Shown here piece after piece: positions 1-64,000 of a DNA stretch of 64,000 bases. The stretch is from assembly GCA_036502245.1 (NCBI GenBank), contig DASXYX010000024.1, positions 5,130-69,129 of the forward strand. Reading direction: 5' to 3'. The notes beneath the pieces are model-generated. The model searched no databases. It was not told the origin of the DNA and was given only the letters and a program-made list of their open reading frames with translations. The number at the start of each line of letters is the position of its first letter. Positions within the stretch are counted from its first letter, which is position 1. A program made the translations under genes and the position numbers. Source of the DNA: Verrucomicrobiia bacterium. GTDB taxonomy: Bacteria > Verrucomicrobiota > Verrucomicrobiia > Limisphaerales > UBA11358.

Positions 1-671
1 TCGGTGGCGGCGACTTGCTCCGGGGTCGGCTGGGAAGCCGTCACACCCGGCCCGGAACCGAAACTGAACGACCAATTGCCGACGTTCTGGTTCGCCTGGT
101 CTGAGGTTGAGTTGCCCATTACCTGGGAGAAAAACGAACTGGCTGCGGGGTTCGCTGAGCCAAAGACCGCAACAGCGGCAGCGGCGGAATTGGAAATGGA
201 TCCATTCGGTGACAAGTCCCATTGTGCGGTGACATCGTTTGTGACCGGCGTTTGCTGACGCTCAAGATACCGTTGCGCCACGGATTCGTTCTCATCATCA
301 GAAAGGCCCATGATTTTTTGAGGCGTCGGAATACCCATCAACTCTTGCGGCGTCAACAATGCCCAGTTCTGCTTTTCATCGAGATCCTTTTGCATTTGGG
401 CAAGTTGCGCGGGGGAAATCGACGGCGGCGGCACGGCAGGACCCGGAGTCGCGCCGAAATCGAACGACTGCGCCTGGACAGCCATGGCCGCTTCCGGCAA
501 AGCCGGCGCGCGCGGCGTCAGGGACGGCATGTTGGTATTATCGTCGTTCGGCGAAGAAAATATTATCGGTTGTTCCCCCTGCGCGACAACGTGTGCCGGA
601 ACAATAAGCGCCAAACCTGCTGCCGTGGCAACCGGCAACAAACGCGCCAATTTGGAAGCAAACCGATTCAT
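1..671 (-). CDS. Secreted hypothetical protein, truncated by the window edge (not in ORF track)
   Basis: ATG at 671 opens MNRFASKLARLLPVATAAGLALIVPAHVVAQGEQPIIFSSP...; signal-peptide-like N-terminus; frame stays open to position 1. Confidence 0.7.
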   Translation of the reverse strand, partial: MNRFASKLARLLPVATAAGLALIVPAHVVAQGEQPIIFSSPNDDNTNMPSLTPRAPALPEAAMAVQAQSFDFGATPGPAVPPPSISPAQLAQMQKDLDEKQNWALLTPQELMGIPTPQKIMGLSDDENESVAQRYLERQQTPVTNDVTAQWDLSPNGSISNSAAAAVAVFGSANPAASSFFSQVMGNSTSDQANQNVGNWSFSFGSGPGVTASQPTPEQVAAT

Positions 672-726
672 GACAATAATTGAACCTAAGGGATTGGCCA
701 CCATCCGTCAAAAGGCAATTCAGGCG

Positions 727-972
727 TTATTGCCGCTCATACTCGCCTTTGCCCAATCGTTTGAGCACGGTAAATCCGGCCTTTTTTGCGTCGGAAATCG
801 AAACCGGCTTGAGCTTGTGGGGTGTGCTGAAACTGGAAATGATCTTGCGGACGGGCTTTTTGCACGCCGGACATTTCTCCAATGGCGGCGCAGACAGCGG
901 GCGGTTCAGCGTGAATTGCCCGCCACAAATTTTGCATTCACCGTCACACAACTCATATTCATAAAGCGGCAT
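727..972 (-). CDS. FmdB-family zinc ribbon protein
   Basis: MPLYEYE-C..C start and CPAC motif. Confidence 0.85.
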   Translation of the reverse strand: MPLYEYELCDGECKICGGQFTLNRPLSAPPLEKCPACKKPVRKIISSFSTPHKLKPVSISDAKKAGFTVLKRLGKGEYERQ

Positions 973-1026
973 AGTATAATCTTTAATGTTTAAGAGGGGA
1001 TTGTCGAACTAAAACTGGCTGTGGAT

Positions 1027-2055
1027 TCATTTCGCCGCTGCCTTCGCCTCGCGCCACCCGGCCAGTTTGGCTTTGGCCCTTTCAATCTGTTCGTCATTAA
1101 ACACGCGGCTCGTCTCGATTTTTTTGACTATTTTTTCCGCGCGCTGGAGGTCATCCGAATTCATCGCATAGATCTCCGCCAGCTTCAGTTGCGCGTCGAA
1201 ATTCTTCGGCTGTTCCTGTGTCTCACGTTCAACCGTTTCAATCGCCGTGCCCAGATAACCCGCGGCGATCAATTCATCGACTGATTCCGGAAGTGTTTCG
1301 GCTCTATGCACTATTTTCACCCGCCCCCATTCCTGGATCGAACGCATCGCATATTCGATGTGCGAAACGGAGGCGTGCGGCTGCTTTTCCAGCGACCGAA
1401 GCACTTCCATCGCCTTATCGCTCCGGCGGAAGTCCTGCACATAGAGGCGCATCAACATTAACGCGGCGTCCGCGTTCGAGGGGTTTTGCGCGAGCAACGA
1501 TTTCAGGATGGTTTCCGCTTCGTCGAATTTCCCCTGCAAATGCAGTCGGTCCGCTTCGGCCAGCGGCGCGATCTTTTTGGCGCTTTCCTGCGGGATCCCC
1601 GCGCGTTCCAACAACGTTTCCACTGCCAGCACATTGGCATCGCCGGATGCTTTCAAAGTTTCGGCCAGTTCAAGCGCTTCCGCTCGCCTGCCCTCCCGGA
1701 GCAGGATCGCCAACATCTCCAGGTTCCGGGTGTGCTGACGGGGATCAAATTCACGGTTGCTGCTGGCCATACCGATTATCACATGAAACCCCCGCGCAAC
1801 GCATTCGCCCACGCACCAACCCCAGACCAGCGCCAGTATTCCGCCAACCAATGCCACGACGGGCACCATGGCGGCTGAACCGGGCAACAAAAGCAGCAAG
1901 ACCATCAGCAACCATGTGAAGCCGCAACGAAGCCCGCGGCGCAGATAATCAATCCTAGTGTCGTCACCCGATAACCCGGTATCAAATCCGCTCAACCACC
2001 AGGTTGCCGCCATGACAAGCAGCACCAGCACTATGCCTGAGAGAATCTCTACCAT
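1027..2055 (-). CDS. Membrane protein with C-terminal TPR-like repeats
   Basis: Three N-terminal hydrophobic segments; helical repeats (GKFDEAETILKSLLAQNPSNADA, QPKNFDAQLKLAEIY). Confidence 0.75.
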   Translation of the reverse strand: MVEILSGIVLVLLVMAATWWLSGFDTGLSGDDTRIDYLRRGLRCGFTWLLMVLLLLLPGSAAMVPVVALVGGILALVWGWCVGECVARGFHVIIGMASSNREFDPRQHTRNLEMLAILLREGRRAEALELAETLKASGDANVLAVETLLERAGIPQESAKKIAPLAEADRLHLQGKFDEAETILKSLLAQNPSNADAALMLMRLYVQDFRRSDKAMEVLRSLEKQPHASVSHIEYAMRSIQEWGRVKIVHRAETLPESVDELIAAGYLGTAIETVERETQEQPKNFDAQLKLAEIYAMNSDDLQRAEKIVKKIETSRVFNDEQIERAKAKLAGWREAKAAAK

Positions 2056-2067
2056 GGACCCTGATTA

Positions 2068-2841
2068 TTATTTCTTCAAAAACACACTGAACAGATCGAT
2101 CGGCAACGGGATGAACGTCGTTGTGTTGTGCTCGCTGGACATCTCCCGCATGGTCTGGAGGTAGCGCAGTTGCAACGCCATCGGTTCCTTGGCGAGGACA
2201 GCCGCCGCTTGCGCCATCTTTTCGGCGGCCTGGAATTCACCTTCAGCGTTCACGATCTTCGCGCGGCGTTCCCGCTCGGCTTCAGCCTGCTTGGCCATGG
2301 CGCGTTTCATTTCTTCGGGCAGGGCCACGTCCTTGATCTCCACCGCGGTGACTTTGATGCCCCACGGGTCGGTCTGGCGGTCAATGATCTCCTGCAAAGT
2401 CGAATTGATCTTGTCGCGATGCGCGAGTAATTCGTCCAATTCCGATTGACCGAGCACGCTACGCAATGTCGTTTGCGCCACGAGCGAAGTGGCCCGCCAA
2501 TAATTCTCCACTTTCACCACGGCAGCATTCGGATCTACTACCCGGAAATAGACCACGGCGTCCACGGTGGCGGGCACGTTGTCACGCGTCATGATCTCCT
2601 GTTTGGGAACATCGATGGTCACCACGCGCAGGTCCATCCGCACCATGCGGTCCACGACGGGGATCAGAAAAATGACGCCGGGGCCTTTGGCGGCGATGAG
2701 CTTGCCCAACCGGAACACCACGCCGCGCTCGTATTCCCGCAAAATTTTGACCGCCGAGGTTAAGATAAAGATGCCGATAAAGCCGACTATGAAAATTACC
2801 ACCAGGATGCCGCCGATGAGATGTTGATTTTGTTCGTCCAT
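2068..2841 (-). CDS. Slipin/stomatin (SPFH, band 7) family protein
   Basis: [40 protein letters not shown] motifs; directly downstream of nfeD. Confidence 0.95.
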
Positions 2842-2848
2842 AATTTTA

Positions 2849-4114
2849 TCAGGTTTGTTTTGGTTTCACTTTCAAGGTCAATCCCTGGATGCCGACGATC
2901 TCCACGTCCCGTCCTATTTCCACGGGCGTCTCGCTGATGGCGTTCCAAAGCTCGCCTTCAATAAATACTTTGCCGCTATTGGCGTCGATCCGCGATTTGG
3001 CGGCGACCGTTTTGCCGATCATCGTCTCCACTCCGGCGTGGCTGGGCAGAAATTGCGCGCGAATGCCTTTGCTGACGAAGAACACAAAGAACGCCGCGGT
3101 GACGAGCGCTGCTGAAATCGCCCAGATCATGGGTAAATGATACCCCGCCGGCTCCCGGTTGAACAGCATCAATAGGCCCAGGAAAAAAGCGATGATGCCT
3201 CCGCCGGTCAAGACACCATGTGTCGGCGCGTAGATGTCCGTGACAAAGAGCGCCAGCGCCAGCACTATCAACGCCACGCCCGCCACGTTCAACGGAAGTG
3301 TCGCCGACATATATAAAAGAAGGATGATCGCCAGGACACCCGCGACGCCGGGAAGAATCGCTCCCGGATGGCTCAGTTCCGCGATGATGCCGTAAATCGC
3401 CACCAGCATGAGGAGCATCATCACTTCCGGCTGCCAAAACATCTGGAAAAATTCCTCACCCAGGCTCATCGGAATTTCCACCACTTGCGCTTTCGCAGTT
3501 CGAAGCGTTTGATCTCCAATCTTCTTTCCGTCCAGGTTTTGGAGCAGGTCCGGAAGATTCGTCGCGATTAGATCTATGACTTTCATCTGCAAAGCCTCTT
3601 TGGCGGTGAGCATCTTGCTTTGCCGGACCGCGGACACCGCCCATTCGACGTTGCGATGTCGTTTTTCCGCGATGGTTTGCATCACCTTGGCATAAGCGTT
3701 TTCCATCTTCTCCACCATGATGCTGTTGGTGCTTTCATCTTCGTTCCCCATATCCACCGGATGCGCCGCACCGATAGTCGTGTTGGGCGCCATGGCTGCG
3801 ACGTCCGCCGCCAGCGTGATATAACATCCGGCGCTGCCGGCCATCGCGCCTTCTGGCGAAACATAAACCACCGTGGGAACTTTGGATGAATAGAAATTTT
3901 CAACGATGTCATCCATGGATGCCACCAATCCACCGGGCGTGTCCAACTGGATGATAAGGCATTGGTCATCCTGGCTGGCAGCGGTATCGAGGGCGCGGGA
4001 AATGTAATTGGCGGTGGCCGGGCCAATCGGCCCTTTGATTTTGATCAATCCCACCTGCGCGGCTTGCAACGCCACAGTGCAAAAGACGACCGCGATGGAA
4101 ATCCAACGCTTCAT
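2849..4114 (-). CDS. nfeD: NfeD-family membrane-bound ClpP-class serine protease
   Basis: [19 protein letters not shown] region and C-terminal [14 protein letters not shown]-fold; start placed at [10 protein letters not shown] signal peptide. Confidence 0.93.
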
Positions 4115-4185
4115 ACTCCGATGATTGAAGCTAACAAACAACGAGGTGTATGTAAAATGATTTGGGCAATGGGCAATATCTTGGT

Positions 4186-4395
4186 TTGGTGGGGCGAGCC
4201 GAATGGCAAGTGGCGCTGCCACTGCGAGCCGCAGCCGCGGCTTGTCCCGCCATAACTTGAGCGATGGCGGAAGCGGCTTCTGATTTTGATTGATCGCATT
4301 TGAATGTCCCGCAGGGACAAATGAAAATAGCCCGCAGTTTTAACTGCGGGTAAAGTCCCCTAAAACCAAAGTCCCGAAGGGACGACTGAATCCTT
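4186..4395. repeat. Composite REP-like element (GCGAGCCGAATGGCAAGTGGCGCTGCCAC block plus AATAGCCCGCAGTTTTAACTGCGGG and GTCCC-N4-GGGAC hairpins)
   Basis: Same blocks recur at 19786-19921; hairpin half matches the units flanking tnpA at 6421-7950. Confidence 0.85.
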
Positions 4396-4446
4396 GAAAC
4401 TAGAACACAGTGCATCAATCGGACCGACACGAAACACCAGCATCAT

Positions 4447-4618
4447 CCCCTCACCTTTAAATCTTCTCCCCGTTGAGGGGAGAGGATTTCATTCGGACAT
4501 TTTGCGCAATTTGGAGTTTTCAATCACGTTCGTATCTTGATGGCGCTGCAAATGCAAAAAATATCCGCATCCCGTTCCTCCTCCCCTCAACGGGGAGGAG
4601 GTTAGGAGGAGGGGTGAG
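4447..4618. repeat. Pair of CCCTCACC..CTCCCC-N-GGGGAGAGG palindromes in inverted arrangement
   Basis: Related copies at 11241-11294, 24076-24120, 35132-35182, 38768-38803. Confidence 0.75.
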
Positions 4619-4800
4619 AAATTCAACGATGACTCAAATCCTTGCGTATCAACTTGACGTCAGGTACATCGCTTTCATTACAACTACATCCCGCCTCAGT
4701 GATACAACTATTGCAGAGAAATTTATCTCCAATCTCAATCGCATCAAAAGCGCCACAACGGTCACATTTGTGATCGGTTTGGACCAGAGGGTTCTCCACT

Positions 4801-6312
4801 TTATTCCTTTCCGGAAAAGGTTTCCGCCAATGCCACCGCTTTGCGCATGGCCATGGATTTATTCACTGTTTCCTGAAATTCGCCGTCCGGCATCGAGTCA
4901 TTTACCCATCCACCACCAGCCTGCACGTAGGCCTTGCCGTCCTTGACTAGTGCCGTGCGCAAGGTGATGCATGTGTCGCAATTGCCGTTGAAGGAAAAAT
5001 ACCCAACGCATCCCGCATAAGGCCCGCGCGCGGTTTGCTCGAGTTGCGAAATGATCTGCATGGCGCGGATCTTTGGCGCTCCGCTGACCGTGCCCGCCGG
5101 AAAGGTGGCACGCATCAAATCATATGGCGTCTTGCCGGCCGACAACTTCCCTTCCACCTGCGTGACGATGTGCATGACATGACTATATCGCTCGATCACC
5201 ATCAATTCTTTCACCGACACGCTCCCGAAATCGCAGACGCGGCCAATATCATTACGAGCCAGATCCACAAGCATGACATGCTCAGCGCGCTCCTTGGGAT
5301 CAGCGAGCAATTCTTTCTCCAGCGCCTGGTCCTCTTCTTCATTCTTTCCACGGCGGCGCGTTCCGGCAATGGGTCGTATCTCCACCCTGCTCTCTTCGCA
5401 ACGCACATGGATCTCCGGTGAGGCCCCCACGAGCGAGAAGCCATCTAACTCAAGTAAAAACATGTACGGCGAGGGGTTAATGGAGCGCACAGCGCGGTAT
5501 ATGTCCAGCGGCGAGGCCTTGACCGGCGCGGAGAAGCGTTGCGACCCGACCACTTGGATGATGTCACCGGCGTGAATGTATTTTTTGGCGGTCTCGACGT
5601 TGGCAAAAAACTTTTCCTGCGTCTGGTTGGATTTGAAATCAACCGGCGGCACATCATTCACCACCGCCACCGCGCTATATTTGCTCGGCTGTTCCAGCAA
5701 TGAAATGATACGGTCAATCTCGCTCGTAGCGCTCTCGTACGCATCGGCCGGACTGTCCGCTTCATCGAGGACGGCATTCACAAGAACGGTAATGGTCTGC
5801 GCGACACGGTCAAAAATCAGAAGCTCATCCGCGATGAGAAAATACATCACCGGCGTGTTTAATTCATCAACAGGCGGACGCGGCACCACCGGCTCCACGT
5901 CATGAATAAATTCGTACCCGATAAACCCGACCGCGCCGCCGGTAAAACGCGGGAGATTGGGCAAGGCTACTGCGCGATATTTCTTCATCACGCGCTCGAT
6001 AACTTCCAGTCCGTCTTTGACATCTTTGCCGACAGTAAACTTCTCGATGACTTTTCCGTTCTCAATGACTTCAACCGTGCTCCCGGTTTGCTTGATGACG
6101 GCCCGGGGATTGCAACCGACAAACGAATAGCGCCCGATATGTTCGCCGCCTTCCACGGATTCAAAAAGGAAAGATTCGCCCTGCCCGCGGATCTTGAGAT
6201 ACGCCGAAAGCGGCGTCTCGAAATCCGCAAGGATGCGTCGCATCACGGGGATCAGGTTTCCCCGCGTCGCGAGCTTCTGAAATTCATCCAACAATGGTGA
6301 ATGCATGTCCAA
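4801..6312 (-). CDS. trpE: Anthranilate synthase component I
   Basis: FLFESVEGGE..GRYSF, NPSPYMF, RPIAGTR, EHVMLVDLARND, FPAGTVSGAPKIRAMQII. Confidence 0.96.
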   Translation of the reverse strand: MDMHSPLLDEFQKLATRGNLIPVMRRILADFETPLSAYLKIRGQGESFLFESVEGGEHIGRYSFVGCNPRAVIKQTGSTVEVIENGKVIEKFTVGKDVKDGLEVIERVMKKYRAVALPNLPRFTGGAVGFIGYEFIHDVEPVVPRPPVDELNTPVMYFLIADELLIFDRVAQTITVLVNAVLDEADSPADAYESATSEIDRIISLLEQPSKYSAVAVVNDVPPVDFKSNQTQEKFFANVETAKKYIHAGDIIQVVGSQRFSAPVKASPLDIYRAVRSINPSPYMFLLELDGFSLVGASPEIHVRCEESRVEIRPIAGTRRRGKNEEEDQALEKELLADPKERAEHVMLVDLARNDIGRVCDFGSVSVKELMVIERYSHVMHIVTQVEGKLSAGKTPYDLMRATFPAGTVSGAPKIRAMQIISQLEQTARGPYAGCVGYFSFNGNCDTCITLRTALVKDGKAYVQAGGGWVNDSMPDGEFQETVNKSMAMRKAVALAETFSGKE

Positions 6313-6420
6313 CCATCATGCCAAGACCGGATGAATAAACAAACAATTTGCGAAAGCATTCCGCCTAAAATACTCGGCATGTATAGATATTATTCACGTT
6401 ACGGCTTGGAATACCTGAGG

Positions 6421-6610
6421 AGCGCCGCAGGCGCTTTTCGACAATAGCCCGCTGCTTTAGCTGCGGGTATGGCATCCAAAAATGAATCCGTCCCGACGGG
6501 ACGGCTGATCTGATTTTCAAAAAACTCAGCCACCCCTGCGGGGCTTTGTCATTTACCGCCCCGTTCCCGCAGTTAAAACTGCGGGCTATTTTCATTTGTC
6601 TCTGCGGGAC
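6421..6610. repeat. REP-like unit A: full inverted doublet (REPIN/BIME-like)
   Basis: CGCCGCAGGCG, AATAGCCCGCTGCTTTAGCTGCGGG, CCGTCCCGACGGGACGGCTGA followed by inverted counterparts TCAGCC..., CCCGCAGTTAAAACTGCGGGCTATT, GTCTCTGCGGGAC. Confidence 0.9.
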
Positions 6611-6671
6611 TATTGCTCTTAACCATGCGTATGGCTAAAAACATGCGCGCTTCGCTTTGGAACAATCTGTA

Positions 6672-6760
6672 ACGCCGAAGGCGTTTTTCGACAATAGCCC
6701 GCTGCTTTAGCTGCGGGTATGGTACCCAAAAATGAATCCGTCCCAACGGGACGGCTGAAA
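6672..6760. repeat. REP-like unit B: left half only, abutting the tnpA stop codon
   Basis: Nearly identical to 6422-6510. Confidence 0.9.
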
Positions 6761-7207
6761 CTATTTCCACAAATACCGTTCGTCATATTTGATGCTGTGT
6801 TTTTTCAACAACATCAAAAATTCTTCCTGGAACGTCATCTTACGATGGTGTTCAGGCTGTCCACGAATGTAGGCAACTGTTTTATCCAGTTGCGAAACGC
6901 TCACGCTGAAGGCTCCATACTCTTCCTGCCATGCAAATGTCCGTTGTTCGGAAAATGTTTCGTGAATCCATTTGGAGGAACCGCCCTTGATGAGTTGCAT
7001 CGCTTTGGAAATTGAAATGGTAGCGGGCAGTGAAAGCAAAATATGAACGTGGTCTTCCATACCACCCACTTCCATCGTAGTCATTTTATTTTGCCGCGCA
7101 ATCCCACCAAGAAACGGCCAAAGGCGTTCACGTAGTTCTGGTTTGATAAATGGACGGCGATCTTTTGTGCTGAACACGCAATGAAAATATGAACTGATAT
7201 AGGACAT
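6761..7207 (-). CDS. tnpA: IS200/IS605-like (Y1/HUH) single-strand transposase, no tnpB
   Basis: HCVFSTKDR, HUH motif DHVH, KGGSSKW, FAWQ..YGAFSVS, catalytic Y in YIRGQPEHH, YDERYLW tail. Confidence 0.95.
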   Translation of the reverse strand: MSYISSYFHCVFSTKDRRPFIKPELRERLWPFLGGIARQNKMTTMEVGGMEDHVHILLSLPATISISKAMQLIKGGSSKWIHETFSEQRTFAWQEEYGAFSVSVSQLDKTVAYIRGQPEHHRKMTFQEEFLMLLKKHSIKYDERYLWK

Positions 7208-7316
7208 GTTTTTGGCCTGTCTCTAAAATTATAATGATTCAAATCTCCACGACCATCCGTAAATTTATGTCCCGCTCCCGGGTGAACCGCAGGCAGAATA
7301 TCTTTGAAGACATTGG

Positions 7317-7490
7317 AGCGCCGCAGGCGCTTTTTGACAATAGCCCGCTGCTTTAGCTGCGGGTCTGGCATCCAAAAACGAATCCGTCCCAACGGGACGG
7401 TTGATCTAATTTTCAAAAACCTCAGCCGCCCCTGCAGGGCTTTGTCATTTGCCGCTCCGTTCCCTATTTTCATTTGTCCCTGCGGGACAT
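7317..7490. repeat. REP-like unit C: doublet with one hairpin deleted
   Basis: Colinear with unit A except that the GCAGTTAAAACTGCGGG hairpin is missing. Confidence 0.9.
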
Positions 7491-7697
7491 TTATTCATCG
7501 GCCCCTTTTGTAAAAACCCGACGCACCTCATCATTCACGCACTGTTCCGACCAATCAGGATGCTGATAGCGCAATCCCGCCGCCTTCATTTTTCGTGCCG
7601 ACCAATATAGTTGTTCGGCTAGCTGCAATCGCCGCACGCCAGTCATGGCACGCAATGCCGCAAACTGCTCAGGAGTAGTTTGTTCATCCGCAAGCAC
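7491..7697 (-). CDS. Small protein resembling Rv0078B/MenA1-like antitoxins, with no toxin partner here
   Basis: GTG at 7697 gives MLADEQTTPEQFAALRAMTGVRRLQLAEQLYWSARKMKAAGLRYQHPDWSEQ...; family resemblance is by eye. Confidence 0.55.
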   Translation of the reverse strand: MLADEQTTPEQFAALRAMTGVRRLQLAEQLYWSARKMKAAGLRYQHPDWSEQCVNDEVRRVFTKGADE

Positions 7698-7806
7698 AAG
7701 AGAATAATGCGCTGAAAGAGGGATTTGCACAAGTGTGACAATCATTAAAGCACGCATTAAGGCCTTGCCGAGCGTATGATAGTAAAAGTTTGAAACGGCA
7801 CGAATT

Positions 7807-7950
7807 GCGCCGAAGGCGCTTCCGACAATAGCCCGCTGCTTTAGCTGCGGGTATGGCATCCAAAAATGAATCCGTCCCAACGGGACGGCTGACCTGATTT
7901 TCAAAAACCTCAGCCGCCCCTGCGGGACATTCAAATGCAATCAATCAAAA
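7807..7950. repeat. REP-like unit D: doublet with a larger internal deletion
   Basis: Left half nearly identical to A/B/C; its tail is the reverse complement of ~4284-4316. Confidence 0.9.
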
Positions 7951-7953
7951 TTC

Positions 7954-8343
7954 TTAAACCTTTTTCTTCTTATAAATCTCTTCCGGTTTCTGCAATTGGG
8001 TTTCGGTGATCTTGACCTTGTCGCCGTCAATCGAACGAAAAAAACACGATTGATATCCTTCATGGCACGCGGCGCCGATTTGTTCAACCTGAATGAGCAA
8101 TACGTCGGCATCGCAATCAAAGGCGATATCTTTGACTGTTTGGGTATGGCCGCTCTCCTCGCCCTTCATCCAAAATTTCTGGCGTGACCGGCTCCAGAAA
8201 TGCGTCTTTCCGGTGGCCACCGTTTTTTCCAGCGAGGCCCGGTTCATCCACGCGAACATCAACACGCGCCCGGTCTTGTGCTCCTGGATGATGGCCGGGA
8301 TCAAGCCGTTGGCGTCGAATTTCAATTGGTCGTAAAAACTCAT
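7954..8343 (-). CDS. hisI: Phosphoribosyl-AMP cyclohydrolase
   Basis: GLIPAIIQ, WSRSRQKFWMKGEESG, DCDAD, ACHEGYQSCF. Confidence 0.96.
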   Translation of the reverse strand: MSFYDQLKFDANGLIPAIIQEHKTGRVLMFAWMNRASLEKTVATGKTHFWSRSRQKFWMKGEESGHTQTVKDIAFDCDADVLLIQVEQIGAACHEGYQSCFFRSIDGDKVKITETQLQKPEEIYKKKKV

Positions 8344-8403
8344 GCAACGGACAAAATGCCAGAGCTACGGCCAATAATGAAGAAAAACTTGAGCACCTTG
8401 GGA

Positions 8404-9579
8404 TCAATCCTGCCCCGGCGGCGGGCGCGGAGCAGGCGGCGCCAGTTCCATATTATTCAATAAATTCGTCGGATTGACGGGTGGATTGGTCGCTTGAAGC
8501 GGAACTGGCGGTGGCGTGACCGGCGGCACATTGGTCAAAACACTTGCTTCATTGGTTGAAAATGCCGGCGGATTTGTCAGCGCTGGAACGCCATTGGTCA
8601 CCAGGACATTCGTGACCTGCAAACTCACAGGAACGGCGTTGGTCGGCGGCGGATTCAGTTTCTGCCTGATATTGCGCTCGATCCGGCCTTTAAGATCGTC
8701 GTATGTGGAATTTGTGACGGCCTCCAACTGCGCCCGCGCTTCATCGTAACGTCCCACGAGATATTTGATGCGCGCCAAATGGATATACACCGCCTCGCGT
8801 TCGACTTCGGTTTGCGCCGACGCCAACGCATTGGTCCAGGCCACCAGCGCATCGTTGGTGCGCAATGGCTTAATGCCGTAATAGCTTTCCGCGTAATCCG
8901 ACGCCAATTCAAAATTCTTCGGATCCAACTGGATGGCTTTTTGGTATAGGGCGAGCGATTTATCAAAAACCCGGGCTTCCGTGATCTGGAAATAACCCCT
9001 CGCGTCCGGGCGGAAAAGATAAACGGTCGTCGCGAAATTTTGATAATAGATCGGTTCAGACGGGTTAAGATCGATTGCCTTTTGGTAATCGGCAAATGCG
9101 TTGGTCACCGGCCCGTGGTCGCCGAAATAATTCGCCAGGTTGTTCCAGGCGGCGGGGTCCTTGGGATCAAGTTTGCTGGAAGTGTCAAATTCAACATAGG
9201 CCAGGTCCTCCTTGCCGATGTCATCCAGAAAACTGCCGTATGCCATGTGGCCCGGCTCGTAGTCTGGATACTTTTTCAAAAAATCCTCGTACTTCAGCCG
9301 GACATCATCCAAGCGGACATGGATGCGCTGGTTCAAGTCGTTTCGGGATTCACCGCCGCCCTGGGCAGTCTGCTGATTGTTCGTGCGGATCCAGGTATCC
9401 ACCTCATCCATCGTTGCGTCGTCTGCCACCATCAACTGGTCCAATTCCGCCTGCACCGGGTCATTGGTGTTGACGATGGAATTGGAGGCAGCTTCCACAA
9501 CTGGATTGGTCTGCGCCGACAACTGGGTGGCAACCAGTATCGCGCCAAGAAGGCCGGCAAACAATCGATTCACGCGCAC
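8404..9579 (-). CDS. Secreted TPR-repeat protein with Pro/Thr/Asn-rich tail
   Basis: Signal peptide; repeats such as LDPKDPAAWNNLA, YQKAIDLNP, YQKAIQLDPKN. Confidence 0.85.
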   Translation of the reverse strand: MRVNRLFAGLLGAILVATQLSAQTNPVVEAASNSIVNTNDPVQAELDQLMVADDATMDEVDTWIRTNNQQTAQGGGESRNDLNQRIHVRLDDVRLKYEDFLKKYPDYEPGHMAYGSFLDDIGKEDLAYVEFDTSSKLDPKDPAAWNNLANYFGDHGPVTNAFADYQKAIDLNPSEPIYYQNFATTVYLFRPDARGYFQITEARVFDKSLALYQKAIQLDPKNFELASDYAESYYGIKPLRTNDALVAWTNALASAQTEVEREAVYIHLARIKYLVGRYDEARAQLEAVTNSTYDDLKGRIERNIRQKLNPPPTNAVPVSLQVTNVLVTNGVPALTNPPAFSTNEASVLTNVPPVTPPPVPLQATNPPVNPTNLLNNMELAPPAPRPPPGQD

Positions 9580-9622
9580 AAGGTATAAGCCCGCGCGCGT
9601 AGAGTCGAGGATACAGGGACTT

Positions 9623-9949
9623 TCAAGCCACCTGCCGGGTCATGTTTTCGCCGCCAAACGGATTGGCCGAACGCGATTTGCAATTCGGATCATCGCACCA
9701 TTGGCCATCCACCATGAAACGGTAATGATGAACGCCGGGCGGCAATTCAATCTCTGCCAGCCATAGCCCGTCCGAACCTTTCTTCAAGGGGATGGGGTGC
9801 TGCTGCCACTGCGTAAAATCCCCCACCAATTGCACAGCCACTGCGCCGGGCGAATTGAGTGAAAAAGTTTGCCGATGGCCATTTCCGTTGCCGGTACTTT
9901 TTGATGTCGTCGATGTCGTGATGCTTTTTGTCGTCGTTTTCTTTGCCAT
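9623..9949 (-). CDS. Glycogen-binding (CBM48/AMPK-beta-like) small protein
   Basis: VQLVGDFTQW, LPPGVHHYRFMVDGQW..DP, NPFGGEN. Confidence 0.88.
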   Translation of the reverse strand: MAKKTTTKSITTSTTSKSTGNGNGHRQTFSLNSPGAVAVQLVGDFTQWQQHPIPLKKGSDGLWLAEIELPPGVHHYRFMVDGQWCDDPNCKSRSANPFGGENMTRQVA

Positions 9950-10086
9950 AATTCGTCCTTTTTAGAAATTTCTGCGAAACAGCTTCTCGTAACGCAGAGA
10001 TTTCTTTTCGGGTTTGATAAACTCAACCCTGTCAGAAACTAACTCAAAAATCCGACAACGCAAATCGGCAGAATGATCAAAAATAC

Positions 10087-10500
10087 TTAGAGCGGATTTT
10101 GCGCCGAAAAATGCCCCGGTTCCTTCGGTCTTTCCACGAAATGCAGCAGATTTCCCTCACAATCCTTGAAAAACAGCACGTTACCCCCCCCAGCTGCGGC
10201 CCGGACCTCCTCCGAGAACACCACCCCTCGTTTTTCCAGTTCAGTACGCGCGGCGGCAATTGAATCCACCCGCAATGCAATATGCCGGAACCCCGCCAAC
10301 TTGTTGTTCCCGCGATTTTCTGGTGCGCCCTCCGCGGCATAAATCTCAAACCATCCCCCGCCCGGCAAGGCAATAAGACATGTCGGCGGAGTCTGGCCGT
10401 TATTAAAAAGCTCCCGCGCTCCCAGCACACGAATGTACCAATCTTTCAGGGCGACAGGGTCGGCGGACGGGATAGCGATGTGTTCAATGGCGATGTTCAT
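10087..10500 (-). CDS. VOC (glyoxalase/bleomycin resistance) family protein
   Basis: IEHIAI, WY.RVLG, GFRHIALRVDSI, FFKDCEGN. Confidence 0.88.
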   Translation of the reverse strand: MNIAIEHIAIPSADPVALKDWYIRVLGARELFNNGQTPPTCLIALPGGGWFEIYAAEGAPENRGNNKLAGFRHIALRVDSIAAARTELEKRGVVFSEEVRAAAGGGNVLFFKDCEGNLLHFVERPKEPGHFSAQNPL

Positions 10501-10588
10501 TTCTAGAACCGCAGATTACGCGGATTTGAAGAATTTCAAAATAAATTCGCGTTCACTTCGTCAGCTTCTTTTGTATCATGCCGACTTT

Positions 10589-11230
10589 ATGAGCACAGAA
10601 TCTTTCCTGGAACAACGCCTCGTTTGCGTCGCGGTCATTGACAAGGCGGAGGACGCCGTTCCCACCGCCGAGGCCCTGCTGGCCGGCGGATTGAATGTCA
10701 TCGAGATCACTTTTCGCACCGCAGGCGCGGCGGATGCCATCGCGCGTATCCGCAAGAGCATTCCGCAAATGATTGTCGGCGCGGGCACCCTGCTCACTCC
10801 CGACCAGGTCAAGCAGGCGGTGGATGCCGGGTCGCAATTCGGCGTCTCACCCGGCTTGAGCGAAACCGTGTCCAAAGCAGCGCACGAGCATAAGTTGCCG
10901 CTCTTCCCCGGAGTCATCACTCCCGGCGAAATCATGCGCGCGCTGGAACTGGGTTGGAAACAATTGAAGTTTTTCCCGTCGGAAACGTTCGGCGGCGTCA
11001 ATGCCTTGAAAGCGCTCATCGGCCCCTTTGGCCATACCGGTGTGCAGTTCATCCCCACCGGCGGCATCTCAGCGGCAACGCTGCCGAATTACCTGGCCAT
11101 GAAACAAGTGGCTGCCGTCGGCGGTTCCTGGATGGCCGAGCGCAAACTGGTCGCGGAAAAATCCTGGGACAAAATCACCGCGCTCACGGCTGAAGCGATG
11201 AAGATCATCGCGGCGAATCCGGCAAAATAA
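10589..11230 (+). CDS. eda: KDPG/KHG aldolase
   Basis: IEITFRT, VGAGT, PGVITPGEI, LKFFP, FIPTGGI, VGGSW. Confidence 0.93.
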   Translation: MSTESFLEQRLVCVAVIDKAEDAVPTAEALLAGGLNVIEITFRTAGAADAIARIRKSIPQMIVGAGTLLTPDQVKQAVDAGSQFGVSPGLSETVSKAAHEHKLPLFPGVITPGEIMRALELGWKQLKFFPSETFGGVNALKALIGPFGHTGVQFIPTGGISAATLPNYLAMKQVAAVGGSWMAERKLVAEKSWDKITALTAEAMKIIAANPAK

Positions 11231-11240
11231 GTTTCGCGAA

Positions 11241-11294
11241 CCCTCACCTCACCCTGACCCTCTCCCCTCCCATCAGAATGGGAGCGGAGAGGGA
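11241..11294. repeat. CCCTCACC..CCCTCTCCC-N-GGGA.GAGGG palindrome
   Basis: Same family as 4447 and 24076. Confidence 0.75.
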
Positions 11295-11379
11295 ACAGGT
11301 AGCGGATGACATCGACATATGAAAGCCACACCAGCTTCACCAGGTTCAGGAATTTGATCCGCGGATTTTTGGGAAATTC

Positions 11380-12366
11380 TTACAAGCCGAACCGTTGAAT
11401 CAGAAAGAAAAGCACCGGCACCGTCAACAGACTGAAGAACGTACTGTAAAAGATTCCTTCGGCAGCGAGCGTGGTGTCTCCGCCAAAACGCTCCGTCATC
11501 ACACTGCAACTAATGGCCACCGGCATGGTCGCGATGAGATAAAGTATCAATCGCGTTTCCTCGGGCAGGTTCAGGCCCAATTTCATCAGGCCGAACCCGA
11601 TGCCTACCGTCAATAGCGGCGCTACGAGCAACCGCGTGAAAAGAATGCCCCACAGCACACGAGGAAAACGATGCACGGCAATCGTTAATTCGCCCAGTTG
11701 TGCGCCAATGGCCAGCAACGACATCGGCACGGTCAGGCTGCCGACCATGGCCAATGCCTGCACGATTGCGCCCGGTAGGAGCATGGATGCCGACGCATCC
11801 GCCGGGCTGAGCGTTTCCAATCCGCGCGCAGCAGGAAAGAGCAATGCAACAATGATTCCCGCCGCCGTAGCCCATAGACCGACATTTTTCAGCAGATGAT
11901 TGAGCGCCTGGCGCATCGCCCCGTGCAGAATCCATACACCGAACGACCACAACAGCACCTGCGCACCGGCGTTGCATAGCAACACCGTGCGCACACCAGT
12001 GTCGCCGTATAATGCCTGCACGATCGGCAACGGCAAAAAGATCCAATTGGGGATAGCCACGCAAAAGATAAAGGTATTGCGTTGCGCTTTATTGCTGAAG
12101 GCCGGCGCCAGCAACAAGCCGGCAAAATATGCGATGATGATCAGCAACGCGCACAGCAATGGCGCGAACCAGTCTTCACGAAGCGCCTGTAGATCCACCG
12201 TCCGCAACATTTGCGTGAACACGAGCGAAGGAAATGCCACGTCTACCACCAGCACGCTCAACGTGGCCGTGACTTCTTTTTTTAGGAAGCCATGCCGTCG
12301 CGCGAACCATCCGGCGAGGACCACCAGGAACATCGCCATGATTTTGAGAAAGACCACGTGGGCCAT
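11380..12366 (-). CDS. AEC (auxin efflux carrier/malate permease) family transporter
   Basis: About ten TM segments; VAFPSLVF, N..FLPLP, P.SLLAIG, MPVA motifs. Confidence 0.88.
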   Translation of the reverse strand: MAHVVFLKIMAMFLVVLAGWFARRHGFLKKEVTATLSVLVVDVAFPSLVFTQMLRTVDLQALREDWFAPLLCALLIIIAYFAGLLLAPAFSNKAQRNTFIFCVAIPNWIFLPLPIVQALYGDTGVRTVLLCNAGAQVLLWSFGVWILHGAMRQALNHLLKNVGLWATAAGIIVALLFPAARGLETLSPADASASMLLPGAIVQALAMVGSLTVPMSLLAIGAQLGELTIAVHRFPRVLWGILFTRLLVAPLLTVGIGFGLMKLGLNLPEETRLILYLIATMPVAISCSVMTERFGGDTTLAAEGIFYSTFFSLLTVPVLFFLIQRFGL

Positions 12367-12404
12367 TTCCCATCAAGGTAGGAAACTACGGCGAAAGTTG
12401 CAGT

Positions 12405-13067
12405 TCAAATCTCCGGGATAGGCCGTTCCACGATGCCTTTGGAGATGGCGTAGCGCGTCAGGCCCGCAATATCGTGGATGTTCAACTTGTTCATCACCTG
12501 CTGGCGATGCTTCTCGACGGTCTTGATACTGATGTTCAACTCGGCGGCGATCTGCTTGTTGGCGTTCCCTTCGGCGATGAGTTGCAGCACTTCCATCTCG
12601 CGCGAGGTCAGATCGCCGTGTTTTTTGCTGTCCAACTTCCCATCGCGGTTTTCATCCACCAGCCGGCGGGAAATGGCCGGGCTGAAATAGGGATTCCCGC
12701 GGGACACCTCGCGCACGGCGTTGATCAGTTCGGTGGCGGCGGTTTGCTTGAGCAAATATCCTTTCGCACCCGCTTTGATGACCTGGATCACGTATTCATC
12801 GTCGTTGTAGGATGAGAGGACCAGCAATTTGGTCCCCGGCACATCCTTGGTGATCTGGCGGGTGGCTTCCAGCCCGTTGAGGTTCGGCATCGCGATGTCC
12901 ATGATGACCACCGCGGGCAAAAATTTCTTTGCGAGTTGGACGGCCTGCCGTCCGTTGTCGGCCTCGGCCACGACACGGATGTCGGCCTCGGCTTCGAGCA
13001 ATGCGCGCAGTCCCTGCCGCACGACCGTGTGGTCGTCAGCAAGCAACACCTGGATTTTTCCTAACAT
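12405..13067 (-). CDS. NarL/LuxR-family response regulator
   Basis: LADDH, MDIAMP, GYLLK, LTSREMEVLQLIAEG..NKQIA..L.IS.KTV. Confidence 0.95.
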   Translation of the reverse strand: MLGKIQVLLADDHTVVRQGLRALLEAEADIRVVAEADNGRQAVQLAKKFLPAVVIMDIAMPNLNGLEATRQITKDVPGTKLLVLSSYNDDEYVIQVIKAGAKGYLLKQTAATELINAVREVSRGNPYFSPAISRRLVDENRDGKLDSKKHGDLTSREMEVLQLIAEGNANKQIAAELNISIKTVEKHRQQVMNKLNIHDIAGLTRYAISKGIVERPIPEI

Positions 13068-13083
13068 CGTTCAACCTTGTGTT

Positions 13084-14664
13084 TCATGTCGTTCGTAAAG
13101 GCACAGTCACCTGCACAGTCGTCCCGTGCGCGGGTGACGATTGGATACTGAACTTCCCGTTGACTAATCTCACACGTTCTTGCATTCCGAGCAAGCCCAA
13201 CCGTTGCTCCCGCCCGCCGGGTTTCCGGCCCTCCGCCGGGAAAGAGCGCCCGTTGTCAGCGATCCGCAGCAGGATATTCCCGCCGCTTTTGCGCAGATCG
13301 ATGTCCACGCGCGAGGCCCGCGCGTGTTTGGCGATATTCGTCAGGCTCTCCTGCGTCACGCGAAATAACGCGGTCTTGGTCTCGCTGTCCAAGGTCTCAG
13401 CCACCGGTTTCGCGTGAAGATGGACCGCCAGGCCCGTCCGTTCGCTGAAGTTTTTGATGTGCGAGCGCAAGGCGGGCAGCAACCCCAACTCGTCCAATAA
13501 CGCCGGGCGCAGCTCACGCGCAAACCGGTGGATTGTCTCGGTGGTTTCTTCGATCAACCGCTGCGCTGTGGCGATCTTCTGAGAAATTTGGCCGTTCCCG
13601 GCGCCGGAATTATTCAACGTGGCGAGCATCACACTGATGGCTGTGAGCGATTGGCCGACTTCATCGTGCAATTCACGACTCATGCGCCGCCGTTCCTCCT
13701 CCTGCACGTGCAGGATCTTGTTGGACAGGCTCCGCAAATTTTCCTGCATCGCCTGGGCTTCGTTGAAGAGTCGCCGGTAATGCTCCTCGCCCTGTCGCAA
13801 CGCGTCCTCCACCTCGCGGGTTTCGGTCAGGTCGCGAAGCACGCGGGCAAAACCAAGCAACTCGCCGGCCTCATTGCGGATCGGTGTCGTGATGACGTTG
13901 GCCAAAAATCGTGTGCCGTCCTTCCGCACCCGCCAGCATTCCTCCTCCAATCGATCCTGTTTCAAGGCGCGTTTCAAGTCGCGCACCGGCTTTCCCGCCT
14001 GAATATCTTCTGGCACAAAAAAACGCTCGTAGTTGCGTCCGACGATCTCGTCCCGGCCATATCCAAAAAGCCGTCCCGCGCCCGCGTTCCAACTCGCCAC
14101 TCGCCCATCCGGTTCCACCAAAAAAATCGCATAGTTCCTGACATCAGCAATGAGCAGTCGAAACCGCTCTTCGCTCAAGCGCAACGCCTGTTCAGCCACT
14201 TTGCGCGGAGTGATGTCCGTGGCGATGCCGCAAAGGCCGTAGATCTTCCCGTTTGGCCGGCGCAAAGGAAACTTCATGACCACCGACACATGCGCGCCGT
14301 CAACGTACCGCGCGCACTCTTCAAACTCCAGCGCCATGCCCGAACGGAACACCTCCCGGTCATTGGCGCGGAATGCCGCGGCCTGTGCGCGCGGAAAAAT
14401 CTCCGTGTCCGTCCGGCCCAAAACCACCCGCCGTGACAGCCCAAAAAGCCTTTCAAACTGGGGATTGATATCGAGGTATCGCCCCCGGCAATCCTTTACA
14501 AAAATAACCGCCGGACTGTGCTCAATGATCGCCCGGAGACGTTTTTCATTGAGACTCAAGGCTTTGCCGATCTGCCTGGCGACATCCAATTCGGCCTGCA
14601 ATTCGGCAATGCGCTTTTTCAACGCCGCGCCGTTCCCGAATGGCTTCCTTCTGCTTGTCGGCAT
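13084..14664 (-). CDS. PAS-PAS sensor histidine kinase (HisKA_3/NarX-UhpB type)
   Basis: Two PAS/PAC repeats, EERRRMSRELHDEVGQ, QESLTNIAKHA, DNG, GLLGMQER; start approximate. Confidence 0.93.
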   Translation of the reverse strand: MPTSRRKPFGNGAALKKRIAELQAELDVARQIGKALSLNEKRLRAIIEHSPAVIFVKDCRGRYLDINPQFERLFGLSRRVVLGRTDTEIFPRAQAAAFRANDREVFRSGMALEFEECARYVDGAHVSVVMKFPLRRPNGKIYGLCGIATDITPRKVAEQALRLSEERFRLLIADVRNYAIFLVEPDGRVASWNAGAGRLFGYGRDEIVGRNYERFFVPEDIQAGKPVRDLKRALKQDRLEEECWRVRKDGTRFLANVITTPIRNEAGELLGFARVLRDLTETREVEDALRQGEEHYRRLFNEAQAMQENLRSLSNKILHVQEEERRRMSRELHDEVGQSLTAISVMLATLNNSGAGNGQISQKIATAQRLIEETTETIHRFARELRPALLDELGLLPALRSHIKNFSERTGLAVHLHAKPVAETLDSETKTALFRVTQESLTNIAKHARASRVDIDLRKSGGNILLRIADNGRSFPAEGRKPGGREQRLGLLGMQERVRLVNGKFSIQSSPAHGTTVQVTVPLRTT

Positions 14665-14852
14665 GCGATTTATGCTCAAGGCCTTACCAGTGCAAAACAA
14701 TTTACCCGACCGCAAGCTTTTTCCTGCCCCCAATTCATGGTGCCGTATATGAGTATTTCACCCCATTTGCGAAAATACGACTTCATCGGATTGTATTGCG
14801 TAAGGATTGGACAAACCCAGTCAACCATGACTATTTATTGCACCGATTAGAT

Positions 14853-15596
14853 ATGAAAGCCACTTTGCGGATCCTCAACCTTGAAGACAATACCAGCGAC
14901 TCCGAATTGAACGAAGCGATGCTCTCGGCGCGTTGGCCGCATTGCGAACTCATGCGCGTGGACACGCGCGGCGATTTTATCTCCGCTCTGGAACAGGAAG
15001 ACATCGACCTCATCATCTCCGATTACACCATGCCCAATTTTAACGGCATGGAGGCATTGGCCATTTCCCGCGAACGCCGGCCCGAAGTGCCGTTCCTGTT
15101 CGTCTCGGGCACCATCGGCGAAGACAGCGCCATCGAAGCGCTCAAAAACGGCGCCACCGATTATGTGCTCAAACACCGCCTCATGCGGCTGATACCCGCC
15201 GTGGACCGCGCCTTGCGCGAAAAACACGCCGGAGATGAGCGCGAGCAGGCCGAAGAATCCATGCGGCAGTCGGAATATAAATATCGCACTCTCTTCGAAG
15301 CCCTCGCCGATGGAGTTTTTTTGGTGGACCAGGAATCGGGAAAAATTATCGATGTCAACGATTCGGCCACTTCCATGATCGGATTAGAACGTGGAAAAGT
15401 TCTTGGCCGCAATGAACTGGATTTCCTGATGCTCGAAGACAGCATGGCGGATGCGAAACGTCTCGTGGAATGCTCCATGATTTGCTCCGATGGCTCCAAA
15501 GTACCGGTCGAAGTCCATAACACCTGGCTCACCCTTTACGGCCGCCCTCTTATCCTGCGCCTCTGTCATCAAAAGACGAAAGTGAATGGAGCCTGA
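14853..15596 (+). CDS. Response regulator receiver + PAS domain protein
   Basis: ILNLED, ISDYTMP, GATDYVLK, then YRTLFE PAS-like segment; divergent from the kinase. Confidence 0.88.
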   Translation: MKATLRILNLEDNTSDSELNEAMLSARWPHCELMRVDTRGDFISALEQEDIDLIISDYTMPNFNGMEALAISRERRPEVPFLFVSGTIGEDSAIEALKNGATDYVLKHRLMRLIPAVDRALREKHAGDEREQAEESMRQSEYKYRTLFEALADGVFLVDQESGKIIDVNDSATSMIGLERGKVLGRNELDFLMLEDSMADAKRLVECSMICSDGSKVPVEVHNTWLTLYGRPLILRLCHQKTKVNGA

Positions 15597-15622
15597 TGGC
15601 TCGTCGCAGTACGATTCTGATA

Positions 15623-15658
15623 AGATGCCGCAGCTTCGGTTGCGGCATCTCATTTTTT
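15623..15658 (+). terminator. Rho-independent terminator
   Basis: AGATGCCGCAGC-TTCG-GTTGCGGCATCT stem-loop followed by a T-run. Confidence 0.75.
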
Positions 15659-15681
15659 GTCATTTTCACGCCTCATTTCCT

Positions 15682-15710
15682 TTGACTTTTCGACCTCATA
15701 AGCGTATAAA
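15682..15710 (+). promoter_or_regulatory. Sigma70-type promoter upstream of smc
   Basis: TTGACT-17 nt-TATAAA. Confidence 0.6.
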
Positions 15711-15770
15711 ATAATTGATTTGGTCGTAAAAAAGTAACTTTGTTGCCGGCACATGCCAAATCGGGTTCCT

Positions 15771-15815
15771 CACCATTAGTTGTGCTTGCAACAGGCGAAA
15801 CCGCAATTTGTTGTG
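15771..15815. promoter_or_regulatory. Tandem NrdR-box-like sites
   Basis: CACCATTAGTTGTG (15771) and CGCAATTTGTTGTG (15802), starts 31 bp apart. Confidence 0.5.
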
Positions 15816-15868
15816 GTTTTTGCTTTACTTGTTCCGGCAACTATGGTTGCCTAAAGCCAGTTCATAGC

Positions 15869-18800
15869 ATGTATCTCAAAAACTTGACTGTTTTCGGTTT
15901 TAAGTCATTTGCAGACAAAACCGCCCTGAACTTTCAACCGGGTGTAACCGCCATTGTAGGACCCAATGGCTGCGGTAAATCCAATGTCTCCGATGCCATC
16001 CGATGGGTGCTGGGTGAGCAATCCGCCAAGGCCCTGCGCGGCGGCGAAATGGCTGACGTCATCTTCAACGGCACCGACGGGCGCAAACCCATGGGCATGG
16101 CCGAAGTCTCGCTGACTCTCGGCGATGTCGGCCAGGAAAGTCTGCACGCCGCAGGCGTCGAAGTCGCCTATGACGAAGTCACCCTCACCCGCCGCATCTT
16201 CCGCGATGGCGGCAGCGAATATTTCCTGAACAAGACCCCCTGCCGTCTCAAGGACATCCAGCAGTTGTTTATGGGCACCGGCGTGGGCCGCACCAGCTAC
16301 AGCATTTTGGCGCAGGGTCACATCACCCAGATCCTCTCGAGCAAGCCCGAAGATCGCCGGATGATTTTCGAAGAAGCGGCAGGCATCACCAAATTCAAAT
16401 CGCAGAAACGCGAGTCGCTCCGCAAGCTCGAGTACACCGACCAAAACCTCCTGCGTGTGGCCGACCTCATCCGCGAAGTCAAACGCCAGATCGGTTCGCT
16501 CCAACGCCAGGCCGGCAAAGCGCGCCGCTATAAACAAATCTCTCTCGAACTTCAACATCTCGAGACCCAGCTCGCCCGCCATCAGTTCGACGTGTTGCTG
16601 GCCGGGATCGCCGAGAAAAATTCCGCCGCCGAGAAATTGCGCGGCGAGATCGAAAATGGCTCGGCAGACGTGCTGCGTTGCGAAGACGAGATCAAGCAAT
16701 TGCGCGAGCGCCTGAATGAACTGGAACACGAAGTTTCCGCGCAACAACAGCGCGGCATGGAATTGAAGGGCGAGCTCGAGCGGCATGAGAGCCGCATCCA
16801 GTTTGACGAGGAACGTCTGCGCGAACTCGAATCGCAAAACGCCAAGGCGCTTGCTGACATCACCCAGGCCGAAGAACGCTGCCGCACCGCCGAGGAAGAG
16901 CTGGCGACTGTACAGCAGCATTTGTCCAGATCGGAATCAGCCCTGGCCGAACACCGTCTTGCGCTGGAACAGAAGCAATTCATGCTCAACCAGGTCGAAA
17001 ACGACCTGAAACGGTTGCAGGAACAATTGCGCGTGGCGCAATCCGCCGCTTTCGCCGCCGCGCAGGATTTGTCCCGCATCCGCAACGAACTCACCGCGCT
17101 TGACCTGCAAAAACAGGGCAACGTCGTCCGTCTGGAAAAACTTTCCGCCGAAAAAGTCCAACTCGAGGAAGAACGCACCCGCTTGGACAGCCGGTTGAAC
17201 GAATTTACCGCGAGCGTTGAAGTCGAAAAACTGAACGCGCAGACCAAACGCGGCACGGTCGAAGAACGCCAAAACCGGTTGCGCGAATTGCATACTGATT
17301 TGCAGGTGTCCTCCACCGAGCAGGACGAGCTTTTGCAGCAGCAAGCCGAAAAACGCTCGCGCCTCAGCGTCATCGAGCAGCTTGAGCACTCTCGCGAGGG
17401 TTTCGATGCCGGGGCGGTCGCTGCCTTGCGCCAGTCGCGCTCGGTCATCGGCTCGCTTGCCGACCGTATCCGCGTGCCGGAACAATTTGTCGTGGCCGTC
17501 GAAAACGCCCTCGGCCATCACCTTCAACTCGTCCTCACTGAACAGCCCGAGTCCGCGCAGGAAATCCTCGCCGACCTGAGTGCGAACAAGACCGGTCGTG
17601 CCAGTGTCGCCGCGCTCGCCATCCAGCAAAAGGACGACAACCAGCTCGTTTTTGAAGGCGAACTCGCTCCCGCCGAGCCTGATGGAGCGCAAAAGGTTTT
17701 GCAACAAGGCGAAATCGTCTCGGCCTTGAACGTCATCGAATCCGATCCGTCGGTGAACCGGTTGCTGCGCTCACTCCTGGGCCGCACATTCATCGCGTCC
17801 GACTTGCCCACAGCCACGGCCCAGATCCAGAATGGCCACGCCGGTTGCGATTTTGTGACCTTGAAGGGCGACCTCTTGAGCCGGCATGGCATCTACACCG
17901 GCGGCTACCTGAACGGCCATGGCAATCCCAAAGCGCCCGCCTCGATTTTAGGGCGCAAAAACCAGATAGCGGAATTGCAGAACGAACTGGCGCAGATCCA
18001 GGAACGCATCGCCGAGGCCAGCCGCCGCCGCGGCGCGTTGCTCGCCGAACAGACCGAGCTTCAGGCCGGCTTGCAGCAGGCACAGACAGAATTGCGCGAG
18101 CAGGAAGTGGCCATCGCCACCCACGAAGGCGAGTTCAACGCCCTGCAAAATTCTTCTCGTCTCCTCAACCAAAAGATTGAGACAGTCGTGTTTGAAGTCC
18201 AGAGCCTCGCCGCGCAGGAACAGGAAGGCCTGCAAAAGCGCAATGCGTTGGCGACTCAACTGGCCGAACTCGAAGCGCGCGAACGCGGCGAGCAGGACAA
18301 AGTGACGTCGTTGACCGCCGAACTCGAAAACACGCGCCAACAGCGCGATACCGCGACCACGACCCTGACCGAAAGCAAGGTCGCCCTCGCCGCCGAGGAA
18401 CAATTGCTCGCCTCGTTCCGCCAGCAACAACAGGCGCTCGCCCAACGCATCGCCGAACTCAAGCAGATTGTCGAGCAACGCCGGGCGGAGATTTCCGCTG
18501 TGCTCACCCGCAAGGAACAGGCCGAATCCGAAATTTTGGAATCGCGCGCGCAGATCGAACGCATTTCCCACGAGCGCGACCAGGTCAACGCCCAGGCTGC
18601 TGAATTGCTCAGCCAGAAAAACGCGCAGGAAGGTGAAGTCTCTTCGCGCGACGAAAGTCTACGCTCGCAACGCACCCGCCTGACTGATTTACAGAATCAG
18701 CGCGGTGGAATTGAGGTCGAACTCGCGCAGAAAAACATGTCCGTCCAAAACCTGCGCGAAAAGATTCAGCAGAAATATCACGTCAACCTGGACGACATCC

Positions 18801-19588
18801 GCAGCGAGTGCATCACCATCACGTACGCCGACGAAGGTCCGGCCAAAGTCGAAACCGTCACGCCCGAAGAGATGGCTGCCAGTGGCGCCGCCACCGATTG
18901 GAACGCCGTCACCCAACAGATCGATGCGTTGCAAACACGGCTCGATGAGATCGGCCCCGTCAACCTCGTCGCCATTGAAGAATACGAAGAGACCGAGAAG
19001 CGGCACCAATTCCTCACGCAGCAACATGACGATCTGGTGAATGCCAAGACACAGTTGCTCGAAGTCATCAACCGTATCAACACCCAGACGCGGCAGATGT
19101 TTTTGGAGACCTTCGAGAAAATCCGCGATAATTTCCGCGCCATGTTCGTCGAAGTGTTCGGCGGCGGCAAAGCCGATCTGATTCTTTCAGACCAGAACGA
19201 CGTGCTGGAAAGCGGCATCGACATCGTGGCCCGCCCGCCCGGCAAACAGTTGCAGAGCATTTCCCTGCTCTCCGGCGGTGAACAGACCATGACCGCCGTC
19301 TCCCTGCTCTTCTCCATCTACCAGGTCAAACCCAGCCCGTTCTGCGTGCTGGATGAATTGGACGCCCCGCTCGACGAGGCGAACGTCAGCCGGTTCGTGA
19401 AGATCCTGCAACGGTTCCTGGACCACTCGCAATTCGTCATCATCACGCACAACAAGCGCACCATCGGCATGGCCGACGTGCTCTACGGCGTGACGATGGA
19501 AGAACACGGCGTGAGCAAGATCGTCAGCGTGAAATTCCATAAGGCCGACGCCCAAACACCGGCTCCCGAACCGGCACTGGCAAGTTAG
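15869..19588 (+). CDS. smc: Chromosome segregation protein SMC
   Basis: GFKSF, Walker A GPNGCGKSN, coiled coils and hinge, LSGGE signature, LDELDAPLD, ITHNK. Confidence 0.97.
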   Translation: MYLKNLTVFGFKSFADKTALNFQPGVTAIVGPNGCGKSNVSDAIRWVLGEQSAKALRGGEMADVIFNGTDGRKPMGMAEVSLTLGDVGQESLHAAGVEVAYDEVTLTRRIFRDGGSEYFLNKTPCRLKDIQQLFMGTGVGRTSYSILAQGHITQILSSKPEDRRMIFEEAAGITKFKSQKRESLRKLEYTDQNLLRVADLIREVKRQIGSLQRQAGKARRYKQISLELQHLETQLARHQFDVLLAGIAEKNSAAEKLRGEIENGSADVLRCEDEIKQLRERLNELEHEVSAQQQRGMELKGELERHESRIQFDEERLRELESQNAKALADITQAEERCRTAEEELATVQQHLSRSESALAEHRLALEQKQFMLNQVENDLKRLQEQLRVAQSAAFAAAQDLSRIRNELTALDLQKQGNVVRLEKLSAEKVQLEEERTRLDSRLNEFTASVEVEKLNAQTKRGTVEERQNRLRELHTDLQVSSTEQDELLQQQAEKRSRLSVIEQLEHSREGFDAGAVAALRQSRSVIGSLADRIRVPEQFVVAVENALGHHLQLVLTEQPESAQEILADLSANKTGRASVAALAIQQKDDNQLVFEGELAPAEPDGAQKVLQQGEIVSALNVIESDPSVNRLLRSLLGRTFIASDLPTATAQIQNGHAGCDFVTLKGDLLSRHGIYTGGYLNGHGNPKAPASILGRKNQIAELQNELAQIQERIAEASRRRGALLAEQTELQAGLQQAQTELREQEVAIATHEGEFNALQNSSRLLNQKIETVVFEVQSLAAQEQEGLQKRNALATQLAELEARERGEQDKVTSLTAELENTRQQRDTATTTLTESKVALAAEEQLLASFRQQQQALAQRIAELKQIVEQRRAEISAVLTRKEQAESEILESRAQIERISHERDQVNAQAAELLSQKNAQEGEVSSRDESLRSQRTRLTDLQNQRGGIEVELAQKNMSVQNLREKIQQKYHVNLDDIRSECITITYADEGPAKVETVTPEEMAASGAATDWNAVTQQIDALQTRLDEIGPVNLVAIEEYEETEKRHQFLTQQHDDLVNAKTQLLEVINRINTQTRQMFLETFEKIRDNFRAMFVEVFGGGKADLILSDQNDVLESGIDIVARPPGKQLQSISLLSGGEQTMTAVSLLFSIYQVKPSPFCVLDELDAPLDEANVSRFVKILQRFLDHSQFVIITHNKRTIGMADVLYGVTMEEHGVSKIVSVKFHKADAQTPAPEPALAS

Positions 19589-19620
19589 TTGCAAAGGATT
19601 CTTTTCCTCGCGTGAACACC

Positions 19621-19720
19621 GTTGGTGGAGCGAGCGTACTCGCGAGCCGTAATTTCGGAGGGTCGAGCTCTGCGAGACCCTAAATTTCCTCGTAGGGCGC
19701 TCACTCCGTTGCGCGCCGCC
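19621..19720. repeat. Cluster of three GTAG/GGAG-headed REP-like imperfect palindromes
   Basis: GGTGGAGCGAGCGTACTCGCGAGCC, GGAGGGTCGAGCTCTGCGAGACC, GTAGGGCGCTCACTCCGTTGCGCGCC; relatives at ~35663, 36738 and 40401-40470. Confidence 0.7.
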
Positions 19721-19785
19721 CTTATAATTGTAGCACCGGGCATGAGCCTGCTCTAAATTTCATTCGTAAATCGGCAATTCCTATG

Positions 19786-19921
19786 ATGGAGCGAGCCGAA
19801 TGGCAAGTGGCGCTGCCACCGCGAGTTGTAGCCGCGGAGCGGCTTCTGATAATAGCCCGCAGTTTTAACTGCGGGTAAGGCCTCCAAAAAGTCAAAGTCC
19901 CGAAGGGACGGCTGAATCCTT
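19786..19921. repeat. Second copy of the composite element at 4186-4395
   Basis: Shared GCGAGCCGAATGGCAAGTGGCGCTGCCAC, GCGGCTTCTGAT, AATAGCCCGCAGTTTTAACTGCGGGTAA, AAAGTCCCGAAGGGACG.CTGAATCCTT. Confidence 0.85.
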
Positions 19922-19924
19922 AAA

Positions 19925-20248
19925 TCAGGGCACACCCCCGCCCTCAAAATTATCCAGCATTCTCAAATCCACTTTGTTTGTGGAGCCATCGGGCGCCAGC
20001 TCAACCCGGGCTTCAAAATCCAATCTCTTGACGCCCATCGTTTCGTCCCAGATCCAATGGCCATTTTCAAACTCCGCGGGATGATTCATTTGAAACGGGC
20101 GCTGGTGGACGAGTTGTTGGGCTTTATCGTTGGCCAGTTGCATGGCCAATGCGCCGGCCTGGTCAGGAGTGAGGTCGGCGCCGGTATGTGAAGTTTCACA
20201 ACCGGTTAAAATGGAAACAAAAAGAATGCCCGCCGGGATTCTCTTCAT
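19925..20248 (-). CDS. Putative lipoprotein
   Basis: MKRIPAGILFVSILTGC lipobox; the sequence shows CAT at 20246-20248 and TCA at 19925, so the gene is on the minus strand (the track labels it +). Confidence 0.75.
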   Translation of the reverse strand: MKRIPAGILFVSILTGCETSHTGADLTPDQAGALAMQLANDKAQQLVHQRPFQMNHPAEFENGHWIWDETMGVKRLDFEARVELAPDGSTNKVDLRMLDNFEGGGVP

Positions 20249-20300
20249 GGATGGTTTGACCGTGGTTTAGGCAATTGGTTCAACACCCAAAGGATCTTTT

Positions 20301-20450
20301 CAGCGCCGTAGGCGCGATATCTTTGTAGAACCAAATCCAAAATTATATCAAGCTCCGTCAGGAGCGGCATGTTCTGATGATGTCGCTCCTGACGGAGCTT
20401 GAAATTCTTTCAATTCGGATTCTACAAATATGTCACGCCTACGGCGTTCT
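20301..20450. repeat. Nested inverted REP-like doublet
   Basis: CGCCGTAGGCG...TTTGTAGAA...AAGCTCCGTCAGGAGCG / CGCTCCTGACGGAGCTT...TTCTACAAA...CGCCTACGGCG. Confidence 0.85.
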
Positions 20451-20578
20451 CAGGGCATTAAGGCTTCTCAAAATTCGCGTTTGTTGGCGTCAATTCCCGT
20501 AAAAGAACCTGTTGCAATCGCCCCAAAACCGGCTATTCTGTGCGCTCGTTTTTACTGAAAATTTAACCGAACCTATAT

Positions 20579-20734
20579 ATGTCACAGCATCGCAGTCTCC
20601 GCGCGGCAGCCACTTTGGGCGGCAAACGCAACGTTCTCAAGCGCTTTGAGCGCGTGGAACTTCTCAAGAAACGCGGCCAGTGGAAGGAAGGCAGCCGCAT
20701 CACCGGCCTGCGCAAGACCAAGCCGGAAGCCTAA
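20579..20734 (+). CDS. PVC-superphylum small basic (signature) protein, 51 aa (not in ORF track)
   Basis: MSQHRSLRAAATLGGKRNVLKRFERVELLKKRGQWKEGSRITGLRKTKPEA; M.QH.SL / RNVLKR.ER / GL.K pattern. Confidence 0.88.
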   Translation: MSQHRSLRAAATLGGKRNVLKRFERVELLKKRGQWKEGSRITGLRKTKPEA

Positions 20735-20735
20735 A

Positions 20736-20820
20736 AATGCGGTGCGCGGAGTGCAGAGTGCGGAATAAAAACCGTAACCTGCTAATCCATTCCGTATTCC
20801 GCGTTCAGCACTCCGTACTT
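20736..20820. repeat. Inverted heptamer tandem repeats (GCGGAGT / ATTCCGC type)
   Basis: GCGGTGC GCGGAGT GCAGAGT GCGGAAT ... ATTCCGT ATTCCGC GTTCAGC ACTCCGT. Confidence 0.75.
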
Positions 20821-21526
20821 GAATGTTCGTCTTCAAAAGTTTTTAGCCGAGGCAGGCGTGGCTTCGCGCCGCGCCAGCGAGCAATATATCCTCGATGGGC
20901 GCGTTTCGGTGAACGGCCAGGTGGTCCGGTTGCTGGGCAGCAAAGTGGACCCGCTCCATGACAAGGTTTCCGTGGATGGCAAGCTCATCCGGGTCAAAAA
21001 GAAGATTTATGTGGCTCTGAACAAACCGGTTGGGTGCGTTTGTTCGCGCAATGACGAGCTAGGCCGGCCGATGGTCTATGAGTTATTGCCCAGGGAATGG
21101 GAAAGTGTGAGCACCGTGGGGCGTCTGGATTTCAACAGCGAAGGGTTGATTTTTCTGACAAATGATGGACAATTCGCCCTGCGCCTCACCCACCCGCGTT
21201 ACGGGGTCCGCAAGAAATATGTGGCTACTGTGGATGGGCAAGTGGCATCAGACATGCTCAGACGGTTCATGCAGGGCATCTTTGACGGCGGCGAAAAATT
21301 GCAGGCGCTGGCGGCGCGGATCGTTTCGGCCAGCCGCGCGCGCAGCGTGATAGAACTGGAACTGGCCGAGGGCAAAAACCGCGAGGTGCGGCGGTTGTTT
21401 GAGTCGCAGAATCTGACGGTGAAACGATTGCAGCGTACACAGATCGGAAAAATTAAACTGGGCGAACTGAAGCCGGGGCGATGGCGAACATTGACAGAAA
21501 CTGAAATAAGAACTTTACTTTCATGA
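20819..21526 (+). CDS. rluB: RsuA/RluB-family pseudouridine synthase
   Basis: RLQKFLAEAGVASRR S4 domain, NKP.G, VGRLDFNSEGL, EGKNREVRR; TTG start. Confidence 0.88.
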   Translation: MNVRLQKFLAEAGVASRRASEQYILDGRVSVNGQVVRLLGSKVDPLHDKVSVDGKLIRVKKKIYVALNKPVGCVCSRNDELGRPMVYELLPREWESVSTVGRLDFNSEGLIFLTNDGQFALRLTHPRYGVRKKYVATVDGQVASDMLRRFMQGIFDGGEKLQALAARIVSASRARSVIELELAEGKNREVRRLFESQNLTVKRLQRTQIGKIKLGELKPGRWRTLTETEIRTLLS

Positions 21527-22674
21527 ACATGAAAACGATTTGTTTGACTATGATGGGAGCGGTGCTCGCGACGAGCGTCATCGCGCAGGACAATACCAAC
21601 TCTCTGCCGGCCATTCCCGCGCCGGCCACTTCCCCCGCCGCGGAATCCGCTCCTGCTTCCGCGCCGACGCCGGAAGCCGTGCCCGCGCCGAACACGATGA
21701 CGGCTGAGACCAACGCCGCGCCGGCCAAGCCGAAGAAGCGCGTTGTCCGCCACAGGATCCATGAGCCCAAAGTCTCGCTTGTGCCCGGACAGGCCACCAT
21801 TGCCTCCGAACACGTCAACGTCCGCGGCCAGGCCGGCGTCAACGGCGAAGTGATCGCGCATGAATTCAAGGGCGACACCGTGACGGTGCTCGACCAGATC
21901 AATCTCAAGAAACACGCCTCGGATGAACCCGCGCAATGGGCCAAGGTCACCTACCCGACCAATGCCAGCATCTGGGTCTTCGCCAAATACATCGATTCCA
22001 ACAACACCGTCTCGACGAAGAAAGTCAATCTCCGCGCCGGACCGGGTGAAAACTTCAGCACGGTGGGCATCCTGAACAGCGGCGACCCGGTCACTCCGAT
22101 CGAGACCAAAGGCCGCTGGATGAAGATCCAGGCCCCGACCAATTCCTACGCGTTCATCGCGGCGATGTATTTGACCCAATCGCCGGAGCAGATCGCCGCT
22201 GCCAACACGCCGCCGACTCCGACGGAAGTTGAACAGCCCCCGACACCCGTCATGACTCAGGTTCCGCCGCAACCCCAGACCGGCGTGAACATTCCTCCGA
22301 CCGTCCCGACCCCGGCGCCGGTGCCGAACTCGCCGGAGAACATGCCGGAAGTGTCCTATAACAACAACCTGCCGCGCGTCGTTTCGCATGAAGGGGTCGT
22401 CCGCCACGTGGGCAGCCTCATCACGCCGACGGCTTATGAGCTGTATTCGCTGGCGACCGACAAGAACATTGATTTCCTGTACACGACCTCGACGAATCTC
22501 GACCTGAGCAAATACATCGGGATGCAGATCATCGTCACCGGCGAGGAAGACCTGGCCGCGCGCTGGGACATTCCGGTCCTGACCATCCAACAGATCATCG
22601 TCGTCAACACCAATGCTGTCCCCAACCAAATCTACCTCAGCCCAAGACAACAGCAGGAACGCGGCAATCATTGA
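21523..22674 (+). CDS. Secreted tandem bacterial SH3-domain protein
   Basis: Signal peptide; VNVRGQAG and VNLRAGPG repeats; Pro-rich linkers. Confidence 0.82.
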   Translation: MNMKTICLTMMGAVLATSVIAQDNTNSLPAIPAPATSPAAESAPASAPTPEAVPAPNTMTAETNAAPAKPKKRVVRHRIHEPKVSLVPGQATIASEHVNVRGQAGVNGEVIAHEFKGDTVTVLDQINLKKHASDEPAQWAKVTYPTNASIWVFAKYIDSNNTVSTKKVNLRAGPGENFSTVGILNSGDPVTPIETKGRWMKIQAPTNSYAFIAAMYLTQSPEQIAAANTPPTPTEVEQPPTPVMTQVPPQPQTGVNIPPTVPTPAPVPNSPENMPEVSYNNNLPRVVSHEGVVRHVGSLITPTAYELYSLATDKNIDFLYTTSTNLDLSKYIGMQIIVTGEEDLAARWDIPVLTIQQIIVVNTNAVPNQIYLSPRQQQERGNH

Positions 22675-23515
22675 TGGCCGCGCCATCTCGGGGCAGATCC
22701 TCAACGAATTGGCCGGGCGCGTTGCTGAGCTGAAAAAAGCCGGCACGACGCCCGGCCTCGCTTTTGTCCGTGTGGGCGAGGATCCGGCTTCGAAAGTCTA
22801 TGTTGGCCGCAAGGAAAAGGCCTGCGCCGAACTGGGCATCGCATCCCAGACCCATGTCCTCCCGGAGCAAACGTCCGAAAGCGACTTGCTCGCGCTCATC
22901 GCCAAATTGAACGCGGACCCGCGCATCCACGGCATCCTCGTCCAGGCGCCGCTGCCAAAACATATCTCTGAAGCGAAAATTTATTCTTCCGTCTCGCCGC
23001 ACAAGGACGTGGACGGTTTCCATCCGATCAACGTCGGCAAGTTGATGCTCGGCGATCCAAACGGCTTCCGGCCCTGCACGCCGGCTGGAGTCATGGAATT
23101 GCTCGCGCGCGCTGGTGTAAAGACCGACGGCGCGGAAGTCGTCGTCCTTGGCCGCGGCAATATCGTCGGCAAACCCATGACGGCCATGCTCTGCCAGAAA
23201 GGAAAAAATGCCAACGCCACCGTCACGATTTGCCACTCGGCTACGCGCGATATCAAAACGCATTGCCTGCGCGCGGACATCATCATCGCCGCGATGGGCG
23301 TTGCCAATTTTGTGAAAGCCGACATGGTCAAGCCGGGCGCCACGGTCATCGACGTCGGCGTCAATCGCGTGGACGGCAAGATCGTCGGCGACGTGGATTT
23401 TGCCGCCGTCCAAAAAGTAGCCGGACACATCACCCCCAACCCCGGCGGTGTCGGCCCCATGACTATCGCCATGCTCATGGCCAACACCGTCCATGCAGCC
23501 ACCCAAAAGATTTAA
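22613..23515 (+). CDS. folD: Bifunctional methylenetetrahydrofolate dehydrogenase/cyclohydrolase
   Basis: IIDG, YV..K.KAC, HGILVQ.PLP, KDVDGFHP, PCTP.G, VIDVG, PGGVGPMT; start uncertain. Confidence 0.95.
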   Translation: MLSPTKSTSAQDNSRNAAIIDGRAISGQILNELAGRVAELKKAGTTPGLAFVRVGEDPASKVYVGRKEKACAELGIASQTHVLPEQTSESDLLALIAKLNADPRIHGILVQAPLPKHISEAKIYSSVSPHKDVDGFHPINVGKLMLGDPNGFRPCTPAGVMELLARAGVKTDGAEVVVLGRGNIVGKPMTAMLCQKGKNANATVTICHSATRDIKTHCLRADIIIAAMGVANFVKADMVKPGATVIDVGVNRVDGKIVGDVDFAAVQKVAGHITPNPGGVGPMTIAMLMANTVHAATQKI

Positions 23516-23518
23516 AAA

Positions 23519-23956
23519 ATGAACGCAACCCGAATCCTCCCCGATCTCCAGGCCTCCCTTCTCTGCGAAGAAGTGCGGCAGGAAGCCAACGGAAACTTTT
23601 TTCTCATTGGCGTCGTCAACTTCATCCGCGTGCCGCAACTGCCCATCGTGGCGGGGCGACTCTGCGTCTTCAGCCGCTGGACGGCCGGCGTGGGCCAATT
23701 CACCGAAACGGTGAAGCTCATCGCGCCCGACCAGACGACCGTGCTGCGCAAAGGCGAAATGAAATTTGAACTCAAGGACCCTTCGCTGCATTCGACCAAC
23801 GTCCTGGTCTTCGGCAACATCGAAATCAAGGCTCCCGGAAATTATTTCGTGGAAGTGATCGTGGATGACGTCATGAAACTGCGCTATCCCGTTCCAGTGA
23901 TTCTCGCCCCGCCGCAAAACCAGAATCCGCAGCCGCCGCCCGCGGAAAAAAAGTGA
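23519..23956 (+). CDS. Hypothetical beta-sandwich-like protein
   Basis: LLCEEVRQE.NG.F.LIGV, PG.YFVEV; host-like codon usage; 3 nt after folD. Confidence 0.75.
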   Translation: MNATRILPDLQASLLCEEVRQEANGNFFLIGVVNFIRVPQLPIVAGRLCVFSRWTAGVGQFTETVKLIAPDQTTVLRKGEMKFELKDPSLHSTNVLVFGNIEIKAPGNYFVEVIVDDVMKLRYPVPVILAPPQNQNPQPPPAEKK

Positions 23957-24075
23957 AGAACGAATTGGATTTGAAATAAAGCGCGTTTTTAAAGAACGCT
24001 CTCATCCCGGCTTTTTTTTCATGAACTGCCGGGACATTTGGCGGATTCGAATCAAAAGTGAATCCGTCTTTTTCT

Positions 24076-24120
24076 CACCCCTCACCCTCAATCCCTCTCC
24101 CCGTTGAGGGGAGAGGGAGG
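24076..24120. repeat. CCCTCACCCTCAATCCCTCTCCCCGTTGAGGGGAGAGGGA palindrome
   Basis: Closely similar to 4447-4487. Confidence 0.8.
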
Positions 24121-24330
24121 AAGCGGGCGAGCGTCTCATCTCATAAAGCGCTTTATGGCTTCAAAGCGCATCCAATTGTGGAGGTCAAGGCCGCCCGAGG
24201 AGAAGGAGCAGCACGAGGACATTGTCTCATTCAAGAAATGACTATTCGACCGAGTCAGGCTTCCGTGTTTTGTTCCTTTGTCTTGAAAAGAAAGCCTGAT
24301 TTCACGCGCGAATGTGGCAATCTGTGAGGG

Positions 24331-25134
24331 ATGAGCGTTTTCGCGTCAGCCTTGGCCGAGCCGTTCACGCCTCGCGGCGTGGCGGCATTTGCGCGCGTCA
24401 AGTTCGGCTGGTTGTTCCTGGCGCAGTTCATCATCGCGCTCATCGCTGCAATTTCTCTCACCTGCTTTTTGAATGACGGTTGTTATTCCGTGATCCATGA
24501 AGCGATCGGAAATCTGCCGGACAAAGGCGCGATTTCCCTTGGCAGGTTGCACTGGCGCGGTGACTCGCCGAAGATGCTCGCGGAAGGACGTCTTCTGGCC
24601 ATTGACGTGGATCTTAAACACAGCGGCATAATCCATTCTACGGCAGAGGTACAGGCGGAGTTTGGGGAGGATTCCATCCGCTTTTATTCAATCCTGCCGG
24701 GATATTCGGAGGTTTTTTATCCTGAATGGCCCGCGCCGTTCAATCGTATTGACCTGGAGCCGAAGTGGAATGCATGGGCGACGAGCATCCTGTTCATGAC
24801 TGCGGCAGCGGCGTTTGTATCCTTGTTATTTAGCTGGGTGGTTCTCGCGACAATTTATTTCCTTCCGGTGCGGCTCATTGGTTTTCTAGGTGATCGCCAA
24901 TTGAACCTTTGGACCAGTTGGAAATTGTGCGCGGGGGCATTGTTGCCGGGGGCGCTGCTGATGATCGTCGGGATCTGGCTATATAATTTTGGGCTGCTCA
25001 ACCTCGTCTCTTTCGCCGCTATTTTCGCGGCGCATTTTGTCCTGGGTTGGATTTATCTGGGCGTCAGCCTGTTTTTTCTGCCACGCGCATCCGCGACGAC
25101 ACCGAAAGGGAATCCGTTCCAACCGAGCAAATAA
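24331..25134 (+). CDS. Hypothetical membrane protein
   Basis: Several hydrophobic segments; fills the space upstream of lolCE. Confidence 0.7.
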   Translation: MSVFASALAEPFTPRGVAAFARVKFGWLFLAQFIIALIAAISLTCFLNDGCYSVIHEAIGNLPDKGAISLGRLHWRGDSPKMLAEGRLLAIDVDLKHSGIIHSTAEVQAEFGEDSIRFYSILPGYSEVFYPEWPAPFNRIDLEPKWNAWATSILFMTAAAAFVSLLFSWVVLATIYFLPVRLIGFLGDRQLNLWTSWKLCAGALLPGALLMIVGIWLYNFGLLNLVSFAAIFAAHFVLGWIYLGVSLFFLPRASATTPKGNPFQPSK

Positions 25135-25171
25135 AATTGCAACCGTTGTGCCACAACTTTAGCCTGCTGTG

Positions 25172-26464
25172 ATGTCGAAACTTCCGTTTGAACTGTTGCT
25201 GGCGCTGCGTTATCTGCGCCCCAAACGGACGTTTGTTTCGATCATCTCCATCATCTCCATCCTTGGCGTGGCCATGGGCGTGGCCGTCCTCATCATTGTC
25301 ATCAGCGTGATGAGCGGGTTTGACCACGATCTGCGCCAGAAAATCCTCGGCTTCAACGCCAACCTGCAGATCACCGAACACGGCAACCTGCTGCCCAATT
25401 ACCGCTCGGTCATGACCAAAATTTCCGCCGATCCAAATGTCCGCGGCGTGGCGCCTTACGTTCTGGGCCAGGTGCTGGTCGAAACCGAACCGGCAAGCAC
25501 GAACGCCCAGGAATCCGAAACGGCTGCTCCCTATTTGCGCGGTGTGGATCCCGCCACTGAAAATTCCGTAAGCGTATTGCCCACCAGCATCATTGAAGGA
25601 CAGACGAATCTCGCCCTCGCATTGCAGGGTCAAAGCGTCATCATCGGGAAAGATTTTGCCGAGAACATGAACCTCGGTATCGGAGACCGTATCGCCATCT
25701 ATTCGCCAAACGACATCAAAAAATTGCGCCAGGCCCGCAGCAAATCGGACGTGGAAGGCGTGCTGCCGGATGATTACACCGTCACGGGAATTTTTGACGT
25801 GGGCTATTTCGATTACGATGCGAATTTCATCGTCACTTCGCTGGAAAATGCCCAGGACCTTTACAACCTGGATAACGACGTGCATGGCCTGATGATCATG
25901 CTCAATGACGCCTATAAGGCTGACGCCATACGGGACGAGTTATTGCAAAAATTAGGCCCGGATTTTTATATCAGCACCTGGATGGAACAGAATAGAGCAT
26001 TTCTCAGCGCCATTGTCGTGGAGAAGAACATGATGTTTTACCTGTTGTTTTTCATCGTGCTGGTCGCAGCAATGTGCATCCTCAGCGCGCAGATCACGTT
26101 CGTAGTCCAAAAAACGCGCGAGATCGGCATGCTTAAGGCGCTTGGCGCGTCGAATGCCCAGATTTCCGGAATTTTCCTCGCTCAAAGCGCCATAATTGGC
26201 GTGCTTGGTGTGCTTGCTGGTCTGGGTTTTGGCTTCCTCGCGGTAACGTATCGCAACGAATTCCTTGAATTCATGCGCCATACCACCGGCTGGGAATTGT
26301 TTCCAGAATCGATCTATGGCTTCAGCCAACTGCCGGCAATCATTGACTCACACGACGTTGCCATTATCTGCGGATGTTCATTCATCATTTGTATCCTGGG
26401 CGGTGTTCTGCCCGCCATTCGCGCTGGACGACTCAAACCCGTGGAGGCACTGCGCTATGAATAG
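25172..26464 (+). CDS. LolC/E-type lipoprotein-releasing ABC permease
   Basis: [49 protein letters not shown]. Confidence 0.92.
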   Translation: MSKLPFELLLALRYLRPKRTFVSIISIISILGVAMGVAVLIIVISVMSGFDHDLRQKILGFNANLQITEHGNLLPNYRSVMTKISADPNVRGVAPYVLGQVLVETEPASTNAQESETAAPYLRGVDPATENSVSVLPTSIIEGQTNLALALQGQSVIIGKDFAENMNLGIGDRIAIYSPNDIKKLRQARSKSDVEGVLPDDYTVTGIFDVGYFDYDANFIVTSLENAQDLYNLDNDVHGLMIMLNDAYKADAIRDELLQKLGPDFYISTWMEQNRAFLSAIVVEKNMMFYLLFFIVLVAAMCILSAQITFVVQKTREIGMLKALGASNAQISGIFLAQSAIIGVLGVLAGLGFGFLAVTYRNEFLEFMRHTTGWELFPESIYGFSQLPAIIDSHDVAIICGCSFIICILGGVLPAIRAGRLKPVEALRYE

Positions 26465-27128
26465 TTTTGTTTCCGCGCGCGGTCTCACCAAGAGTTATGC
26501 GATGGGCAGTCGCACTCTTGAAGTGCTGCGCGACGTTGACCTGGAGGTGGCGCGCGGGGATTTCCTGGCATTGCGCGGCTCATCCGGCGCGGGTAAAAGC
26601 ACCTTGCTCCATCTCATCGGGGGACTTGATTCGCCCAACGCCGGAGAAATCCTGTTTGACGGCCTGGACATTACCCAATTTTCCAGCGGCAAACTGACAC
26701 GCCTGCGCAATCGCCGGGTGGGATTTGTTTTTCAGTCGTATCACCTGCTGCCGGAATTAACGGCGCTGGAAAATGTCTGCCTGCCGGCGCGCATCGCCCG
26801 GAACGCCGCCGGCAGCTCGGAAATCCGGGCGCGTGATCTGTTGAAGCGGGTCGGCCTGGAAAATCGCATCGATCACAGGCCCAGTGAACTCTCAGGCGGC
26901 GAACAGCAGCGTGTGGCCATCGCCCGGGCGTTGATCAACCAGCCGGAATTGCTGCTGGCCGATGAACCGACCGGAAACCTTGATTCCCGGACAGGCGGCG
27001 AAATTATTGAACTTCTAAAAAATTTACGTGTCGAAAGGCAAATGACGCTGGTCATTGCCACGCACGACGCCCGGGTAGCGGAGCACGCACATCGCTCCGT
27101 GGAACTTGCCGATGGGCGAATCGCTTGA
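26457..27128 (+). CDS. lolD: LolD-type ABC ATP-binding protein
   Basis: [43 protein letters not shown]; overlaps the permease stop. Confidence 0.9.
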
Positions 27129-27161
27129 AAATGCGGCAGACCGCGTTAAGTTCTAATTGTC

Positions 27162-28040
27162 ATGCTTGAGGATAGAGATTATATGCGCGAGCCGTACTAC
27201 GGCCAGCAACGCGTTTCGGCGACGGTCGTTATATTGATCGCGAACGCCGTTTGTTTTTTAGCCCAACTCGTCGCTTCACGTTCACTGACATATGTGAATC
27301 TGGACGATACTTTTCAGGGAAACTACCTGGCGTTGAGCCTGGCCGGCATCAAAAGTGGCTATGTCTGGCAACTCTTGACGTTTCAATTCATGCACGGCGG
27401 ATGGATACACATCCTGTTCAATTCCATAGCGATCTTCTGCTTCGGGCGGCCGGTGGAAATGGCGCTTGGCAGCAAAAAGTTTCTGGCCCTGTACTTCACC
27501 AGTGGTGTGATCGGCGGCCTTTTTCAAATGTTATTTGCCCTGGCCACCAATACTGACGGACCGGTCGTCGGAGCCTCGGCGGGCGGCGCGGGATTGGTCG
27601 GCGCGTTTTCCATCCTGTATTGGGAGCAGCGCATGACGGTGTTCATTTATTTGATCCTACCGCTCACCATCAAAGGCAAATGGCTGTTGTGGGGAGGCAT
27701 TGCGGTAGCGCTCTTCAGCATGGCGGTCCCCGGCAATATCGCGAATGCCGCCCATTTGGGAGGGTTGCTCACCGGCGCGGTGTTCGTGCGGCAAATCCTG
27801 CGCGGCGGATTTTCAATGCCGTCCTTTCGAAGTTCACCGCCGGAATACGCGTCAACGCGACCGCGAAAAAAAATGTGGGGTGGCTCCGCGCCACCTGAAG
27901 AAAATCTGTCCACCGAAGAATACTTGAGCAATGAAGTGGACCCGATCCTCGACAAGATTTCCCGGCAAGGCATCCAAAGCCTGACGGCGCGGGAACGTGA
28001 AATCCTCGAAAAGGCGCGCTCTAAAATGACCCGGCGGTAA
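27162..28040 (+). CDS. Rhomboid intramembrane serine protease with C-terminal domain
   Basis: WQLLTFQFMHGG..H..FN, GAS, AHLGG, VD.ILDKIS..G..SLT..E. Confidence 0.92.
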   Translation: MLEDRDYMREPYYGQQRVSATVVILIANAVCFLAQLVASRSLTYVNLDDTFQGNYLALSLAGIKSGYVWQLLTFQFMHGGWIHILFNSIAIFCFGRPVEMALGSKKFLALYFTSGVIGGLFQMLFALATNTDGPVVGASAGGAGLVGAFSILYWEQRMTVFIYLILPLTIKGKWLLWGGIAVALFSMAVPGNIANAAHLGGLLTGAVFVRQILRGGFSMPSFRSSPPEYASTRPRKKMWGGSAPPEENLSTEEYLSNEVDPILDKISRQGIQSLTAREREILEKARSKMTRR

Positions 28041-28048
28041 ATCATTGA

Positions 28049-28154
28049 AAAGCGCCAGAGGGCTGGCGCACTCCAAAAGCTGGCGCAAAATTTGGTTTGG
28101 CCATCGCAAACGCTCGCGTCCTGGACTGCGGTCCCGATTCATCGGGACCGCTTT
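28049..28154. repeat. REP-like inverted doublet (GCACTCCAA / TGGACTGCG type)
   Basis: AAAGCGCCAGAGGGCTGGCGCACTCCAA ... TGGACTGCGGTCCCGATTCATCGGGACCGCTTT. Confidence 0.65.
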
Positions 28155-28244
28155 CAGCCAAATCCAAGCCTTGATGTGATTCATCCCGGGTAAGCCATCT
28201 CTTTAACACTTTAAAAACTCCTGTCTTTGCGTTTTAATAAGCAC

Positions 28245-29579
28245 ATGATTACGCGTTATTCGCGCCCGGAGATGCGGGCGATCTGGCAGGACGAAAACAA
28301 GCTCCGTATCTGGTTGCAGATCGAATTGCTCGCCAGCGAAGCGCTGGTCAAGGAAGGCATCGTTCCCGCCAAAGATTTCGCCAAAATCAAAGCCGGCGCG
28401 GACAAGTGGTTTGCGGACCTGAAAGGCCTCGTCGAACGCCAAAAGGAATTGGAAAAAACGCTCAATCACGACGTCATCGGCTTTACAACCGCCGTAGCCG
28501 AAAAGATCAATGATAATGCCTCACGCTGGTTCCATTTCGGGCTGACGAGCAGTGACGTGGGCGATACCTGCTACGCCGTGCAGATGACCCAATCGGCGGA
28601 CATCCTTATCGCTGATGTCCAAACCCTCCGTAAATCTATCGCCAAACGCGCCAAAGAATTTCAGTTCACGCCCTGCATCGGCCGCAGCCACGGCATCCAT
28701 GCCGAGCCGACGACTTTCGGACTAAAACTGGCGTTGATGCATGATGAATTTTCACGCGCCCTGGCGCGTCTCGAAAGCGTCCGCGAAACCGTTGCAGTCG
28801 GAAAGATTTCCGGCGCCGTCGGCACCAGCGCTCATCTTTCGCCCAAAGTGGAGGATTATGTGTGCAAAAAGCTCGGTCTGCGCCCCGCACCTATCGCCAC
28901 CCAGGTCGTCCAACGCGATATCCACGCGGAATTTCAACTGGCCCTCGCGCTCGTCGGTGCAAGCATCGAGCGCTGGGCGGTGGAATTTCGCCATCTACAA
29001 CGCACGGAAGTCCTGGAAGCCGAGGAACCTTTCACCAAAGGCCAGAAAGGCTCCAGCGCCATGCCGCACAAACGCAATCCCATCACCTGGGAACGCCTCA
29101 CGGGCCTCGCACGTGTCTTGCGTGGCAACGCCCTTGCCGCCCTCGAAAACGTTGCCCTCTGGCATGAGCGCGATATTTCGCATTCGTCGGTGGAGCGCAT
29201 CATTTTCCCGGATTCCTGCACCCTGCTCGATTATATGCTCGCACTGCTCATCCGCCTGATGGATGGCATACAAGTTTATCCTGAGAACATGAAGCGCAAC
29301 CTGGGCTTAAGCCTGGGCATGTGGAATTCGCAGACCGTCCTGCTCGCGCTCATCAAGAAGGGTCTTACGCGCGAAGCCGCCTACAAATTGGTGCAGGACG
29401 CCGCCATGAAAACCTGGGAGGTCAAACATGCCGGACGCGACGACGCGGATTTTGTCGAACAGTTGAGGGCCAATCCCGAAGTCGCCAAACATTTCGCCAG
29501 GGGCGAACTGGAAAAGCTCTGCTCCCTCGATTTCCATTTCAAGGAAGTGAAGAATCGGTTTAAGAAATTGGGGCTTTGA
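28245..29579 (+). CDS. purB: Adenylosuccinate lyase
   Basis: [50 protein letters not shown]. Confidence 0.97.
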
Positions 29580-29582
29580 GGC

Positions 29583-30785
29583 ATGGCTTTCCGCATCCAT
29601 GACAGTGTTGTCCGAGGCGAGATTGATAATCGCGTCAAAGGCACGGTACGCGGGAAGATTTGGGTCCACGGCCGCAAGAAACCGGTTGCCCTCGAACTCA
29701 TAGGCAATGCCTGCCCCGACCTGGCCGGTTGTTTGCTAAAATTTCGCAATCCGCACAAACGAATTCCTGATTCCGGCCTGGACTCATTGAATCCGGTCCA
29801 AAACGGGCAAATCGGAGACATCACCGCTTCGCGCAAGGTCCGGGAGTTTGATATTCCGGTCGCGGAAGCGTATGCCATGTGCAAACGCGGTGAAAAGCCG
29901 CCCGAACACATGGCCAACTGTCTTTATATCGAATGGTTCAGCCAGGAGAACGGCCGTGTGGTCATTGAAAGCACCGGCTATCAATTGGAAATCTCCGCGC
30001 CCGAATGGCAGATGAGCCCGGCTGAGAATGAAGAGCGTGCCCGGCAGGCAAACGATGGCATGAATTGGTTCATGCAGAAGATCACCGAGGCCATTGACAA
30101 GCTTAAGCGCGAACAGAAGGACCCGGAAGAGAAATGGGACGAGCATGATTATGAAAAGTTCTTGAAGGAAAGCGATGCCCGTACCGATAAATATGGGGAA
30201 CTTTTGGACAAATATGGCGATTCGGAAGAAGCCGGGGAAAAAATCGCAAAAGAGATGGGCTGGGACCGCGAATTGACTCCCGAAGAAGCGGCGGAAGAAG
30301 AGCGCCGGATTGCGGAAATGAACCGTGCCTGCGAAGAAGCGCTCAACGAGCCTCCGCCCACGCCTGATCCTCATCGCGAAGGCATTGATTGGATCCGCAC
30401 CCCTGATGGGGATACCCGGCACCCACTTCAATATCGCTGTTCAGAGAGCGCATTCAAATTTTGGAATAAATGCGAAAAACACGGTTTGGAGAAAAATGAA
30501 AGCGCCGATTTACAGCAGTTCGTTTTTGAATTCCAAACGACGGGTGTAAAACTTGCCGGCGCTCTGGCTGGTATTGCCGAGGGACGGGAGGTCATGGACG
30601 CGGCCTTTACCGTGGCCTATCTAAAACGCGCCCTCGATCACCTGCATAAATCTCAGACAGGACTGGAAGCTGTCGCTTCTAAAAAGCTATTGCCTCAACA
30701 ATTGATTACTGAAGCCCGAAAAGAATTGTTCGAAATCCGTGAAGGCATTTTGAAGTTGATGGATGAATTTCGTAATCGCGAATAG
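29583..30785 (+). CDS. Hypothetical protein (acidic, beta N-domain plus helical C-domain)
   Basis: 400-aa ORF starting 3 nt after purB; no family recognised. Confidence 0.75.
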   Translation: MAFRIHDSVVRGEIDNRVKGTVRGKIWVHGRKKPVALELIGNACPDLAGCLLKFRNPHKRIPDSGLDSLNPVQNGQIGDITASRKVREFDIPVAEAYAMCKRGEKPPEHMANCLYIEWFSQENGRVVIESTGYQLEISAPEWQMSPAENEERARQANDGMNWFMQKITEAIDKLKREQKDPEEKWDEHDYEKFLKESDARTDKYGELLDKYGDSEEAGEKIAKEMGWDRELTPEEAAEEERRIAEMNRACEEALNEPPPTPDPHREGIDWIRTPDGDTRHPLQYRCSESAFKFWNKCEKHGLEKNESADLQQFVFEFQTTGVKLAGALAGIAEGREVMDAAFTVAYLKRALDHLHKSQTGLEAVASKKLLPQQLITEARKELFEIREGILKLMDEFRNRE

Positions 30786-30800
30786 GCCTGACGTCCCCAC

Positions 30801-31553
30801 TCATTTAATCTCAATCCCCACCGGACAGTGGTCGCTTCCCAAAACCTTGTGCCGGATGAACGCAGACTTGAGGCGGGACCGGAGGGATTTTGAGGCCAGG
30901 AAATAATCGAGCCGCCAGCCGATGTTCCGCGAACGCGCGCCGCTAAACACGCTCCACCAGGTGTAATGTCCCCCGCCCTTCTCAAACTCCCGGAACGTGT
31001 CCAGAAACCCAGCCTTCACGAAGGCATCGAACCCGGCCCGTTCCTCGGCGGTAAAGCCGTGGTTATGTATATTTGCGCGCGGATTGGCCAGGTCTATCTC
31101 CGTATGCGCCACGTTGAGGTCACCGCAAAAGATCACCGGCTTTTTCTTCTCCAAATTCTTCAGGTATGCCAGAAAATCGCGGTCCCATTTCTGGCGGTAT
31201 GGCAGGCGTGACAGGTCGCGCTTGGAATTGGGCACGTACACGTTCACCAGAAAGAAGTCGTCCAACTCGACCATCAACACACGGCCTTCCTTGTCATGTT
31301 CCACGATGCCGATGTGCGGCGTGACGTTCAAAGGGCGTTGCTTGATGAAAATGGCCGTGCCGGAATAGCCTCTCTTCTCCGCACAGTTCCAATAGGTCGT
31401 ATAATGCCGGGGCCAGAGCTGCTCCACGTCGTCCGCGCTGCATTTGATCTCTTGCAGGCACAACACGTCTGGCTTTTCCTCATCGAGAAATTCCAGAAAA
31501 TTCTTTTTCAAGACGGCGCGCAGGCCGTTGACGTTCCAGGAAATTAGTTTCAT
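30801..31553 (-). CDS. xth: Exodeoxyribonuclease III
   Basis: ISWNVNGLRA, LQE.K, GYSGTA, YVPN, GDLNVAH, GWRLDYF, GSDHCP. Confidence 0.96.
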   Translation of the reverse strand: MKLISWNVNGLRAVLKKNFLEFLDEEKPDVLCLQEIKCSADDVEQLWPRHYTTYWNCAEKRGYSGTAIFIKQRPLNVTPHIGIVEHDKEGRVLMVELDDFFLVNVYVPNSKRDLSRLPYRQKWDRDFLAYLKNLEKKKPVIFCGDLNVAHTEIDLANPRANIHNHGFTAEERAGFDAFVKAGFLDTFREFEKGGGHYTWWSVFSGARSRNIGWRLDYFLASKSLRSRLKSAFIRHKVLGSDHCPVGIEIK

Positions 31554-31637
31554 AAACCAAGAATAAACCACGAATGGACACGGATAAACACGGATTTTTC
31601 TTTTGTCCGGGCATTTTTGCCATTTCAATTGGCGCCC

Positions 31638-33641
31638 ATGTCGCGTGAGTACATCCTGGAGCCGTTCAAAACGGATTTTCATCCGCAGATCGATTACGCG
31701 CGCGAACTGAACCCGCAGCAACACGCCGCCGTCACTGCCGCACCCGGCCCGGCCCTGGTCATCGCCGGCGCCGGTTCAGGCAAAACACGCACGCTCATTT
31801 ACCGCGTGGCGTTCCTCCTGGAGCAAAGCATTCCACCCGAACGCATCCTCCTGCTGACGTTCACCAATAAAGCCGCCGGCGAGATGATGCGGCGGGTCGC
31901 CGATCTGCTGGGGCAGCAATTGCTCGCGCTCTGGGGGGGCACGTTTCATTCCATCGGCGCGCGTGTTTTGCGGACACACGCGGATTCGCTCGGTTACCGC
32001 CGCGATTTCACCATCCTGGACCGGGATGATTCGAAGGACCTCATCAAAGCCTGTGTGGCCGACGCGGGTATCGAGACCAAGGGCACGCATTTTCCCAAAC
32101 CGGAAGTGCTCAACGAAATTTTTTCGCTCGCAGTCAACACGCACAAATCCGTCCCGGAAATCCTCGAAAAGCAGTTCAGTTACTTCGACCAGTTCTCGGA
32201 TAAGATCACTGATCTTGCGACCCGCTACATCAAACGCAAGCTCGCTACGAACGCGATGGATTTCGACGACCTGCTCTCGCTGTGGCTCAAGCTGTTGCAG
32301 GAGAACGCCGATGCGCGCGAGATGTATCAGCGCCGTTTCCAGTTCATCCTCGTGGATGAGTACCAGGACACGAACAAGTTGCAGGGCGATCTCATCGATC
32401 TGCTCGCGGGGCGGCATCACAACGTGATGGTGGTGGGTGACGACGCGCAGAGCATCTATGCGTGGCGTGGCGCGAATTTCCTGAACATCCTCGATTTTCC
32501 CAAGCGTTATCCAGGCGCAAAGGTTTTCAAGATAGAGACGAATTACCGCAGCACGCCGGAAATTTTGCAGGTGGCGAATGCCGCCATTGCCGCCAACCGC
32601 AATCAATTCGCCAAAAATCTCACACCGGCGCGCAAGTCGGGCATGAAACCCGCGCTCGTGGCGTGCATGGATGCGGGACAGCAATCGGCGTTCATCACGC
32701 AACGCGTCATGGAATTGCATGAGGAAGGCACGAGCCTGAATGATATCGCCGTGCTGTATCGCTCGCATTTCCACGCGCTCGAACTGCAACTGGAACTGAC
32801 CAAGCGCCAGATCCCTTTCTCGATCACCAGCGGCCTCCGCTTTTTTGAGCAGGCGCATATCAAGGACGCCACGGCATATCTCAAGCTCGTCGCCAATCCG
32901 CGCGATGAGATCGCTTTCAAGCGGTTGGCGCAATTGCATCCGGGCATCGCTGCCAAAGGCGCGGTGAAACTCTGGAAAATCTTTTCCGCTGAAACTCAAA
33001 TCCTCAAACAGATTAAGAATCCTATCGCCACGGCACTGGAAACCTGCGCGCCGCACGTCGGTAAAAAAGCCGCCGTCGCCTGGGCGCAATTCGTGGCCAC
33101 CGCCGCGCAACTGGAAGAGGAAAAATCTCCCGCGAAGTTGCTCCGTATCGTCATCGATGCCGGGTACGACGATTATTTGAAGGAAAATTTCGCGAATTAT
33201 CGCCTGCGCCTGGAGGATTTGGAACAGCTCTCCGTGTTTGCCTATCAATTCAAGACCACGGACGAATTTCTCACGCAACTGGCCCTGTTGACCAATGTCG
33301 AAGCCGAGGACGATAATGCGAAGCCCGATGAGGAGCGCATCCGTCTTACAACCATCCATCAGGCCAAGGGACTGGAGTTCGGCACGGTGTTCGTCATCAT
33401 GCTGTGCGACGGATTGTTCCCCTCCACGCGCTCCATTGATAGCGATGAGGGCGAGGAGGAAGAGCGCCGACTTTTCTACGTGGCCATCACGCGCGCAAAG
33501 AATGAATTATACTTGAGCTATCCGCTCATTCGCGCCGGTTTTGGCCAATCTGCCGCTGATGCCATGCAACGGCCCTCGCGTTTTCTGGATGAGATTCCTG
33601 CTGACTTGTTGAACCGGTGGAATTTGAAGACGTCTTATTGA
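31638..33641 (+). CDS. UvrD/PcrA/Rep-family ATP-dependent helicase
   Basis: AGAGSGKT, TFTNKAA, VDEYQDTN, VGDDAQSIY, NYRS, TIHQAKGLEF, EERRLFYVAITRA. Confidence 0.96.
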   Translation: MSREYILEPFKTDFHPQIDYARELNPQQHAAVTAAPGPALVIAGAGSGKTRTLIYRVAFLLEQSIPPERILLLTFTNKAAGEMMRRVADLLGQQLLALWGGTFHSIGARVLRTHADSLGYRRDFTILDRDDSKDLIKACVADAGIETKGTHFPKPEVLNEIFSLAVNTHKSVPEILEKQFSYFDQFSDKITDLATRYIKRKLATNAMDFDDLLSLWLKLLQENADAREMYQRRFQFILVDEYQDTNKLQGDLIDLLAGRHHNVMVVGDDAQSIYAWRGANFLNILDFPKRYPGAKVFKIETNYRSTPEILQVANAAIAANRNQFAKNLTPARKSGMKPALVACMDAGQQSAFITQRVMELHEEGTSLNDIAVLYRSHFHALELQLELTKRQIPFSITSGLRFFEQAHIKDATAYLKLVANPRDEIAFKRLAQLHPGIAAKGAVKLWKIFSAETQILKQIKNPIATALETCAPHVGKKAAVAWAQFVATAAQLEEEKSPAKLLRIVIDAGYDDYLKENFANYRLRLEDLEQLSVFAYQFKTTDEFLTQLALLTNVEAEDDNAKPDEERIRLTTIHQAKGLEFGTVFVIMLCDGLFPSTRSIDSDEGEEEERRLFYVAITRAKNELYLSYPLIRAGFGQSAADAMQRPSRFLDEIPADLLNRWNLKTSY

Positions 33642-33694
33642 TAGAAAGCAGCATTTAGATGAACGAATCATCGGCGTCTCGCGTCAAACCCACG

Positions 33695-34612
33695 ATGGCA
33701 ATGAAGTCCAAACTCCTACTTGGGATCGTGTTGGTCGCCTTGACCACCCCGGCATTTGCGCGATTAGTCCGCATGTGGAGTAATGACGAATTGATGAAGG
33801 CTTCTGATTTAGTGGTGACTGCCAGGCCCATTTCCACAACCAATTTGAATGAAGTCAATGGACTGGGATGGTCGGTGAATTTCCGAGGTGTTGAAACCAC
33901 TTTTAAGGTTATCGATGTGTTCAAAGGCATGCCCAAAAACGACCGGATCGTTCTGCATCACTATCGTGATGACCCTCACGGTCAATCTCTAACTTTCATT
34001 GATGGTCCTGACTTAATCGTGTTTCCCTCCGGCACAACCAATCTGTATCTCCTATACCTGACGAATGATGGCCCTGACCGATACGCGCCCGTAACGGGGC
34101 AAATCGATCCGTGGCAGTCGGTTCAATCCCCAACCAATCTTACTCCTGGTATGCGCTTCGGTTTTCCAGAGATTCCGGCCATCGCGGATGCCGACCCATC
34201 GGTTTGCCACACGTTGACAATGCAAATTCCCAGGCAACTTATATTCCGGCCAAACAATGCTATGTCGATCGGCATCGGCTTCGACACCAATTCGATGGTA
34301 ACGACGAATTTCATGGTCGGAACAAATATGATTGTGGGCACTGAGACGGAGACAGAAATCTATCCAGCCGACCATCCCGAATCAAAAAAACCGACCGGCT
34401 CTGGTTTAGAAAGCGGAACTCAATTCAGTACAGCAAACATCTGGATCAATGGCCCGTTTAAAGAACTGACCCCGGGTATAAAATACATGGTAGAAACTCA
34501 TTTTATTCTCTTTGAGACCGACATTCCCCCACAGCACATGTGGGAGCCACAGAGCCCAAAATATAAAGTTTTATGGGAGCAAACTTTGGAACAAACCATC
34601 CAATCACCTTGA
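33695..34612 (+). CDS. Secreted hypothetical protein, lower GC
   Basis: MKSKLLLGIVLVALTTPAFA signal peptide; start uncertain (33659/33695/33701). Confidence 0.7.
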   Translation: MAMKSKLLLGIVLVALTTPAFARLVRMWSNDELMKASDLVVTARPISTTNLNEVNGLGWSVNFRGVETTFKVIDVFKGMPKNDRIVLHHYRDDPHGQSLTFIDGPDLIVFPSGTTNLYLLYLTNDGPDRYAPVTGQIDPWQSVQSPTNLTPGMRFGFPEIPAIADADPSVCHTLTMQIPRQLIFRPNNAMSIGIGFDTNSMVTTNFMVGTNMIVGTETETEIYPADHPESKKPTGSGLESGTQFSTANIWINGPFKELTPGIKYMVETHFILFETDIPPQHMWEPQSPKYKVLWEQTLEQTIQSP

Positions 34613-34627
34613 AGTTTAAGCTCTAAT

Positions 34628-35059
34628 TTACTGAATCTTTTCCCACTCCCTCACTTCGCCGGAAACCATCTTAAAGAGTGGATGCACCGCAGGAATTTTA
34701 AGCTCCATGACTTCCTTCAATCGCTTCGGATCACGCTTCTTCAATTTCCGTTTCAGATGTTTCCATTCATAGAGCAATTGCCCGCGCGTCTCTTTGATGC
34801 GCCCCTGAAATTTTGTTCGCCCGATCTTTTTGCCGTCAAACTCGTATCCGCGCCGCGTCGCTTCCTCATGCACACTCTCCAGATAGGTTGCCAATGCAGC
34901 GGAAGGGTTTTTGGTTTCATTAAAACGGAGTAGTTGCGGGTGGTGCTTATACCCGCGCGTTTGACCGCGCAATACTGCCTGCGCCAGCAGGGCCTCGCGC
35001 CAAAGCGCCACCAGTCCTTTGGCATCAAGATATTTCGGGTGCAAGGTCCAGAGCCGCAT
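34628..35059 (-). CDS. Pyrimidine-dimer DNA glycosylase / endonuclease V-like protein
   Basis: MRLWTLHPKYLD.KGLVALWREALLAQ.VL.G.T.GY..HPQL.RF, EA..RGY. Confidence 0.88.
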   Translation of the reverse strand: MRLWTLHPKYLDAKGLVALWREALLAQAVLRGQTRGYKHHPQLLRFNETKNPSAALATYLESVHEEATRRGYEFDGKKIGRTKFQGRIKETRGQLLYEWKHLKRKLKKRDPKRLKEVMELKIPAVHPLFKMVSGEVREWEKIQ

Positions 35060-35469
35060 CGCGGACAAAATGACCATGCTCTTTAGGCGTTGTCACCAAA
35101 AAACTGTGACCCAAACTCCTCGGGTTGGCTCGCTTACCCTCTCTCCCCGCGACTTAGCGGGGAGAGAGCCGGAGAGAGGGGCTTTTCTTAAACACCCTTC
35201 GCTCTCTTTGCACCTATTGTTTTCTTTTATAAAAAGTGGGTTTTCGCGTCCATTCGCGTAATTCGCGGATTTTCCACCCTCTATTCTCCGTTTTCCATCC
35301 TCGCCGTGCATTTTTTGTTTCCGGGAAACATTACACGTTCCATCTTTCCTGCTTAAATCGCCCTATGCGAGGTGTGCAAACACTTTTGAGCAATGGTGGG
35401 GGCCGAAGCTTCTCTCCAAAGACTGCAGTTTCTTTGGGGATTCCACAAATTCTCACGAATTCCCCTTAT

Positions 35470-35510
35470 TTTACTCATGTTTATCCATGTTTACTCATAT
35501 TTACTGTCAA
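35470..35510. repeat. Four tandem decamers (TTTACTCATG-like)
   Basis: TTACTCATGT TTATCCATGT TTACTCATAT TTACTGTCAA. Confidence 0.7.
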
Positions 35511-35597
35511 AATTTAAAAATTACTCTGGATTGCAGGGTTTCTTGCCACATCCCCAGAGGTCCCTCAACTCTCAACTCAAACTCCTCTCAACTGGCC

Positions 35598-35657
35598 CAG
35601 TCCGACCGAATCCGACTCAATCCAACCGAATCCAAGTCAGTCCAACCCAGTCAAACC
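35598..35657. repeat. Six tandem decamers (CAGTCCRACC-like)
   Basis: CAGTCCGACC GAATCCGACT CAATCCAACC GAATCCAAGT CAGTCCAACC CAGTCAAACC. Confidence 0.8.
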
Positions 35658-35782
35658 AATCGGGAGGGTGGAGCTTCCACGACGCCTGAATCTATTAAAA
35701 CCCAAAAATGAGAAAACGAAGCCAAATTTCCATCTCAACTAAACTTTAAATGCTTCTAACACCGCATCAATTGTGGCATCTA

Positions 35783-38050
35783 ATGAACGTGCAACGGACC
35801 ATTTTTTGCCTCTGCCTTGCGTTTTGCCTCATGTTGAGCGCGCAAGCGCAGTTGCCCTCCTTTGGTTCGCTGGGATCTTCCGGCCTTCCTGGCTCCGCAT
35901 CCGCTCATCATACCCAGGTCAGGTTGCTCCTCTCTGCCGATACCGCCAAACCCGGCGATACTATCTGGGCCGGCTTCGATCTGAAGATGGACCCCGGCTG
36001 GCACACATACTGGAAAAATTCGGGTGAAGCCGGCATGCCCACTAAAGTCACCTGGCAACTTCCGCCGGGCGTCGCTGCCGGTGATGTCGAATGGCCGTTG
36101 CCCGAAAAGATCCCGCCCGTCGAAGTCATGACCTATGGCTACGAAAATGAAACGATGCTCCTCGTGCCGTTGACGATTGCATCCAATGCGCAGCCTGGCC
36201 CACTCACTCTCAAAGCCAACGCGAGCTGGTTGGAATGCAAAGATGTTTGCATCCCCGCCAACCAGGATGTCACAGCGACCCTGGCCATCGGCAGTGAGAC
36301 AAAAACTTCTGCCGACGCGTCCGCGATTGAATCGTGGAAACAAAAAACGCCGCAAACCAATAATAATTGGTCTGTAAAAATATCGTGGGAGAAACCGGCT
36401 GACGGCGACACACGCCCATTGCTTATTGCCGGTCAAATGTTGGCGATCAGCGGAGCGTTGCCGACTAATTTTGATTTTTTCCCGGATAGCAGTGACAACT
36501 ATGACGTCCAGCCGGCAACGGAAACCATCCGGGATAGTGGCGTTGATTTTGAGTTGCGCAAAACGGTGAAAAAATATTCCGGCGACTGGCCAAAAAATAT
36601 TTCGGGCGTTGTTGTATATAATTATATCAATACCGACGTTCGTGCCGGCTTTGTTGTGGAGGTGCCGGTAAGTGATACCCCTCCATCGAGCGGCGCTTCT
36701 GAAGCTCGCGGAGCTTCCGGCGGTGCGGGAAATTCAGGGCTCGACGGAGTCTCGCCCCACCAACCCGGTGGGATACCAGCCCTCCCCTTGATGCTTCTTT
36801 ACGCATTTATTGGTGGATTGATCCTCAACATCATGCCGTGTGTGCTGCCGGTGATTGCATTGAAGATTCTCGGTTTTGTCAGCGAAGCACGGAGCGAACC
36901 GCGTCGTGTGCGCAATTTGGGATTTCTCTATGGTATTGGCGTGCTGGTTTCCTTCCTCGTGTTGGCGGGTATCGTCATCGGCGTCGAGGCGGCGGGCCAT
37001 CGCGCCGGATGGGGAATGCAATTCGGCAATCCAGTCTTCGTCGTGTGCCTCACTATTCTCGTCACACTCGTATCATTGAATCTTTTCGGCGTATTCGAAG
37101 TCGTGCCCGGCGGCGCGGTGATGGATACTGCTGGCAAACTCGCATCGCGGCACGGAGCATCCGGCGCCTTTTTCAATGGCGTGCTGGCCACGGCATTGGC
37201 CACTCCTTGCACCGCGCCAGTACTGGCCACCGCGCTCGGCTTCGCCTTCTCGCAGAACAGCCCGGTTACTATCGTCCTGATATTTCTATTCGTCGGGTTA
37301 GGACTTGCCGCGCCTTATGTCCTGCTCACTTGCAATCCGGCACTGCTAAAATTCCTGCCCAAACCCGGCGCATGGATGCAGCACTTCAAAGTCGCCATGG
37401 GCTTTCCCATGCTGGCGACCGTCGTCTGGCTTTTCAATGTCGCCTCCGATGATTACGGCTCGCGCGTTTTCTGGCTGGGCGTTTTTCTGGTGACCCTCTC
37501 CCTCGCGGCATGGATCTACGGTGAATTCATCCAACGTGGCCGCCGTGGCAAAGGAATCGCGCTTGTGCTTGTTCTCTTATTGCTCGGCGGCGGCTACGCT
37601 TACGCGCTCGAGAGCCAATTGCATTGGCGCGAGATGCCTTCGGATACTCCCACCTCCGCTCTCGAATCCAGCGGTGGAATCGATTGGCAGGCCTGGTCGC
37701 CCGACGCCGTCGCACAGGCCCATGCCGCCGGCAAACCAATTCTTGTGGATTTCACGGCGCGTTGGTGCGTCACCTGCAACGCCATCGTCAAACCCGCGCT
37801 GGAGAATAGCGCCATTGCCGCAAAACTTAAAACCATCGGCGCGGTCACCTTGCTCGCCGATTATACGCGCACGCCGCAGGCGATGACCGATGAGATCGCC
37901 AAATATGGCAGCGCCGGTGTGCCGTTGGTGCTGGTTTACCCCAAAAACCCCGCGTCTCCGGCGATTGTTCTGCCCCAGCCCTCCCCGTTGCAATTGCCTT
38001 CCGGCTATAGTAGGGTTGTCTCCGATGCCCTTGACCGCGCGGCGGATTGA
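35783..38050 (+). CDS. dsbD: DsbD-family protein-disulfide reductase
   Basis: GWHTYW.N.GEAG N-domain with C...C, LNIMPCVLPV and ATPCTAP TM cysteines, FTARWCVTC thioredoxin domain. Confidence 0.92.
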   Translation: MNVQRTIFCLCLAFCLMLSAQAQLPSFGSLGSSGLPGSASAHHTQVRLLLSADTAKPGDTIWAGFDLKMDPGWHTYWKNSGEAGMPTKVTWQLPPGVAAGDVEWPLPEKIPPVEVMTYGYENETMLLVPLTIASNAQPGPLTLKANASWLECKDVCIPANQDVTATLAIGSETKTSADASAIESWKQKTPQTNNNWSVKISWEKPADGDTRPLLIAGQMLAISGALPTNFDFFPDSSDNYDVQPATETIRDSGVDFELRKTVKKYSGDWPKNISGVVVYNYINTDVRAGFVVEVPVSDTPPSSGASEARGASGGAGNSGLDGVSPHQPGGIPALPLMLLYAFIGGLILNIMPCVLPVIALKILGFVSEARSEPRRVRNLGFLYGIGVLVSFLVLAGIVIGVEAAGHRAGWGMQFGNPVFVVCLTILVTLVSLNLFGVFEVVPGGAVMDTAGKLASRHGASGAFFNGVLATALATPCTAPVLATALGFAFSQNSPVTIVLIFLFVGLGLAAPYVLLTCNPALLKFLPKPGAWMQHFKVAMGFPMLATVVWLFNVASDDYGSRVFWLGVFLVTLSLAAWIYGEFIQRGRRGKGIALVLVLLLLGGGYAYALESQLHWREMPSDTPTSALESSGGIDWQAWSPDAVAQAHAAGKPILVDFTARWCVTCNAIVKPALENSAIAAKLKTIGAVTLLADYTRTPQAMTDEIAKYGSAGVPLVLVYPKNPASPAIVLPQPSPLQLPSGYSRVVSDALDRAAD

Positions 38051-38095
38051 ACGCCCGGCAGAGCGACGTGTCCAAACTGAGACGAGATTAAAACT

Positions 38096-38692
38096 ATGAA
38101 AACGACCATTGCTTTATTTGCTGCTACCATGCTGGCTGCGTCCGCTTTTGCCGTCGATATCGGCAAGCCCGCGCCGGATTTCACCGCCACCGACATCAAC
38201 GGCAAGACCGTTCATCTGAGCGATTACAAAGGCAAGATCGTCGTCCTTGAATCCTACAATTCCGATTGTCCTTTCTGCCATCATCAATATGCCACCGGCG
38301 CCATGCAGGACCTGCAAAAGGATTTCGCCGCGAAAGGCGTGGTCTGGCTGCTGGTCAATTCGGTGAACCCGGCCAACTCCAGCCATCGCACGGATGCCCA
38401 GGCGCAAAAGGAAGTCACCGCTGAAAACATGGACATCACGGCATGGATCGATGACAGCTCGGGCGCGGTCGGCCATCTCTATGGCATGCAAACCACGCCG
38501 CACATGTTTGTGGTCGATAAAAGCGGCACACTCGTTTATGACGGCGCGATCGATAATATGCCCGACCCCGTCCACGACACCAAAACCGCCCGCAATTACG
38601 TGCGCGAAGCGGTGAATGACCTGATCGATGGCAAGCCGATTGAAGTTTCGGAGACGAAGCCCTACGGCTGCAGCGTCAAGTACGCGGAGTAA
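38096..38692 (+). CDS. Exported redoxin/thioredoxin-family protein
   Basis: Signal peptide, GKPAPDFT, CPFC, TTPHMFVVD, YDGAID, YGCSVKY. Confidence 0.9.
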   Translation: MKTTIALFAATMLAASAFAVDIGKPAPDFTATDINGKTVHLSDYKGKIVVLESYNSDCPFCHHQYATGAMQDLQKDFAAKGVVWLLVNSVNPANSSHRTDAQAQKEVTAENMDITAWIDDSSGAVGHLYGMQTTPHMFVVDKSGTLVYDGAIDNMPDPVHDTKTARNYVREAVNDLIDGKPIEVSETKPYGCSVKYAE

Positions 38693-38790
38693 AACTCCAT
38701 ATCGTCGGTAAGAAAAACTGGATGCGATGGTGTGCCTATGCTCCCATCAAAGCCGTTCCGATTACTGTTCCTTCTCCTGGGGGGAGAAGG

Positions 38791-39546
38791 TTAGGATGAG
38801 GGCGAGTTAGATTTCCCGCCTGGCGGCTGAAATAAAAGTTTAAACCCGTACTCCTTCAGAAATGCTTTCACAGGCGCGTGGATCTCCACGCGTCTTTTTG
38901 TATACGGATCCGTGTAAGCCAATCGCACCGCTCTCAAACCCAGCGGCCAATCCCCTTTCGGCTTGCCATATATCTCGTCACCCACAACCGGCAGGCCGGA
39001 TTCGGAGAGGTGGACACGGATCTGGTGGGTGCGCCCAGTCACCGGTTTGGCCTCGACCAATGAAATCTTTCCGTGTGTCTCCAAAATCTTGAAATACGTG
39101 GTGGCATCCTTGCCATGACGCGAATCGACTTTCATTTTGTGGAACCGTTGTTGGTCCGGCGCGAGTTTGAAATCACACATCCATTCGGCTTGTTTAGGCT
39201 CGCCAATGACGACCGCCAGATAGATTTTCTCCATCTTGCGGCTCTCGAACAGGTCCGACAACGCCTCGATGGCGCCGTAGCTTTTCGCGAACAACAAAAT
39301 GCCGCTCGTATCGGCATCCAGGCGGTGAACATTCTTCAGGAATTTCAGCCCGCGCGAACTCGCCCAGAAATCGCCAGCGGCGATGGAGGACGTAATGGCC
39401 GCCTGTAGATTGCGGGATGTCTTCTGCCACGAATGCGGCACCAGCATCCAGCCACGCGGCTTGTCGATGGCGAGCACCGACCGGTCTTCGTACAAGATCG
39501 GGATCGGTTCACAATCCGGCAGTTCGATGAAGTTTGGTTTGGCCAC
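38791..39546 (-). CDS. RluA-family pseudouridine synthase
   Basis: ILYED, DKP.G, VHRLDADTSG, TGRTHQIRVHL, PVVGD.IYG. Confidence 0.93.
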   Translation of the reverse strand: MAKPNFIELPDCEPIPILYEDRSVLAIDKPRGWMLVPHSWQKTSRNLQAAITSSIAAGDFWASSRGLKFLKNVHRLDADTSGILLFAKSYGAIEALSDLFESRKMEKIYLAVVIGEPKQAEWMCDFKLAPDQQRFHKMKVDSRHGKDATTYFKILETHGKISLVEAKPVTGRTHQIRVHLSESGLPVVGDEIYGKPKGDWPLGLRAVRLAYTDPYTKRRVEIHAPVKAFLKEYGFKLLFQPPGGKSNSPSS

Positions 39547-39554
39547 TTGTCAGA

Positions 39555-39983
39555 CTATTTGAAAAGTTGAATTCGCGACAACCCAGCCGTGTCCGCCAGT
39601 TCAGCCTGGGCGACGTCACAGGTGATAAACATTTCGGCGCGCACGCGTTGCGCCACAGCAATGTGCACAAAATCCCACGTGCCGGCGGTGGAATTTTTGG
39701 CGTGTCGCGCGCTTAACTCATCCCCCCATTCCAGCAGATCGGATAAACGATGAATTCCTGGTTTGAGCCGCTGGGTTGTTTCGCTGGCGCGATAGGCATG
39801 CCAGGCGATCGCGGCGTATTTGCCAGACAGCCGGCGAAGATTGTGGCGCAGCTCCGTGCGCAACAGCGGATTCCAAAAAAATTCCGGCGAGTGTTCGCGA
39901 CACCATGCAGTCACCACCGGCGCAAATTCATCAACTGGATTAAACCATGCGACCAGCGCGGAAGTGTCCGCGTAAATTTTCAT
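39555..39983 (-). CDS. PIN-domain (VapC-like) toxin
   Basis: IYADTSALV, D.VHIA.A, FITCD..Q..LA; overlaps the antitoxin stop. Confidence 0.85.
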   Translation of the reverse strand: MKIYADTSALVAWFNPVDEFAPVVTAWCREHSPEFFWNPLLRTELRHNLRRLSGKYAAIAWHAYRASETTQRLKPGIHRLSDLLEWGDELSARHAKNSTAGTWDFVHIAVAQRVRAEMFITCDVAQAELADTAGLSRIQLFK

Positions 39984-40228
39984 CGGCGGCGGCTTTGACG
40001 CTCTTGAAGAACCGGGTTGGACATGCGGTCGGCAGCCCTGACATTTTTTTGCGCTTTCCAGACCTCATCCATGACTTCATGCCAATCAAATTTTTCCGCG
40101 GCTGTCAATGGTTCGATTCGCGCGATGGCGCGGCCATTGCGGGTAATGAGCAATGATTCACCACGCTCAAGCTGGTTCAAAATCACCCTGGTCTCTTGAT
40201 GCAATTGCTTTGCGGTAACTGTGCTCAC
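39980..40228 (-). CDS. Phd/YefM-family antitoxin
   Basis: TVTAKQLH, GESLLITRNGRAIARIEP. Confidence 0.85.
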   Translation of the reverse strand: MSTVTAKQLHQETRVILNQLERGESLLITRNGRAIARIEPLTAAEKFDWHEVMDEVWKAQKNVRAADRMSNPVLQERQSRRR

Positions 40229-40237
40229 GCCAAAAAA

Positions 40238-40258
40238 GTAACACTCTAAAAGTGTTAC
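40238..40258. promoter_or_regulatory. Putative TA operator
   Basis: Perfect inverted repeat GTAACACT-5nt-AGTGTTAC overlapping a minus-strand TTGCGG-17-TACTTT promoter. Confidence 0.7.
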
Positions 40259-40400
40259 CGCAAGATTTTAAATGGCCGTGGACCGGCGCCTCCGGCAGTT
40301 CGATGAAATTTGGCCGACCATGTGGAGTATGAGATTAATTCGTAAAACGAAAAATGGAAAGGATGCACCGGCACTGGTATGGCGATATTGATTTCAACTT

Positions 40401-40470
40401 GTGGCAGGGCGAGCAGTCCCTGCCTGCCGCAATATTAGCCATCGGCGCGCACGGAGTGCGCGCCCTACCA
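40401..40470. repeat. GTAG-type REP-like inverted pair
   Basis: GGCAGGGCGAGCAGTCCCTGCCTGCC ... GGCGCGCACGGAGTGCGCGCCCTACC; related to 19692-19717. Confidence 0.75.
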
Positions 40471-40551
40471 TCAAGCCTTTCGCCAATCGTAAATTTCTAT
40501 GTCCGGTTTTGTTTTCGGCGGGCGTTTATGGGTAAATAAACGCAATTCCAG

Positions 40552-42414
40552 ATGCCCGATATTGATTTACTGCACGAATACGCCCAATCCGGCTCCGAAC
40601 CGGCTTTCACCGCGTTGGTGGAACGGCATATCGGGTTGGTGTATTCCGCGGCATTGCGGCAGGTGGGCGATGCCCAATTGGCAGACGATATCACCCAGGC
40701 CGTCTTCATTATTTTGGCGAGGAAAGCCGGCAGGTTGCCCCGCGCCACTGTGCTGTCGGGTTGGCTGCTCAGAGCCACCCGCTTTGCCGCAAATGCCCAC
40801 ATCCGCTCCGCCATCCGGCGCACACAACGTGAACACGAGGCTTATATGCAATCCCTCAATGAACCCCATTCCCTGATCTGGGAGCAATTGGCCCCGCTCC
40901 TGGACGAAGCCATGGCCTCCCTGGGCACAACCGACCGCGCGGTGCTGGCGATGCGCTATTTTGAGAACAAAACCGCGCAGGAAATCGGCCAAATGTTGAG
41001 GTTGAACGAACAGGCGGCCCAGAAACGGGCCAATCGCGCGCTCGAAAAGCTTCGGAGCTTCTTCGCCAGGCGCGGGGTCAATTCCTCCGCCGAAACGATC
41101 GGCGAAACCATTTCCGCCCATTCCGTCCAGGTGGTGCCCCTAGCGATGGCCAAATCCGTTGCCGCCGTGGCAGTTGCCAAAGGCGCCGCCGCCTCAGCCT
41201 CAACCCTAACCCTCATCAAAGGAGCATTGAAAATTATGGCCTGGTCAAAAGCAAAATCCACCATCGCGGTCGCGGCCGTGGTGCTTTTAGGAGGCGGAGG
41301 CACAGCTATTGTCACGAAGGAAATAGTTCACGCCGTGCGGGTGGCGCATTATCCGGACATCCAGGGCGCGTGGGAGGGGGTCATGCTCGTTGATTATTAT
41401 CCCGGCGTGGTGAACGGCGAGTCGGCCAAAACCCATGTGGTGATCCATCTGGTCAAAAGATACGGCGTTTATTCAGCGACCGCTGACTTTATCGAGATGG
41501 GCCGAAAGAACGTTCCCATGGCCGGTGTTGTTTATGACTATCCATCGCTGCAGATCCAACAGACGGTGCGGGATGTGTGGAATTTAAAAGTAAATGCGAG
41601 TGCCAGGCAGATGAGGTGGGACCATTATATTCATTTCATTCAACCTGACCCTGTACAGTTGACGCGCACCACCGTACCGGACAAGGTTCCCGACCCGCTG
41701 ATGGAAGAAGATTTCACGCCACGCCACGGCTCCGATTTGCAGGGTTATTGGAAAGGACTATTAGGCGCCGGACCTGATGCGGTGCCAGTGGACCTGAAGA
41801 TTGCCGAGGAACCCGATGGAACATTTCAGGCGGAGGGTGACAACCCCATGGAAGGCGCGGACGGGGAGCCGCTGATCGTCACTTACAAGCGGCCCATGGC
41901 AACTTTTGCGGTGGCGTCAGGCGCCGGTGTGTTTCGCGGCCAGGTCAACGATGACGACACGGAAATCTCGGGCACCTGGGTACAAGGCGGCCAATCTCTC
42001 CCCGCCAGGATCAAGCGCGCCGATTATCAGGCCGAGCATGCGCAGGATGCGGAGAAGAATTACACATACACCTCGAAAGATGATTTGCAGGGACATTGGA
42101 AAGGATCATGGATCCTGACCGTATCAAAATCCAAGGCGACCATGCGCATGGCGCTCGATATTGCCAAACTGCCGGATGGTTCTTATTCCGCCACGATTTC
42201 GAGCGTGGACCAATTCGGATTTGACGCGCCGATACCGGCTTCTGATTTTCAATTTTCTTCGCCGAACGTTCATGCGGAATGGAAATGGGCGGGCGCGGGG
42301 TATGGCGGAGATGTGTCGCCAGGTTATGACGGAAAACTCGAAAACGGCAAACTCGTTGGCACATGGAATCAAAGTGGCGGCAGTTTTAAGCTGGTGTTTG
42401 AAAGACAGAACTAA
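40552..42414 (+). CDS. ECF sigma factor 1 fused to TM helix and three repeated extracytoplasmic beta domains
   Basis: [28 protein letters not shown], sigma4 region; DIQGAWEG / DLQGYWKG / DLQGHWKG repeats. Confidence 0.9.
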
Positions 42415-42431
42415 CTCTAATAACAATAAAT

Positions 42432-42653
42432 ATGAATAAATCGTTTATCCATCTATTGGCTATTGTTTCAGTCCCGTTGCTTTTGACCGGATGCGCAGGC
42501 CCCAACTTGTCTCTCGGCAGCGGATCCAAGACCGTCGTCGAAAAACCCACTCTCGGCCAACAACTCATTGATCTAAAAAAGGCAGAAGACAGCGGAGCAA
42601 TCACACCTTCAGAGTATCAGTCCCAGAAGGACAGACTTCTCCAGGGCAATTAA
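42432..42653 (+). CDS. Small lipoprotein with SHOCT domain
   Basis: LLTGC lipobox; LGQQLIDLKKA.DSGAITPSEYQSQK.RLL. Confidence 0.85.
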   Translation: MNKSFIHLLAIVSVPLLLTGCAGPNLSLGSGSKTVVEKPTLGQQLIDLKKAEDSGAITPSEYQSQKDRLLQGN

Positions 42654-42692
42654 GATGAAACATATCCGTCATGGACGGACTAAGAAGCAAGA

Positions 42693-42881
42693 ATGACAAA
42701 TCATGTTCCATTCCTCATTTGCACTTATGCAGGCTTTCTCCTGTTCAGCCTGTTTCAACAAACGCGATGGCTGCAACGGGTCAAATTCATCGGCTTGATC
42801 GCCCTGTGCGTACGGACCGCATGGTATGTAACGGGAGCGGTCGTCTGGTTTTGGTCGTGGCTTTACCAAAAGATGATATGA
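42693..42881 (+). CDS. Possible small membrane protein
   Basis: 62-aa hydrophobic ORF filling the gap; competing frames exist. Confidence 0.3.
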   Translation: MTNHVPFLICTYAGFLLFSLFQQTRWLQRVKFIGLIALCVRTAWYVTGAVVWFWSWLYQKMI

Positions 42882-42974
42882 TCGCGCCACTGAAAGCGTT
42901 GGTTTGGATGCCCATCCTCGACAACGTGGAATAGCGGATTTGACAGGGATCTGTCTACCGGTAATACTAACGGT

Positions 42975-43238
42975 ATGACCAACGCCAAATTGTTAAGTGT
43001 GAAAGTTCCGATGAGAGTTTTCCAGGCGCTGCCTGGAGCACATAAGGGACGCAGCCGGTTCATCATCGCAGCGTTGGAGGAAAAAATCCAGCGGGGACAG
43101 TCGGAATGGCAACCCACCAGCGAGCGCGGTCGCCGGCTCAAAGCCATTTTAGACAAGGGCGCGGCCGAACGCGGACCATTATTGGATGACGAGGGAATTG
43201 CCCGTGAGCTGCAGGAGCGCCGCGGGAGGTTCCATTGA
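42975..43238 (+). CDS. Putative RHH-type antitoxin
   Basis: LLSVKVP...RSRFIIAALEEK; TTGACA-17-AATACT promoter; overlaps the PIN gene. Confidence 0.75.
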   Translation: MTNAKLLSVKVPMRVFQALPGAHKGRSRFIIAALEEKIQRGQSEWQPTSERGRRLKAILDKGAAERGPLLDDEGIARELQERRGRFH

Positions 43239-43639
43239 AAACGATGCTCGATTCCAGCGTTTTGCTTCAGGCCTGGCGCGGAAATTCACCCCGATCGGCG
43301 GCCGCCAAGGAAATTTTGTCCGACCCGTCGCGTGATTTTGTCACCTGTGAAAACGTACAATTGGAATTGCTTCCCAAACCGGCCTTTGAGAAGCGCCATT
43401 CCGAAGTGGAATTTTACATGGCGCATTTTTCGGAAGCTTCCGCCTGCGAACGATTCAGCGAAGCACTGGGCAAAGCAGCGCTGGCACTGGCCACGCGACA
43501 CGGTTTGTCAGCGGGCGATGCGTTAAACCTGGCGTCCGCCATCAAGCTGGGCGCGAATGAATTCATTACAAGCGAATCGCCGGGCAAGCCGGTGTTCCGC
43601 ACTTCGGGGGTCAAAGTGATTTCGTTGCACTCCCTCTGA
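43235..43639 (+). CDS. PIN-domain (VapC-like) toxin
   Basis: MLDSSVLL, LELLPKP, GL.A.DAL.LA.A, FITSE. Confidence 0.85.
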   Translation: MKTMLDSSVLLQAWRGNSPRSAAAKEILSDPSRDFVTCENVQLELLPKPAFEKRHSEVEFYMAHFSEASACERFSEALGKAALALATRHGLSAGDALNLASAIKLGANEFITSESPGKPVFRTSGVKVISLHSL

Positions 43640-43760
43640 CCGGGGTTACGGGCAGCGTATCAGGACGACAGAAAATTTCGGCCCGCAATTTCTTTCCATC
43701 GGGGTGATCGGAAAAATTATTTCCGGTTTGCGGGCGTAGCGGCAATATACCTGTGAAACC

Positions 43761-45233
43761 ATGCCTGAGCCTGACAATCAGTTGGTCGCCGAATTCAATG
43801 CCCAGCGCAGTGAAACGGCATTCGCCGCCCTGGTGCGACAACACCTGAACATGGTGTTCTCCACCGCGTTGCGGCAGGTGGGCGATGCCGGTGCCGCGGA
43901 GGAGATAGCGCAAAATGTCTTTGTGGCGCTGGCGCAATCGTCGGGCAAATTGGAATCGCACCCAACGATCGCCGGTTGGCTTTACCAGACCACGCTGAAC
44001 AAAGCCCGCGAATGGGTTCGCTCGGAGTTGCGACGGCGGCGGCGCGAGCAAACGGCGGCGGACCTCAACCTGGCGCGTGCGGAAGGCGATTCCCTGTGGT
44101 CGCCGCTGGTTCCCCTGCTCGACGAGGCGCTCCTGCAATTGCATGAAACAGACCGGTCGGCGGTGGTCATGCGTTTCATGGAGGGCCAGACGTACCAGGA
44201 GGTCGGTTCGGCCCTGGACATCAGCGAAGACGCCGCGCGCAAACGCGTCAACCGCTGCCTCGAACAACTTACTCATTTTTTCCAATGTCGCGGCTTCACC
44301 ACGCCCGCTCTCGCGGTCGATGCGCCGCTTTTTGCGCTGGCCATGCATGTCGCGCCCGCTACGTTGGCAGGCCACGCAACCAAAACCGCGTTGGCAACCA
44401 CTCATTCCGCATCTTCAACCCTAACCCTTAAAGGAGCATTGAAACTTATGGCATGGACCAAAGCACATACCACCCTCACCGCCGGCATAGCCGCCCTGTT
44501 CGTCATCGGAGCCACCACTGCGACCGTTGTCACCGTCAAAAAAATCCAGGCGTACGAGGTGGAAAATTACCTCGCGCATTGGGACAAGATGAACCTCAAT
44601 GACGCGCCGTTGCCAAACGTGGCGCTGCTCCGGCCAACCCGCTACCAGAACCAGGGCGATTGGATCCTTATCGGCGGCACGGGACCTGACGACCGGGCTA
44701 TGCGCCGGGACGCCAGCTTTCAGGAAGTCCTCTCAACCGCGTATGGCTTCAGCCCCGAACAAATGGTTTTTAATACCCGGCTGCCACGCGGCGGATTTGA
44801 TATGCTCCTCACCACCCCCAGCAACTCCCGTGAGACGTTGCGCACCGAGATCAAAAAACAGTTCGGTATTGTCGCTCATCCGGAGACACGCGATATGGAT
44901 GTCCTGGTCATGAAAGATGGCAACACCAACGCATCCGGCATCAAGATCAGTGACGGCGGTGGGCCGAACATTTTGGAGGACGCCGGAAGCATCAAACTAC
45001 ACGGCTATACCATGGCTGATATCGCCCATCTGATCGGGACACTTGATCACAAGCCGGTGGTTGATGAAACGGGCCTGACCAACGCTTATGACGTGGATGC
45101 CAGTTGGGATCCCAAACTTCAGGGAAAAGCTTTGCAAAACAAGCTCGATGACATCATCCGTAACCAGTTCGGCCTTCAATTGACGCCGGACACACAGCCG
45201 GTCCAGGTTCTTGTCGTCGAAAAGGCAAAATAA
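43761..45233 (+). CDS. ECF sigma factor 2 fused to TM helix and TIGR03435/DUF3738-like domain
   Basis: Sigma2/sigma4 motifs; PVVDETGLTNAYD, QFGLQL...PVQVLVVEK. Confidence 0.9.
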   Translation: MPEPDNQLVAEFNAQRSETAFAALVRQHLNMVFSTALRQVGDAGAAEEIAQNVFVALAQSSGKLESHPTIAGWLYQTTLNKAREWVRSELRRRRREQTAADLNLARAEGDSLWSPLVPLLDEALLQLHETDRSAVVMRFMEGQTYQEVGSALDISEDAARKRVNRCLEQLTHFFQCRGFTTPALAVDAPLFALAMHVAPATLAGHATKTALATTHSASSTLTLKGALKLMAWTKAHTTLTAGIAALFVIGATTATVVTVKKIQAYEVENYLAHWDKMNLNDAPLPNVALLRPTRYQNQGDWILIGGTGPDDRAMRRDASFQEVLSTAYGFSPEQMVFNTRLPRGGFDMLLTTPSNSRETLRTEIKKQFGIVAHPETRDMDVLVMKDGNTNASGIKISDGGGPNILEDAGSIKLHGYTMADIAHLIGTLDHKPVVDETGLTNAYDVDASWDPKLQGKALQNKLDDIIRNQFGLQLTPDTQPVQVLVVEKAK

Positions 45234-45391
45234 CTGTCACCGTTCCCGCTTCGGCGGACACATATAGGTGTGATAGACAAATTCCGGCCCGGTACCCGTC
45301 TCTCTAAAGGCGGGCTTGTCCCGTTTATAAACTTTCTTTATTTTTGTAACTGTTATCAGAAAACAGTGTTTATATCATAAACACGGAATTT

Positions 45392-46186
45392 ATGACCAAA
45401 ACTCAAATCATTGCATGGGGCAGTGTGAGCGCGGTATTGATCGCGGCGGCTATCGCTGTGAAATTGATCTTTTTTCCGTCTCTCAGTGAGACATACTTCG
45501 CCGTCAGTTCCAGCCGGTTGAGGACCGTGCCTGCGGGATACGTTGTGGTGCGTCCGACCCACTCTGCCGCGCAGAGCCGGACCGCCCAAAATCGCATCGC
45601 TTATGCCACTAAAGGAAGCGAACGGATTGTCGGCGTCAATGTCACCTTTCATACCCTGATTTCGCTGGCTTACAGCCATGATCCGGCGCATATCACGTTG
45701 CCATGGAACGCGCCTACGAATCAAAATTACGACATCCTGGTCACCGCTCCCGGCGATATTTCGCAACACCTGCAAGCGGCCATCCGAAGCAAACTCGGTT
45801 TCGTAGCCGACGTAGAAACCAACGAAGTCGATGTTATGGCATTGAAGATTGAAAATCCAACGGCGCAGATGCAGAACTTCAAGCTCAGTCCGGACATTGA
45901 AAAAGAGAACGAAGACATGAAGAATGGCCGCCTCTATTTCACTCATACGCGGCTGTTAACCATAATGAACGGCCTTGAGCAGATCATCCGAAGCCCCGTG
46001 GTGGACGAGACCGGCCTCACCAATTCCTACGATTTCTCGGTCGCCTGGAGCACCCAACTGGAAAAGCAGTTGCAAGGCGGCACGTTCAGCAAAGATCTCG
46101 GGGCGAAAATCCTGAGCGATTGGGGGCTGGGAATGGAGCCGGACACGGCCCCGATCGCAATGCTCGTTGTAAAGAAGGCGCCCTGA
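45392..46186 (+). CDS. Stand-alone TM + TIGR03435/DUF3738-like protein
   Basis: N-terminal anchor; LISLAY, PVVDETGLTNSYDF, GL.MEP..API.MLVV. Confidence 0.85.
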   Translation: MTKTQIIAWGSVSAVLIAAAIAVKLIFFPSLSETYFAVSSSRLRTVPAGYVVVRPTHSAAQSRTAQNRIAYATKGSERIVGVNVTFHTLISLAYSHDPAHITLPWNAPTNQNYDILVTAPGDISQHLQAAIRSKLGFVADVETNEVDVMALKIENPTAQMQNFKLSPDIEKENEDMKNGRLYFTHTRLLTIMNGLEQIIRSPVVDETGLTNSYDFSVAWSTQLEKQLQGGTFSKDLGAKILSDWGLGMEPDTAPIAMLVVKKAP

Positions 46187-46304
46187 TGCAATCAATTGTC
46201 CTCTTTTGCCATTTTGCGGACATACTGTATAAGGGCATAAAGGCCTGTCATTGAACATAAATAAATATTTTGCGTCAAAATCGATTATATTATCAGCAAC
46301 TCGA

Positions 46305-47090
46305 ATGAACCAAAACCGGACCAATCAAGCCAGCAACCGTAAGGCATCGCCGCCTGGATTCACGTTGATCGAACTATTAGTCGTCATCGCCATCATCGGC
46401 ATCCTGGCAGGGTTGCTCCTGCCCGTCCTGGGGGCAGCCAAACGCCGCGCTGCCCAGGCCGCCTGCATCAATAACCAAAAACAACTCGGCCTGGGCATGA
46501 GAATGTATATTGATGATGCGCACGATACTTTTCCCGGCATGGCCTCCCAGCACAGCGGTTTCCAGACATCTGACTGGATCTATTGGCGCACCAATTCCTC
46601 TTTTCCCCAGGTCCAGCAAAGTCCCATTGTCCTCACGCTGGCCAATACCAGCGCCACTCTGTTCCGCTGCCCCCTGGACAGGGACGATACCGCGCGTTTC
46701 GCCATAGCCGAGAGCGACCCCACCGACGGCCCCTACTTGTACAGTTACAGTCTGACCAGCTATCTGCCCACCACCGACGCCAATGGAAATACTATCAGCC
46801 CGGGAATGTCCTCAAACTTTTCCCAGACACCGCCACTCCCGTTCAAGTTGAACCAGGTTCGCAATCCTTCGGGCAAAATCATGCTCGCCGAAGAAGTGGC
46901 CTCGGAGGGCGGCAGAGATAATCCCACGGGCGCAGGGGTCATCAATGACGGACGCTGGATGCCCCAGAACCCGGACATTTTGACCTCGCGGCATGATGGC
47001 AAGGCCGATGTGGTCTTTGCTGATTTCCACGTCGATCCCGAGACACCGGATTTCGGGGAGGATGTGAACAATTCTCAACCCGATTTATGA
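46305..47090 (+). CDS. Prepilin-type N-methylation / H-X9-DG family protein
   Basis: [43 protein letters not shown]. Confidence 0.9.
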
Positions 47091-47860
47091 ACCTGCATCA
47101 TCAATGCGAACCCCGCATGAGACGTGGATTCACATTGATCGAACTGCTCGTGGTCATCGCCATCATCGGCATCCTCGCCGCGTTGCTCCTGCCCGTCCTG
47201 GGCGCGGCCAAGCGCCGTGCCGCCCAGGCCGCCTGCATCAACAACCTGAAACAACTCGGCACGGGCATGAGGATGTATATTGACGACAACCACGATACTT
47301 TTCCCGGCATGGCCTCCGAGCACAATGGTTTTCAGACTTCTGATTGGATCTATTGGCGAACCAATACTGCTTATCCCCAGGTCCAGCAAAGTCCCATTGT
47401 CCTCACATTGGCCAACACCAGCGCCAGTCTTTTCCGATGCCCGTTGGATAGGGACGACAGCGCGCGGTTTGCCGAGGGCGCGAACGATCCGGCCAATGGC
47501 CCCTACATGTACAGCTACAGTTTGACCAGTTTCGATCCAGGCACCGATGCGAACGGCAATGCCGTTGCCATGGGAATGTCCTCAAATTTTTCAAAAAATC
47601 GCAACCTGCCTTTTAAGCTGGCCGCAGTCCGCAATTCCGCCGGAAAAATCATGCTTGCCGAAGAAGTCGCCTCCGCCGGTGGCAGCGACAATCCCACGGG
47701 CGCAACAGTGATCGATGACGGGCGCTGGATGCCGGCGGAACCTGACCTGCTGACCTCTCGCCACGATGGCAAGGCCGATGTGACCTTCGCCGATTTTCAC
47801 GTCGCCCCAGTCACCCCGGACTTTGCCCAGGACGTAAACAATTCCGAACCGGATTTGTGA
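47087..47860 (+). CDS. Prepilin-type / H-X9-DG family protein, close paralog of 46305-47090
   Basis: [29 protein letters not shown]; long stretches identical to the upstream gene. Confidence 0.9.
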
Positions 47861-48618
47861 ACCCTCGCCGCGCTTTCACCCTGATTGAACTGCTCGTCGT
47901 CATCGCCATCATTGTCATTCTGGCGGCGCTGTTGCTGCCGGCCCTGAACAACGCTAAAAACGATGGCGCCAAAACGACAGATCTCAGTAATTTCCATCAG
48001 ATAATGGCCGCTATTCATATTTACACTACGGATAATCGCGATTCGCTGACGTGGCCCAATTGGGACTATGGCAGGCCGATGCCCAACAAAACGACTCCTC
48101 CCGGCTGGCTTTATGAAATTAATCCTTCCGCCTCCGGTCCTGCCGCTTTTAACGCACAGGCGGGGTTGCTTTGGAACGTCTTGCATGGCGGCAAAATTCT
48201 TCTCTGCCCCATGGACAATCCCACGGAATCCTATCCGCCGGACAAGAATGGAAAAATCACCAGCCGCGCGGAGCAGCTTTCCAGCTACATAATGAACGGA
48301 GCGGTTATTGGCTTCCGAACCGGCTATCGATCTAACGCACCGCCCGTCAAAATTTCCCAGATGAACGCCGGAGATTGCTTGTTCTGGGAGGCGGACGACC
48401 GGATTGCTTTTGCGTTCAATGATGGATCGAGCTGGCCGTTGGAAGGAGTCACCGCGCGCCATGCAAATGGCGCCACCTGGGCCGCCATCGATGGTTCTTC
48501 GAGATATATCCGCGATCTCGATTGGACCAGCGAGGCAAAGGATACTAATAAAAATAGCCTCTGGTGCTTTCCGTTAACGCCCGACGGCGGCGACCGCGTA
48601 TATGGACACGACCGCTGA
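47857..48618 (+). CDS. Prepilin-type / H-X9-DG family protein
   Basis: [31 protein letters not shown] overlap with the previous gene. Confidence 0.88.
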
Positions 48619-48695
48619 CCGGGAGTCCATCTCATTCAGTTTGACCTGCAAAATTAATTGTCTCCTTTTCCCGCCGGTGTCCATTTATTAAGTGG

Positions 48696-50171
48696 ATGAT
48701 GAATGATGACATCGCGCTGGTACGCAAATACGCCGCCAGCCGTTCCGAACAGGCCTTTGAGACACTGGTCACGCGCCATGTCAATCTTGTCTATTCGGCA
48801 GCCATCCGGCAGGTCAACGATGCCCACCTGGCCGAGGACGTCACCCAGGCGGTCTTTGTCATCCTGGCGCGAAAAGCCTCGTCGCTTCCCGCCAAAACCG
48901 TCTTGTCCGGCTGGCTTTACAAAACCGCGCGCTTCGTCGCCGCCGACGCTCTCAAAACCCAACGCCGTCGCGAGCGGCGCGAACAGGAGGCCCATATGGA
49001 ATCTCTCAATGACTCCGTGCAACTCGATTCCGAATGGCAAAAACTCTCTCCCTTCCTCGACGAGGCCATGGCGCATTTGCATGACACAGACCGTAACGCC
49101 GTCGTGTTGCGCTTTTTTGAAGGCCGCAACTTGCAGGAGATCGGCACAGCCCTCGGCTTGAGCGAGGACGCCGCCAAAAAACGCGTCAGCCGCGCCCTTG
49201 AGAAGCTCCGCAAATTTCTCGCCCGCCGCGGCGTCGATTCCACCACCACCGCCATCGGCGAAACCATCGCGGCCAATTCCATCCAGGCCGCCCCCGCAGT
49301 TCTCGCCAAATCCATTACCGCCGTGGCCGTCGTCAAAGGCGCCGCCGCTTCAACCTCAACCTTAACCCTCATCAAAGGAACTCTAAAAATTATGGCATGG
49401 TCCAAAACTCAAACCGCGATTGTCGCCGGCGTGGTTGTGCTCTTCGCAGCCGGAACTGCCACCGTAACCGTTAAACAAATCGAAAAGGCGCACACTTCGG
49501 ACAATGCATGGCGAAATCCAAACATCGATTCGGGCACTGTCGATAAACTGCCGCCAAAACTGGAGATCGCGCCGACAATATTCCCGAAGGGAGGAAATTG
49601 TTCAGCCGGATACGGAAGTCTTAAATGTGTCGGAATCGACCAATCGGTCGCCAACCTCATCAACTATGCCTATGACTGGCCGCAAGCCCGGATGGTTTTT
49701 CCCGGCGGCCAGCAACCACAGGAGAAATACGATTTCGTTGCCACCCTCCCCCAAGGAAACCGCGAAGCCTTGAAAGACGAATTGAAGAACAGATTGGGGT
49801 GGGTCGGACATCCTGAAACCAGAAACGAAGACGCCCTGCTGCTCGTAACAGTCAATGCAAACGCTCCCGGATTACACCCACCGACAAAGGGGAATTATTC
49901 CTACATGAACGGGAATGGGAATCGAATGAAAATCACCTGGGCAAATGAACCCATCTCTACAATAGATTTTTTCCTCCAGGGCAGCTCGCCTATGCCGATC
50001 ATCGATGAAACTCACGACACTAAACATTATAACGTCGATCTCAAATGGACCGAAGACCTGGCGGACCCAGAACATACCGCCCTGCAAAAGGTCATGCGAG
50101 AGCAACTCGGTCTCGTGCTGGTTCCCACCAATATGCCCATCGATATGCTCGTCGTCGAAAAAGTGAAGTGA
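48696..50171 (+). CDS. ECF sigma factor 3 fused to TM helix and TIGR03435-like domain
   Basis: Sigma2/sigma4 motifs; PIIDET...Y...L.W, EQLGL.LVP...P..MLVVEK. Confidence 0.9.
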
Positions 50172-50249
50172 TCTCCGCCTGGATGATTCCCAAAGTCACC
50201 TTTAAAAATAGTTGTCTGCCGTCCGGTCATGGCGGCAATAATACTATGA

Positions 50250-51806
50250 ATGCAAGATTTTCAGGACACGGACTTGTTGCGCAGCTATGCCCGGCATAAT
50301 TCGGAAGCCGCCTTTTCAGAATTAGTGCGCCGGCACATCGGCCTGGTCTATTCCGCCGCCCTTCGCCAGGTCAACAACCCGGCGCAGGCTGAAGAGATCA
50401 CCCAGGCGGTCTTCATTATCCTTGCCCGTAAAGCCGCTCTCCTGCGTTCAAATGTTGTTCTGGATGGCTGGCTCTATGAAACCACACGATTCACCGCCTT
50501 AAGCGCGCTTCGCGCCGAACGGCGGCGGCTATTCCGCGAACAGGAGGCTTTTATGCGATCCAACATGGATGAGACCGATGCTCCCTTGCTTTGGAACCAA
50601 CTGGCTCCATTGTTGGAGGAAGCCATAGCGCGGCTCGGCAAAACAGATCGCGATGCCCTGGTCCTGCGTTTTTTTAAAGGTAAAAGCGTGCGCGAAGTCG
50701 CCACGGTGATAAACATGACCGAAGCGGCGGCGCAACGGCGCATCCTCCGCGCCCTCGAGAAACTCCGTAAGTTTCTCGCCCGGCGCGGAATCAATTCCAC
50801 CGCCGGCGCCATCGGCGAAACCATCGCCGCCAACTCCATTCAGGCCGCGCCCATCGCCCTGGCCAAATCTGTGACTGCCGTAGCCGTTGCCAAAGGCGCG
50901 GCCGGTTCCGCATCAACTTTAACCCTCATCAAAGGAGCATTGAAACTTATGGCATGGACTAAAACTCGAACCACCATCGTAACCACCGCAATCGTGTTGC
51001 TGATGGCAGCCGGAACCACTGCAACCGTCAAAGATGTTGAATACCACCAATACGCCCGAAAATATTATACCTGGCAGGTCCGACAGGCGGATTTCGGCGT
51101 TTTCTACAAAGCCTTGCCACAGATCTCAATCCTGCCCACCCGGTTCGAAGGTGATACCAATGGCGGTTGGTGCGCAGACGGCAGCAGAGGCGCTATGGGC
51201 ATTGACCAGCCGATCAAAGAAATGGCCGAAGTTGCTTACCAGCAGGATGACCTGCACACCGTTGCGATCTCCGGTCTGCCGACCAACCGGTATGATTTTC
51301 TGGCGAAATTGGTCGGCCCCATGGTTCAACATCAAAATTTTCCTCAAAATGAGAAATGGGCCGGTGAATTTCAAAAAGCCATCGCCAAACAGCTTGGAGT
51401 CACTGGCCGGTTTGAAATGCGAAACACAGACGTTTGGCTTCTGAGGCCTGTTCCCGCCGGGGTTCACGGTTTCAAAACCAGCCATGGCATGCCGGGCGGC
51501 ATAGCGGTTAAATCCATCCATCAGGCAGGTCCGACGAGTATCACGGTTGGCAATGAATACCACGAGCAACCCGTCAGCACATTCATGTATATGCTTCAAT
51601 TCAACCTCAAGCAAACGGTCGTTGATGATACGGGTTTGACCAATTCTTACGATTTTTCTTTCACCTGGACACAAGACAAGGACGTGCGTGGCATGCCTTT
51701 GCCGGACATTGACGAACTAAATCCATTGCTCACCGATCAACTTGGCCTCGAACTCGTCTCCACCAATATGCCCGTCCGAATGCTCGTCGTCGAAAAGGTG
51801 AAATAA
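50250..51806 (+). CDS. ECF sigma factor 4 fused to TM helix and TIGR03435-like domain
   Basis: Sigma2/sigma4 motifs; VVDDTGLTNSYDF, DQLGLELV. Confidence 0.9.
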   Translation: MQDFQDTDLLRSYARHNSEAAFSELVRRHIGLVYSAALRQVNNPAQAEEITQAVFIILARKAALLRSNVVLDGWLYETTRFTALSALRAERRRLFREQEAFMRSNMDETDAPLLWNQLAPLLEEAIARLGKTDRDALVLRFFKGKSVREVATVINMTEAAAQRRILRALEKLRKFLARRGINSTAGAIGETIAANSIQAAPIALAKSVTAVAVAKGAAGSASTLTLIKGALKLMAWTKTRTTIVTTAIVLLMAAGTTATVKDVEYHQYARKYYTWQVRQADFGVFYKALPQISILPTRFEGDTNGGWCADGSRGAMGIDQPIKEMAEVAYQQDDLHTVAISGLPTNRYDFLAKLVGPMVQHQNFPQNEKWAGEFQKAIAKQLGVTGRFEMRNTDVWLLRPVPAGVHGFKTSHGMPGGIAVKSIHQAGPTSITVGNEYHEQPVSTFMYMLQFNLKQTVVDDTGLTNSYDFSFTWTQDKDVRGMPLPDIDELNPLLTDQLGLELVSTNMPVRMLVVEKVK

Positions 51807-51852
51807 ACATTTTCTTTGTCCCGTTTTGGGGTTCATGGACATCATGGGGTAA

Positions 51853-53319
51853 ATGCCAGAACAGGACGACCATCAATTGCTCGCCGATTTTGCCCGTAGC
51901 GGTTCGGAAACCGCTTTTTCCGAACTGGTACGCCGGTATATCGCCCTTGTCTATTCCACCGCGCTCCGGTTCACCAGCAATCCCCATCACGCGGAGGAGA
52001 TCGCCCAGGCCGTGTTTGTCATTCTCGCGCAGAAAGCCGGCACATTGTCGTCGCGCGTCATCCTCTCCGGCTGGCTGTACCAGACGGCGCGGCTGACTGC
52101 GGCTAATTTTGTGAAAGGTGAAATCCGGCGCGCACACCGCGAACAGGAGGTCTATATGCAATCCATCCTACCCGACCCTGAACTCGCCGACTGGAACAAA
52201 ATTGCCCCGCTGCTCGATGAAGCCATGGGCAGCCTCGGCGAAACCGATCGCAATGCCCTCGTCCTGCGCTTCTTTGAAAATTGCACTTCGGCGGAGATCG
52301 GCGCGGCGTTGCGGATGAACGAAGAAACCGCCCGCAAACGCGTGAATCGCGCCCTGGATAAACTGCGAAAAATTTTCAGCGCTCATGGCGTGAGTTCCAC
52401 GGCGGAAGCCGTCGCAGGAGCTATCGCCGCTAATTCCCTTCAGGTGGTGCCCGCATCCGTTGCCCAATCAGTGACCGCCGCAGCCGTCGTCAAAGGCACA
52501 GCCGTTTCAACCTCAACCCTAACCCTCATCAAAGGAACTCTAAAAATTATGGCATGGTCCAAAACTCAAACCGTCATTGTCGCCGGTGTCATTGTGCTGC
52601 TCGCGGCCGGAACTACTACCGCAACCGTTAAGCACATTCAAACCGTGCGGCTGCATGAAAATCTCTGGCGATACCCGGACATCAATTCAATGAGCCTGGC
52701 TAAAGTGCCGCCGGCGGTGGACATCCTGCCGACCATTTTCCCCAAAGGCGGCAATTCGGCATCGACCGACCGGAAATACGTCGGGATCGATCAATCAGTC
52801 GTCAACATCGTCGCCGATGCCTACAATTGGCCGCAGGCCAGGATTGTTTTCACCGATGGTCAGCCGCCCGAAAGATACGATTACATCGCCAGTCTCCTGA
52901 ACGGATCCCGCGAAGCGTTGCAGGACCAATTGAAGAAAAAATTAGGACTGGTGGCGCATCCTGAAATGAGAAACGAAGATGTCGTGCTGCTCGAAATGCA
53001 GAATCCTCACGCGCCGGGCCTTCACCCGCCGGTGGCAGGAACCACCAGCGATATGACCATGAATGGCAACCAAATCGAATTATCGTGGCAAAACAGGTCC
53101 ATCTCCAGCATGGCGGATCGTCTCCAAATGGCTTCCCCCCTGCCCATCATTGATGAGACGCATAGCACAAAACATTATAGCATCGATATTACCTGGCAGG
53201 AGGACCCGCAGGACCCGGAACATACCGCGCTGCAAAAAGTCCTGCGCGAGCAACTCGGCCTGATATTTGTTCCCACCAACATGCCCGTGAAAATGCTCGT
53301 CGTTGAAAAGGTGAAATAA
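51853..53319 (+). CDS. ECF sigma factor 5 fused to TM helix and TIGR03435-like domain
   Basis: Sigma2/sigma4 motifs; C-half closely similar to ECF 3. Confidence 0.9.
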   Translation: MPEQDDHQLLADFARSGSETAFSELVRRYIALVYSTALRFTSNPHHAEEIAQAVFVILAQKAGTLSSRVILSGWLYQTARLTAANFVKGEIRRAHREQEVYMQSILPDPELADWNKIAPLLDEAMGSLGETDRNALVLRFFENCTSAEIGAALRMNEETARKRVNRALDKLRKIFSAHGVSSTAEAVAGAIAANSLQVVPASVAQSVTAAAVVKGTAVSTSTLTLIKGTLKIMAWSKTQTVIVAGVIVLLAAGTTTATVKHIQTVRLHENLWRYPDINSMSLAKVPPAVDILPTIFPKGGNSASTDRKYVGIDQSVVNIVADAYNWPQARIVFTDGQPPERYDYIASLLNGSREALQDQLKKKLGLVAHPEMRNEDVVLLEMQNPHAPGLHPPVAGTTSDMTMNGNQIELSWQNRSISSMADRLQMASPLPIIDETHSTKHYSIDITWQEDPQDPEHTALQKVLREQLGLIFVPTNMPVKMLVVEKVK

Positions 53320-53340
53320 TTTACCTTCTCATGTCTGATA

Positions 53341-54132
53341 ATGGCGGACATAACGAGGAAGATAATGACATGGCCACAGCAGGGGCATACAATCGCCGTC
53401 AAACAAAACGGCTGTATGCAATCCGTTCATTTCAATTCCCGATCTATCCTACAATTCCTGGGGATGATTGCCTTTGTTTGGTTTTCCACACCCTTGTTTG
53501 CCGTAGCGGGGCAGATTTATCTCGGCCCGGGAAATTCAGGCGACTCCAGCGGCGGCTCGGACTGGCTCACCGGGGCCAATGGCGGAGGAGTCACTACCCT
53601 GGATTGGGATGACCCGCCGACCACCGGCAGCTTTGATTTCAGCATCAGCAATGCCGTGGCCGGCAAAGGCAACAATGGAGATTGGCGCTGCCCGCCCTTT
53701 TCGCTCGGACCCGCCGCCAGTGGCGCAAGGTCCCTTACATTTTCTTTCGCGTATAAGCTTGTGAGCCCCGTAGCCAAAGGAAATAATATCTACGTGCAGT
53801 TGCGCTTTTTCGATGCCACCGGAACCAATTTTATTTCCCAAATTGTCCTGCCCCTCGGCGCGCACACCGCCGATTCACAAATGGCCGACTACAAAACACG
53901 CACTATCGAGAATATTCCCGTCCCTCGTAGAGCGCGAACGGCGGACATCTGGATTGACGCCAATATCTTCGAACCGTGGGTATCGGGCGTCGCGCGCTTT
54001 GGTAATTTCTCTGTCACTACCGTACCACGCTCACTGGCATTCAAAGCGGGTGTCGCCTTTGGCGTTCTCTTCAGCTTCGGCGCTTTGATCTGGATTTCAG
54101 CGTATTTCTGGCAGCGATCCAGGCCGTCGTGA
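53341..54132 (+). CDS. Hypothetical exported protein with C-terminal TM anchor (possible carbohydrate-binding beta sandwich)
   Basis: Signal-like segment after M at 53416, [11 protein letters not shown]-terminal hydrophobic helix; start uncertain. Confidence 0.7.
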
Positions 54133-54989
54133 TTATGAAACGTTCCGGAGCCTTCACATTGATTGAATTGCTGGTGACCATTGCCATCATCGCTATCCTT
54201 GCCGCCCTGCTCCTCCCGGTCCTGAACCGCTCCAAACAAAAGGCCTGGCAAGCCGATTGCCTGAACAACATACGTCAACTCCAATTGGGTTGGCTGACTT
54301 ATGCCAACGATTCCAACGATCATGTACCCTACAACTCTTCCGGTGATAACGCCGGCCAGACTCCTGAAAATCCAGGTTGGGTCGCCGGAGACATGTACCT
54401 GGATTGCGATGCAGGCCAGGACCTGACCCAAAGCACCAACACTCAATTCCTTGTCGGACCTCAATATGCACAATTTGGCTCCATCGGCGGCTATGTCAAA
54501 AATCCGACCGTCTATCACTGTCCGGCGGATATGAGCACGGTGACCATCGGAGGTGAGAAGTTGCCGCGGGTGCGGAGCATGTCCATGAACAATTACATGG
54601 GGGCGATGGAATTGCCGGGCTTTCGCTATTTCATGAAATTGCAGGAAATCACCGCGCCCGGCCCAAGCGATGCCTGGGTCTTCATGGATGAACGCGCCGA
54701 TTCCATCAATGACGGTTTGTTCGCCGTGGACGCTGCATCGCAATACGCCATCATCGATTATCCTTCGTGCTATCACGATCGCGGCTCATCCATCTCCTTC
54801 GCCGATGGCCATGTCGAATATCATCACTGGATCGAACCAACCACCGACCCGCCGATGGATGTCAGCCAGCATCTTCCCGGCGGGTCCAAGCTGACTTCGC
54901 CCAATGACCGTGATATGCAATGGCTTGTCTTGCATACCACCAGCAAAACGCCTGATAAGCCCTCGGTTCATTCCAGGTCGCATAAATAA
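54129..54989 (+). CDS. Prepilin-type / H-X9-DG family protein
   Basis: [40 protein letters not shown]. Confidence 0.9.
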
Positions 54990-55070
54990 TTTCTTACTCC
55001 CTCTCCCTTCGGCGTAAGTCTCTCATATTTCAGTTGAGTTACCCGGCATAAGTCCCATCATTCAAGGGCT

Positions 55071-55559
55071 ATGACGAATAGCGATTCGGAAGATACCCTG
55101 GTCATCCTCAAACCCGACTCTTTCTGGCGCAAATTGGACACGCAAGTCGTCAACCGCATAAAATCCCTGGGACTAAAAGTCACCGCCGAACGTGTCCTCC
55201 AGGGCAGCGAGAATCTTTCTGAACCAAAATGGCGCGAATTTTATTTTCCCTCCATCGGCAGCCGCCCACCGTGCCTGGAGGGAACCTCAAAATACATGGC
55301 CCATGGCCCGGTGCAGGTCATCCAGTTGCACGGTGCGAATGCCATCCAAACAGTCCGCACAGCCATTGGCGCGACTTTTCCATCCAAAGCGGCGCCGGGC
55401 ACCATTCGCGGTGATTTTTGGCCCGGCGCCACCGAAGCCAACGCGCCCTATCGCCTCAAATTCCAACAACCCGGTGACGACCAATTCCTTTTCAATATGA
55501 TCCATGCCTCGGATTCCCCACAAAGTTTTGCAAGAGAGATCCAGTTCTTTAAATTTTAA
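55071..55559 (+). CDS. ndk: Nucleoside-diphosphate kinase (divergent)
   Basis: TLVILKPD, GP, VR..IGAT.P..A.PGTIRGDF, NMIHASDS. Confidence 0.85.
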   Translation: MTNSDSEDTLVILKPDSFWRKLDTQVVNRIKSLGLKVTAERVLQGSENLSEPKWREFYFPSIGSRPPCLEGTSKYMAHGPVQVIQLHGANAIQTVRTAIGATFPSKAAPGTIRGDFWPGATEANAPYRLKFQQPGDDQFLFNMIHASDSPQSFAREIQFFKF

Positions 55560-55602
55560 AATATCCTGTTACCTTTCCCATTCCGCGTAAATATATGGGT
55601 AA

Positions 55603-57045
55603 ATGAACGACGATTTAGCGCTGCTGCGCGAATATGCCCGGAACGGTTCGGAACCGGCCTTTGCCGCGCTTGTTGGGCGGCATATTCATCTCGTCTATTC
55701 CGTGGCGTTTCGTCAAACACAGGACGCCCATCTCGCCGAGGAGATCACCCAGGCCGTTTTCATCATTCTCGCGCGCAAAGCTGGGTCGCTTGGCGATAAG
55801 ACCGTTTTGAGCGGCTGGCTTTGCCGAACTGCCCGCTATGCCGCCGCCAATGCTCTCAAAATCCAGACGCGCCGCCAGCACCGTGAACAGGAGGCTTATA
55901 TGCAATCCACTTTGAACGAACCCGCCCCCGATGAAACCTGGCATCAGATTTCCCCCCTGCTCGACGACGCCATGCGCAAGCTTGGGCAAAAAGACCACGA
56001 TGCCCTCGTCCTGCGATATTTTGAGAACCGCAATTTTGCCGAAGTCGGCGCCACCCTTGGCGCCAGCGAAGACGCCGCCAAAATGCGCGTAAGCCGCGCG
56101 CTGGAAAAACTACGGCAATTTTTCGCCAAACGCGGTGCCTCATCCACCACTGAATCCATCGCTGAAAACATCTCCCATCATTCCATTCAATTCGCGCCCG
56201 AAGCCTTGGTCGTCACTGTCTCCGCCACTGTTGCCAAAGGGTCAACCGCCGCAGCCTCCACCCTTACCCTTGTGAAATCAACCCTTAAGATTATGACTTA
56301 CGCAAAGCTTAAACTATCCCTGGGCATCGCCGCCGCCATCCTGCTCACTGCCGGAGCTGCGACCGTCGCAATTTCCCAAATCGATGCGGATCAAATTCGC
56401 GATTCCTTGACGCCGCAACAAATAATTCAAAAGTCACAAGACGCCTACACCTCCCTTTCCAGTTACAGCGACAACGGAGAAGTCGTTTCCGCCGTGAATG
56501 GCATGACCCTGACAAACTTTTTTACCATCAAACTGGCACGACGGGATTTATATCGTGTTCATACCGAATCGGTTTCAGGGGGCTTCACAAATTCAGAGAC
56601 GACCTGGTCAGGGAATGACGGAGATTATATGCAGATGAACAATGGCCAGGTATTTCGGCGAAATGACGGGCTTTGGGGCGCGGGTGGGCAGGTTCCGGCT
56701 ATTCCGGGCACCTTTTTCAAAACTCCTTGGGGTAATCAACTGGGCCTGCCTGTATCGGGTGAAAAACAGGAAACAGATGCAAGAACCGGTGATACGGACT
56801 GTTATGTTTTCGTTAATACACTCGGTGGAACAACAAGAACGTTATGGATCGGCAAAAAAGATTTTTTGATTCGCCAAATACAAAATATATCCGATCCAGA
56901 AGCTGTAAAAGCTGCGCTCGAACACGCTGCAAAAGTCACCGGCAAACCCGCTCCCAAGCTGCCTCCTGGAAGCATCACGTCAACCGAGACCCACGAAAAC
57001 ATCGTATTAAACAAAAAGTTGTCACTCCCGGATTTTCAGCAGTAA
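55603..57045 (+). CDS. ECF sigma factor 6 fused to TM helix and LolA-like/DUF2092-like domain
   Basis: Sigma2/sigma4 motifs; AY.SL.SY.D.G, F.IKLAR..LYR, TLWIGK.DFLIRQ; domain call by eye. Confidence 0.85.
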   Translation: MNDDLALLREYARNGSEPAFAALVGRHIHLVYSVAFRQTQDAHLAEEITQAVFIILARKAGSLGDKTVLSGWLCRTARYAAANALKIQTRRQHREQEAYMQSTLNEPAPDETWHQISPLLDDAMRKLGQKDHDALVLRYFENRNFAEVGATLGASEDAAKMRVSRALEKLRQFFAKRGASSTTESIAENISHHSIQFAPEALVVTVSATVAKGSTAAASTLTLVKSTLKIMTYAKLKLSLGIAAAILLTAGAATVAISQIDADQIRDSLTPQQIIQKSQDAYTSLSSYSDNGEVVSAVNGMTLTNFFTIKLARRDLYRVHTESVSGGFTNSETTWSGNDGDYMQMNNGQVFRRNDGLWGAGGQVPAIPGTFFKTPWGNQLGLPVSGEKQETDARTGDTDCYVFVNTLGGTTRTLWIGKKDFLIRQIQNISDPEAVKAALEHAAKVTGKPAPKLPPGSITSTETHENIVLNKKLSLPDFQQ

Positions 57046-57097
57046 TGATCTTAAATAAACTGTCGGATTTTCGCGGCTGGCGCACACTTATGGGTGA

Positions 57098-59254
57098 ATG
57101 CAGCCCATGGATGATAACGCCCTCTTAAGGCAGTTTATCGAAGAAAAATCGGATGATGCCTTTGCCGCTCTCGTGAAGCGGCACATCCATTTTGTCTATT
57201 CCATTGCGTTGCGCCAGACCGCTCACCCGCAGATGGCCGAGGAAATCACCCAGGCGGCGTTCATTATCCTCGCGCGCAAAGCCGCCGGTCTGCGCCATGA
57301 AAAGGCGCTTTCCAGTTGGCTCTTCCAAACAACTCGTCTCACGGCCAATAATTTGTTGCGCAGCGAAATCCGGCGGCAGAATCGCGAACAGGAGGCTTTT
57401 ATGCAATCCGCTTTGAATGAACCTGAGAATGCGTCCTGGCAGCAAATCGCTCCGTTGCTCGACGAGGCGGTGGCGGCCATGCGCGAAAAGGATCGCCGGG
57501 CAATCCTCCTGCGGTTTTATGAAGGGAAAAATTTGCGCGACGTCGGCGCCGCATTGGGCACGAATGAAGACGCGGCGCAAAAGCGAGTTGAGCGCGCCCT
57601 GGAAAAACTCCGGACATTTTTCACAAAGCGTGGAATCCGCTCCACCGCCACGACGATCACCGAAGCCATCTCCGCCAATTCCCTTCAACTCGCGCCTGAA
57701 ATGCTTATTGCCACAATCGCTTCATCCACCGTCAAAGGATCGACGACTGCGGCATCCACCCTCTCCCTTGTGAAAACGACCCTCAAGCTTATGACCTACG
57801 CAAAAATTAAATTGTCCCTGGGCATCGCGGGCGCCATTCTGCTCGTCGCCGGAACTGCGACCGTCGCCATTTCCCAGATCAACAACGGCCAGACAGCCAG
57901 TCCTTTGACGCCCTATCAAACCAATATTCAAACACAGAAACCCGACGTCCCGGTTGTCGCCGACGGTGATAACGCGCAAATCGTAGCCGACCCGAACGAC
58001 ACGGCCATTGCCACCGGCTTCACGAACAACTTGAATTCGGACGATAAAGAACGGAATACGGCGTTGCAAAGGGCGTTCGACCAATTTCCATTGTTCACGC
58101 CCAGCACGAATGCCGACGGCCAACTGGATTTTCAAACTCTTCCACTGGCTGATCCTGTCGTGATCAATCACGAGCGGTTTTTTGGTTTTCGTTTCACGGT
58201 ACCCGCGCGCGCTCATCACGAAGATTTGGTCTGGGGATTCGCCCTGCCCGGTGACTTAAAGGAATGGTATATCGTTCCTCAGACCGGTTCCATGGAAGGT
58301 TTTGAAAATTATAACTTCACGTCAAAAGGCGATTATCTGCGGGAAAAACCACTCCTGCCCATGAACGCCAACAGGTTGATTTTACAACATCTCGCCGGCG
58401 ATCGTTTGAAGGATGGCCAGACCTATCTCATCTGGTTCGGGTTTGGAAATTACAACGCACCCGGCATGTCAGTGATCTTTACGTTCACCAACTTCGACGC
58501 AAACCCGCCGCATCCCATTATCAGTTTCGAGCGAGCGCTCGCTTTGAATGAACTGGACAGTAAGCCTGTGGTCAACCCTGCAAATCACCACACCTATATG
58601 CTCCTGCGGCCGACAAATTGGCAGCGCGCCGAAAAACTCGCCGAACAACTTGGCGGCCATCTGGCCACCGTTCGCAATCAGGCGGAGGAGGATTGGATCT
58701 TCGATACTTTCGGGCACTACGGCGGTTGCCGGCGATCGTTGTGGATCGGCCTGAACGACCTGGACAAGCGTTTTCATTTCAGTTGGGCCGGTGGCGAGTC
58801 CGCCTCATACACCGACTGGGCTCCTTATGAACCGAATAACGCCGGACCGCGGGGTGAGGATTATGTCGCCATTTATTATCCAGGCCATGCCCATGCCAAT
58901 GAATGGAGAGTCTGGAACAGTCGGCGTCGTGACCCGGGTGGCCCGCCAATGGATGGTGTCGTGGAAATCATTCCAAATACCGCCACATCATCGGCTCCGG
59001 TCGTGCCTGTTGCCAATACCGCGCCGGTGCAAATCCTTCCCAATGTCACCGTTACCAGCACCAGTGGCAGCATCGAGTTGGCGTGGCCGCTCTCCGCTGC
59101 CGGATACATATTGGAAGCCACCACCAATCTGTCGCAGCCCTTTGCCGAATTTGGTTATTCTGAGGAAACAAACACCCAGGACGGCGTCATCTACGTGAAC
59201 ATCACCAATCCCGCGCCGCAAATGTTCTTCAAACTAAAAGAAATCCAGCCCTGA
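57098..59254 (+). CDS. ECF sigma factor 7 fused to TM helix, unknown domain, C-type lectin domain and C-terminal extension
   Basis: W..AE..A..LGGHLATV....E..WI, WIGLND, YTDWAPYEPNN, EDYV; tail LAWP....YILEATTNL...FFKL. Confidence 0.88.
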   Translation: MQPMDDNALLRQFIEEKSDDAFAALVKRHIHFVYSIALRQTAHPQMAEEITQAAFIILARKAAGLRHEKALSSWLFQTTRLTANNLLRSEIRRQNREQEAFMQSALNEPENASWQQIAPLLDEAVAAMREKDRRAILLRFYEGKNLRDVGAALGTNEDAAQKRVERALEKLRTFFTKRGIRSTATTITEAISANSLQLAPEMLIATIASSTVKGSTTAASTLSLVKTTLKLMTYAKIKLSLGIAGAILLVAGTATVAISQINNGQTASPLTPYQTNIQTQKPDVPVVADGDNAQIVADPNDTAIATGFTNNLNSDDKERNTALQRAFDQFPLFTPSTNADGQLDFQTLPLADPVVINHERFFGFRFTVPARAHHEDLVWGFALPGDLKEWYIVPQTGSMEGFENYNFTSKGDYLREKPLLPMNANRLILQHLAGDRLKDGQTYLIWFGFGNYNAPGMSVIFTFTNFDANPPHPIISFERALALNELDSKPVVNPANHHTYMLLRPTNWQRAEKLAEQLGGHLATVRNQAEEDWIFDTFGHYGGCRRSLWIGLNDLDKRFHFSWAGGESASYTDWAPYEPNNAGPRGEDYVAIYYPGHAHANEWRVWNSRRRDPGGPPMDGVVEIIPNTATSSAPVVPVANTAPVQILPNVTVTSTSGSIELAWPLSAAGYILEATTNLSQPFAEFGYSEETNTQDGVIYVNITNPAPQMFFKLKEIQP

Positions 59255-59289
59255 TTGAATGTGCCTTCATGAACAATTACGAACGGTCT

Positions 59290-59502
59290 TTATAGCAATT
59301 TACGGAAATCATCCGGCGCTAATCCGGCGCTTTTGGCGATTGACCCCATGGTGATAGCATTGATGGGATTATGCCGGGGAATGACGAGCCGTTGCTTACC
59401 ATTGGACATTACAATGTGTCCGCTCTGTCGCGCAATGTGATACCCCAACTTTTCAAAAACGCGAATAGCGTCTCGCTGATTTATCCCAGGAATCTTAGGC
59501 AC
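59290..59502 (-). CDS. hicA: HicA-family toxin
   Basis: MPKIP, IRVFEKLGY..RQ.GH..M, VIPRH, G.MGSI-like motif, AGL..DDF. Confidence 0.88.
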   Translation of the reverse strand: MPKIPGINQRDAIRVFEKLGYHIARQSGHIVMSNGKQRLVIPRHNPINAITMGSIAKSAGLAPDDFRKLL

Positions 59503-59504
59503 GA

Positions 59505-59720
59505 TTAAATAGTGACCATTTCCCGGGTAAAACGCGTCCCTTCATTTTCCGCTTCGCGTTTTGCGTCTTCTTCCGCCACCTCAAGCCAAAGCTGGATAGC
59601 TTCGCGGATATTGGCCAGAGCCTCTTCCCGCGTTGCTCCCTGACTGTGGCAGCCTGGCAAAGCAGGACATGAAACAGCAAAACCCTCTTCAGATTCAACC
59701 ATTACCACTTGGTATTGCAT
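59505..59720 (-). CDS. hicB: HicB-family antitoxin (short form)
   Basis: GFAVSCPALPGCHSQGATREEALANIREAI.LWLE. Confidence 0.92.
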   Translation of the reverse strand: MQYQVVMVESEEGFAVSCPALPGCHSQGATREEALANIREAIQLWLEVAEEDAKREAENEGTRFTREMVTI

Positions 59721-59809
59721 GATTGGACGATAACCGCCCTAAAACTATAAATCAAGCCCGTCACATAAGGCAATTTACAGACTATACTTTAATCGTATAA
59801 TGTCCCGCT

Positions 59810-60895
59810 GTGAATTCGCAAAAGCGCCCGCGTGTGGTCTGTGGTATGAGCGGAGGAGTCGATTCCTCCGCAACGGCCGCGCTTTTGCTTGAACAGGGCT
59901 ACGAGGTCATCGGCATCACCCTCAAACTTTGGCCGCAGGACTGCGTGAACCGCGCCGAAGATCGTTGCTGCGGGCCGCAAGCCGTCACCGACGCCCGTTC
60001 CGTCTGCCACACGCTCGGCATCCCCTACTACCTCATCGACGAAGCAGACGAGTTCCAAAAACACGTCATCCAGTATTTCGCTGATGAATACAAGGCCGGC
60101 CGCACGCCCAATCCGTGCGTCATGTGCAATCAAAATCTCAAGTTTGGCCGCCTCATTGACCGCGCGCGACAACTCGGCGCCGATTACATCGCCACCGGCC
60201 ATTTCGCGCGTATCGAAAAGAATGAGGACGGCTCGCGCTATTTGTTGAAGCGCGGGCGCGATTTACGAAAAGACCAAAGCTACTTCCTCTTTTCGCTCCG
60301 CCAGGACCAGCTCGCGCGCGCCCTTTTCCCGCTCGGCGAAAAGACCAAGAGCGATACCCGCGAAGTGGCTCGTCACTGCAACCTCAAGACTGCCGACAAG
60401 GAGGAAAGCATGGAGATCTGCTTCGTGCCGGACAATAATTACGGCGGCTTCCTGCAATCCGCCAATCTCGTCCAGAAACATCGCGGCGACATCGTCGATG
60501 TCCGCGGCGCGGTCCTGGGACAGCATGACGGCATCGAGTTTTACACCATCGGCCAACGCAAAGGCCTCGGCATCACCACGCCCAAGCCCGTCTATGTCGT
60601 CGAACTTGACGCGGAGAACAACCGTGTCATCGTCGGCGATGATTCCGCCCTCGATCGCGATGAATTCACTGCGACTAACTGCAATTGGCATCCGTTTGAC
60701 AAATTGGAAAGCCCTGTCGAAGTCACCGCCAAGATCCGTTACAACCATCCCGGCACCCCGGCCACAATCATGCCTGAAGGCAATGGTATGGTAAAAGTGA
60801 AGCTACACACCGCGCAGCGCGCTATCACTCCCGGCCAGGCGGCGGTGTTTTATCAGGATGACTTGGTCGTCGGCGGCGGTTGGATAACGAAGTGA
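59810..60895 (+). CDS. mnmA: tRNA 2-thiouridine(34) synthase
   Basis: MSGGVDSS, GRTPNPC..CN..KFG, ATGH, KDQSYFL, SMEICF, YTIGQRKGLG, TPGQAAVFY. Confidence 0.97.
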   Translation: MNSQKRPRVVCGMSGGVDSSATAALLLEQGYEVIGITLKLWPQDCVNRAEDRCCGPQAVTDARSVCHTLGIPYYLIDEADEFQKHVIQYFADEYKAGRTPNPCVMCNQNLKFGRLIDRARQLGADYIATGHFARIEKNEDGSRYLLKRGRDLRKDQSYFLFSLRQDQLARALFPLGEKTKSDTREVARHCNLKTADKEESMEICFVPDNNYGGFLQSANLVQKHRGDIVDVRGAVLGQHDGIEFYTIGQRKGLGITTPKPVYVVELDAENNRVIVGDDSALDRDEFTATNCNWHPFDKLESPVEVTAKIRYNHPGTPATIMPEGNGMVKVKLHTAQRAITPGQAAVFYQDDLVVGGGWITK

Positions 60896-60921
60896 GGTCC
60901 AAAAATTGGTTGATCGACTTG

Positions 60922-60951
60922 CAAAACCAAAATGGTGGCATTATGGTTTTG
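60922..60951. promoter_or_regulatory. Putative TA operator/promoter
   Basis: CAAAACCA...TGGTTTTG inverted repeat overlapping TTGCAA-17-TATGGT. Confidence 0.65.
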
Positions 60952-60954
60952 TAT

Positions 60955-61209
60955 ATGCCAAGCATCACATTAAAAGACATTCCAATAGAATTGCACGCGC
61001 AATTGAAAAACGAAGCCGCCGCAAATTTCCGAAGCATTACTCAGGAAGCCATGAGTCGTCTTGAACGGACATTTCAAATCGATGCCGCGTTGAACACTAA
61101 ACGTGATCAGCGATGGGTTGACGAAGCAATCGCCAGTGGCCCTGAAACACCGTTGACCCGCAAAGAAATGGATGCCATTCGGGACCGTATTTTGAGAGGC
61201 AAAAAGTGA
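60955..61209 (+). CDS. Arc/FitA-like RHH antitoxin with ParD-like C-terminus
   Basis: MPSITLKDIP.ELH..LK..A..N.RS, EAIASGP..PLT. Confidence 0.8.
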   Translation: MPSITLKDIPIELHAQLKNEAAANFRSITQEAMSRLERTFQIDAALNTKRDQRWVDEAIASGPETPLTRKEMDAIRDRILRGKK

Positions 61210-61517
61210 ACATCGCCAAGCGTCCGCGTTTTCTGTTGGACCTGGTGGAAGAGTTGGCTTGGCTAAAAGACAATGCCGGGACGGATGTGGCTGAACGCTG
61301 GTATACTGCACTCCTTGCGACAATTCAATTCATCCATAAGAATCCTCGTGTTGGCCGCGAGCGGAAGGATTTGAAACCGACGGGTATCCGTTCGTGGCGC
61401 GTCCGTGACTTTCCACGTTGGCTCGTTTTTTACTGTGTAACAGAAAATGGAACATTAATTTTATATCGAGTCCGATCTGGAACCATGAATTTGGTGGTAA
61501 TGAAAATGGAATCTTAA
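61206..61517 (+). CDS. ParE/RelE-family toxin
   Basis: DL.E..W, VAERW, NP.VGR.R, GIRSW.V..F...LVFY; GTGA overlap. Confidence 0.85.
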   Translation: MNIAKRPRFLLDLVEELAWLKDNAGTDVAERWYTALLATIQFIHKNPRVGRERKDLKPTGIRSWRVRDFPRWLVFYCVTENGTLILYRVRSGTMNLVVMKMES

Positions 61518-61555
61518 AATCAATACCCCGATCAATTAAGCACTAAACGGTAGAT

Positions 61556-62365
61556 TTACCACTGCCCGATGGCCGCCTGCAATCGTGGCAAATCCGCGTC
61601 TCCGATCGCCGGGGCATTCGGGTCCTGTTCCCCGGTGATACCTCTCCAATGCCACAATTCCGCGTGTCCGTCCGCGAACGACATTGTTGCGCCATTGGAA
61701 TGCCGCGCCGTGGGAGAATTTTGCCAGGTGCTCGTCGCCGGATCGATTTGGATGACAAAAAAACAATCATCCACCGTGTTCAAACTCTCATCGATGAACA
61801 CCAGCGCATTGACCGGCGATGGCCCGATGATGGCCGAAGTCGTCCGTATCGGCGGATTCGTGCCGCTAAACATTTGCGATGTGTCCCAGACGGGGCCTGC
61901 CGGTGACGTGTCCCCCGGCAATGCGCCGCCCATCCGCCCACTCATAGACACCGACCGCACCAATTGATTGGCTGGCGCCCCGACAGGCGCCACGCCCATC
62001 AAAGAGGGACAAACATACACCGCCGGCGTTTTGATGTAGGGAAACAATCGTCCATTCTGGATATATGTCACATTGGTTGCCTGCTCCAATGTCTGTTCAT
62101 TGCCTGCCGTCCATGATTCAGGAGCGGAGGACCAGGGAGTCCGAATCACCCAATTTAATGCCAGCCGCTCACCATTATCGTCCGCGTAAATGACCCAACC
62201 CGCGGCCAACTGCTTCATATTATTCAGGCACTGGGTTGCCTGCCCTCGCGCTTTGGCCATGCCCAGCACCGGCAACAATAGCGCGGCCAGGATTCCGATG
62301 ATCGCGATGACCACCAGTAATTCTATCAATGTAAATCCAATGATTCTGGCGGGGCCGGTATTCAT
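61556..62365 (-). CDS. Prepilin-type / H-X9-DG family protein
   Basis: [36 protein letters not shown]. Confidence 0.9.
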   Translation of the reverse strand: MNTGPARIIGFTLIELLVVIAIIGILAALLLPVLGMAKARGQATQCLNNMKQLAAGWVIYADDNGERLALNWVIRTPWSSAPESWTAGNEQTLEQATNVTYIQNGRLFPYIKTPAVYVCPSLMGVAPVGAPANQLVRSVSMSGRMGGALPGDTSPAGPVWDTSQMFSGTNPPIRTTSAIIGPSPVNALVFIDESLNTVDDCFFVIQIDPATSTWQNSPTARHSNGATMSFADGHAELWHWRGITGEQDPNAPAIGDADLPRLQAAIGQW

Positions 62366-62440
62366 TTGACTGGTTTCATGCTACCAAATTTCAACCCGTA
62401 AAACATCGCCAATTCTGGTCGCAATACAACCATCAAAAAT

Positions 62441-62902
62441 TTAACCCTCCTGTTCCCCGCCGCGAGATTTGACCACTTCCGACAACCAATCCATCGGCGT
62501 CCCGGATCTGACTTCAGTGTGTTTTTTGAGAATTTCCTTGTCGAAGGTTGCCACAGCATATTTTTCCGCATGCGCATATGCGCATAATAACGCGTCCCCG
62601 AAATCACAATTTTTTGTGCGATAGGCCTGCAACGCCTCAAGGACCCATCCGCCATCCGCTGCACGGACATTCTCAATCGCAAATAACGAGATCAATTTTG
62701 ATGCGATCAGGGATGCCTCCAAATCATAAATGCTTTCCAGCACATATACCGTTTCCTGAATCACTGAAATAGGAACCACCAGCCGGACCTTGCCGGATTG
62801 CGCCGCCCGAAATAACTCTGTCGCCGCCGCGGACTGCGCTTTATCGTCGCCGGTCAGATAACGGACGATGACATTCGCGTCTATGGCAATGACGGCCGTC
62901 AT
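62441..62902 (-). CDS. PIN-domain (VapC-like) toxin
   Basis: AIDANVIVRYL..DD..Q, ETVYVL, DF.DALL, ATFD. Confidence 0.88.
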   Translation of the reverse strand: MTAVIAIDANVIVRYLTGDDKAQSAAATELFRAAQSGKVRLVVPISVIQETVYVLESIYDLEASLIASKLISLFAIENVRAADGGWVLEALQAYRTKNCDFGDALLCAYAHAEKYAVATFDKEILKKHTEVRSGTPMDWLSEVVKSRGGEQEG

Positions 62903-63159
62903 TTAGCCTTCCGGCCGGCCGTACCGGCCTTTGCCATTCCCCTCCGTGCGGCGGCCTTCATCTGTTTCACAGAAGCAATTTTTCCACGGCCTTTCCCAAG
63001 AGAACCGGCAAGCATATTCACGTCTTCAACTGGCTCAAAAATGAGCCGCTTCCCCTCAACGACCTGGTTCACCCGTTGTCCGGGCCGCAGCCCCAGCATC
63101 CGGATGGCTTCAGCGGAAATCGTAGTCTGGTATGCTTTGGAAATCTTTGTCTGCGTCAT
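62899..63159 (-). CDS. AbrB/MazE/SpoVT-family antitoxin
   Basis: TKISKAYQTTI...IR.LGLRPG..V, L.GSL; overlaps the PIN gene. Confidence 0.82.
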   Translation of the reverse strand: MTQTKISKAYQTTISAEAIRMLGLRPGQRVNQVVEGKRLIFEPVEDVNMLAGSLGKGRGKIASVKQMKAAARRGMAKAGTAGRKAK

Positions 63160-63309
63160 ATACCATAGGTAACACCCATAAACATTTGGTGTCAAACATA
63201 AACCTTTTATACAGTTTAAAAACCTTTTTTATACCTCTACCTGCTGGCGCACAGGCGTGATGCTCATCGACCGACCGCCATCGGGCGTAAAGAGTTCAGC
63301 ACGGTATCG

Positions 63310-64000
63310 TTATGCGTTGTGATAATAAATGTCCCAGCCAAGATATTTGCTGAGTGCTTCTTTGACACCATCGGCAACCCGCGATGGGTTGACCGCCACG
63401 TGATGTTCGAAGCCGTTCTCGCAGATGTGGCGAAGGAGTTTCTGGAAATTGGGGATCTTCACCACGCCATAGCCGCCAAAGGTTTTGAGCGGGTCTTCAG
63501 TCAGTTCGCCCTCGCCGACGTAGGCCACGATTTTGCCGGTGTAATCATCCGTGCTGCAGCGCAGGTAGGTGAAGCCGCCTTTTTTGACGCGACCCACGAT
63601 GGTGCCGTAGGTGTTTTCCTTGCCGACAGTGCCCGCGATGATCTCCTGGTAGTCCATGACGGGCGCGCCTTCGCCCTTTTCCTCAAAGAGATCCTTGGGC
63701 AGGTTGCTGCAATGGAAGATGATGCCTTTGTCCGGGTCTTCGCCATAGTTGTTGTTCCAATCCACGAGCGCGCTGGGTTTGCCACTGGCCTGGGCCATGG
63801 CGTACATGGCCACGGTGCCCATGATGTCCACTTCGCAGGCGCTGCTCATGAGCATATTGCTCATCATGCTCATCAGGGTGCAGGGCACGACGCCGAAGAA
63901 TTCTTCCATCGCCGTCCAGCACTGGATAGCCGTGGCGTTGAGGCGGGTCTCTTTCATCCATTTATCCACAGCCACGCCGAACTTGGCCATCTTCAACAAG
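63310..64000 (-). CDS. L-fucose/L-arabinose isomerase-family protein (C-terminal part)
   Basis: AIQCW, PC..MS, ACEVD..G, FHCSN, NGFEHH; start lies outside the window. Confidence 0.85.
   Translation of the reverse strand, partial: LLKMAKFGVAVDKWMKETRLNATAIQCWTAMEEFFGVVPCTLMSMMSNMLMSSACEVDIMGTVAMYAMAQASGKPSALVDWNNNYGEDPDKGIIFHCSNLPKDLFEEKGEGAPVMDYQEIIAGTVGKENTYGTIVGRVKKGGFTYLRCSTDDYTGKIVAYVGEGELTEDPLKTFGGYGVVKIPNFQKLLRHICENGFEHHVAVNPSRVADGVKEALSKYLGWDIYYHNA

Follow-up and report, generated by a model that had tools for sequence, protein, structure and literature searches.

A conserved bipartite element upstream of tandem Verrucomicrobial ECF sigma genes is most likely the autoregulatory promoter of each gene

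What is the element shared by the upstream regions of seven tandem ECF sigma genes in a 64,000-nucleotide stretch of DNA from a Verrucomicrobiia bacterium (the window), and which sigma factor reads it? A sequence-only reading had described a TGTC-type element followed by a CGGMMA-like one, and had proposed that each gene has its own ECF promoter giving a leaderless mRNA. Its positions for the first element and the distances to the ATG were exact in all seven cases: TGTC at 40500 (52 nt before the ATG), TTTC at 43720 (41 nt), TGTC at 48659 (37 nt), 50213 (37 nt) and 51817 (36 nt), TGTT at 55567 (36 nt), and TGTC at 57061 (37 nt). Our analyses indicate that this bipartite motif is conserved and is, with high probability, the autoregulatory ECF promoter of the downstream sigma gene, with a predicted start about 2 nt before the ATG.

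The seven genes encode proteins of ECF (group 4) architecture, with Pfam regions r2 and r4 in 7/7 and r3 in none; among solved proteins, ECFs are nearest to them in sequence and in fold (Foldseek, ECF fold), and their hydropathy profiles show a single main hydrophobic peak near residue 240. All genes and sites described here are on the + strand, and residues 160, 161 and 83 follow the numbering of ECF6 (E6), our reference. ECF1 (40552..42414, 620 aa) comprises sigma2-sigma4 and a hydrophobic segment near residue 237, with Q160, K161 and A83 as its reading residues. In ECF2 (43761..45233; R160, K161, E83, with Asn kept at the Asn80 position), ECF3 (48696..50171; K160, K161, D83), ECF4 (50250..51806; Q160, R161, S83) and ECF5 (51853..53319; R160, K161, N83), the sigma core and hydrophobic segment are followed by a DUF3738 domain. 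The core and segment precede a C-terminal part without Pfam match in ECF6 (55603..57045; K160, M161, N83) and a C-type lectin domain in ECF7 (57098..59254; Q160, K161, N83).

The predicted promoter of ECF1 (40491..40534; 29.2 bits) has the -35 element TGTCCGGTTT at 40500, the -10 block GCGGGCGT at 40518-40525 and a predicted start at 40534, 18 nt before the ATG. That of ECF2 (43711..43755; 19.3 bits) has TTTCCGGTTT at 43720, GCGGCAAT at 43739-43746 and a predicted start at 43755, 6 nt before the ATG. The remaining predicted promoters are those of ECF3 (48650..48694; TGTCTCCTTT at 48659, GTGTCCAT at 48677-48684, start 48694; 40.1 bits), ECF4 (50204..50248; TGTCTGCCGT at 50213 without a T-tract, GCGGCAAT at 50232-50239, start 50248; 11.2 bits), ECF5 (51808..51851; TGTCCCGTTT at 51817, ATGGACAT at 51835-51842, start 51851; 9.0 bits), ECF6 (55558..55601; TGTTACCTTT at 55567, GCGTAAAT at 55585-55592, start 55601; 41.2 bits) and ECF7 (57052..57096; TGTCGGATTT at 57061, GCGCACAC at 57080-57087, start 57096; 26.2 bits).

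The second element announced by the sequence-only reading is present, its first base lying 19 or 20 nt downstream of the first T. Its true extent is -16 to -11, and CGGMMA describes some copies and not others; the GGGCGT given for ECF1 was one base out of register, the block at +19 being CGGGCG. The trailing ATGGGTRA is exact in 3/7 copies only. The inventory of seven sites stands, with the addition of two copies that had been missed, both before non-sigma genes. One, at 45226..45270 (TGTCACCGTT at 45235, with GCGGACAC; 25.3 bits), lies directly after the ECF2 stop codon and 157 nt before the gene of a sigma-less DUF3738/TIGR03435 protein of 264 aa (45392..46186), a candidate target. The other, at 46188..46232 (TGTCCTCTTT at 46197, with GCGGACAT; 12.1 bits), precedes three prepilin-type ORFs (FTLIELLVV; 46251..48618), also candidate targets, the first of which, the one scanned, matched N_methyl/DUF1559. 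A conserved small peptide after orphan sites was considered and rejected, as all the translations listed differ and several are deleted ECF remnants.

The motif was carried by 201 of 213 homologues at the score threshold of at least 8 bits; the 12 below it, including 4/17 genes from this genome, were left out before covariation was counted. Because the homologues were taken as the best-scoring matches to the genes of the window, this set gives biased base frequencies. Their layout is an A-tract, TGTYMCnTTT, 8-9 nt, GCG-K-M-M-A-T, and then GG-Y-R just before the ATG. The TGT of the first element thus held, and the full -35 is TGT-Y-M-C-n-TTT, with T rather than C as the fourth base in 53% of the 201 homologues and a nearly invariant TTT (94-96%). 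Between -31 and -13 the distance is 17 nt in 151 of the 201 homologues and 18 nt in another 48, within ECF spacing. The named relatives are mostly Limisphaerales/Verrucomicrobiae, and the motif marks a Verrucomicrobial (Limisphaerales-type) family of putatively membrane-tethered ECF sigmas.

Genome-wide, TGTY occurs 36-37 nt before 1,676 of 139,281 ATG triplets (1.2%), and its presence there in 5/7 window genes gives P ~5e-9, a value that is overstated because the pattern was chosen after the fact. A model trained without this genome found 13 sites of at least 20 bits in it, against 0-1 in three shuffles, and the strongest sites are mostly those of the sigma genes themselves. Scans for sigma-70 promoters and terminators did no better than shuffle level. 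Two readings of parts of the motif were discarded: the A-tract as Lys-stop codons of the previous gene fits 8 homologues at the exact offset and is not general because 118 have no long ORF ending nearby, and ATGGGTRA as a coupled uORF would need an ATG that is there in only 23 + 11 of 201 homologues and that lies upstream of the predicted start.

The genes arose by tandem duplication and some copies contain a TGTCC-N-GGACA inverted repeat, so that the motif might have been carried along when the genes were copied, be bound by a dimeric regulator or form a hairpin. Against carry-along, conservation is confined to blocks (1.4-1.85 bits at fixed positions versus at most 0.08 bits farther upstream) while spacer and flanks vary freely, with a median core identity of 60%. 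A palindromic operator or hairpin was ruled out by the missing complementary covariation of the two halves (e.g., 44/201 observed versus 43.8 expected), and the window has no minus-strand site above 6.4 bits. We regard these explanations together as very improbable.

An ECF promoter read by its own sigma should vary with the residues that contact it, and such coupling was found. Among the 201 genes, residue 161 pairs with the base at -33 (K-C 79/79, M-T 103/105, T-A 8/8), residue 160 with that at -31 (K-C 131/131, H-A 10/11, R/Q-G 44/57), and residue 83 with that at -13 (N-A 113/116, D-C 40/40). On a tree of 274 genes built without the tested columns, 25/27 changes at -33, 19/29 at -31 and 30/41 at -13 fall on branches where residues 161, 160 and 83, respectively, change, and each of these residues ranks top of all columns for its base. 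The three columns align with Ser172, Arg171 and Asn84 of RpoE/AlgU, which are listed for -33, -31 and -13 in Table S1 of Todor et al. 2020 (PMC7776599). Changes at -11 track the Ile77-equivalent (8/14, top-ranked, same tree) and C at -10 is paired with E/K/Q/R at the Ser68-equivalent in 9/11 cases, which fixes the promoter register. The putative promoter bases thus match each gene's own predicted specificity residues, and each gene is likely self-activating because the variable bases correspond to the DNA-reading residues of its own sigma. The proposal of one ECF promoter per gene is supported at this level by geometry and by covariation at published contact positions. Its assignment of paralogue specificity to a variable -10 is supported as to specificity and was too narrow as to place, since the -35 (-33, -31) carries as much as the -10 (-13).

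As judged by comparison of genes, the residue-base code is predictive for unseen members. At -33, -31 and -13, 65/73, 65/73 and 49/66 bases were predicted, with permutation means of 52.5, 39.9 and 20.3; the score at -33 is barely better than the 63/73 obtained with the majority base, and Met is paired with G there in 5/9 unseen genes. A rule linking residue 86 to -14 brought no gain in the unseen set (52 versus 54 for the majority base). The gene's own promoter ranked top or tied among paralogues for 10/16 genes of this genome (null 1.4) and for 13/24, 16/23, 9/12, 8/12 and 5/7 in five relatives, whose sets may include genes identical to training rows. Self-ranking failed in a genome of another family (G016; 1/7), where 6/11 genes scored below 8 bits.

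Could these true ECF promoters instead be recognised chiefly by a single master paralogue, or by a few of them, as a shared regulon or cascade, with site differences as tolerated drift? The A-tract, TGT, TTT, GCG and AT are common to all sites, up to 3-4 paralogues per genome have an identical four-base code, and ECFs of B. subtilis overlap widely. Furthermore, a consensus scan, at chance level overall, listed no terminator-like site in the gaps between ECF genes, so read-through between them is possible. Drift, however, would not tie each promoter base, on 19-30 different branches, to a residue encoded by the gene that follows it, nor place a gene's own promoter first far above the permutation null, and we consider a master paralogue improbable. 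Autoregulation with partial insulation has strong, if indirect, support, insulation being suggested by the joint change of residue and base that follows duplication. Cross-talk between some paralogues, as the earlier reading had envisaged, is predicted by the own-promoter ranking. Against our explanation, ECF4 and ECF7 rate another window promoter above their own.

A pyrimidine-purine step occupies the two expected start positions in 184/201 homologues, and in 15/17 sites without an ATG there. The predicted leader is 1-6 nt long in 176/201 homologues. The mRNA is thus likely to be nearly leaderless; the leaderless claim is supported in this loose sense only, with predicted starts 2 nt (five genes), 6 nt (ECF2) and 18 nt (ECF1) before the ATG. 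The missing SD that had been advanced for it is a weak argument because SD-like words are not enriched before this genome's long ORFs (44/705 versus 43/705 in a control window, with rough start calls).

The -10 is atypical. The canonical core C-G-T at -13 to -11 is absent, -11 being A in 235/274 genes, and an invariant GCG lies upstream, at -17 to -15. The Asn80 position is Y/L/F in 255/274 and Asn in 6/274; the Lys56 position is Ile in 230/274, and Lys is absent from its six commonest residues. Because the -10 lacks the CGT and the sigmas lack Asn80 and Lys56, promoter melting would fall outside known structures. A different register of the same autoregulatory promoter would make the invariant T the -11 and the next variable base a loop-read -10, and transcription would begin with the start codon's own A, giving a strictly leaderless mRNA. 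In its favour, M-A-T-N-T-A-T is similar to the ECF consensus C-G-T-C-T-A-A, ECF1 then reads CGTT, spacing stays within the ECF range, and in 133/201 the start codon begins 11-12 nt after the invariant T. Yet the Asn84-equivalent tracks what would be -14, the -11 pocket residue tracks the A and not the T, the variable base has no strong specificity-loop partner (best p 3e-4 versus 1e-17 to 1e-33 for real pairs), and the pyrimidine-purine step is located 2 nt upstream of the ATG. This register, which overlaps our explanation because it differs only in numbering and start site, is unlikely.

In the preferred register, by analogy with published ECF contacts, sigma4 would read TGTYMCn from -36 to -30, residue 161 (RpoE Ser172) selecting -33 and residue 160 (Arg171) selecting -31, with help from the T-tract and the upstream A-tract. 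Sigma2 would read -13 to -10, residue 83 (Asn84) selecting -13, with T at -10, while a remodelled hydrophobic pocket would accept A at -11; more speculatively, invariant arginines on a sigma2 helix that is predicted to be lengthened may recognise the GCG. A single hydrophobic segment is predicted to tether each sigma; proteolysis would release it to boost expression of its own gene, together with a small number of genes for exported or pilin-type proteins. ECF1, ECF2 and ECF4, which have a code in common, would cross-activate. We put forward more tentatively, as somewhat less than an even chance, that a genome may hold up to 25 self-addressed paralogues, each with a promoter address of about three bases, three reading residues and an atypical ECF -10 that combines A at -11 with a GCG extended element, to be read by a lengthened sigma2 helix and without sigma3. 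Because the strongest sites in the genome belong mostly to the sigma genes, what each switch chiefly produces may be more of its own exported C-terminal domain, translated from an mRNA that is nearly leaderless.

These results would supply a promoter, a register and a code linking residues to bases for a large family of putatively membrane-tethered, unclassified ECFs of soil and peat Verrucomicrobia, whose regulons would become predictable from sequence. They offer repeated cases in which duplicated regulators are apparently insulated when one residue and one base change together, a natural collection of candidate orthogonal sigma-promoter pairs, and a pointer to a mode of ECF -10 recognition outside known structures. 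Autoregulation and the contact code are already published as principles, which limits the surprise.

Our search, which lay outside most subscription literature, found no paper on this Verrucomicrobial ECF family or its promoter motif, none on Pedosphaera ECFs or DUF3738/TIGR03435, and nothing relevant on leaderless mRNAs or TSSs in Verrucomicrobia. Pedosphaera parvula ECFs are within the data set of Todor et al. (PMC7776599), which may hold these promoters. In ECF57 (Casas-Pastor et al. 2021, PMC7826278), too, an ECF core is fused with a membrane segment and with C-terminal domains that vary, and the nearest Atlas clusters to the window sigmas include Planctomycetota proteins. ECF57 is described as restricted to Planctomycetes, as having a conserved pair of cysteines and about two TM helices, and as lacking a conserved promoter, whereas the present family has one hydrophobic segment, a strongly conserved promoter and mostly Limisphaerales/Verrucomicrobiae members. 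The cysteine pair (sigma2 + sigma4) is absent: Cys exceeds 10% in a single column (position 74, 45%), and of the seven cores in the window four contain no more than one Cys and three contain none. A plasmid search for Planctomycete ECF57 promoters to compare gave no match.

The sigma/anti-sigma fusions IutY (ECF243) and SCO4117 (ECF52), freed by proteolysis (PMC8999054), likewise join a sigma, a membrane segment and an outer domain; here proteolytic release is a prediction, and the outer domains are DUF3738, lectin or of no known type. SigmaI factors of cellulolytic clostridia (PMC6056542) also form many close paralogues with a shared scaffold, a small variable part and limited cross-talk, but have a separate anti-sigma, a non-ECF C-terminal domain and specificity in the -35, whereas here sigma and outer domain form one chain and both promoter elements vary. 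In register, the -35 agrees with the sigmaV consensus tGAAACnTTTt, its TTT following the -31 C at the offset seen for the T-tract of B. subtilis sigmaV/sigmaW promoters (PMC5758882); here it reaches 94-96% and is missing from the ECF4 promoter. The closest parallel in recognition is the code of Todor et al. 2020 (PMC7776599; bioRxiv 2020.06.23.168245), with which this family shares Arg171 for -31/-32, Ser172 for -33, Asn84 for -13/-12, Ser68 for -10, D84 with C at -13, the -36 TGT..C geometry and the YR start. It departs from that code in having C or A, not G, at -12, A at -11, hydrophobic residues in place of Asn80/Lys56, the invariant GCG at -17 to -15, and near-leaderless predicted transcripts, with 1-6 nt leaders in the large majority of homologues versus 0.2-5.2% in the groups of Todor et al.

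Between 40552 and 59254, seven ORFs (ECF1 to ECF7) lie on one strand, each coding for sigma2 and sigma4 domains (Pfam) followed by a long C-terminal part, which matches DUF3738 in ECF2 to ECF5, a C-type lectin in ECF7, and nothing in Pfam in ECF1 and ECF6. Hydropathy alone gives a hydrophobic peak around residue 240 in each protein. A conserved TLTLIKGxLKxM-x-K-hydrophobic-AGTATV stretch at residues ~225-260 (e.g., 56290-56385) resembles an internal signal peptide that itself contains a Met; the sigma-less gene at 45392 starts at the equivalent point. Interspersed are a sigma-less DUF3738 gene, genes of prepilin type, one PIN-domain gene and one NDK gene. Two neighboring prepilin-type ORFs (46251-47860) are near-identical tandem duplicates. 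Four small two-gene pairs, similar to bacterial toxin-antitoxin modules, lie beside or within the array, at 39555-40228 (-), 42975-43639 (+), 60880-61517 (+) and 62441-63195 (-); the sole member scanned (43235-43639) is a PIN domain. This genome has 17 members of the family. Of 12 same-genus genomes, 11 have members (no more than 25 in any one), as do 4 of 8 genomes from elsewhere in the order and at least 8 of 150 sampled across the phylum, where 22 candidates per genome were scored. Named relatives are mostly Limisphaerales/Verrucomicrobiae.

The sequence-only reading had claimed a TGTC-N16-CGGMMA-like motif upstream of these genes, and on re-checking the window its seven positions and their distances to the ATG were all correct. 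Genome-wide, 1.2% of ATG triplets have TGTY 36-37 nt upstream. We collected 213 non-redundant homologues, each with its complete core and 110 nt of upstream sequence, from relatives' loci and the window's genome; as these are the best 80 of 533 and best 80 of 478 matches to the window's genes, base frequencies lean toward the window-gene subfamilies. A two-block model placed 201 of them above 8 bits. The 12 below were left out, including 4 of the 17 from the window's genome, in which a TGTC/TGTG block is still visible by eye. The consensus runs AAAA(T/A)A, three weakly constrained bases, TGT-Y-M-C-n-TTT, a free stretch of 8-9 bases, G-C-G-K-M-M-A-T, and finally n-T-A-T-n-G-G-T-R-R-ATG. Across the 201 genes, information reaches 1.4-1.85 bits at fixed positions and at most 0.08 bits in the preceding 50 nt. 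From the first T, the C of CG lies 19 nt away in 151 genes, 20 in 48 and 21 in 2, and the ATG 36 or 37 nt away in 136.

Mutual information between every protein column and every promoter column singled out three pairs (ECF6 numbering). Residue 161 pairs with the fourth -35 base (K-C 79/79, M-T 103/105, T-A 8/8, V-T 5/5), residue 160 with the sixth (K-C 131/131, H-A 10/11, R-G 27/34, Q-G 17/23), and residue 83 with the fourth base of the CG block (N-A 113/116, D-C 40/40, A-G 10/14, R-G 8/9, S-G 7/9, T-C 8/8). On trees built without the pair columns, base changes shared a branch with a residue change in 16/23, 19/23 and 19/30 cases for residues 161, 160 and 83 (201 genes), and in 25/27, 19/29 and 30/41 (274 genes). 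Since base and residue changes coincide on the same branches, shared descent is insufficient to account for the pairing. Each residue was the top-ranked of all protein columns for its base, and the three spacer bases tested had no comparable partner. In a comparison of 100 disjoint nearest pairs, a residue difference came with a base difference in 14/18, 10/20 and 15/20, and pairs with an unchanged residue showed a base difference in 2/82, 3/80 and 3/80. The same -35 pairings are visible by eye in distant homologues from other families.

Through alignment to AlgU, from which the RpoE numbers were carried over and which we take to be colinear with RpoE, residues 161, 160 and 83 align with RpoE Ser172, Arg171 and Asn84. 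These contact -33, -31 and -13/-12, respectively, and Asp84 favors -13C (Todor et al. 2020, PMC7776599); therefore TGTYMCn spans -36 to -30. The same register holds for Todor's TGTAACC and for the sigmaV consensus tGAAACnTTTt (PMC5758882). The CG block then reads G-17 C-16 G-15 K-14 M-13 M-12 A-11 T-10. A register shifted by one base, with T at -11, superficially fits the DNA consensus and stands as a less likely rival. The unshifted register is supported because other bases also track the expected residues: -32 follows residues 160 and 164 (Arg171, Phe175), -11 follows residue 76 (Ile77; 8/14 changes, 274 genes), a position that forms the floor of the -11 pocket in sigmaH, and C at -10 accompanies E/K/Q/R at residue 67 (Ser68) in 9/11. 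In this unshifted register the family's -10 is atypical for ECFs: -11 is A in 235/274, the Asn80 column is Y/L/F in 255/274, and the Lys56 column is Ile in 230/274. The promoter GCG and sigma residues Arg90, Arg91, Arg94 and Glu95 are near invariant. AlphaFold2 (7-row alignment, mean pLDDT 86.5) predicted residues 69-104 as a single helix, with confidence dropping past residue 90; we infer that Arg90, Arg91 and Arg94 read GCG.

A code derived from 165 training genes was applied to new genes from further regions; there were 83, and 73 of them scored above 8 bits once the variable positions had been masked. The -33 base was predicted in 65/73 (majority base 63, permutation mean 52.5), -31 in 65/73 (48 and 39.9), -13 in 49/66 (25 and 20.3; seven genes with unseen residues omitted), and -14 from residue 86 in 52/73, below the majority base (54; permutation mean 41.6). 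Thus, the -31 and -13 predictions hold well, -33 is weakly tested by this set, and the -14 rule was not confirmed. With the window's genome kept out of training, 16/17 (-33), 15/17 (-31) and 13/16 (-13) were correct. When every sigma was scored against all paralogue promoters of its genome, its own came first or tied in 10/16 in the window's genome (null 1.4) and in 13/24, 16/23, 9/12, 8/12 and 5/7 in relatives, sets that may include training rows; in a genome of another family, the count was 1/7. ECF1, 3, 5 and 6 ranked their own promoter first and ECF2 tied with that of ECF4, while ECF4 scored the ECF1 promoter, and ECF7 the ECF5 promoter, above its own. Insulation is predicted to be partial, because a single four-base code can be common to as many as 3-4 paralogues of a genome. 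One paralogue, G000:C71:2574 (-), has Asn83 yet C at -13, with the highest-scoring site (46.5 bits), and is a candidate for control by another paralogue.

In 140 and 44 of the 201 genes, a pyrimidine-purine step lies 9 and 10 nt, respectively, past the -10 T, positions that Todor et al. (PMC7776599) treat as likely starts; 17 genes have no such step, and 15/17 strong sites without an ATG there retain it. The predicted leader measures 2 nt in 94 genes, 3 nt in 46 and 6 nt in 22, and falls within 1-6 nt in 176/201; in the window it is 2 nt for ECF3 to ECF7, 6 nt for ECF2 and 18 nt for ECF1. At 40534-40552, ECF1 has ATA, out of frame with the ORF, where same-promoter relatives (L169, L008) have ATG; ECF1 would either use the 18-nt A-rich leader or carry a small indel. 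The proposal of leaderless mRNAs lacking a Shine-Dalgarno (SD) sequence stands in a loose sense only. No SD-like 4-mer precedes any of the 201 starts, and the predicted geometry is near-leaderless. The missing SD is uninformative: by rough start calls, SD words are not enriched genome-wide (44/705 before long ORFs versus 43/705 in a control interval), even though the 16S tail has a normal, intact anti-SD. It is thus the geometry that suggests near-leaderless translation.

Scanning the genome with a model trained without it yielded 15 distinct sites of at least 16 bits (shuffles, 0-3): 10 before family ECFs, one before a sister ECF, and four before other genes, namely the sigma-less DUF3738 gene (site at 45235) and genes for a prepilin-type protein, an exported protein with Ig repeats and a lipoprotein-like DUF6263 protein. 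A 12-bit site at 46197 precedes prepilin-type genes. Of the 221 sites in relatives' loci, 180 were assigned to the ECFs counted above; among the remaining 41 are sites of partial or broken ECFs, orphans, and at least 5 in front of prepilin-type genes. The regulon seen by this general model is small, and divergent paralogue-specific sites could be missed. At 45235-45392, and at L121:5617, L157:3357, L068:4600 and L092:5380 in relatives, a full site and a few ECF-like codons precede a sigma-less DUF3738 or prepilin-type gene. Such sites seem to be leftovers of deleted ECF genes, the array shedding sigma domains and keeping promoters. Relatives repeatedly carry orphan TGTCAC...GCGGACAC sites, and the sister subfamily (537 aa; G000:C58:4967 (+), L287) has a related site, TGTCACCTTT...TCGGGGAC.

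The autoregulation and -10 specificity proposed from the motif are supported and sharpened by these results, with specificity falling on -35 bases as well. The tethered sigma would probably be freed by proteolysis, by analogy with IutY, for which a review (PMC8999054) describes proteolytic release, and would then drive transcription of its own gene, as a near-leaderless mRNA, and of a few surface genes. Transcription could also read through from one tandem gene to the next. Following a duplication, the sigma residue and the base paired with it likely change in step, opening a new channel.

Our literature search found nothing on the promoter of this Verrucomicrobial family. ECF autoregulation and the contact code are already published, in a data set that includes Pedosphaera parvula ECFs (Todor et al. 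2020, PMC7776599). Among the ten mentions of Verrucomicrobia found in Casas-Pastor et al. 2021 (PMC7826278), no group fits this family; the closest, ECF57, differs in its cysteines and taxonomy and is reported there without a conserved promoter, whereas the present family has one. Planctomycetes ECFs are similarly duplicated and extended, according to Pinto and da Fonseca. The nearest functional analogue is the set of clostridial sigmaI paralogues (PMC6056542).

Follow-up and report, generated by a model that had tools for sequence, protein, structure and literature searches.

Membrane-anchored ECF sigma factor fusions in Verrucomicrobia with a predicted built-in anti-sigma linker and a predicted internal translation start

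In a 64,000-nucleotide stretch of a Verrucomicrobiia genome (hereafter the window), seven genes each encode an extracytoplasmic function (ECF) sigma factor joined through an Ala-rich linker and a predicted transmembrane (TM) anchor to a variable cargo. We somewhat favour a scheme in which each gene encodes a self-inhibited, autoregulated ECF fusion that would be released by intramembrane proteolysis, and in addition a sigma-less exported copy of its cargo. One gene would then likely supply both a self-activating regulator and an exported protein under its control.

Results

Seven intact ECF fusion genes in the array

Reading of the window's open reading frames uncovered seven intact ORFs on the plus strand, each in the order sigma2, sigma4, linker, TM and cargo (Table 1). 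Sigma70_r2 and Sigma70_r4/r4_2 scored above the Pfam cut-offs in all seven proteins, with sigma2 and sigma4 about 30 aa apart and no sigma3, and TIGR02937 also scored above its cut-off, which assigns them to the ECF (group 4) sigma factors. The structure model of an array sigma resembles SigW, SigK and CnrH. Each protein has one moderate hydrophobic stretch, the predicted TM helix, C-terminal to the junction Met (Kyte-Doolittle 19-residue maximum 1.77-2.23). These data bear out the preliminary description of the array, made from the letters alone, as seven membrane-tethered ECF fusions. The motif STL(T/S)L.K..LK(I/L)M that it assigned to all seven is present in strict form in six and is one residue shorter in gene 2. 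The interleaving that it reported was also recovered, with four prepilin-like genes and a sigma-less TIGR03435 gene in the span. All three proteins of the prepilin-like operon matched N_methyl and two matched DUF1559 (Pfam). Other genes within the span encode a SHOCT lipoprotein, a PIN toxin-antitoxin pair, a nucleoside diphosphate kinase and an unnamed membrane protein.

Table 1. Features of the array, in positions of the window. Promoters and internal starts are predictions from motif and start-site scores.
Feature	Position	Strand	Description
ECF-type promoter, gene 1	40500..40525	+	TGTCCG ... GCGGGCGT; score 34.0
ECF gene 1	40552..42414	+	620 aa; three beta repeats as cargo, without a family name
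Gene 1 internal start	41218..41238	+	AAAGGAG and in-frame ATG (41236, Met229); predicted short form 392 aa
ECF gene 2	43761..45233	+	490 aa; DUF3738 cargo; long branch
Gene 2 internal start	44430..44450	+	AAAGGAG and in-frame ATG (44448, Met230), score 6.4; predicted short form 261 aa
ECF-type promoter, sigma-less DUF3738 gene	45235..45260	+	TGTCAC ... GCGGACA; score 28.4
Sigma-less DUF3738 gene	45392..46186	+	264 aa, signal-anchored; built like the predicted short forms
ECF-type promoter, prepilin operon	46197..46222	+	TGTCCT ... GCGGACA; score 17.0
Prepilin-like operon	46251..48618	+	Three overlapping genes: 46251-47090, 47087-47860, 47857-48618
ECF-type promoter, gene 3	48659..48684	+	TGTCTC ... 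GTGTCCAT; score 40.8; ATG 37 nt past TGT
ECF gene 3	48696..50171	+	491 aa; DUF3738 cargo; protein used for modelling
Gene 3 linker, aa 180-233	49233..49394	+	Predicted built-in anti-sigma; helices 184-194, 201-216
Gene 3 internal start	49374..49394	+	AAAGGAA and in-frame ATG (49392, Met233), score 8.1; predicted short form 259 aa
ECF-type promoter, gene 4	50213..50238	+	Motif score 17.4
ECF gene 4	50250..51806	+	518 aa with DUF3738 as cargo; AAAGGAG and ATG (50949) inside the gene, score 7.0
ECF-type promoter, gene 5	51817..51842	+	TGTCCC ... ATGGACAT; score 21.4
ECF gene 5	51853..53319	+	488 aa with DUF3738 as cargo; AAAGGAA and ATG (52549) inside the gene, score 7.4
Membrane protein gene	53341-54132	+	263 aa; no name or family assignment
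Prepilin-like gene	54129-54989	+	Pfam; overlaps the 53341-54132 gene
ECF-type promoter, gene 6	55567..55592	+	TGTTAC ... GCGTAAAT; M162 variant; score 35.8
ECF gene 6	55603..57045	+	480 aa; unnamed cargo; internal ATG at 56293, A/T-rich context without SD, score 7.0
ECF-type promoter, gene 7	57061..57086	+	TGTCGG ... GCGCACAC; score 34.4
ECF gene 7	57098..59254	+	718 aa; cargo with C-type lectin
Gene 7 internal start	57791	+	ATG without SD; score 1.6, top 5.5%; weakest start context of the seven

A large family, probably sister to ECF57

The array holds seven of the 17 such fusion genes found on nine contigs of this genome (assembly 92% complete). The seven are old paralogs, scattered on the sigma tree without forming a clade, with sigma cores 46-60% identical to that of gene 3. 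In the window's order (Limisphaerales), 41 of 61 genomes carry relatives, with up to 34 copies per genome, and at least 7,014 relatives were recognized among the 7,998 candidates scored. Database relatives are from Verrucomicrobiota/Limisphaerales/Pedosphaera, and a search of the plasmid collection returned none.

In a quick tree with 12 other ECFs of this genome as outgroup, the Verrucomicrobial family and the ECF57-type sequences came out as sister clades (SH-aLRT 99). The ECF57 passage of PMC7826278 describes planctomycete ECFs with membrane-spanning C-terminal extensions and a 100% Planctomycetes host range, in which the Cys pair is fully conserved and a promoter is not. The two groups share the order of parts (sigma core, ...L..RG, Ala-rich linker, G-x4-M, hydrophobic anchor, variable cargo), the SD-Met signal and many paralogs per genome. 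In contrast to ECF57, the array has a Verrucomicrobial host and a clear predicted autoregulatory promoter, and the Cys-pair positions in sigma2 and sigma4 are Ala/Arg in 145 of 155 members of its family, whereas Cys is present in 66 of 69 sequences of the ECF57-type set (34 of 34 among pattern matches). The fusions agree with ECF57 in TM extension and variable outer domain, but not in Cys pair or Planctomycetes-only host. The same passage proposes membrane release, with no mention of an anti-sigma in the linker or of an internal start (PMC7826278). None of the ten Verrucomicrobia passages in the supplement of PMC7826278 describes a single-TM fusion group, and no paper was found by a literature search combining Pedosphaera, ECF and sigma factors; an earlier mention may exist.

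Diverse cargos follow the anchor

The cargo domains proposed from the sequence mostly held. DUF3738/TIGR03435 profiles matched the cargos of four of the seven array genes as well as the sigma-less gene, Lectin_C matched gene 7 (E 2e-8), and the triple G.W.G beta repeats of gene 1 appeared as [LI]QG.W.G at aa 270, 396 and 512, with no family found for this cargo in Pfam. The LolA-like assignment of gene 6 was not confirmed by any match in Pfam or among PDB sequences, and one of six relatives matched LolA_like at E 0.13. The DUF3738 model gave no Foldseek match at E 0.001 and no PDB sequence match; its weak resemblance to the secretin-N0/STN fold (Z up to 5.5) is suggested by the predicted structure. 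This fold is also present in the C-domains of FecR-type anti-sigmas. FecR_C was matched by one of 38 DUF3738 domains (E 0.003), and no FecR match was found in the seven array proteins. A literature search found no paper on DUF3738 or TIGR03435.

Family-wide, 37 clusters were found among 134 cargos; identical kinds recur on intact fusions in many genomes, and the sigma tree shows at least 26 switches of cargo class. One family cargo is a GH10 with both catalytic motifs, and ECF57 cargos include RND adaptors, serpins and polysaccharide export proteins. Judged by domain content, many cargos of the wider family are working exported proteins. The label of sensor domains is incomplete, since the junction is also a predicted internal start and many cargos appear to be working exported proteins. 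Glycan sensing fits only some of them.

Each sigma factor is predicted to read its own promoter

A motif scan found an ECF-type promoter of its own ahead of six of the seven array genes. For gene 2 the scan found no canonical promoter, and its upstream element reads TTTCCG instead of TGTCC. Among 152 family members, TGT(C/T) lies 35-65 nt upstream of the conserved Asp5 codon in 135, and exact TGTC in 94, compared to 51 of 612 coding windows. Promoter bases covary with sigma residues: K162 is paired with TGTC in 91 of 92 members and M162 with TGTT in 38 of 39, while N84 is paired with A in 47 of 52 and D84 with C in 26 of 30. At later-fetched loci, where nine of the 102 members repeat training sigma cores, K162 went with C in 61/61 and D84 with C in 17/17, but N84 with A in only 17/29. 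A phylogenetically independent test pointed in the right direction, but well-supported branches offered no more than 3-4 independent pairs (p 0.25-0.5). Together, the computed motif and covariation indicate that the sigma very probably directs transcription from the promoter of its own gene. Of 49 prepilin genes close to these ECFs, 10 are also preceded by the motif, mostly with GGACA, versus none of 49 control stretches. The sigma of gene 5, an N84-F85 type, would by prediction recognize the GGACA promoters ahead of the prepilin and sigma-less genes.

The linker is predicted to clamp the sigma factor

For gene 3, the predicted complex of sigma (1-179) and linker (180-236) scored 0.76, compared to 0.00 for the best of three controls, with at least 94% contact agreement between runs and partner pLDDT of at least 75. 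In calibration, the score mark was passed by 116 of 157 solved pairs and 2 of 215 mismatched pairs; the complex consists of two pieces of a single chain with an author-made alignment, and such cases tend to pass. In the model, the linker contacts sigma4 at 111-121, 136-143 and 165-176 and sigma2 at 29-34, 47-59 and 77-88, Met233 falls inside the interface, and a disordered spacer (aa 217-229) separates the linker helices from the anchor. Such dual binding to sigma4 and sigma2 is described for known anti-sigmas in the relevant part of PMC7406223. The modelled linker shares with CnrY, a class II anti-sigma, two helices, of which the first sits on sigma4 and the other on sigma2; unlike the linker, CnrY is a separate protein, and the likeness is one of structure model (PMC7406223, same part). 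These models lead us to propose, with good confidence, that the Ala-rich linker acts as a built-in anti-sigma.

A candidate internal start at the junction

The junction motif behaves as a nucleotide signal: AAAGGAG, 11 nt, an in-frame ATG and then a putative signal-anchor. Rare codons are fixed there among the 155 members, with Gly228 encoded by GGA at 0.96 versus a background of 0.15, Ala229 by GCA at 0.89 (0.08), Ser221 by TCA at 0.85 (0.07) and Leu223 by TTA at 0.69 (0.02). Codon resampling at fixed protein lowered SD words from 0.81 to 0.07 and shifted folding energy from -6.0 to -12.0. The median start-site score of 135 junction Mets was 6.8, compared to 6.6 for real starts and -6.1 for other Mets of the same genes; in a more diverse set, only 56% scored above the 95th percentile. 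Within the array, the gene 1 Met (6.2) is in the top 1% of internal Mets, and genes 6 and 7 have no SD at the internal ATG. Among members picked without a Met pattern (147, L002-L030 included again, 3 too short to score), 133 of 144 have the junction Met, versus 16-22% of control windows, and 11 have no Met in the interval scanned. This is the fair count, because the 149/151 of the other set is inflated by 74 loci gathered partly by a peptide pattern containing Met.

In ECF57-type genes, junction GGA was found in 52 of 63 (background 0.12) and Met in 64 of 66; their seed alignment holds 40 of 120 proteins, author-picked and mostly with the EGVLxxM motif, which leaves codon choice unaffected. 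The signal takes a broad A/T-rich form with SD in Verrucomicrobia and a narrow GAAGGAG form in ECF57, at a constant distance to the ATG. Codon identity is 0.61 at the junction and lowest, 0.32, after the anchor, where cargos diverge. Junction codon identity persists between loci below 65% protein identity; recent tandem duplication or gene conversion is ruled out as its source by the low core identities and the lack of a clade. Three sigma-less genes (L038, L099, L102) begin at the junction ATG, with intact frames of 200-206 aa that are 47-59% identical to fusion cargos. A frameshift or overlapping-ORF reading was rejected, as slippery heptamers occur at 1.5% versus 2% and +1-frame stops (0.93 versus 0.91) are explained by the amino acids, and an internal ECF promoter was rejected, as no motif match at score 5 or above lies inside the genes.

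The junction thus combines a conserved in-frame start and synonymous constraint with an SD or an open start context, the pattern of ArcB-C. According to the ArcB-C portion of bioRxiv 10.1101/520783, E. coli arcB, which encodes a membrane signalling protein, also has a conserved SD-like sequence and an in-frame start at a boundary between domains, and the product of this start, the cytoplasmic domain, was demonstrated by ribosome profiling and Western blot. The array short form, in contrast, would be the exported half, predicted in thousands of genes. We consider that the internal start is probably used, giving a sigma-less exported copy of the cargo. A literature search for an internal start in such fusion genes found nothing relevant, and an earlier mention may still exist.

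Proposed release by proteolysis

This genome has genes for RseP-like, S41 and signal peptidase enzymes, such proteases being near universal. No protease gene was a conserved neighbour among 457 neighbours, and A-x-A occurs in 16% of Verrucomicrobial anchors, where a signal-peptidase site is not clear. The model for such release is IutY of Pseudomonas putida, an ECF243 sigma/anti-sigma hybrid released by Prc and then RseP in the accounts of IutY in PMC5411451 and PMC8999054; the preliminary statement that no activation mechanism is established for this type was thus too strong. As in those accounts of IutY, the array proteins combine sigma, (predicted) anti-sigma, TM and periplasmic domain in a single chain. 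IutY, however, is one gene tied to a TonB-dependent receptor, whereas this family has interchangeable cargos and up to 34 copies per genome; a TonB-dependent receptor gene is not a conserved neighbour, prepilin being the sole widespread linked family (35 loci, 457 neighbours). ECF48/52/53 of Actinobacteria (SCO4117) likewise have a TM extension, an outer carbohydrate-binding part and expected proteolysis in the section of PMC8999054 on these groups, which use a zinc-finger anti-sigma domain, unlike the array linker, whose family consensus has no conserved Cys/His. By analogy, regulated proteolysis is a plausible activation route, and we lean towards proteolytic release of the sigma.

Discussion

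In the scheme that we favour, the two linker helices would, in the off state, clamp sigma4 together with those parts of sigma2 that bind core and read the -10 element, and the predicted anchor would keep the fusion at the inner membrane. A change at the cargo may permit an outer cut by Prc-type trimming or signal peptidase, after which RseP would cut the weak, Gly/Thr-rich anchor and the freed linker would be trimmed or dissociate. The freed sigma would read its own-gene promoter, yielding a nearly leaderless transcript, and in one subtype also the prepilin and sigma-less DUF3738 genes. Ribosomes would enter the same mRNA at the internal start and make more anchored cargo, which would do its job or soak up the signal and so close the loop.

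The genes could instead yield one product each, a plain IutY-like one-component sensor, with the junction DNA serving as another cis signal: a ribosome pause before anchor synthesis, a site for an RNase or small RNA, or a patch where recombination swaps cargos. We rate this as unlikely, though deserving weight. It would explain the long SD spacing (11 nt, compared to a weakly favoured 4-7 nt at this genome's starts) and the scant use of SD in the genome, as well as the roughly 8% of members without the Met; because Met233 contacts sigma in the model, the residue alone could be conserved for protein reasons, and with at least 26 cargo class changes a recombination aid would be useful. Against a single product, the codon signal changes form by host while its distance to the ATG stays fixed, codon identity drops past the anchor as the cargos diverge, sigma-less genes share the junction ATG, and neither slippery sites nor off-frame stops offer another explanation.

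Membrane regulators of the ToxR/CadC type work while tethered, and ligand binding or dimerisation of the cargo might pull the linker off and leave a tethered sigma active without cleavage. The disordered spacer and the lack of a linked protease gene would suit such switching, but dozens of unrelated cargo folds would couple more easily to proteolysis than to one conformational relay, and IutY, the sole tested hybrid in the account of PMC5411451, requires RseP; we find this improbable. Slightly less probable still is fortuitous gene capture, in which sigma duplicates landed ahead of exported-protein genes whose native start and signal peptide persist, with a non-regulatory cargo. A passage of Pinto and da Fonseca (PMC7671368) proposes this for planctomycete extensions, and many cargos do look like ordinary exported proteins. 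However, unrelated cargos from two phyla come with homologous linkers, start signals and anchors, which hence belong to the sigma module rather than to a captured gene, the linker is predicted to inhibit, and intact fusions with recurring cargos are found in many genomes. Control by separate anti-sigma factors encoded elsewhere is very improbable. Five FecR-domain genes in a 92% complete assembly would leave room for it, but none of the five lies on a contig with any of the 17 fusion genes, no anti-sigma family is a conserved neighbour among the 457 neighbours, the next gene is a prepilin gene (25), another ECF (22) or on the opposite strand (31) in 78 of 116 cases, and the linker already occupies the anti-sigma surfaces in the model. 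These observations support the one-component design without separate anti-sigma genes that had been proposed for the array.

How ECF57-like fusions are regulated is a question raised in ECF classification papers, and in soil Verrucomicrobia and Planctomycetes these fusions belong to the most expanded regulators. Our analysis provides a located predicted inhibitor (aa 180-233), a residue-to-base promoter code, a predicted prepilin regulon and a precise predicted internal start. Tentatively, at slightly less than an even chance, we propose a portable PVC-wide cassette of promoter, sigma, built-in anti-sigma, internal ribosome-binding site and signal-anchor that would make any exported protein fused to it self-regulating. 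Just as tentatively, the long product of such a cassette would watch the workload or ligand of the cargo and the short one would serve as the working cargo, and pilus or secretion assembly would be monitored by the DUF3738 members, with their secretin-N0/STN-like fold and predicted prepilin control. A few sigma residues would set the promoter of each paralog, so that dozens of these loops could run side by side. Should the short product exist, sensor and effector would share one reading frame throughout a whole family of regulators, whose paralogs would be a natural set of orthogonal sigma-promoter pairs.

Architecture, spread and ancestry of the ECF fusions

All seven ECF fusion genes proposed in the preliminary description were found intact in the window, each encoding sigma2 and sigma4 domains above the Pfam cut-offs, an Ala-rich linker, a predicted membrane anchor and a variable outward-facing cargo. 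The first 260 residues of the seven align well, with a mean column identity of 66%, and the cargos do not align. Four cargos matched the DUF3738/TIGR03435 family and one the C-type lectin family, and another gene carries three [LI]QG.W.G beta repeats with no family assigned, all as first described; the LolA-like label of the last cargo was not confirmed, its domain matching no named family. As first noted, the seven are interleaved with prepilin-like genes (four) and with a DUF3738 gene that has no sigma part; other genes in between encode a nucleoside diphosphate kinase, a SHOCT lipoprotein and the two partners of a PIN toxin-antitoxin pair. Toxin-antitoxin-like pairs lie in and around the array, as PIN genes preceded by small ORFs and a HicB-like gene, and agree with an insertion hot spot as its setting. 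The array is followed by mnmA; an mnmA-like neighbour was found at 9 loci of these ECFs, and this position may be a recurring site for them.

Coordinates of the features (window positions, or contig C of the window's genome, G000, or locus L of a relative)
Feature	Position	Strand	Remark
ECF fusion gene 1	40552 (start)	+	
ECF fusion gene 2	43761 (start)	+	
ECF fusion gene 3	48696 (start)	+	
ECF fusion gene 4	50250 (start)	+	
ECF fusion gene 5	51853 (start)	+	
ECF fusion gene 6	55603 (start)	+	
ECF fusion gene 7	57098 (start)	+	
SHOCT protein	42432-42653		73 aa, lipoprotein-like, immediately 3' of gene 1
Hydrophobic ORF	42693-42881		62 aa, follows SHOCT gene
Promoter motif before sigma-less DUF3738 gene	45235		
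Promoter motif before prepilin operon	46197		
263-aa protein	53341-54132		hydrophobic stretches at N- and C-terminus; coupled to prepilin gene; no Pfam or NCBIfam match; similar-looking gene after an ECF at L096
Divergent nucleoside diphosphate kinase gene	55071-55559		inside array
Toxin-antitoxin-like pairs	39555-40230, 42975-43639, 59290-59720		within and flanking array
Further toxin-antitoxin-like pairs	60880-62902		
mnmA	59810-60895		
Second sigma-less DUF3738 gene	C14:11457-12251		
Lipoprotein-like gene, motif	C41:2035		GGACA type
Prepilin gene, motif	C41:3243		GGACA type
Multi-TM ECF	C58:4351-6615		
Multi-TM ECF	C65:74859-76568		
ECF of the family with GH10 cargo	L101:3893-4951		

The window's genome holds 17 family members over 9 contigs. 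Within the order, 41 of the 61 genomes have the family (34 copies at most); within the genus, where copy number ranges from 0 to 25, 8 of the 9 do, as do 11 of 151 genomes sampled across the phylum, the window's genome counted. There were 7,014 matches among 7,998 proteins scored, and the record titles of relatives name Verrucomicrobiota, Limisphaerales and Pedosphaera. In the sigma tree, the seven array genes do not form a clade and their closest relatives are mostly from other genomes, suggesting that the array is an assembly of old paralogs. The 134 cargos fall into 37 clusters, and at least 26 switches between DUF3738 and other cargo were counted on the sigma tree (a raw count over 110 rows), supporting the earlier proposal of interchangeable outer domains.

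Membrane-tethered ECF fusions are already known, namely ECF57, IutY and ECF52. ECF57-type proteins came out as the sister group of the present family in a quick tree with 12 ECFs of the window's genome as outgroup; the Cys pair of ECF57 is absent here, with Ala/Arg at those positions in 145 of 155 members. The supplement of PMC7826278 restricts ECF57 to Planctomycetes, calls its promoters unconserved and raises a possible release from the membrane; none of the 10 Verrucomicrobia passages of that supplement describes the present family. Two ECF57-like, Cys-bearing members from another class of the phylum (L111, L112) lie in frames of ~1,950-2,300 aa with AAAGGAG 11 nt upstream of an internal ATG, and have close relatives with alpha-2-macroglobulin domains. 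Two more membrane-tethered ECFs of the window's genome, on C58 and C65, differ in kind from the family and have several TM helices; these are perhaps ECF263-like, and the C58 gene carries a TGTCAC promoter-like motif.

The linker is predicted to act as a built-in anti-sigma

No anti-sigma family is conserved among 457 neighbouring genes, which bears out the absence of separate anti-sigma genes noted at first. Prepilins, at 35 loci, are the only widespread neighbour family. In 78 of 116 cases the gene that follows encodes a prepilin or a further ECF or is on the opposite strand; the five FecR matches of the window's genome all lie on contigs other than those of the ECF fusions.

In the AlphaFold2 model of gene 3 (491 aa), the linker forms helices 184-194 and 201-216, followed by a disordered spacer and a helix at 230-251. 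When the linker was modelled as a separate chain with the sigma core, the predicted complex scored 0.76 (best of 3 controls, 0.00), with contact agreement of at least 94% and partner pLDDT of at least 75. The score mark was passed by 116 of 157 solved versus 2 of 215 mismatched pairs, a benchmark only roughly valid for an author-built alignment and two pieces of one chain. The predicted contacts run from the first linker helix to sigma4 and from the part after it to regions 2.1, 2.2 and 2.4, a likeness to the dual binding mode of anti-sigmas of the RseA and CnrY types (PMC7406223). The model predicts that the linker is an anti-sigma of its own sigma.

Promoter code and predicted regulon

TGT(C/T) was found at a tight distance upstream of the gene in 135 of 152 members, preceded by an A-tract and followed by TTT and a GCG(T/G)(A/C/G)CAT-like box. 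The ATG lies only 36-37 nt downstream of TGT, suggesting that the mRNA is nearly leaderless. This promoter is present at six of the seven genes in the window; gene 2 has TTTCCG in its place. Sigma residues and promoter bases covary: at sigma4 column 162, K goes with C as the fourth promoter base (91/92) and M with T (38/39); at sigma2 column 84, N goes with A (47/52) and D with C (26/30) at a -10 base. At later loci the promoter was present in 83 of 102, with 9 of the 102 repeating training cores, and the pairings were K with C in 61/61 and M with T in 12/18, never C, for column 162, and D with C in 17/17 and N with A in 17/29 for column 84. At least 11 changes of the code residue were counted along the tree; an independence test with 3-4 independent pairs on well-supported branches was not significant. 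Such codes are a known ECF property (bioRxiv 10.1101/2020.06.23.168245).

The same motif lies upstream of the sigma-less DUF3738 gene and the prepilin operon of the window. Of 49 prepilin genes in the neighbourhood of these ECFs, 10 have it upstream, mostly as GGACA (two of the rows are a single locus), against 0 of 49 control stretches, and N84-F85 sigmas carry GGACA at their own promoters (NFK 6/6, NFR 7/12). Gene 5 is the sole N84-F85 sigma among the 15 own-genome members listed, suggesting that it is the likely activator of the GGACA-type promoters of the window's prepilin operon and sigma-less DUF3738 gene. Only 2 of 40 own-genome prepilin genes exceed the motif threshold. The lipoprotein-like and prepilin genes on C41, each preceded by a GGACA-type motif, are candidates for further regulon members.

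A codon-level signal and a putative internal start at the junction

When paralogs from four contigs are compared, the DNA encoding a stretch of 13 residues at the linker/anchor junction is near-identical codon by codon. Across 155 members this stretch has fixed rare codons (TCA 0.85, background 0.07; TTA 0.69, 0.02; AAA 0.96, 0.58; GGA 0.96, 0.15; GCA 0.89, 0.08). GC3 over columns 216-232 is 0.27 under expectation; that of the sigma core is as expected. The junction codons read AAAGGAG, the complement of the genome's 16S end, 11 nt upstream of an in-frame ATG. With a start-site matrix trained on 976 real starts of the genome, 135 junction Mets had a median score of 6.8, compared with 6.6 for real starts, -6.6 for internal Mets and -6.1 for other Mets of the same genes. 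The DNA at the junction Mets is also unstructured when read as RNA (-6.0 versus -15.3 kcal/mol). When codons were resampled with the protein fixed, SD frequency dropped from 0.81 to 0.07 and the start-site score from 6.8 to -5.7, so that the signal was lost. At 976 confident starts of this genome SD words are not enriched, the anti-SD at the 16S end is normal, and starts are marked by A/T richness.

Since the first locus set was chosen partly with a Met-containing pattern, the Met count was redone on profile-only members: Met was present in 133 of 144 (16-22% of control windows), the Gly codon was GGA in 33 of 38, and the score passed the 95th percentile in 56% versus 7%. In members without the Gly, GC3 is still low on either side of the ATG. 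The internal Met is missing from the stretch scored in 11 of the 144, and loci without it include L014, L030, L252, L264, L289 and L249, several with W there; such members are natural controls for the internal-start idea. In ECF57-type proteins the motif at this position is E-G-(V/A)-L-x-x-M (G 0.78, M 0.78; n=120), and in 69 dereplicated ECF57-type metagenome genes the Gly is GGA in 52 of 63 (background 0.12; 35/270 where the following codon begins with G) and Met is present in 64 of 66. Basic residues and a hydrophobic core follow the Met in 98-100% of both sets; judged by its sequence, this segment has the build of a signal-anchor. At three loci, sigma-less genes start at this ATG, and their intact frames of 200-206 aa share 47-59% identity with fusion cargos; two of the three have upstream DNA in common and may represent one event. 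The second sigma-less DUF3738 gene, on C14, has a junction-like start context (I-K-L-M-T-Q-K) and lacks the ECF promoter motif.

The long SD-to-ATG spacing, the rare use of SD in this genome and the position of Met233 within the predicted linker-sigma interface all speak against the junction Met as an internal start; on the other side stand the start-site scores, the loss of signal on codon resampling and the sigma-less genes beginning at this ATG. Use of the ATG to make a sigma-less cargo, the short form, would have a precedent in the in-frame internal start of ArcB-C (bioRxiv 10.1101/520783), a start shown for that system and predicted from sequence here. The short form was ruled out as an anti-sigma because it lacks the linker. 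As to origin, Pinto and da Fonseca hold that such C-terminal extensions arose when sigma2-sigma4 happened to insert into genes (PMC7671368); here, however, linker, start signal and anchor are conserved as well, so the moving unit exceeds sigma2-sigma4.

Proposed release and cargo function

Release of the sigma would proceed by a site-1 cut and then RseP, by analogy with the route described for IutY (PMC5411451, PMC8999054); signal peptidase is a site-1 precedent in RsiV/RsiP. RseP-like, S41 and S26 genes are present in the window's genome, and their presence does not discriminate among readings. A search of a mostly open-access literature returned no paper dealing with DUF3738, with this ECF family or with internal starts in genes of this type. 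The present analysis adds a model of the linker as anti-sigma, a promoter code together with a predicted regulon of prepilin genes, and tests of the junction signal by codon resampling and across phyla.

The DUF3738 model was confident (pLDDT 94). Foldseek found no match to it, and a wide structure search gave weak matches only (best Z 5.5, rmsd 3.1, 79 aligned), the top rows being mostly secretin N0 domains, same-fold phage baseplate domains and FecR-type anti-sigma C-domains. Other cargos of the family include HEAT, LRR, TPR, carboxypeptidase-regulatory and secretin domains and a complete GH10 domain with both catalytic Glu motifs; those of ECF57 include RND adaptors, serpins, polysaccharide export and thioredoxin-like domains. 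Because many cargos are envelope proteins working in their own right, a second, sigma-less product would explain them better than pure sensing.

Follow-up and report, generated by a model that had tools for sequence, protein, structure and literature searches.

Predicted internal translation starts within the reading frames of membrane-anchored ECF sigma factor genes of the Verrucomicrobiota

The window analyzed, a stretch of 64,000 nucleotides from a Verrucomicrobiia bacterium (contig DASXYX010000024.1), contains seven genes (E1 to E7) coding for sigma factors joined to a membrane helix (TM) and an outer domain or region. Two in-frame ATG codons of these genes are considered, one in the linker between sigma2 and sigma4 (site 1) and one just before the membrane helix (site 2); residues are numbered as in E3 (M101 and M233). 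The features, all on the forward strand (+) and in window coordinates, were as follows.

40552..42414 (+): E1, ECF sigma2-sigma4-linker-TM-outer domain gene, 620 aa
40837..40848 (+): E1 site 1, GAGG (40837-40840) N5 ATG (40846), predicted isoform of 522 aa
41218..41238 (+): E1 site 2, AAAGGAG N11 ATG (41236), predicted TM and outer-domain isoform of 392 aa
43761..45233 (+): E2, ECF-TM-DUF3738 gene, 490 aa, without site 1 and with site 2
44430..44450 (+): E2 site 2, AAAGGAG N11 ATG (44448)
45392..46186 (+): stand-alone TM and DUF3738 gene, 264 aa, in size and domain layout like a site-2 isoform
48650..48695 (+): promoter-like motif before E3, with an A/T tract, TGTCTC, and TGTCCAT about 11 nt before the ATG
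48696..50171 (+): E3, ECF-TM-DUF3738 gene, 491 aa, the reference for M101 and M233
48985..48998 (+): E3 site 1, AGGAGG N5 ATG (48996, M101), predicted isoform of 391 aa
49374..49394 (+): E3 site 2, AAAGGA N12 ATG (49392, M233), predicted isoform of 259 aa
50250..51806 (+): E4, ECF-TM-DUF3738 gene, 518 aa
50542..50555 (+): E4 site 1, AGGAGG N5 ATG (50553)
50931..50951 (+): E4 site 2, AAAGGAG N11 ATG (50949)
51853..53319 (+): E5, ECF-TM-DUF3738 gene, 488 aa
52145..52158 (+): E5 site 1, AGGAGG N5 ATG (52156)
52531..52551 (+): E5 site 2, AAAGGA N12 ATG (52549)
55603..57045 (+): E6, ECF-TM-outer domain gene, 480 aa
55889..55902 (+): E6 site 1, AGGAGG N5 ATG (55900)
56272..56295 (+): E6 site 2, ATG (56293) in an A/T/C-rich context without a Shine-Dalgarno (SD) sequence
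57098..59254 (+): E7, ECF-TM-outer region gene with a C-type lectin domain, 718 aa
57390..57403 (+): E7 site 1, AGGAGG N5 ATG (57401)
57770..57793 (+): E7 site 2, ATG (57791) in a context without an SD

All seven products scored above cut-off for PF04542 and PF08281/PF04545, which identifies them as ECF (group 4) sigma-70 factors, and also for TIGR02937. A single clear hydrophobic helix was found in the window family at M233 +8 to +26. ECF57-like factors of this kind are strongly expanded in certain genomes of the phylum, with 17 copies in genome G000 and 34–36 in two further genomes. The protein coded by the stand-alone gene at 45392..46186 showed 25% identity to the M233 product of E3 (E 9e-15), and the gene itself does not carry the site-2 motif. 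An M50-family protease is also present.

The preliminary description had reported AGGAGG, five nucleotides and an in-frame ATG in E3 to E7, and GAGG with the same spacing in E1; inspection of the window sequence confirmed all six sites (CAC GAG G in E1) as well as the absence of site 1 from E2, so that six of the seven anchored ECF genes possess it. The spacer residues (AY, AH, AF, VY) were those described, and the Glu codon was GAG in 6/6 genes. The only other AGGAGG-N5-ATG of the window, at 60410, lies inside an unrelated ORF (59810-60895). Since a Q-E-[AV]-x-M peptide fixes the 5-nt spacing, only the choice of codons and the Met itself can exceed chance, and both do.

Codon usage was compared among 188 homologs with less than 85% DNA identity (median 64%), in which M101 was kept in 174. 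The site-1 codons were E96 GAA (175/187), Q97 CAG (162/170), E98 GAG (170/178) and Q102 CAA (143/153), against a background in which GAG accounts for 36% of Glu codons (38% in genome G000) and in which E-Q-E outside the family was encoded by GAA CAG GAG in 5 of 63 cases in genome G000. Of the 42 two-fold columns examined on the tree, these four showed the slowest synonymous change (0.035–0.059 versus a median of 0.213), and five of the six two-fold columns of site 1 were among the top 6 of 47, with a naive P of about 2e-5 that is overstated, as the homologs share ancestry. The check that had been proposed, synonymous-codon constraint at Q-E-x-x-M across diverged homologs, thus gave a result above background, and the strong preference for GAG extended beyond the window. 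The claim that T always precedes the ATG held for the six window genes and failed among the homologs, where T was found in 81, C in 81, A in 10 and G in 2 of 174. The three rows with CAG GAG GYN YAY and without ATG had GTG, GTG and CTG in its place.

Among genes of the order that belong to other families, all 71 had a Met at W+24 to W+35, in eight registers (+27 to +35), compared with 2–18 of the 71 for other 12-aa windows and 37 for the M125 window. An SD energy of −6 or lower was found at 40/71 of these linker Mets versus 7/135 other Mets, and GC3 dropped from 0.74 to 0.60 after the linker Met. The linker Met occurred in 94/136 anchored ECF57-like representatives (it was missing from 42/136, as from E2), in 29/54 genes of another class and in 2/11 of the other ECFs of genome G000. 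In the other class different peptides (REEEVM, YEESAM, EKEAAEM) resulted in the same SD-ATG arrangement. Of the SD plus ATG originally described, it is by these sequence comparisons the linker Met that is conserved as a unit, and the SD can be present or absent.

A different reading accepts site 2 alone as a real start and regards the Met of site 1 as retained for the protein, e.g., for cleavage or oxidation of the linker, and its codons as a matter of ancestry. A Met can indeed be conserved for protein reasons, as is that of HGPM (95/149), the host is SD-scarce, and the start context of site 1 scored weaker, reaching only the 88.5th percentile on a model of native starts; its mRNA was no less structured than synonymous shuffles. 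No intact stand-alone gene starting at sigma4 was found, L033 and L097 both looking broken. Protein P0005, whose called start is the site-1 Met, comes from a contig of 1,519 bases and was uninformative. Against this reading, the register of the Met shifts in the 71 genes, in which the SD enrichment and the GC3 drop coincide with it; different peptides of the other class give the arrangement, and the synonymous rates of site 1 are the lowest on the tree. Moreover, the structural Met of HGPM was replaced by L in 51/54 cases, whereas at the site-1 column R, P, D, E, T and K substitute as readily as V or L, a difference that supports internal initiation at the linker Met. Retention for the protein alone is thus considered unlikely, and use of site 1 as a translation start is likely. 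The internal initiation put forward in the preliminary description is in this way well supported in comparison by codon constraint and shifting registers, although not with the SD as a conserved unit.

A second site, which the preliminary description did not contain, was the in-frame ATG immediately ahead of the membrane helix, exemplified by AAAGGAG-N11-ATG. Rare codons were near-fixed around it, with G228 GGA in 151/158 (background 12%) and L223 TTA in 112/168 (background 2%), together with S221 TCA (140/172) and A229 GCA (116/130); in another class GGA was found in 14/18 cases versus 94/707. Site 2 was the least structured mRNA window tested, and in 94% of 50 genes its stability fell below that of synonymous shuffles. 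On the native-start model it ranked among internal ATGs at the 99.5th percentile, where held-out native starts had a median at the 98.5th and the control M125 was at the 23rd percentile. The Met was located within 7 columns in 142/149 representatives, and a neighbouring Met compensated for its loss in 33/40 rows, versus 1/54 for the structural Met. It was also retained in subfamilies that lack an SD and have unrelated sequence (68/71), and was kept across classes. The planctomycete coding DNA consisted of one plasmid gene (L149), with the site-2 Met present and the site-1 Met absent.

One clade contained 25 ORFs starting at site 2, of which 12 were stand-alone (no sigma within 800 nt) and 11 fused; 8 of the 12 had no other in-frame ATG upstream, and one more stand-alone gene has GTG at the site-2 position. 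Stand-alone and fused forms adjoin on the same contigs. This proximity, and the free variation of the outer domains behind a conserved junction, would suit the reading that neither site initiates in the fused genes, site 2 being a leftover start from outer-domain genes that were formerly separate, homogenised by recombination at a junction where modules are swapped, and the SD-like words being pause signals or chance. However, decayed linker-coding DNA upstream of several stand-alone genes indicates that these derive from fused genes, homogenising recombination would not yield a site-2 Met in SD-less subfamilies and across classes, and pausing does not account for a required Met. A leftover start is accordingly very unlikely. 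From the sequence record, site 2 is better supported than site 1 as an internal start, and its use in the fused genes is highly probable.

Among the unambiguous starts of the genome AGGAGG was found in 0/266 and GGAG in 8/266, SD-like pairing was present at 10.5% of starts versus 20.2% of internal ATGs, and AGGAGG was not avoided in coding sequence (observed/expected 1.0). In such an SD-scarce genome an SD at an internal site does not necessarily function as an SD. Short SDs may, as the rpsU pattern suggests, be ignored by the ribosomes; the anti-SD pairing of site 1 was −12.0, versus −15.5 for rpsU. The family's own starts had an SD in 1/177 cases, and were preceded by a conserved promoter-like motif that ends about 10–11 nt before the ATG, the strict pattern matching 62/177 upstream regions. 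We infer that this motif is the promoter, and the family mRNAs are predicted to be near-leaderless.

The near-leaderless appearance of these starts also raises the alternative that both Mets are starts on separate shorter mRNAs, leaderless or with short leaders, transcribed from internal promoters. At site 1, CGAACA-N10-ATG resembles a −10-like element with its spacing, and the constraint reaches past the SD (E96 GAA, L223 TTA, S221 TCA). A family weight matrix, which covers family-type specificity only, nevertheless matched neither strand at site 1, and the best total within coding sequence was about −17 versus +30 for native promoters; internal promoters are rather improbable. An antisense family promoter at site 2 was rejected as a weak, −35-only likeness (−3.4 versus 28.6).

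The constraint might also lie on a second frame, overlapping or reached by a programmed frameshift, or on the RNA, as a conserved structure or a CsrA site. The SD-like words and stop codons of the +1 frame close to L223 and L230 are suggestive in this respect, and the +2 frame over residues 175–222 was open in 152 genes versus 81 expected, an excess that we tentatively attribute to shuffles ignoring codon-pair bias. The +1 frame, by contrast, was not kept open over residues 101–222 (7 observed versus 8.6 expected), no consensus structure was obtained in 8 windows, and CsrA was not found in genome G000 (92% complete). Pairing of site 1 with the stretch upstream of site 2 was no better than the control. 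Explanations of this kind are scarcely credible.

The reading that we favour, as moderately probable, is that each gene gives three nested products, with both internal Mets acting as starts and two sigma2-less forms, which could not themselves initiate transcription, damping the full-length sigma. It is based on the two Mets, the codon constraint, the start-like context and the stand-alone genes beginning at site 2. The full-length sigma2-sigma4-linker-TM-outer protein would be made from a near-leaderless mRNA under a conserved, probably autoregulated promoter and, by analogy with IutY, would leave the membrane after regulated proteolysis. Initiation at M101 would yield a sigma4-linker-TM-outer domain protein, in agreement with the sigma2-less form proposed earlier, since sigma4 lies wholly downstream of this Met and would stay intact. 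Once freed, this form might compete through sigma4 for binding to core RNA polymerase or to the −35 element and, being unable to melt the −10 element, could limit the positive feedback loop. Initiation at M233 would give a TM and outer-domain protein sharing signal and proteases with the full-length form. With about 8 cytoplasmic residues it is too short for a classical anti-sigma, and it may instead set the threshold as a decoy or co-receptor. Should initiation take place, the damping function would be slightly less likely than not; the dominant-negative or anti-sigma role suggested in the preliminary description is likewise hypothetical.

An extension to the whole ECF57-like superfamily, of which 7,547 cluster representatives match one member at E ≤ 1e-30, is doubtful. 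An activator, a sigma4-only inhibitor and a sensor-only decoy would there share one frame, their ratios being set by internal ribosome entry, and in the SD-scarce order of the window genes translation of the SD-led middle form would fall mainly to ribosomes whose anti-SD tail is free, e.g., those lacking bS21, which would tie sigma damping to the state of the ribosome.

No report of internal starts in membrane-anchored sigma genes was found in the literature searched, and this would be the first case there of a sigma gene making its own sigma2-less form. The ECF classification papers, in the sections considered, leave the control of ECF57-like factors unexplained (PMC7826278; PMC8999054). These factors have no anti-sigma gene; if the internal starts are used, their own reading frame may contain the negative regulator that is missing. 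Starts at site 2 would explain how outer domains can split off as ready-made genes of their own, and for bacteria with little use of SDs the family is a conserved case on which SD function can be examined.

In those same sections, ECF57 is described as sigma2-sigma4 with a C-terminal extension carrying membrane helices (about 2 on average) and a variable outer domain, with a proposed release from the membrane, a Cys pair that is conserved throughout and divided between sigma2 and sigma4, a 100% Planctomycetes distribution, no conserved promoter motif and no mention of internal starts (PMC7826278; PMC8999054). The window genes share the fused extension with its membrane helix and variable outer domain, albeit with one clear TM rather than two, and distant representatives matching the ECF57-like consensus (one labelled Gemmataceae) keep both internal Mets. 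The window genes differ from ECF57, as described there, in the Cys pair (within the first 235 aa E1, E3, E4 and E7 have no Cys, E2 has two past residue 165, and E5 and E6 one each), in belonging to the Verrucomicrobiota, with close relatives mostly in the Verrucomicrobiota or Limisphaerales, and in their conserved promoter-like motif. The window genes are ECF57-like and, on Cys pair, host range and promoter motif, not members of ECF57.

In SigO-RsoA of Bacillus subtilis the sigma2 and sigma4 parts of a split sigma factor are separate polypeptides, coded by two genes, that activate together. The window family has one gene for both parts, and a sigma2-only product is not predicted. In Streptomyces coelicolor SigR' carries an N-terminal extension and remains an active sigma, and sigma2 is present in both SigR forms. 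Two isoforms of this one ECF factor tune the response, to the extent covered by the source (PMC4921905), as would those of the window family, where a sigma2-less form is peculiar to the proposed model. The sigma/anti-sigma hybrid IutY of Pseudomonas putida works with an outer-membrane receptor and is activated by Prc and RseP cleavage; like the window genes, it joins a cytosolic ECF and an extracytoplasmic domain in one polypeptide, and neither "internal" nor "start codon" is used as a term in that paper (PMC5411451).

A further parallel comes from E. coli ArcB/ArcB-C and RpnE-C/YpaA, for which, in the portion of the source considered, in-frame internal initiation is described with the product seen by western blot (bioRxiv 10.1101/520783), whereas the isoforms of the window family are predicted from sequence. 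In both cases a membrane signalling protein has a conserved SD/start where two of its domains meet, synonymous conservation is locally raised and the isoform also exists as an independent gene. The window family differs from what is described there in having two sites, one of which splits a sigma factor, in that both products would be membrane-targeted, and in Mets that are kept across classes of the phylum and in ECF57-like relatives.

The seven membrane-anchored ECF sigma genes of the window (E1–E7) are paralogous and share the layout sigma2, sigma4, Ala-rich linker, single membrane helix and variable outer domain, the last being recognized by domain search as DUF3738 in E2–E5 and as a C-type lectin in E7. 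The genome containing the window (G000) holds 17 family members, and the close relatives of the window genes are mostly Verrucomicrobiota or Limisphaerales. A conserved motif precedes the family genes (A tract, TGTYMC-TTT, N13–14, YGNNNAT, about 10–11 nt 5′ of the ATG; example at window 48650–48695), with a −10-like part that differs between paralogs; it likely represents autoregulated, near-leaderless promoters with paralog-specific recognition. Interspersed in the array are prepilin-type N-methylation genes (46251–48618, 54129–54989 and 61556–62365; DUF1559 in three of four scanned) and a nucleoside diphosphate kinase-like gene (55071–55559), and toxin-antitoxin-type genes, two PIN-domain and one ParE-family, lie in or around it (39555–39983, 43235–43639 and 61206–61517). 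Broken family copies (L033, L097, L052, L074 and L368), with a stop in sigma2, frameshifts, or deletions that bring sigma2 directly against the outer domain or the end of the linker, are either pseudogenes or assembly errors.

The SD-ATG motifs and coordinates given in the preliminary description proved exact for site 1, the in-frame Met of the sigma2–sigma4 linker (M101 in E3 numbering) preceded by (AG)GAGG-N5 in six of E1–E7. Since the SD-to-ATG spacing is fixed by the peptide, codon choice and Met retention were chosen as tests. Homologous loci were fetched by peptide patterns away from site 1 (209 matches, 207 distinct), and removal of 19 genes with at least 85% DNA identity left 188 genes of median identity 64%. 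In this set E98 was GAG in 170 of 178 genes, as compared with 36% elsewhere in the same genes and 38% in the genome; E96 was GAA in 175/187, Q97 CAG in 162/170 and Q102 CAA in 143/153. On the protein tree these four two-fold columns had the fewest synonymous changes among 42 (0.035–0.059 versus a median of 0.213); Y33, remote from both sites, reached a low rate too (0.071). The proposed synonymous-codon constraint at Q-E-x-x-M was thus found in diverged homologs, with P values that take no account of kinship. E-[QH]-E-x-x-M occurs in 12 of the 17 G000 members, all 12 using GAA-CA[GC]-GAG. A pattern search found the site-1 peptide in 124 of 151 genomes of the genus, and among the 150 matches listed, with 286 more unlisted, nearly all read CGN GAA CAG GAG G by eye. 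The T said always to precede the ATG is a local feature of the window, since homologs have T in 81 cases, C in 81, A in 10 and G in 2.

M101 was kept in 174 of the 188 homologs. Across the order, the family was detected in 41 of 61 genomes, and a set of 71 genes, which may overlap the former set at the genome level, was taken from 29 best-hit loci and 40 lower-score regions chosen blind to the site out of 222 matches. A Met was present at W+24..35 in 71/71, spread over eight registers, whereas other 12-residue windows held one in 2–18 genes and the window of M125, another internal Met column, in 37. Upstream of the linker Met, SD pairing reached −6 kcal/mol or better in 40/71 genes, compared with 7/135 for other Mets. 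Hence, of the internal SD plus ATG described as conserved, the Met held and the SD did not; judged from these alignments, the conserved unit at site 1 is the Met. It was also found in 15/19 distant homologs (by eye), in 94 of 136 anchored representatives (of 149 representatives with less than 50% identity), and, in another class, in 29/54 genes, a single genome having supplied 36 of the matches there. By contrast, only 2/11 other ECFs of G000 have it. A G000 ECF with a different extension (C58, 755-aa frame) carries AGGAGG-N6-ATG directly 5′ of sigma4; its relative on contig C65 has no Met at that position. A rival explanation is that the site-1 Met is kept at the protein level; replacements in its column, however, are polar, charged or Pro, whereas a structural Met (HGPM) is replaced by Leu in 51/54. 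In an AlphaFold model (mean pLDDT 84, pTM 0.46) M101 opens a confidence dip (101–110, pLDDT 67) inside a long helix, and sigma4 lies entirely downstream.

The strongest codon bias of the alignment was located not at site 1 but at 220–236, directly before the membrane helix (TCA ACC TTA ACC CTC ATC AAA GGA GCA TTG AAA ATT ATG), and includes a second in-frame Met, site 2 (M233 in E3 numbering). Site 2 was recognized post hoc, one of the two fetch patterns having spanned its residues, not its codons, and it passed separate tests after discovery. Its mRNA was the least structured window tested, with stability below shuffles in 94% of 50 genes, and on a cross-validated native-start model it reached the 99.5th percentile; the context of site 1 was middling (88.5th percentile, native-start model). 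The site-2 Gly codon was GGA in 14/18 genes of another class versus 94/707. The Met was found in 68/71 order-wide genes, and was visible also in two of the remaining three (extracted region too short); an SD before it was scarce (6/68). A Met lay within seven columns of site 2 in 142/149 representatives, and loss of the site-2 Met was offset by a neighbouring Met in 33/40 cases versus 1/54 for the control Met.

The most telling evidence for site 2 as a putative start is provided by genes beginning at its codon.

In the window, the stand-alone gene at 45392–46186 resembles the product predicted from M233 of E3 in length and domain arrangement; the site-2 motif is absent from this gene.

Twelve ORFs matched site 2 without sigma4, including three at locus edges and one internal match. 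One outer-domain clade was found in 18/121 genomes, and its 25 distinct site-2 ORFs comprised 12 stand-alone, 11 fused, one at an edge and one broken; one additional stand-alone gene has GTG at site 2. The last 10–25 nt of the site-2 element are retained by stand-alone genes, preceded in some by a decayed or frameshifted linker remnant and in others, further up, by unrelated DNA. A recombination relic is a less likely rival explanation for site 2. No intact sigma4-first gene was found among the loci examined. An outer-domain clade with a weak 3-keto-disaccharide hydrolase match occurs both sigma-fused and stand-alone, often on one contig (L083, L107, L051, L009, L357–L381), with TTTACA..TATAAT-like words 5′ of some stand-alone copies. 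The TM-plus-outer-domain module also follows other N-terminal domains (L072:1495-3124, L369, L378), the head in L072 being Cys-rich and zinc-ribbon-like.

Several observations speak against internal initiation. In G000 SDs are seldom used (heuristic start set, 266 ORFs), and the native starts of family genes carry one at 1/177, in agreement with the accessible parts of reports describing Verrucomicrobiales as devoid of SDs (PMC10798248, PMC10783764). A few G000 ORFs apparently begin behind a strong SD, and AGGAGG is not avoided within coding DNA. In 23/25 genomes of the order an extended SD (GGARAGGAAGTGA-like) precedes rpsU, whose start codon is mostly TTG or GTG (L262–L286; G000:C30 near 48640); this suggests bS21 autoregulation as in Bacteroidia. 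In Flavobacterium, the extended rpsU SD is read only by bS21-lacking ribosomes and needs very strong pairing (PMC9976891); the portion of that paper available makes no mention of Verrucomicrobia. The pairing values were −15.5 for rpsU, −12.0 for site 1 and −9.5 for site 2.

By their sequence context, two conserved in-frame Mets show start-like behaviour, site 2 as first codon of predicted stand-alone ORFs, and each gene would probably give three products; internal promoters are a rival explanation for the shorter forms. Expression of the full-length form is predicted to start from the conserved motif 5′ of the gene, and its release would follow through intramembrane proteolysis on the model of IutY, which is freed in that way according to the part of the report consulted (PMC5411451). 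An M50 protease is encoded in the genome. The M233 form, whose cytoplasmic part is too short for an anti-sigma, might be a decoy or a co-receptor, or might perform whatever task the outer domain has by itself. Initiation at M101 would supply sigma4 without sigma2; as sigma4 contacts the −35 element as well as the flap of RNA polymerase, the main effect of this form is most likely competition.

In-frame internal initiation is already known (bioRxiv 10.1101/520783, in part), and planctomycete ECFs have been detected by proteomics, with isoforms unmentioned in the part available (PMC8567305). The full-text literature searched, which leaves out most subscription papers, yielded no description of internal starts for sigma factors of this kind. 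The internal-start feature is real and wider than first claimed, with two conserved, predicted internal start sites. The window genes work like ECF57, the original description of which is reportedly that of Jogler et al. 2012, and like IutY. They differ from ECF57, for the part of its description compared, in its Cys-pair, taxon and promoter features (PMC7826278, PMC8999054, bioRxiv 2019.12.11.873521).

Follow-up and report, generated by a model that had tools for sequence, protein, structure and literature searches.

A conserved junction in genes for ECF sigma factors with a predicted membrane anchor in Verrucomicrobiota has the features of an internal translation start

The window analysed here, a stretch of 64,000 nucleotides from a Verrucomicrobiia bacterium, contains seven genes in which an ECF sigma factor (sigma2 and sigma4) is fused through a linker and a predicted TM segment to a variable sensor. 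An earlier note on this DNA drew attention to a junction just before the TM segment, raising the question of whether a single reading frame also yields the sensor module as a separate protein. The seven genes and one predicted promoter are located as follows:

40552..42414, forward strand: ECF1, sigma2-sigma4-linker-TM-sensor without a Pfam family, 620 aa
43761..45233, forward strand: ECF2, sigma-TM-DUF3738, 490 aa; first internal site without Met
48659..48695, forward strand: predicted ECF-type promoter of ECF3, inferred from conservation, TGTC 37 nt 5' of the ATG
48696..50171, forward strand: ECF3, sigma-TM-DUF3738, 491 aa
50250..51806, forward strand: ECF4, sigma-TM-DUF3738, 518 aa
51853..53319, forward strand: ECF5, sigma-TM-DUF3738, 488 aa; module in common with ECF3 from the junction on
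55603..57045, forward strand: ECF6, sigma-TM-sensor without a Pfam family, 480 aa
57098..59254, forward strand: ECF7, sigma-TM-sensor with a C-type lectin domain, 718 aa

Profile searches placed PF04542 and PF04545/PF08281 above cut-off in all seven proteins, with TIGR02937 above cut-off as well and no sigma3 family among the matches; the presence of sigma2 and sigma4 without sigma3 assigns all seven to the ECF (group 4) sigma factors. A fold search limited to residues 2-196 returned SigW as best match (Z 11.2, rmsd 7.7, 158 aligned residues), the sensor had no match by sequence among solved structures, and no FecR family was found in the seven proteins at E<=0.01. The TM segments exhibit a hydropathy peak of 1.8-2.2, and the hydrophobic helix previously noted after the junction Met is evident in every gene, the most hydrophobic 19-residue stretch starting 8-11 residues past the Met. 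AlphaFold gave low confidence at the predicted TM, with no full helix and a short helix at 232-238. The family comprises 17 copies in this genome, which also encodes an RseP homolog, and 87 in one Singulisphaera genome; Verrucomicrobiota is the group indicated by similar proteins in named records and by the DUF3738 clusters. A motif TGT[CT]...CAT precedes the ECF genes, like the predicted ECF3 promoter, and implies leaderless transcripts or very short leaders.

Each gene contains one junction:

41200..41238, forward strand: ECF1 junction, A/C-rich block, AAAGGAG 41218-41224, ATG 41236 (predicted internal start)
44415..44450, forward strand: ECF2 junction, one codon shorter, AAAGGAG 44430-44436, ATG 44448
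49356..49394, forward strand: ECF3 junction, AAAGGAA 49374-49380, ATG 49392 (M233; predicted 259-aa isoform)
50913..50951, forward strand: ECF4 junction, AAAGGAG 50931-50937, ATG 50949
52513..52551, forward strand: ECF5 junction, AAAGGAA 52531-52537, ATG 52549
56257..56295, forward strand: ECF6 junction without SD, ATG 56293
57755..57793, forward strand: ECF7 junction without SD, ATG 57791; weakest among the seven

The in-frame ATGs that the earlier note had listed (41236, 44448, 49392, 50949, 52549, 56293 and 57791) are all present, at ORF residues 229-234, and each is directly preceded by ATT or CTT, as had been described. The same applies to the AAAGGAR motif, found 11 nt upstream of the ATG in five genes and absent from ECF6 and ECF7, and to the A/T-ending codons of the five-gene block, in which GC3 is 0.25-0.42 at the junction versus 0.66-0.73 in the sigma parts. 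In ECF6 and ECF7, junction GC3 is 0.50 and 0.75, respectively, so that third positions show no AT shift in ECF7. TTATG, previously reported at what were taken to be real starts in the window, was found at 2841, 9949, 31553 (minus strand), 10589 and 45392; in this genome TT precedes 16.7% of 251 unambiguous starts versus 1.9% of internal ATGs.

To assess conservation, 129 homologs were collected from 30 genomes. The junction column holds Met in 116 of these 129 sequences, which are kin and were chosen by protein likeness including the junction itself, and GTG occurs in two; no conserved Cys column was found in the set. Codon use at the junction departs from the background of the same genes for TCA (0.77 versus 0.05), TTA (0.69 versus 0.02), GCA (0.86 versus 0.08), ATT (0.93 versus 0.37) and GGA (0.95 versus 0.13). 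Gly-5 is encoded by GGA in 94/97 cases, compared with about 20% in the background and 30/195 for other Gly residues following Lys, and on a sigma-domain tree Gly-5, Lys-6 and Lys-2 underwent the fewest synonymous changes among 7 Gly and 9 Lys columns; Ser-12 and Leu-10 prefer rare codons, yet show no slow change on this tree. Within the junction, five window genes have a same-codon identity of 0.81, versus 0.44, 0.46 and 0.46 in the flanks, which rules out recent duplication as the cause of the junction identity. Between genomes with sigma identity below 50%, the corresponding values are 0.65 versus 0.46, 0.43 and 0.31. Synonymous conservation, set beforehand as a refutation test of the proposal, was high at the junction, with both flanks near saturation. 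The nucleotide-level constraint is limited to about -39..+24, and the A/C-rich segment on its 5' side (-36..-19) has a more specific sequence than low folding by itself would demand.

The junctions resemble real translation starts in several respects. Folding at the junction is -3.0 kcal/mol, versus -3.7 at real starts and -8.1 at internal ATGs, and across homologs the junction was weaker-folded than synonymous shuffles in 108/116. With a start model trained on heuristically picked starts, all seven junctions scored above 99.29% of the internal ATGs of this genome, whereas none of 70 control Met codons exceeded the 95th percentile; the native score was higher than the shuffled one in 113/116 homologs. 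Compared with their own synonymous shuffles under this model, six of the seven window junctions reached p<=0.015, whereas that of ECF7 could not be told apart from its shuffles (p=0.09). SD motifs are uncommon in this genome, and AAAGGA, when present, lies mostly 5-7 nt from the ATG versus 12 at the junction; the 11-nt spacing, regarded from the outset as long, is indeed off the mode of this genome.

Other candidate functions were rejected. Single-sequence folds hinted at a conserved hairpin over the SD, but a consensus fold of 114 junctions was empty and showed no compensatory change. Across the linker, just 19/119 sequences have an open +1 frame, which argues against a +1 frameshift or overlapping ORF. 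An open -1 frame is seen in 98/116, versus 44.5 expected from plain synonymous shuffles; when context is considered, the stop deficit is about two-fold (21/529 stop opportunities versus 8-12% genome-wide for Ala, Thr, Val and Ser). A programmed frameshift or overlapping ORF in this frame, which is closed in 3/7 window genes, was likewise rejected, and the residual deficit is unexplained.

The junction features extend to distant relatives. In distant Verrucomicrobia, Met is present in 39/42 sequences (chance 0.39) and folding is weaker than in shuffles in 35/39; in other orders the junction sequence differs and SD-less junctions occur, while the Met and low folding persist. In Planctomycete ECF57 genes, an ATG is found at the column in 43/67 and at or near it in 52/67, GGA lies five codons before the Met in 15/25 versus 11.5%, and folding is weaker in 35/43 sequences with Met versus 6/15 without it. 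SD strength does not track Met there (30/43 with Met versus 11/15 without), and Met is often swapped for Leu (CTG or CTC), a replacement that suggests a protein-level constraint as well. The Cys pair in sigma2/sigma4 is present in 100% and 87% of the Planctomycete set.

A further candidate start, the first internal site, lies behind sigma2:

40837..40848, forward strand: ECF1 first internal site, weakened, GAGG-N5-ATG, ATG 40846
48985..48998, forward strand: ECF3 first internal site, AGGAGG-N5-ATG, M101, sigma2/sigma4 boundary
50542..50555, forward strand: ECF4 first internal site, AGGAGG-N5-ATG
52145..52158, forward strand: ECF5 first internal site, AGGAGG-N5-ATG
55889..55902, forward strand: ECF6 first internal site, AGGAGG-N5-ATG
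57390..57403, forward strand: ECF7 first internal site, AGGAGG-N5-ATG

The earlier suggestion of up to three nested isoforms per gene agrees with the AGGAGG-N5-ATG found behind sigma2 in 89/109 Met-bearing homologs, but not for every gene, as 43761 lacks the Met and 40552 has only GAGG. Glu-155 showed 3 changes in 112. Folding at the first site was no weaker than in shuffles (weaker in 52/109), and its start score lies only at the border of real starts; in the Planctomycete alignment, the most Met-rich column of this region reaches only 11/71.

The sensor module also exists on its own, as had been noticed for gene 45392, which consists of TM and DUF3738 only:

45392..46186, forward strand: TM + DUF3738 gene without a sigma part, a homolog of the predicted short isoform; belongs to an old standalone clade

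In free-standing homologs the module begins at the junction Met; W occupies position 3 in 10/28 of them, and 19/28 have no other upstream in-frame start. In five loci (L451, L452, L471, L475 and L476) the junction DNA survives without a sigma ORF ahead of it; of these, L475 no longer has the SD, and L471 and L476 resemble remnants of deletions. Standalone and fused modules interconverted at least four times on the tree. The idea that the block serves as a recombination hinge held insofar as two paralog pairs, ECF3/ECF5 and ECF6/ECF7, climb in identity at codon -20 and stay alike downstream, but no orphan junction cassette was found, all 12 nhmmer matches with E<0.001 in this genome being ECF junctions; the hinge thus looks like a by-product of homology. 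A shufflon or orphan-cassette system was rejected, with no extra site copies before silent cassettes in this genome. Among 130 metagenome matches, 122 run without an upstream stop for 215 codons or as far as the locus reaches and eight have a short upstream frame, and seven genome loci carry linker frameshifts, one of which (L466) yields an ATGA overlap. Such frameshifted or short-frame loci may be assembly indels and were not taken as support for natural split sigma/sensor operons.

The conserved block could instead be a relic of gene capture, in which sigma cassettes became fused to the start regions of downstream genes and recombination keeps the block uniform, with no initiation today. A capture model has been published for Planctomycete ECFs (PMC7671368, excerpted text), and both the rise in identity from codon -20 onward and the repeated interconversion of standalone and fused modules fit it. 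We nevertheless hold this relic to be rather unlikely: the constraint persists between genomes whose flanks are near-saturated, other orders keep the Met and low folding in a different sequence, one junction serves unrelated sensors, and neither orphan copies in the genome nor, in 122/130 metagenome matches, upstream stops were found.

SD-like motifs are linked to ribosome pausing. The Met might be required by an amphipathic helix or a protease site, with the SD-like motif slowing ribosomes before the TM and no second protein being made, a possibility that accords with the long SD spacing, the short low-confidence AlphaFold helix, the Met-to-Leu changes in Planctomycetes and an SD signal there independent of Met. 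It leaves unexplained the A-ending codons at +1..+8 and the low folding across the ATG, and it sits poorly with the two ATG-to-GTG changes, the SD-less junctions of other orders, the folding that tracks Met and the standalone genes beginning at this Met; we judge it quite improbable. Very improbable, in our estimation, is that the block is an internal promoter, an RNA-processing site or a protein-binding site, although a short transcript might feed the same ATG, as in the rpn genes, which combine an internal promoter with an internal start (10.1101/2023.05.02.539157, in part), and the A/C-rich -36..-19 segment is more specific than low folding requires. By eye the block is unlike both the TGT[CT]...CAT motif and the TAnnnT words that are over-represented ahead of starts. 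Neither a consensus hairpin nor compensatory changes were detected, and a CsrA site was dismissed, with no match to CsrA in the genome, which is 92% complete.

Internal initiation passed all computational tests, including the start of standalone homologs at the same Met, and from these sequence patterns we consider it likely that the junction initiates translation, giving the TM-plus-sensor half as a separate protein. In this model a leaderless transcript would encode full-length sigma, to be freed by intramembrane proteolysis in the manner of IutY, and initiation at the junction would produce an anchor-sensor isoform without sigma. Since this isoform would carry the same anchor and sensor and no sigma, competition for ligand, partner or protease would be expected, raising the activation threshold and damping sigma activation; a role as decoy or buffer is conceivable, somewhat short of even odds. 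From the other likely start, behind sigma2, a sigma4-linker-TM-sensor form would arise that could not melt promoters, and the conserved block would provide the homology at which paralogs exchange sensor modules. More tentatively still, hundreds of tethered ECF genes in Verrucomicrobia and Planctomycetes might be three-in-one regulators encoding their own matched antagonists, with one frame giving full-length sigma, translated weakly from a leaderless transcript, together with a sigma4-anchor-sensor form and a still shorter anchor-sensor form; the antagonists would stay matched through module swaps at the junction because they are encoded inside the gene.

If true, three-in-one control would be a sigma-factor mode absent from the current ECF classification, and internal translation would join the known ways of ECF regulation. 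It would also explain why the extension begins like the N-terminus of a secreted protein and show how free-standing sensor genes originate through sigma loss. Two or three synonymous changes should abolish the short form and leave the long form unaltered.

The literature search, whose scope was without Jogler 2012 and Wiegand 2020, which could bear on novelty, found no description of internal starts in these genes, and nothing on DUF3738/TIGR03435 or on Pedosphaera ECFs. In the excerpts of PMC7671368 and of the ECF57 entry (PMC7826278 supplement), control of sigma factors with large membrane-anchored extensions is described as open for the Planctomycete family. That entry, which in its excerpted form has no mention of an internal start, describes ECF57 as a Planctomycete-only group with a conserved Cys pair, often WD40 repeats and no conserved promoter reported. 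The window genes share with it the ECF core, the C-terminal extension with TM helices, the many paralogs and the proposed membrane release, and the ECF57 members sampled here have the same Met and the Gly (GGA) five codons before it; unlike ECF57, the window proteins lack the Cys pair and WD40 repeats, and their genes have a conserved predicted promoter motif. IutY of Pseudomonas putida, an ECF243 sigma/anti-sigma hybrid released by Prc and RseP (PMC5411451, PMC8999054, both in excerpt), is likewise a single polypeptide with a cytosolic sigma, a single TM and a periplasmic domain, whereas the window proteins have no FecR-type domain and their sensors are DUF3738, C-type lectin or without a Pfam family; 'internal' and 'start codon' are absent from the available text of PMC5411451. 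The window genes contain a conserved in-frame internal start codon with an initiation-like context, as expected of a gene within a gene. As excerpted, the Rpn genes-within-genes (10.1101/2023.05.02.539157) also join a conserved N-terminal active domain to a variable C-terminal part made from an in-frame start with its own RBS; they encode a soluble nuclease toxin and a small antitoxin, use an internal promoter and have been demonstrated experimentally, whereas the window genes would encode a membrane sensor of 250-490 aa and have two predicted internal starts. In Cas10d/Cas11d, according to the part of 10.1101/2020.04.18.045682 available, an in-frame internal start similarly gives a separate C-terminal protein; Cas11d is a needed subunit of the CRISPR complex, whereas the window product is predicted to regulate a transcription factor.

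All seven ECF fusion genes of the window (ECF1 to ECF7) encode Pfam sigma2 and sigma4 domains within residues 20–175. A linker some 55 residues long then leads to a hydrophobic stretch, beyond which the C-terminal part varies (DUF3738 in four genes, C-type lectin in one, no assigned family in two); the genome holds 17 such paralogs. In the AlphaFold model of ECF3, sigma2 (residues 4–97) and sigma4 (112–177) precede two linker helices (184–220) and a low-confidence segment (220–258). Before the predicted transmembrane (TM) helix lies a conserved block, the junction, ending at an in-frame ATG (41236, 44448, 49392, 50949, 52549, 56293 and 57791) from whose Met codons are numbered here. On re-checking the sequence, all coordinates of the earlier note proved correct, with two reservations: the ECF2 block is one codon shorter, and the ECF7 junction has a GC3 of 0.75.

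The ECF array is interspersed with four genes for prepilin-type N-methylation proteins, of which three carry DUF1559 (46251–48618 and 54129–54989), a type also found before several standalone sensor genes in relatives, and with a nucleoside diphosphate kinase-like gene (55071–55559). Two PIN-domain genes (39555–40200, minus strand; 42972–43639, plus strand), each with a small upstream ORF, resemble VapBC toxin-antitoxin pairs. The DUF3738 proteins (ECF2 to ECF5 and the free-standing gene 45392) finish with a conserved LVVEK(V/A)K-like strand, speculatively a protease-recognition or fold-completing tail.

Junction conservation was assessed in 129 of 235 matches, from 30 genomes; because kin are not independent and the protein likeness used to pick these homologs extended over the junction, the figures are strong contrasts rather than exact p-values. 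The junction column holds Met in 116 of 129 homologs and GTG-encoded Val in two; on inspection by eye, a Met lies no more than a few codons away in seven others and is absent from four. Codon choice at -13 to +8 deviates from the background of the same genes far more than elsewhere, bearing out the A/T-ending codons noticed earlier: TCA (0.77 vs 0.05), TTA (0.69 vs 0.02), GGA (0.95 vs 0.13), GCA (0.86 vs 0.08) and ATT (0.93 vs 0.37). In context controls, GGA encodes the junction Gly in 94/97 cases versus 30/195 for other Gly after Lys, and TTA is used in 59/78 versus 4/43 for other Thr-Leu-Thr. The synonymous-site conservation proposed as a check was found among the homologs, with same-codon rates at shared amino acids of 0.81 at the junction of five window genes (sigma2, 0.44; sigma4, 0.46; TM, 0.46) and 0.65 between genomes at <50% sigma identity (0.46, 0.43 and 0.31, respectively). 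On the sigma-part tree, the AAA-GGA codons and Lys-2 show the fewest changes of all columns with the same amino acid, and nothing sets Ser-12 or Leu-10 apart. The conserved nucleotide element is real, and is best read, from sequence comparison, as an internal translation start. Separately, stop codons in the -1 frame are about two-fold rarer than context predicts across codons -60 to -13 of the linkers.

A start model was trained on 251 unambiguous starts of this genome, which have A/T-rich upstream regions and rare SDs; SD scarcity is reported for some Verrucomicrobia in PMC10783764. TT directly precedes ATG in 16.7% of these starts versus 1.9% of internal ATGs. All seven junctions score higher than 99.29% of internal ATGs and fall between the 42nd and 81st percentiles of real starts; a further conserved Met, located in sigma4, exceeded the 95th percentile in 0/70. 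Native start scores surpassed synonymous shuffles at 113/116 junctions. Folding at -21 to +18 is weak (-3.0 kcal/mol; real starts, -3.7; internal ATGs, -8.1), and the folding-energy check on 50 sampled genes confined the large gap to shuffles to -60 to +39; no consensus hairpin was found at the junction. The SD is the weak point of the internal-start reading: its spacing, already suspected of being long, is 12 nt from AAAGGA to ATG versus mostly 5–7 nt at native starts. The 16S tail of this genome is canonical. In Singulisphaera, native GGAG spacing peaks at 7–10 nt with a tail at 11–12.

Ahead of the Met, 42 homologs of other orders and classes show no sequence relation to the window genes. 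A Met 49–72 residues after sigma4, selected by a rule that preferred a Lys after it, is kept in 39/42 (chance, 0.39), with folding weaker than shuffles in 35/39 and a preceding Phe encoded by TTT in 13/16 versus a 36% background. AAAGGAG lies exactly 11 nt before the ATG in two genomes of other classes. Two loci of another class (L098, L099) again have the A/C-rich upstream block with AGGAG, but at 14 nt from the ATG, past usual SD spacing. Among Planctomycete ECF57-type genes (71 aligned, 67 after four truncated rows were dropped), ATG occupies the junction column in 43/67 and lies at or near it in 52/67, Leu often replacing Met. Gly-5 is GGA in 15/25 genes with Met and 3/10 without, versus 11.5%, and folding is weaker than shuffles in 35/43 with Met versus 6/15 without; SD strength does not separate the two (30/43 vs 11/15).

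Free-standing TM-DUF3738 genes form a family that includes gene 45392; searching with this gene gave matches in 60/121 genus genomes, fused forms included. Twenty-eight free-standing genes form one well-supported clade, 10 with W at position 3 (MAW, MKW, MNW) and 19 without another in-frame start upstream; two of them (L451, L452) carry junction-like DNA directly before the ATG and no upstream sigma gene. Three further loci (L471, L475, L476), nested among fused modules, retain the junction block after sigma loss; L471 and L476 resemble what a deletion would leave behind, and the SD is gone from L475. At L475, an 8-codon ORF, apparently a collapsed sigma gene, ends at a TAA inside the block, and the 263-aa sensor gene that comes next is intact. 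L478 and L479, without sigma, have gained a classic-looking signal peptide in place of the junction context; their sensor modules nest among ECF4-type fused modules. From these free-standing genes, the junction ATG context is an apparent start of independent genes, and sensor-only proteins are kept by cells. Elsewhere (L465, L466, L467, L469, L470, L472, L477), linker frameshifts that may be assembly errors split sigma from sensor, with an ATGA overlap in one.

The junction had also been proposed as a recombination hinge. Paralog identity does rise at codon -20: ECF3 and ECF5 are 48–77% alike in the sigma part and 79–95% from there onward, and ECF6/ECF7 likeness climbs to 78–83%. Yet no junction copies were found outside ECF genes in this genome, and the frame upstream is free of nearby stops in 122/130 metagenome matches. 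Sensor modules were likely exchanged between paralogs by ordinary homology; a site-specific recombination system is not indicated.

Upstream of the junction, a first candidate internal start, AGGAGG-N5-ATG after sigma2, at the sigma2/sigma4 boundary of the AlphaFold model, occurs in 89/109 Met-bearing homologs and in full in five window genes. CAG-GAG is used there in most homologs versus 27/134 other Gln-Glu pairs, Glu-155 shows 3 changes in 112, and the SD beats shuffles in 103/109; folding was not weaker than shuffles (52/109). Full-length ECF genes are preceded by a TGT[CT]-N~17-CAT motif in paralog-specific variants, for example:

48659–48695: predicted promoter-like TGT[CT]-N~17-CAT motif of ECF3, based on conservation

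In the 43 of 129 genes parsed by the pattern, the ATG lies 36–38 nt after the motif start in 27, a short distance from which we infer a leaderless mRNA. Similar motifs at about 45233–45280 (before gene 45392) and 46177–46225 (before the prepilin run) suggest that both are regulon members.

Most probably, the leaderless transcript would yield a small amount of full-length, membrane-held sigma, which would be freed by intramembrane proteolysis, as shown for the Pseudomonas putida sigma/anti-sigma hybrid IutY in PMC5411451; an RseP homolog is present in the genome. The junction, which quite probably initiates translation, would supply the anchor-sensor half as a separate protein that could compete for ligand, partner or protease, although a decoy role for this predicted short form is somewhat doubtful. 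Literature searches turned up no published description of internal starts in such ECF fusion genes. The available part of PMC7671368 ascribes Planctomycete ECF extensions to capture of downstream genes, leaves their function open and makes no mention of an internal start. In architecture, the window genes resemble IutY and ECF57, but are not classed with either because they lack the Cys pair of ECF57 and the FecR domain of IutY; the internal translation proposed for them is similar to that of Rpn and Cas10d.
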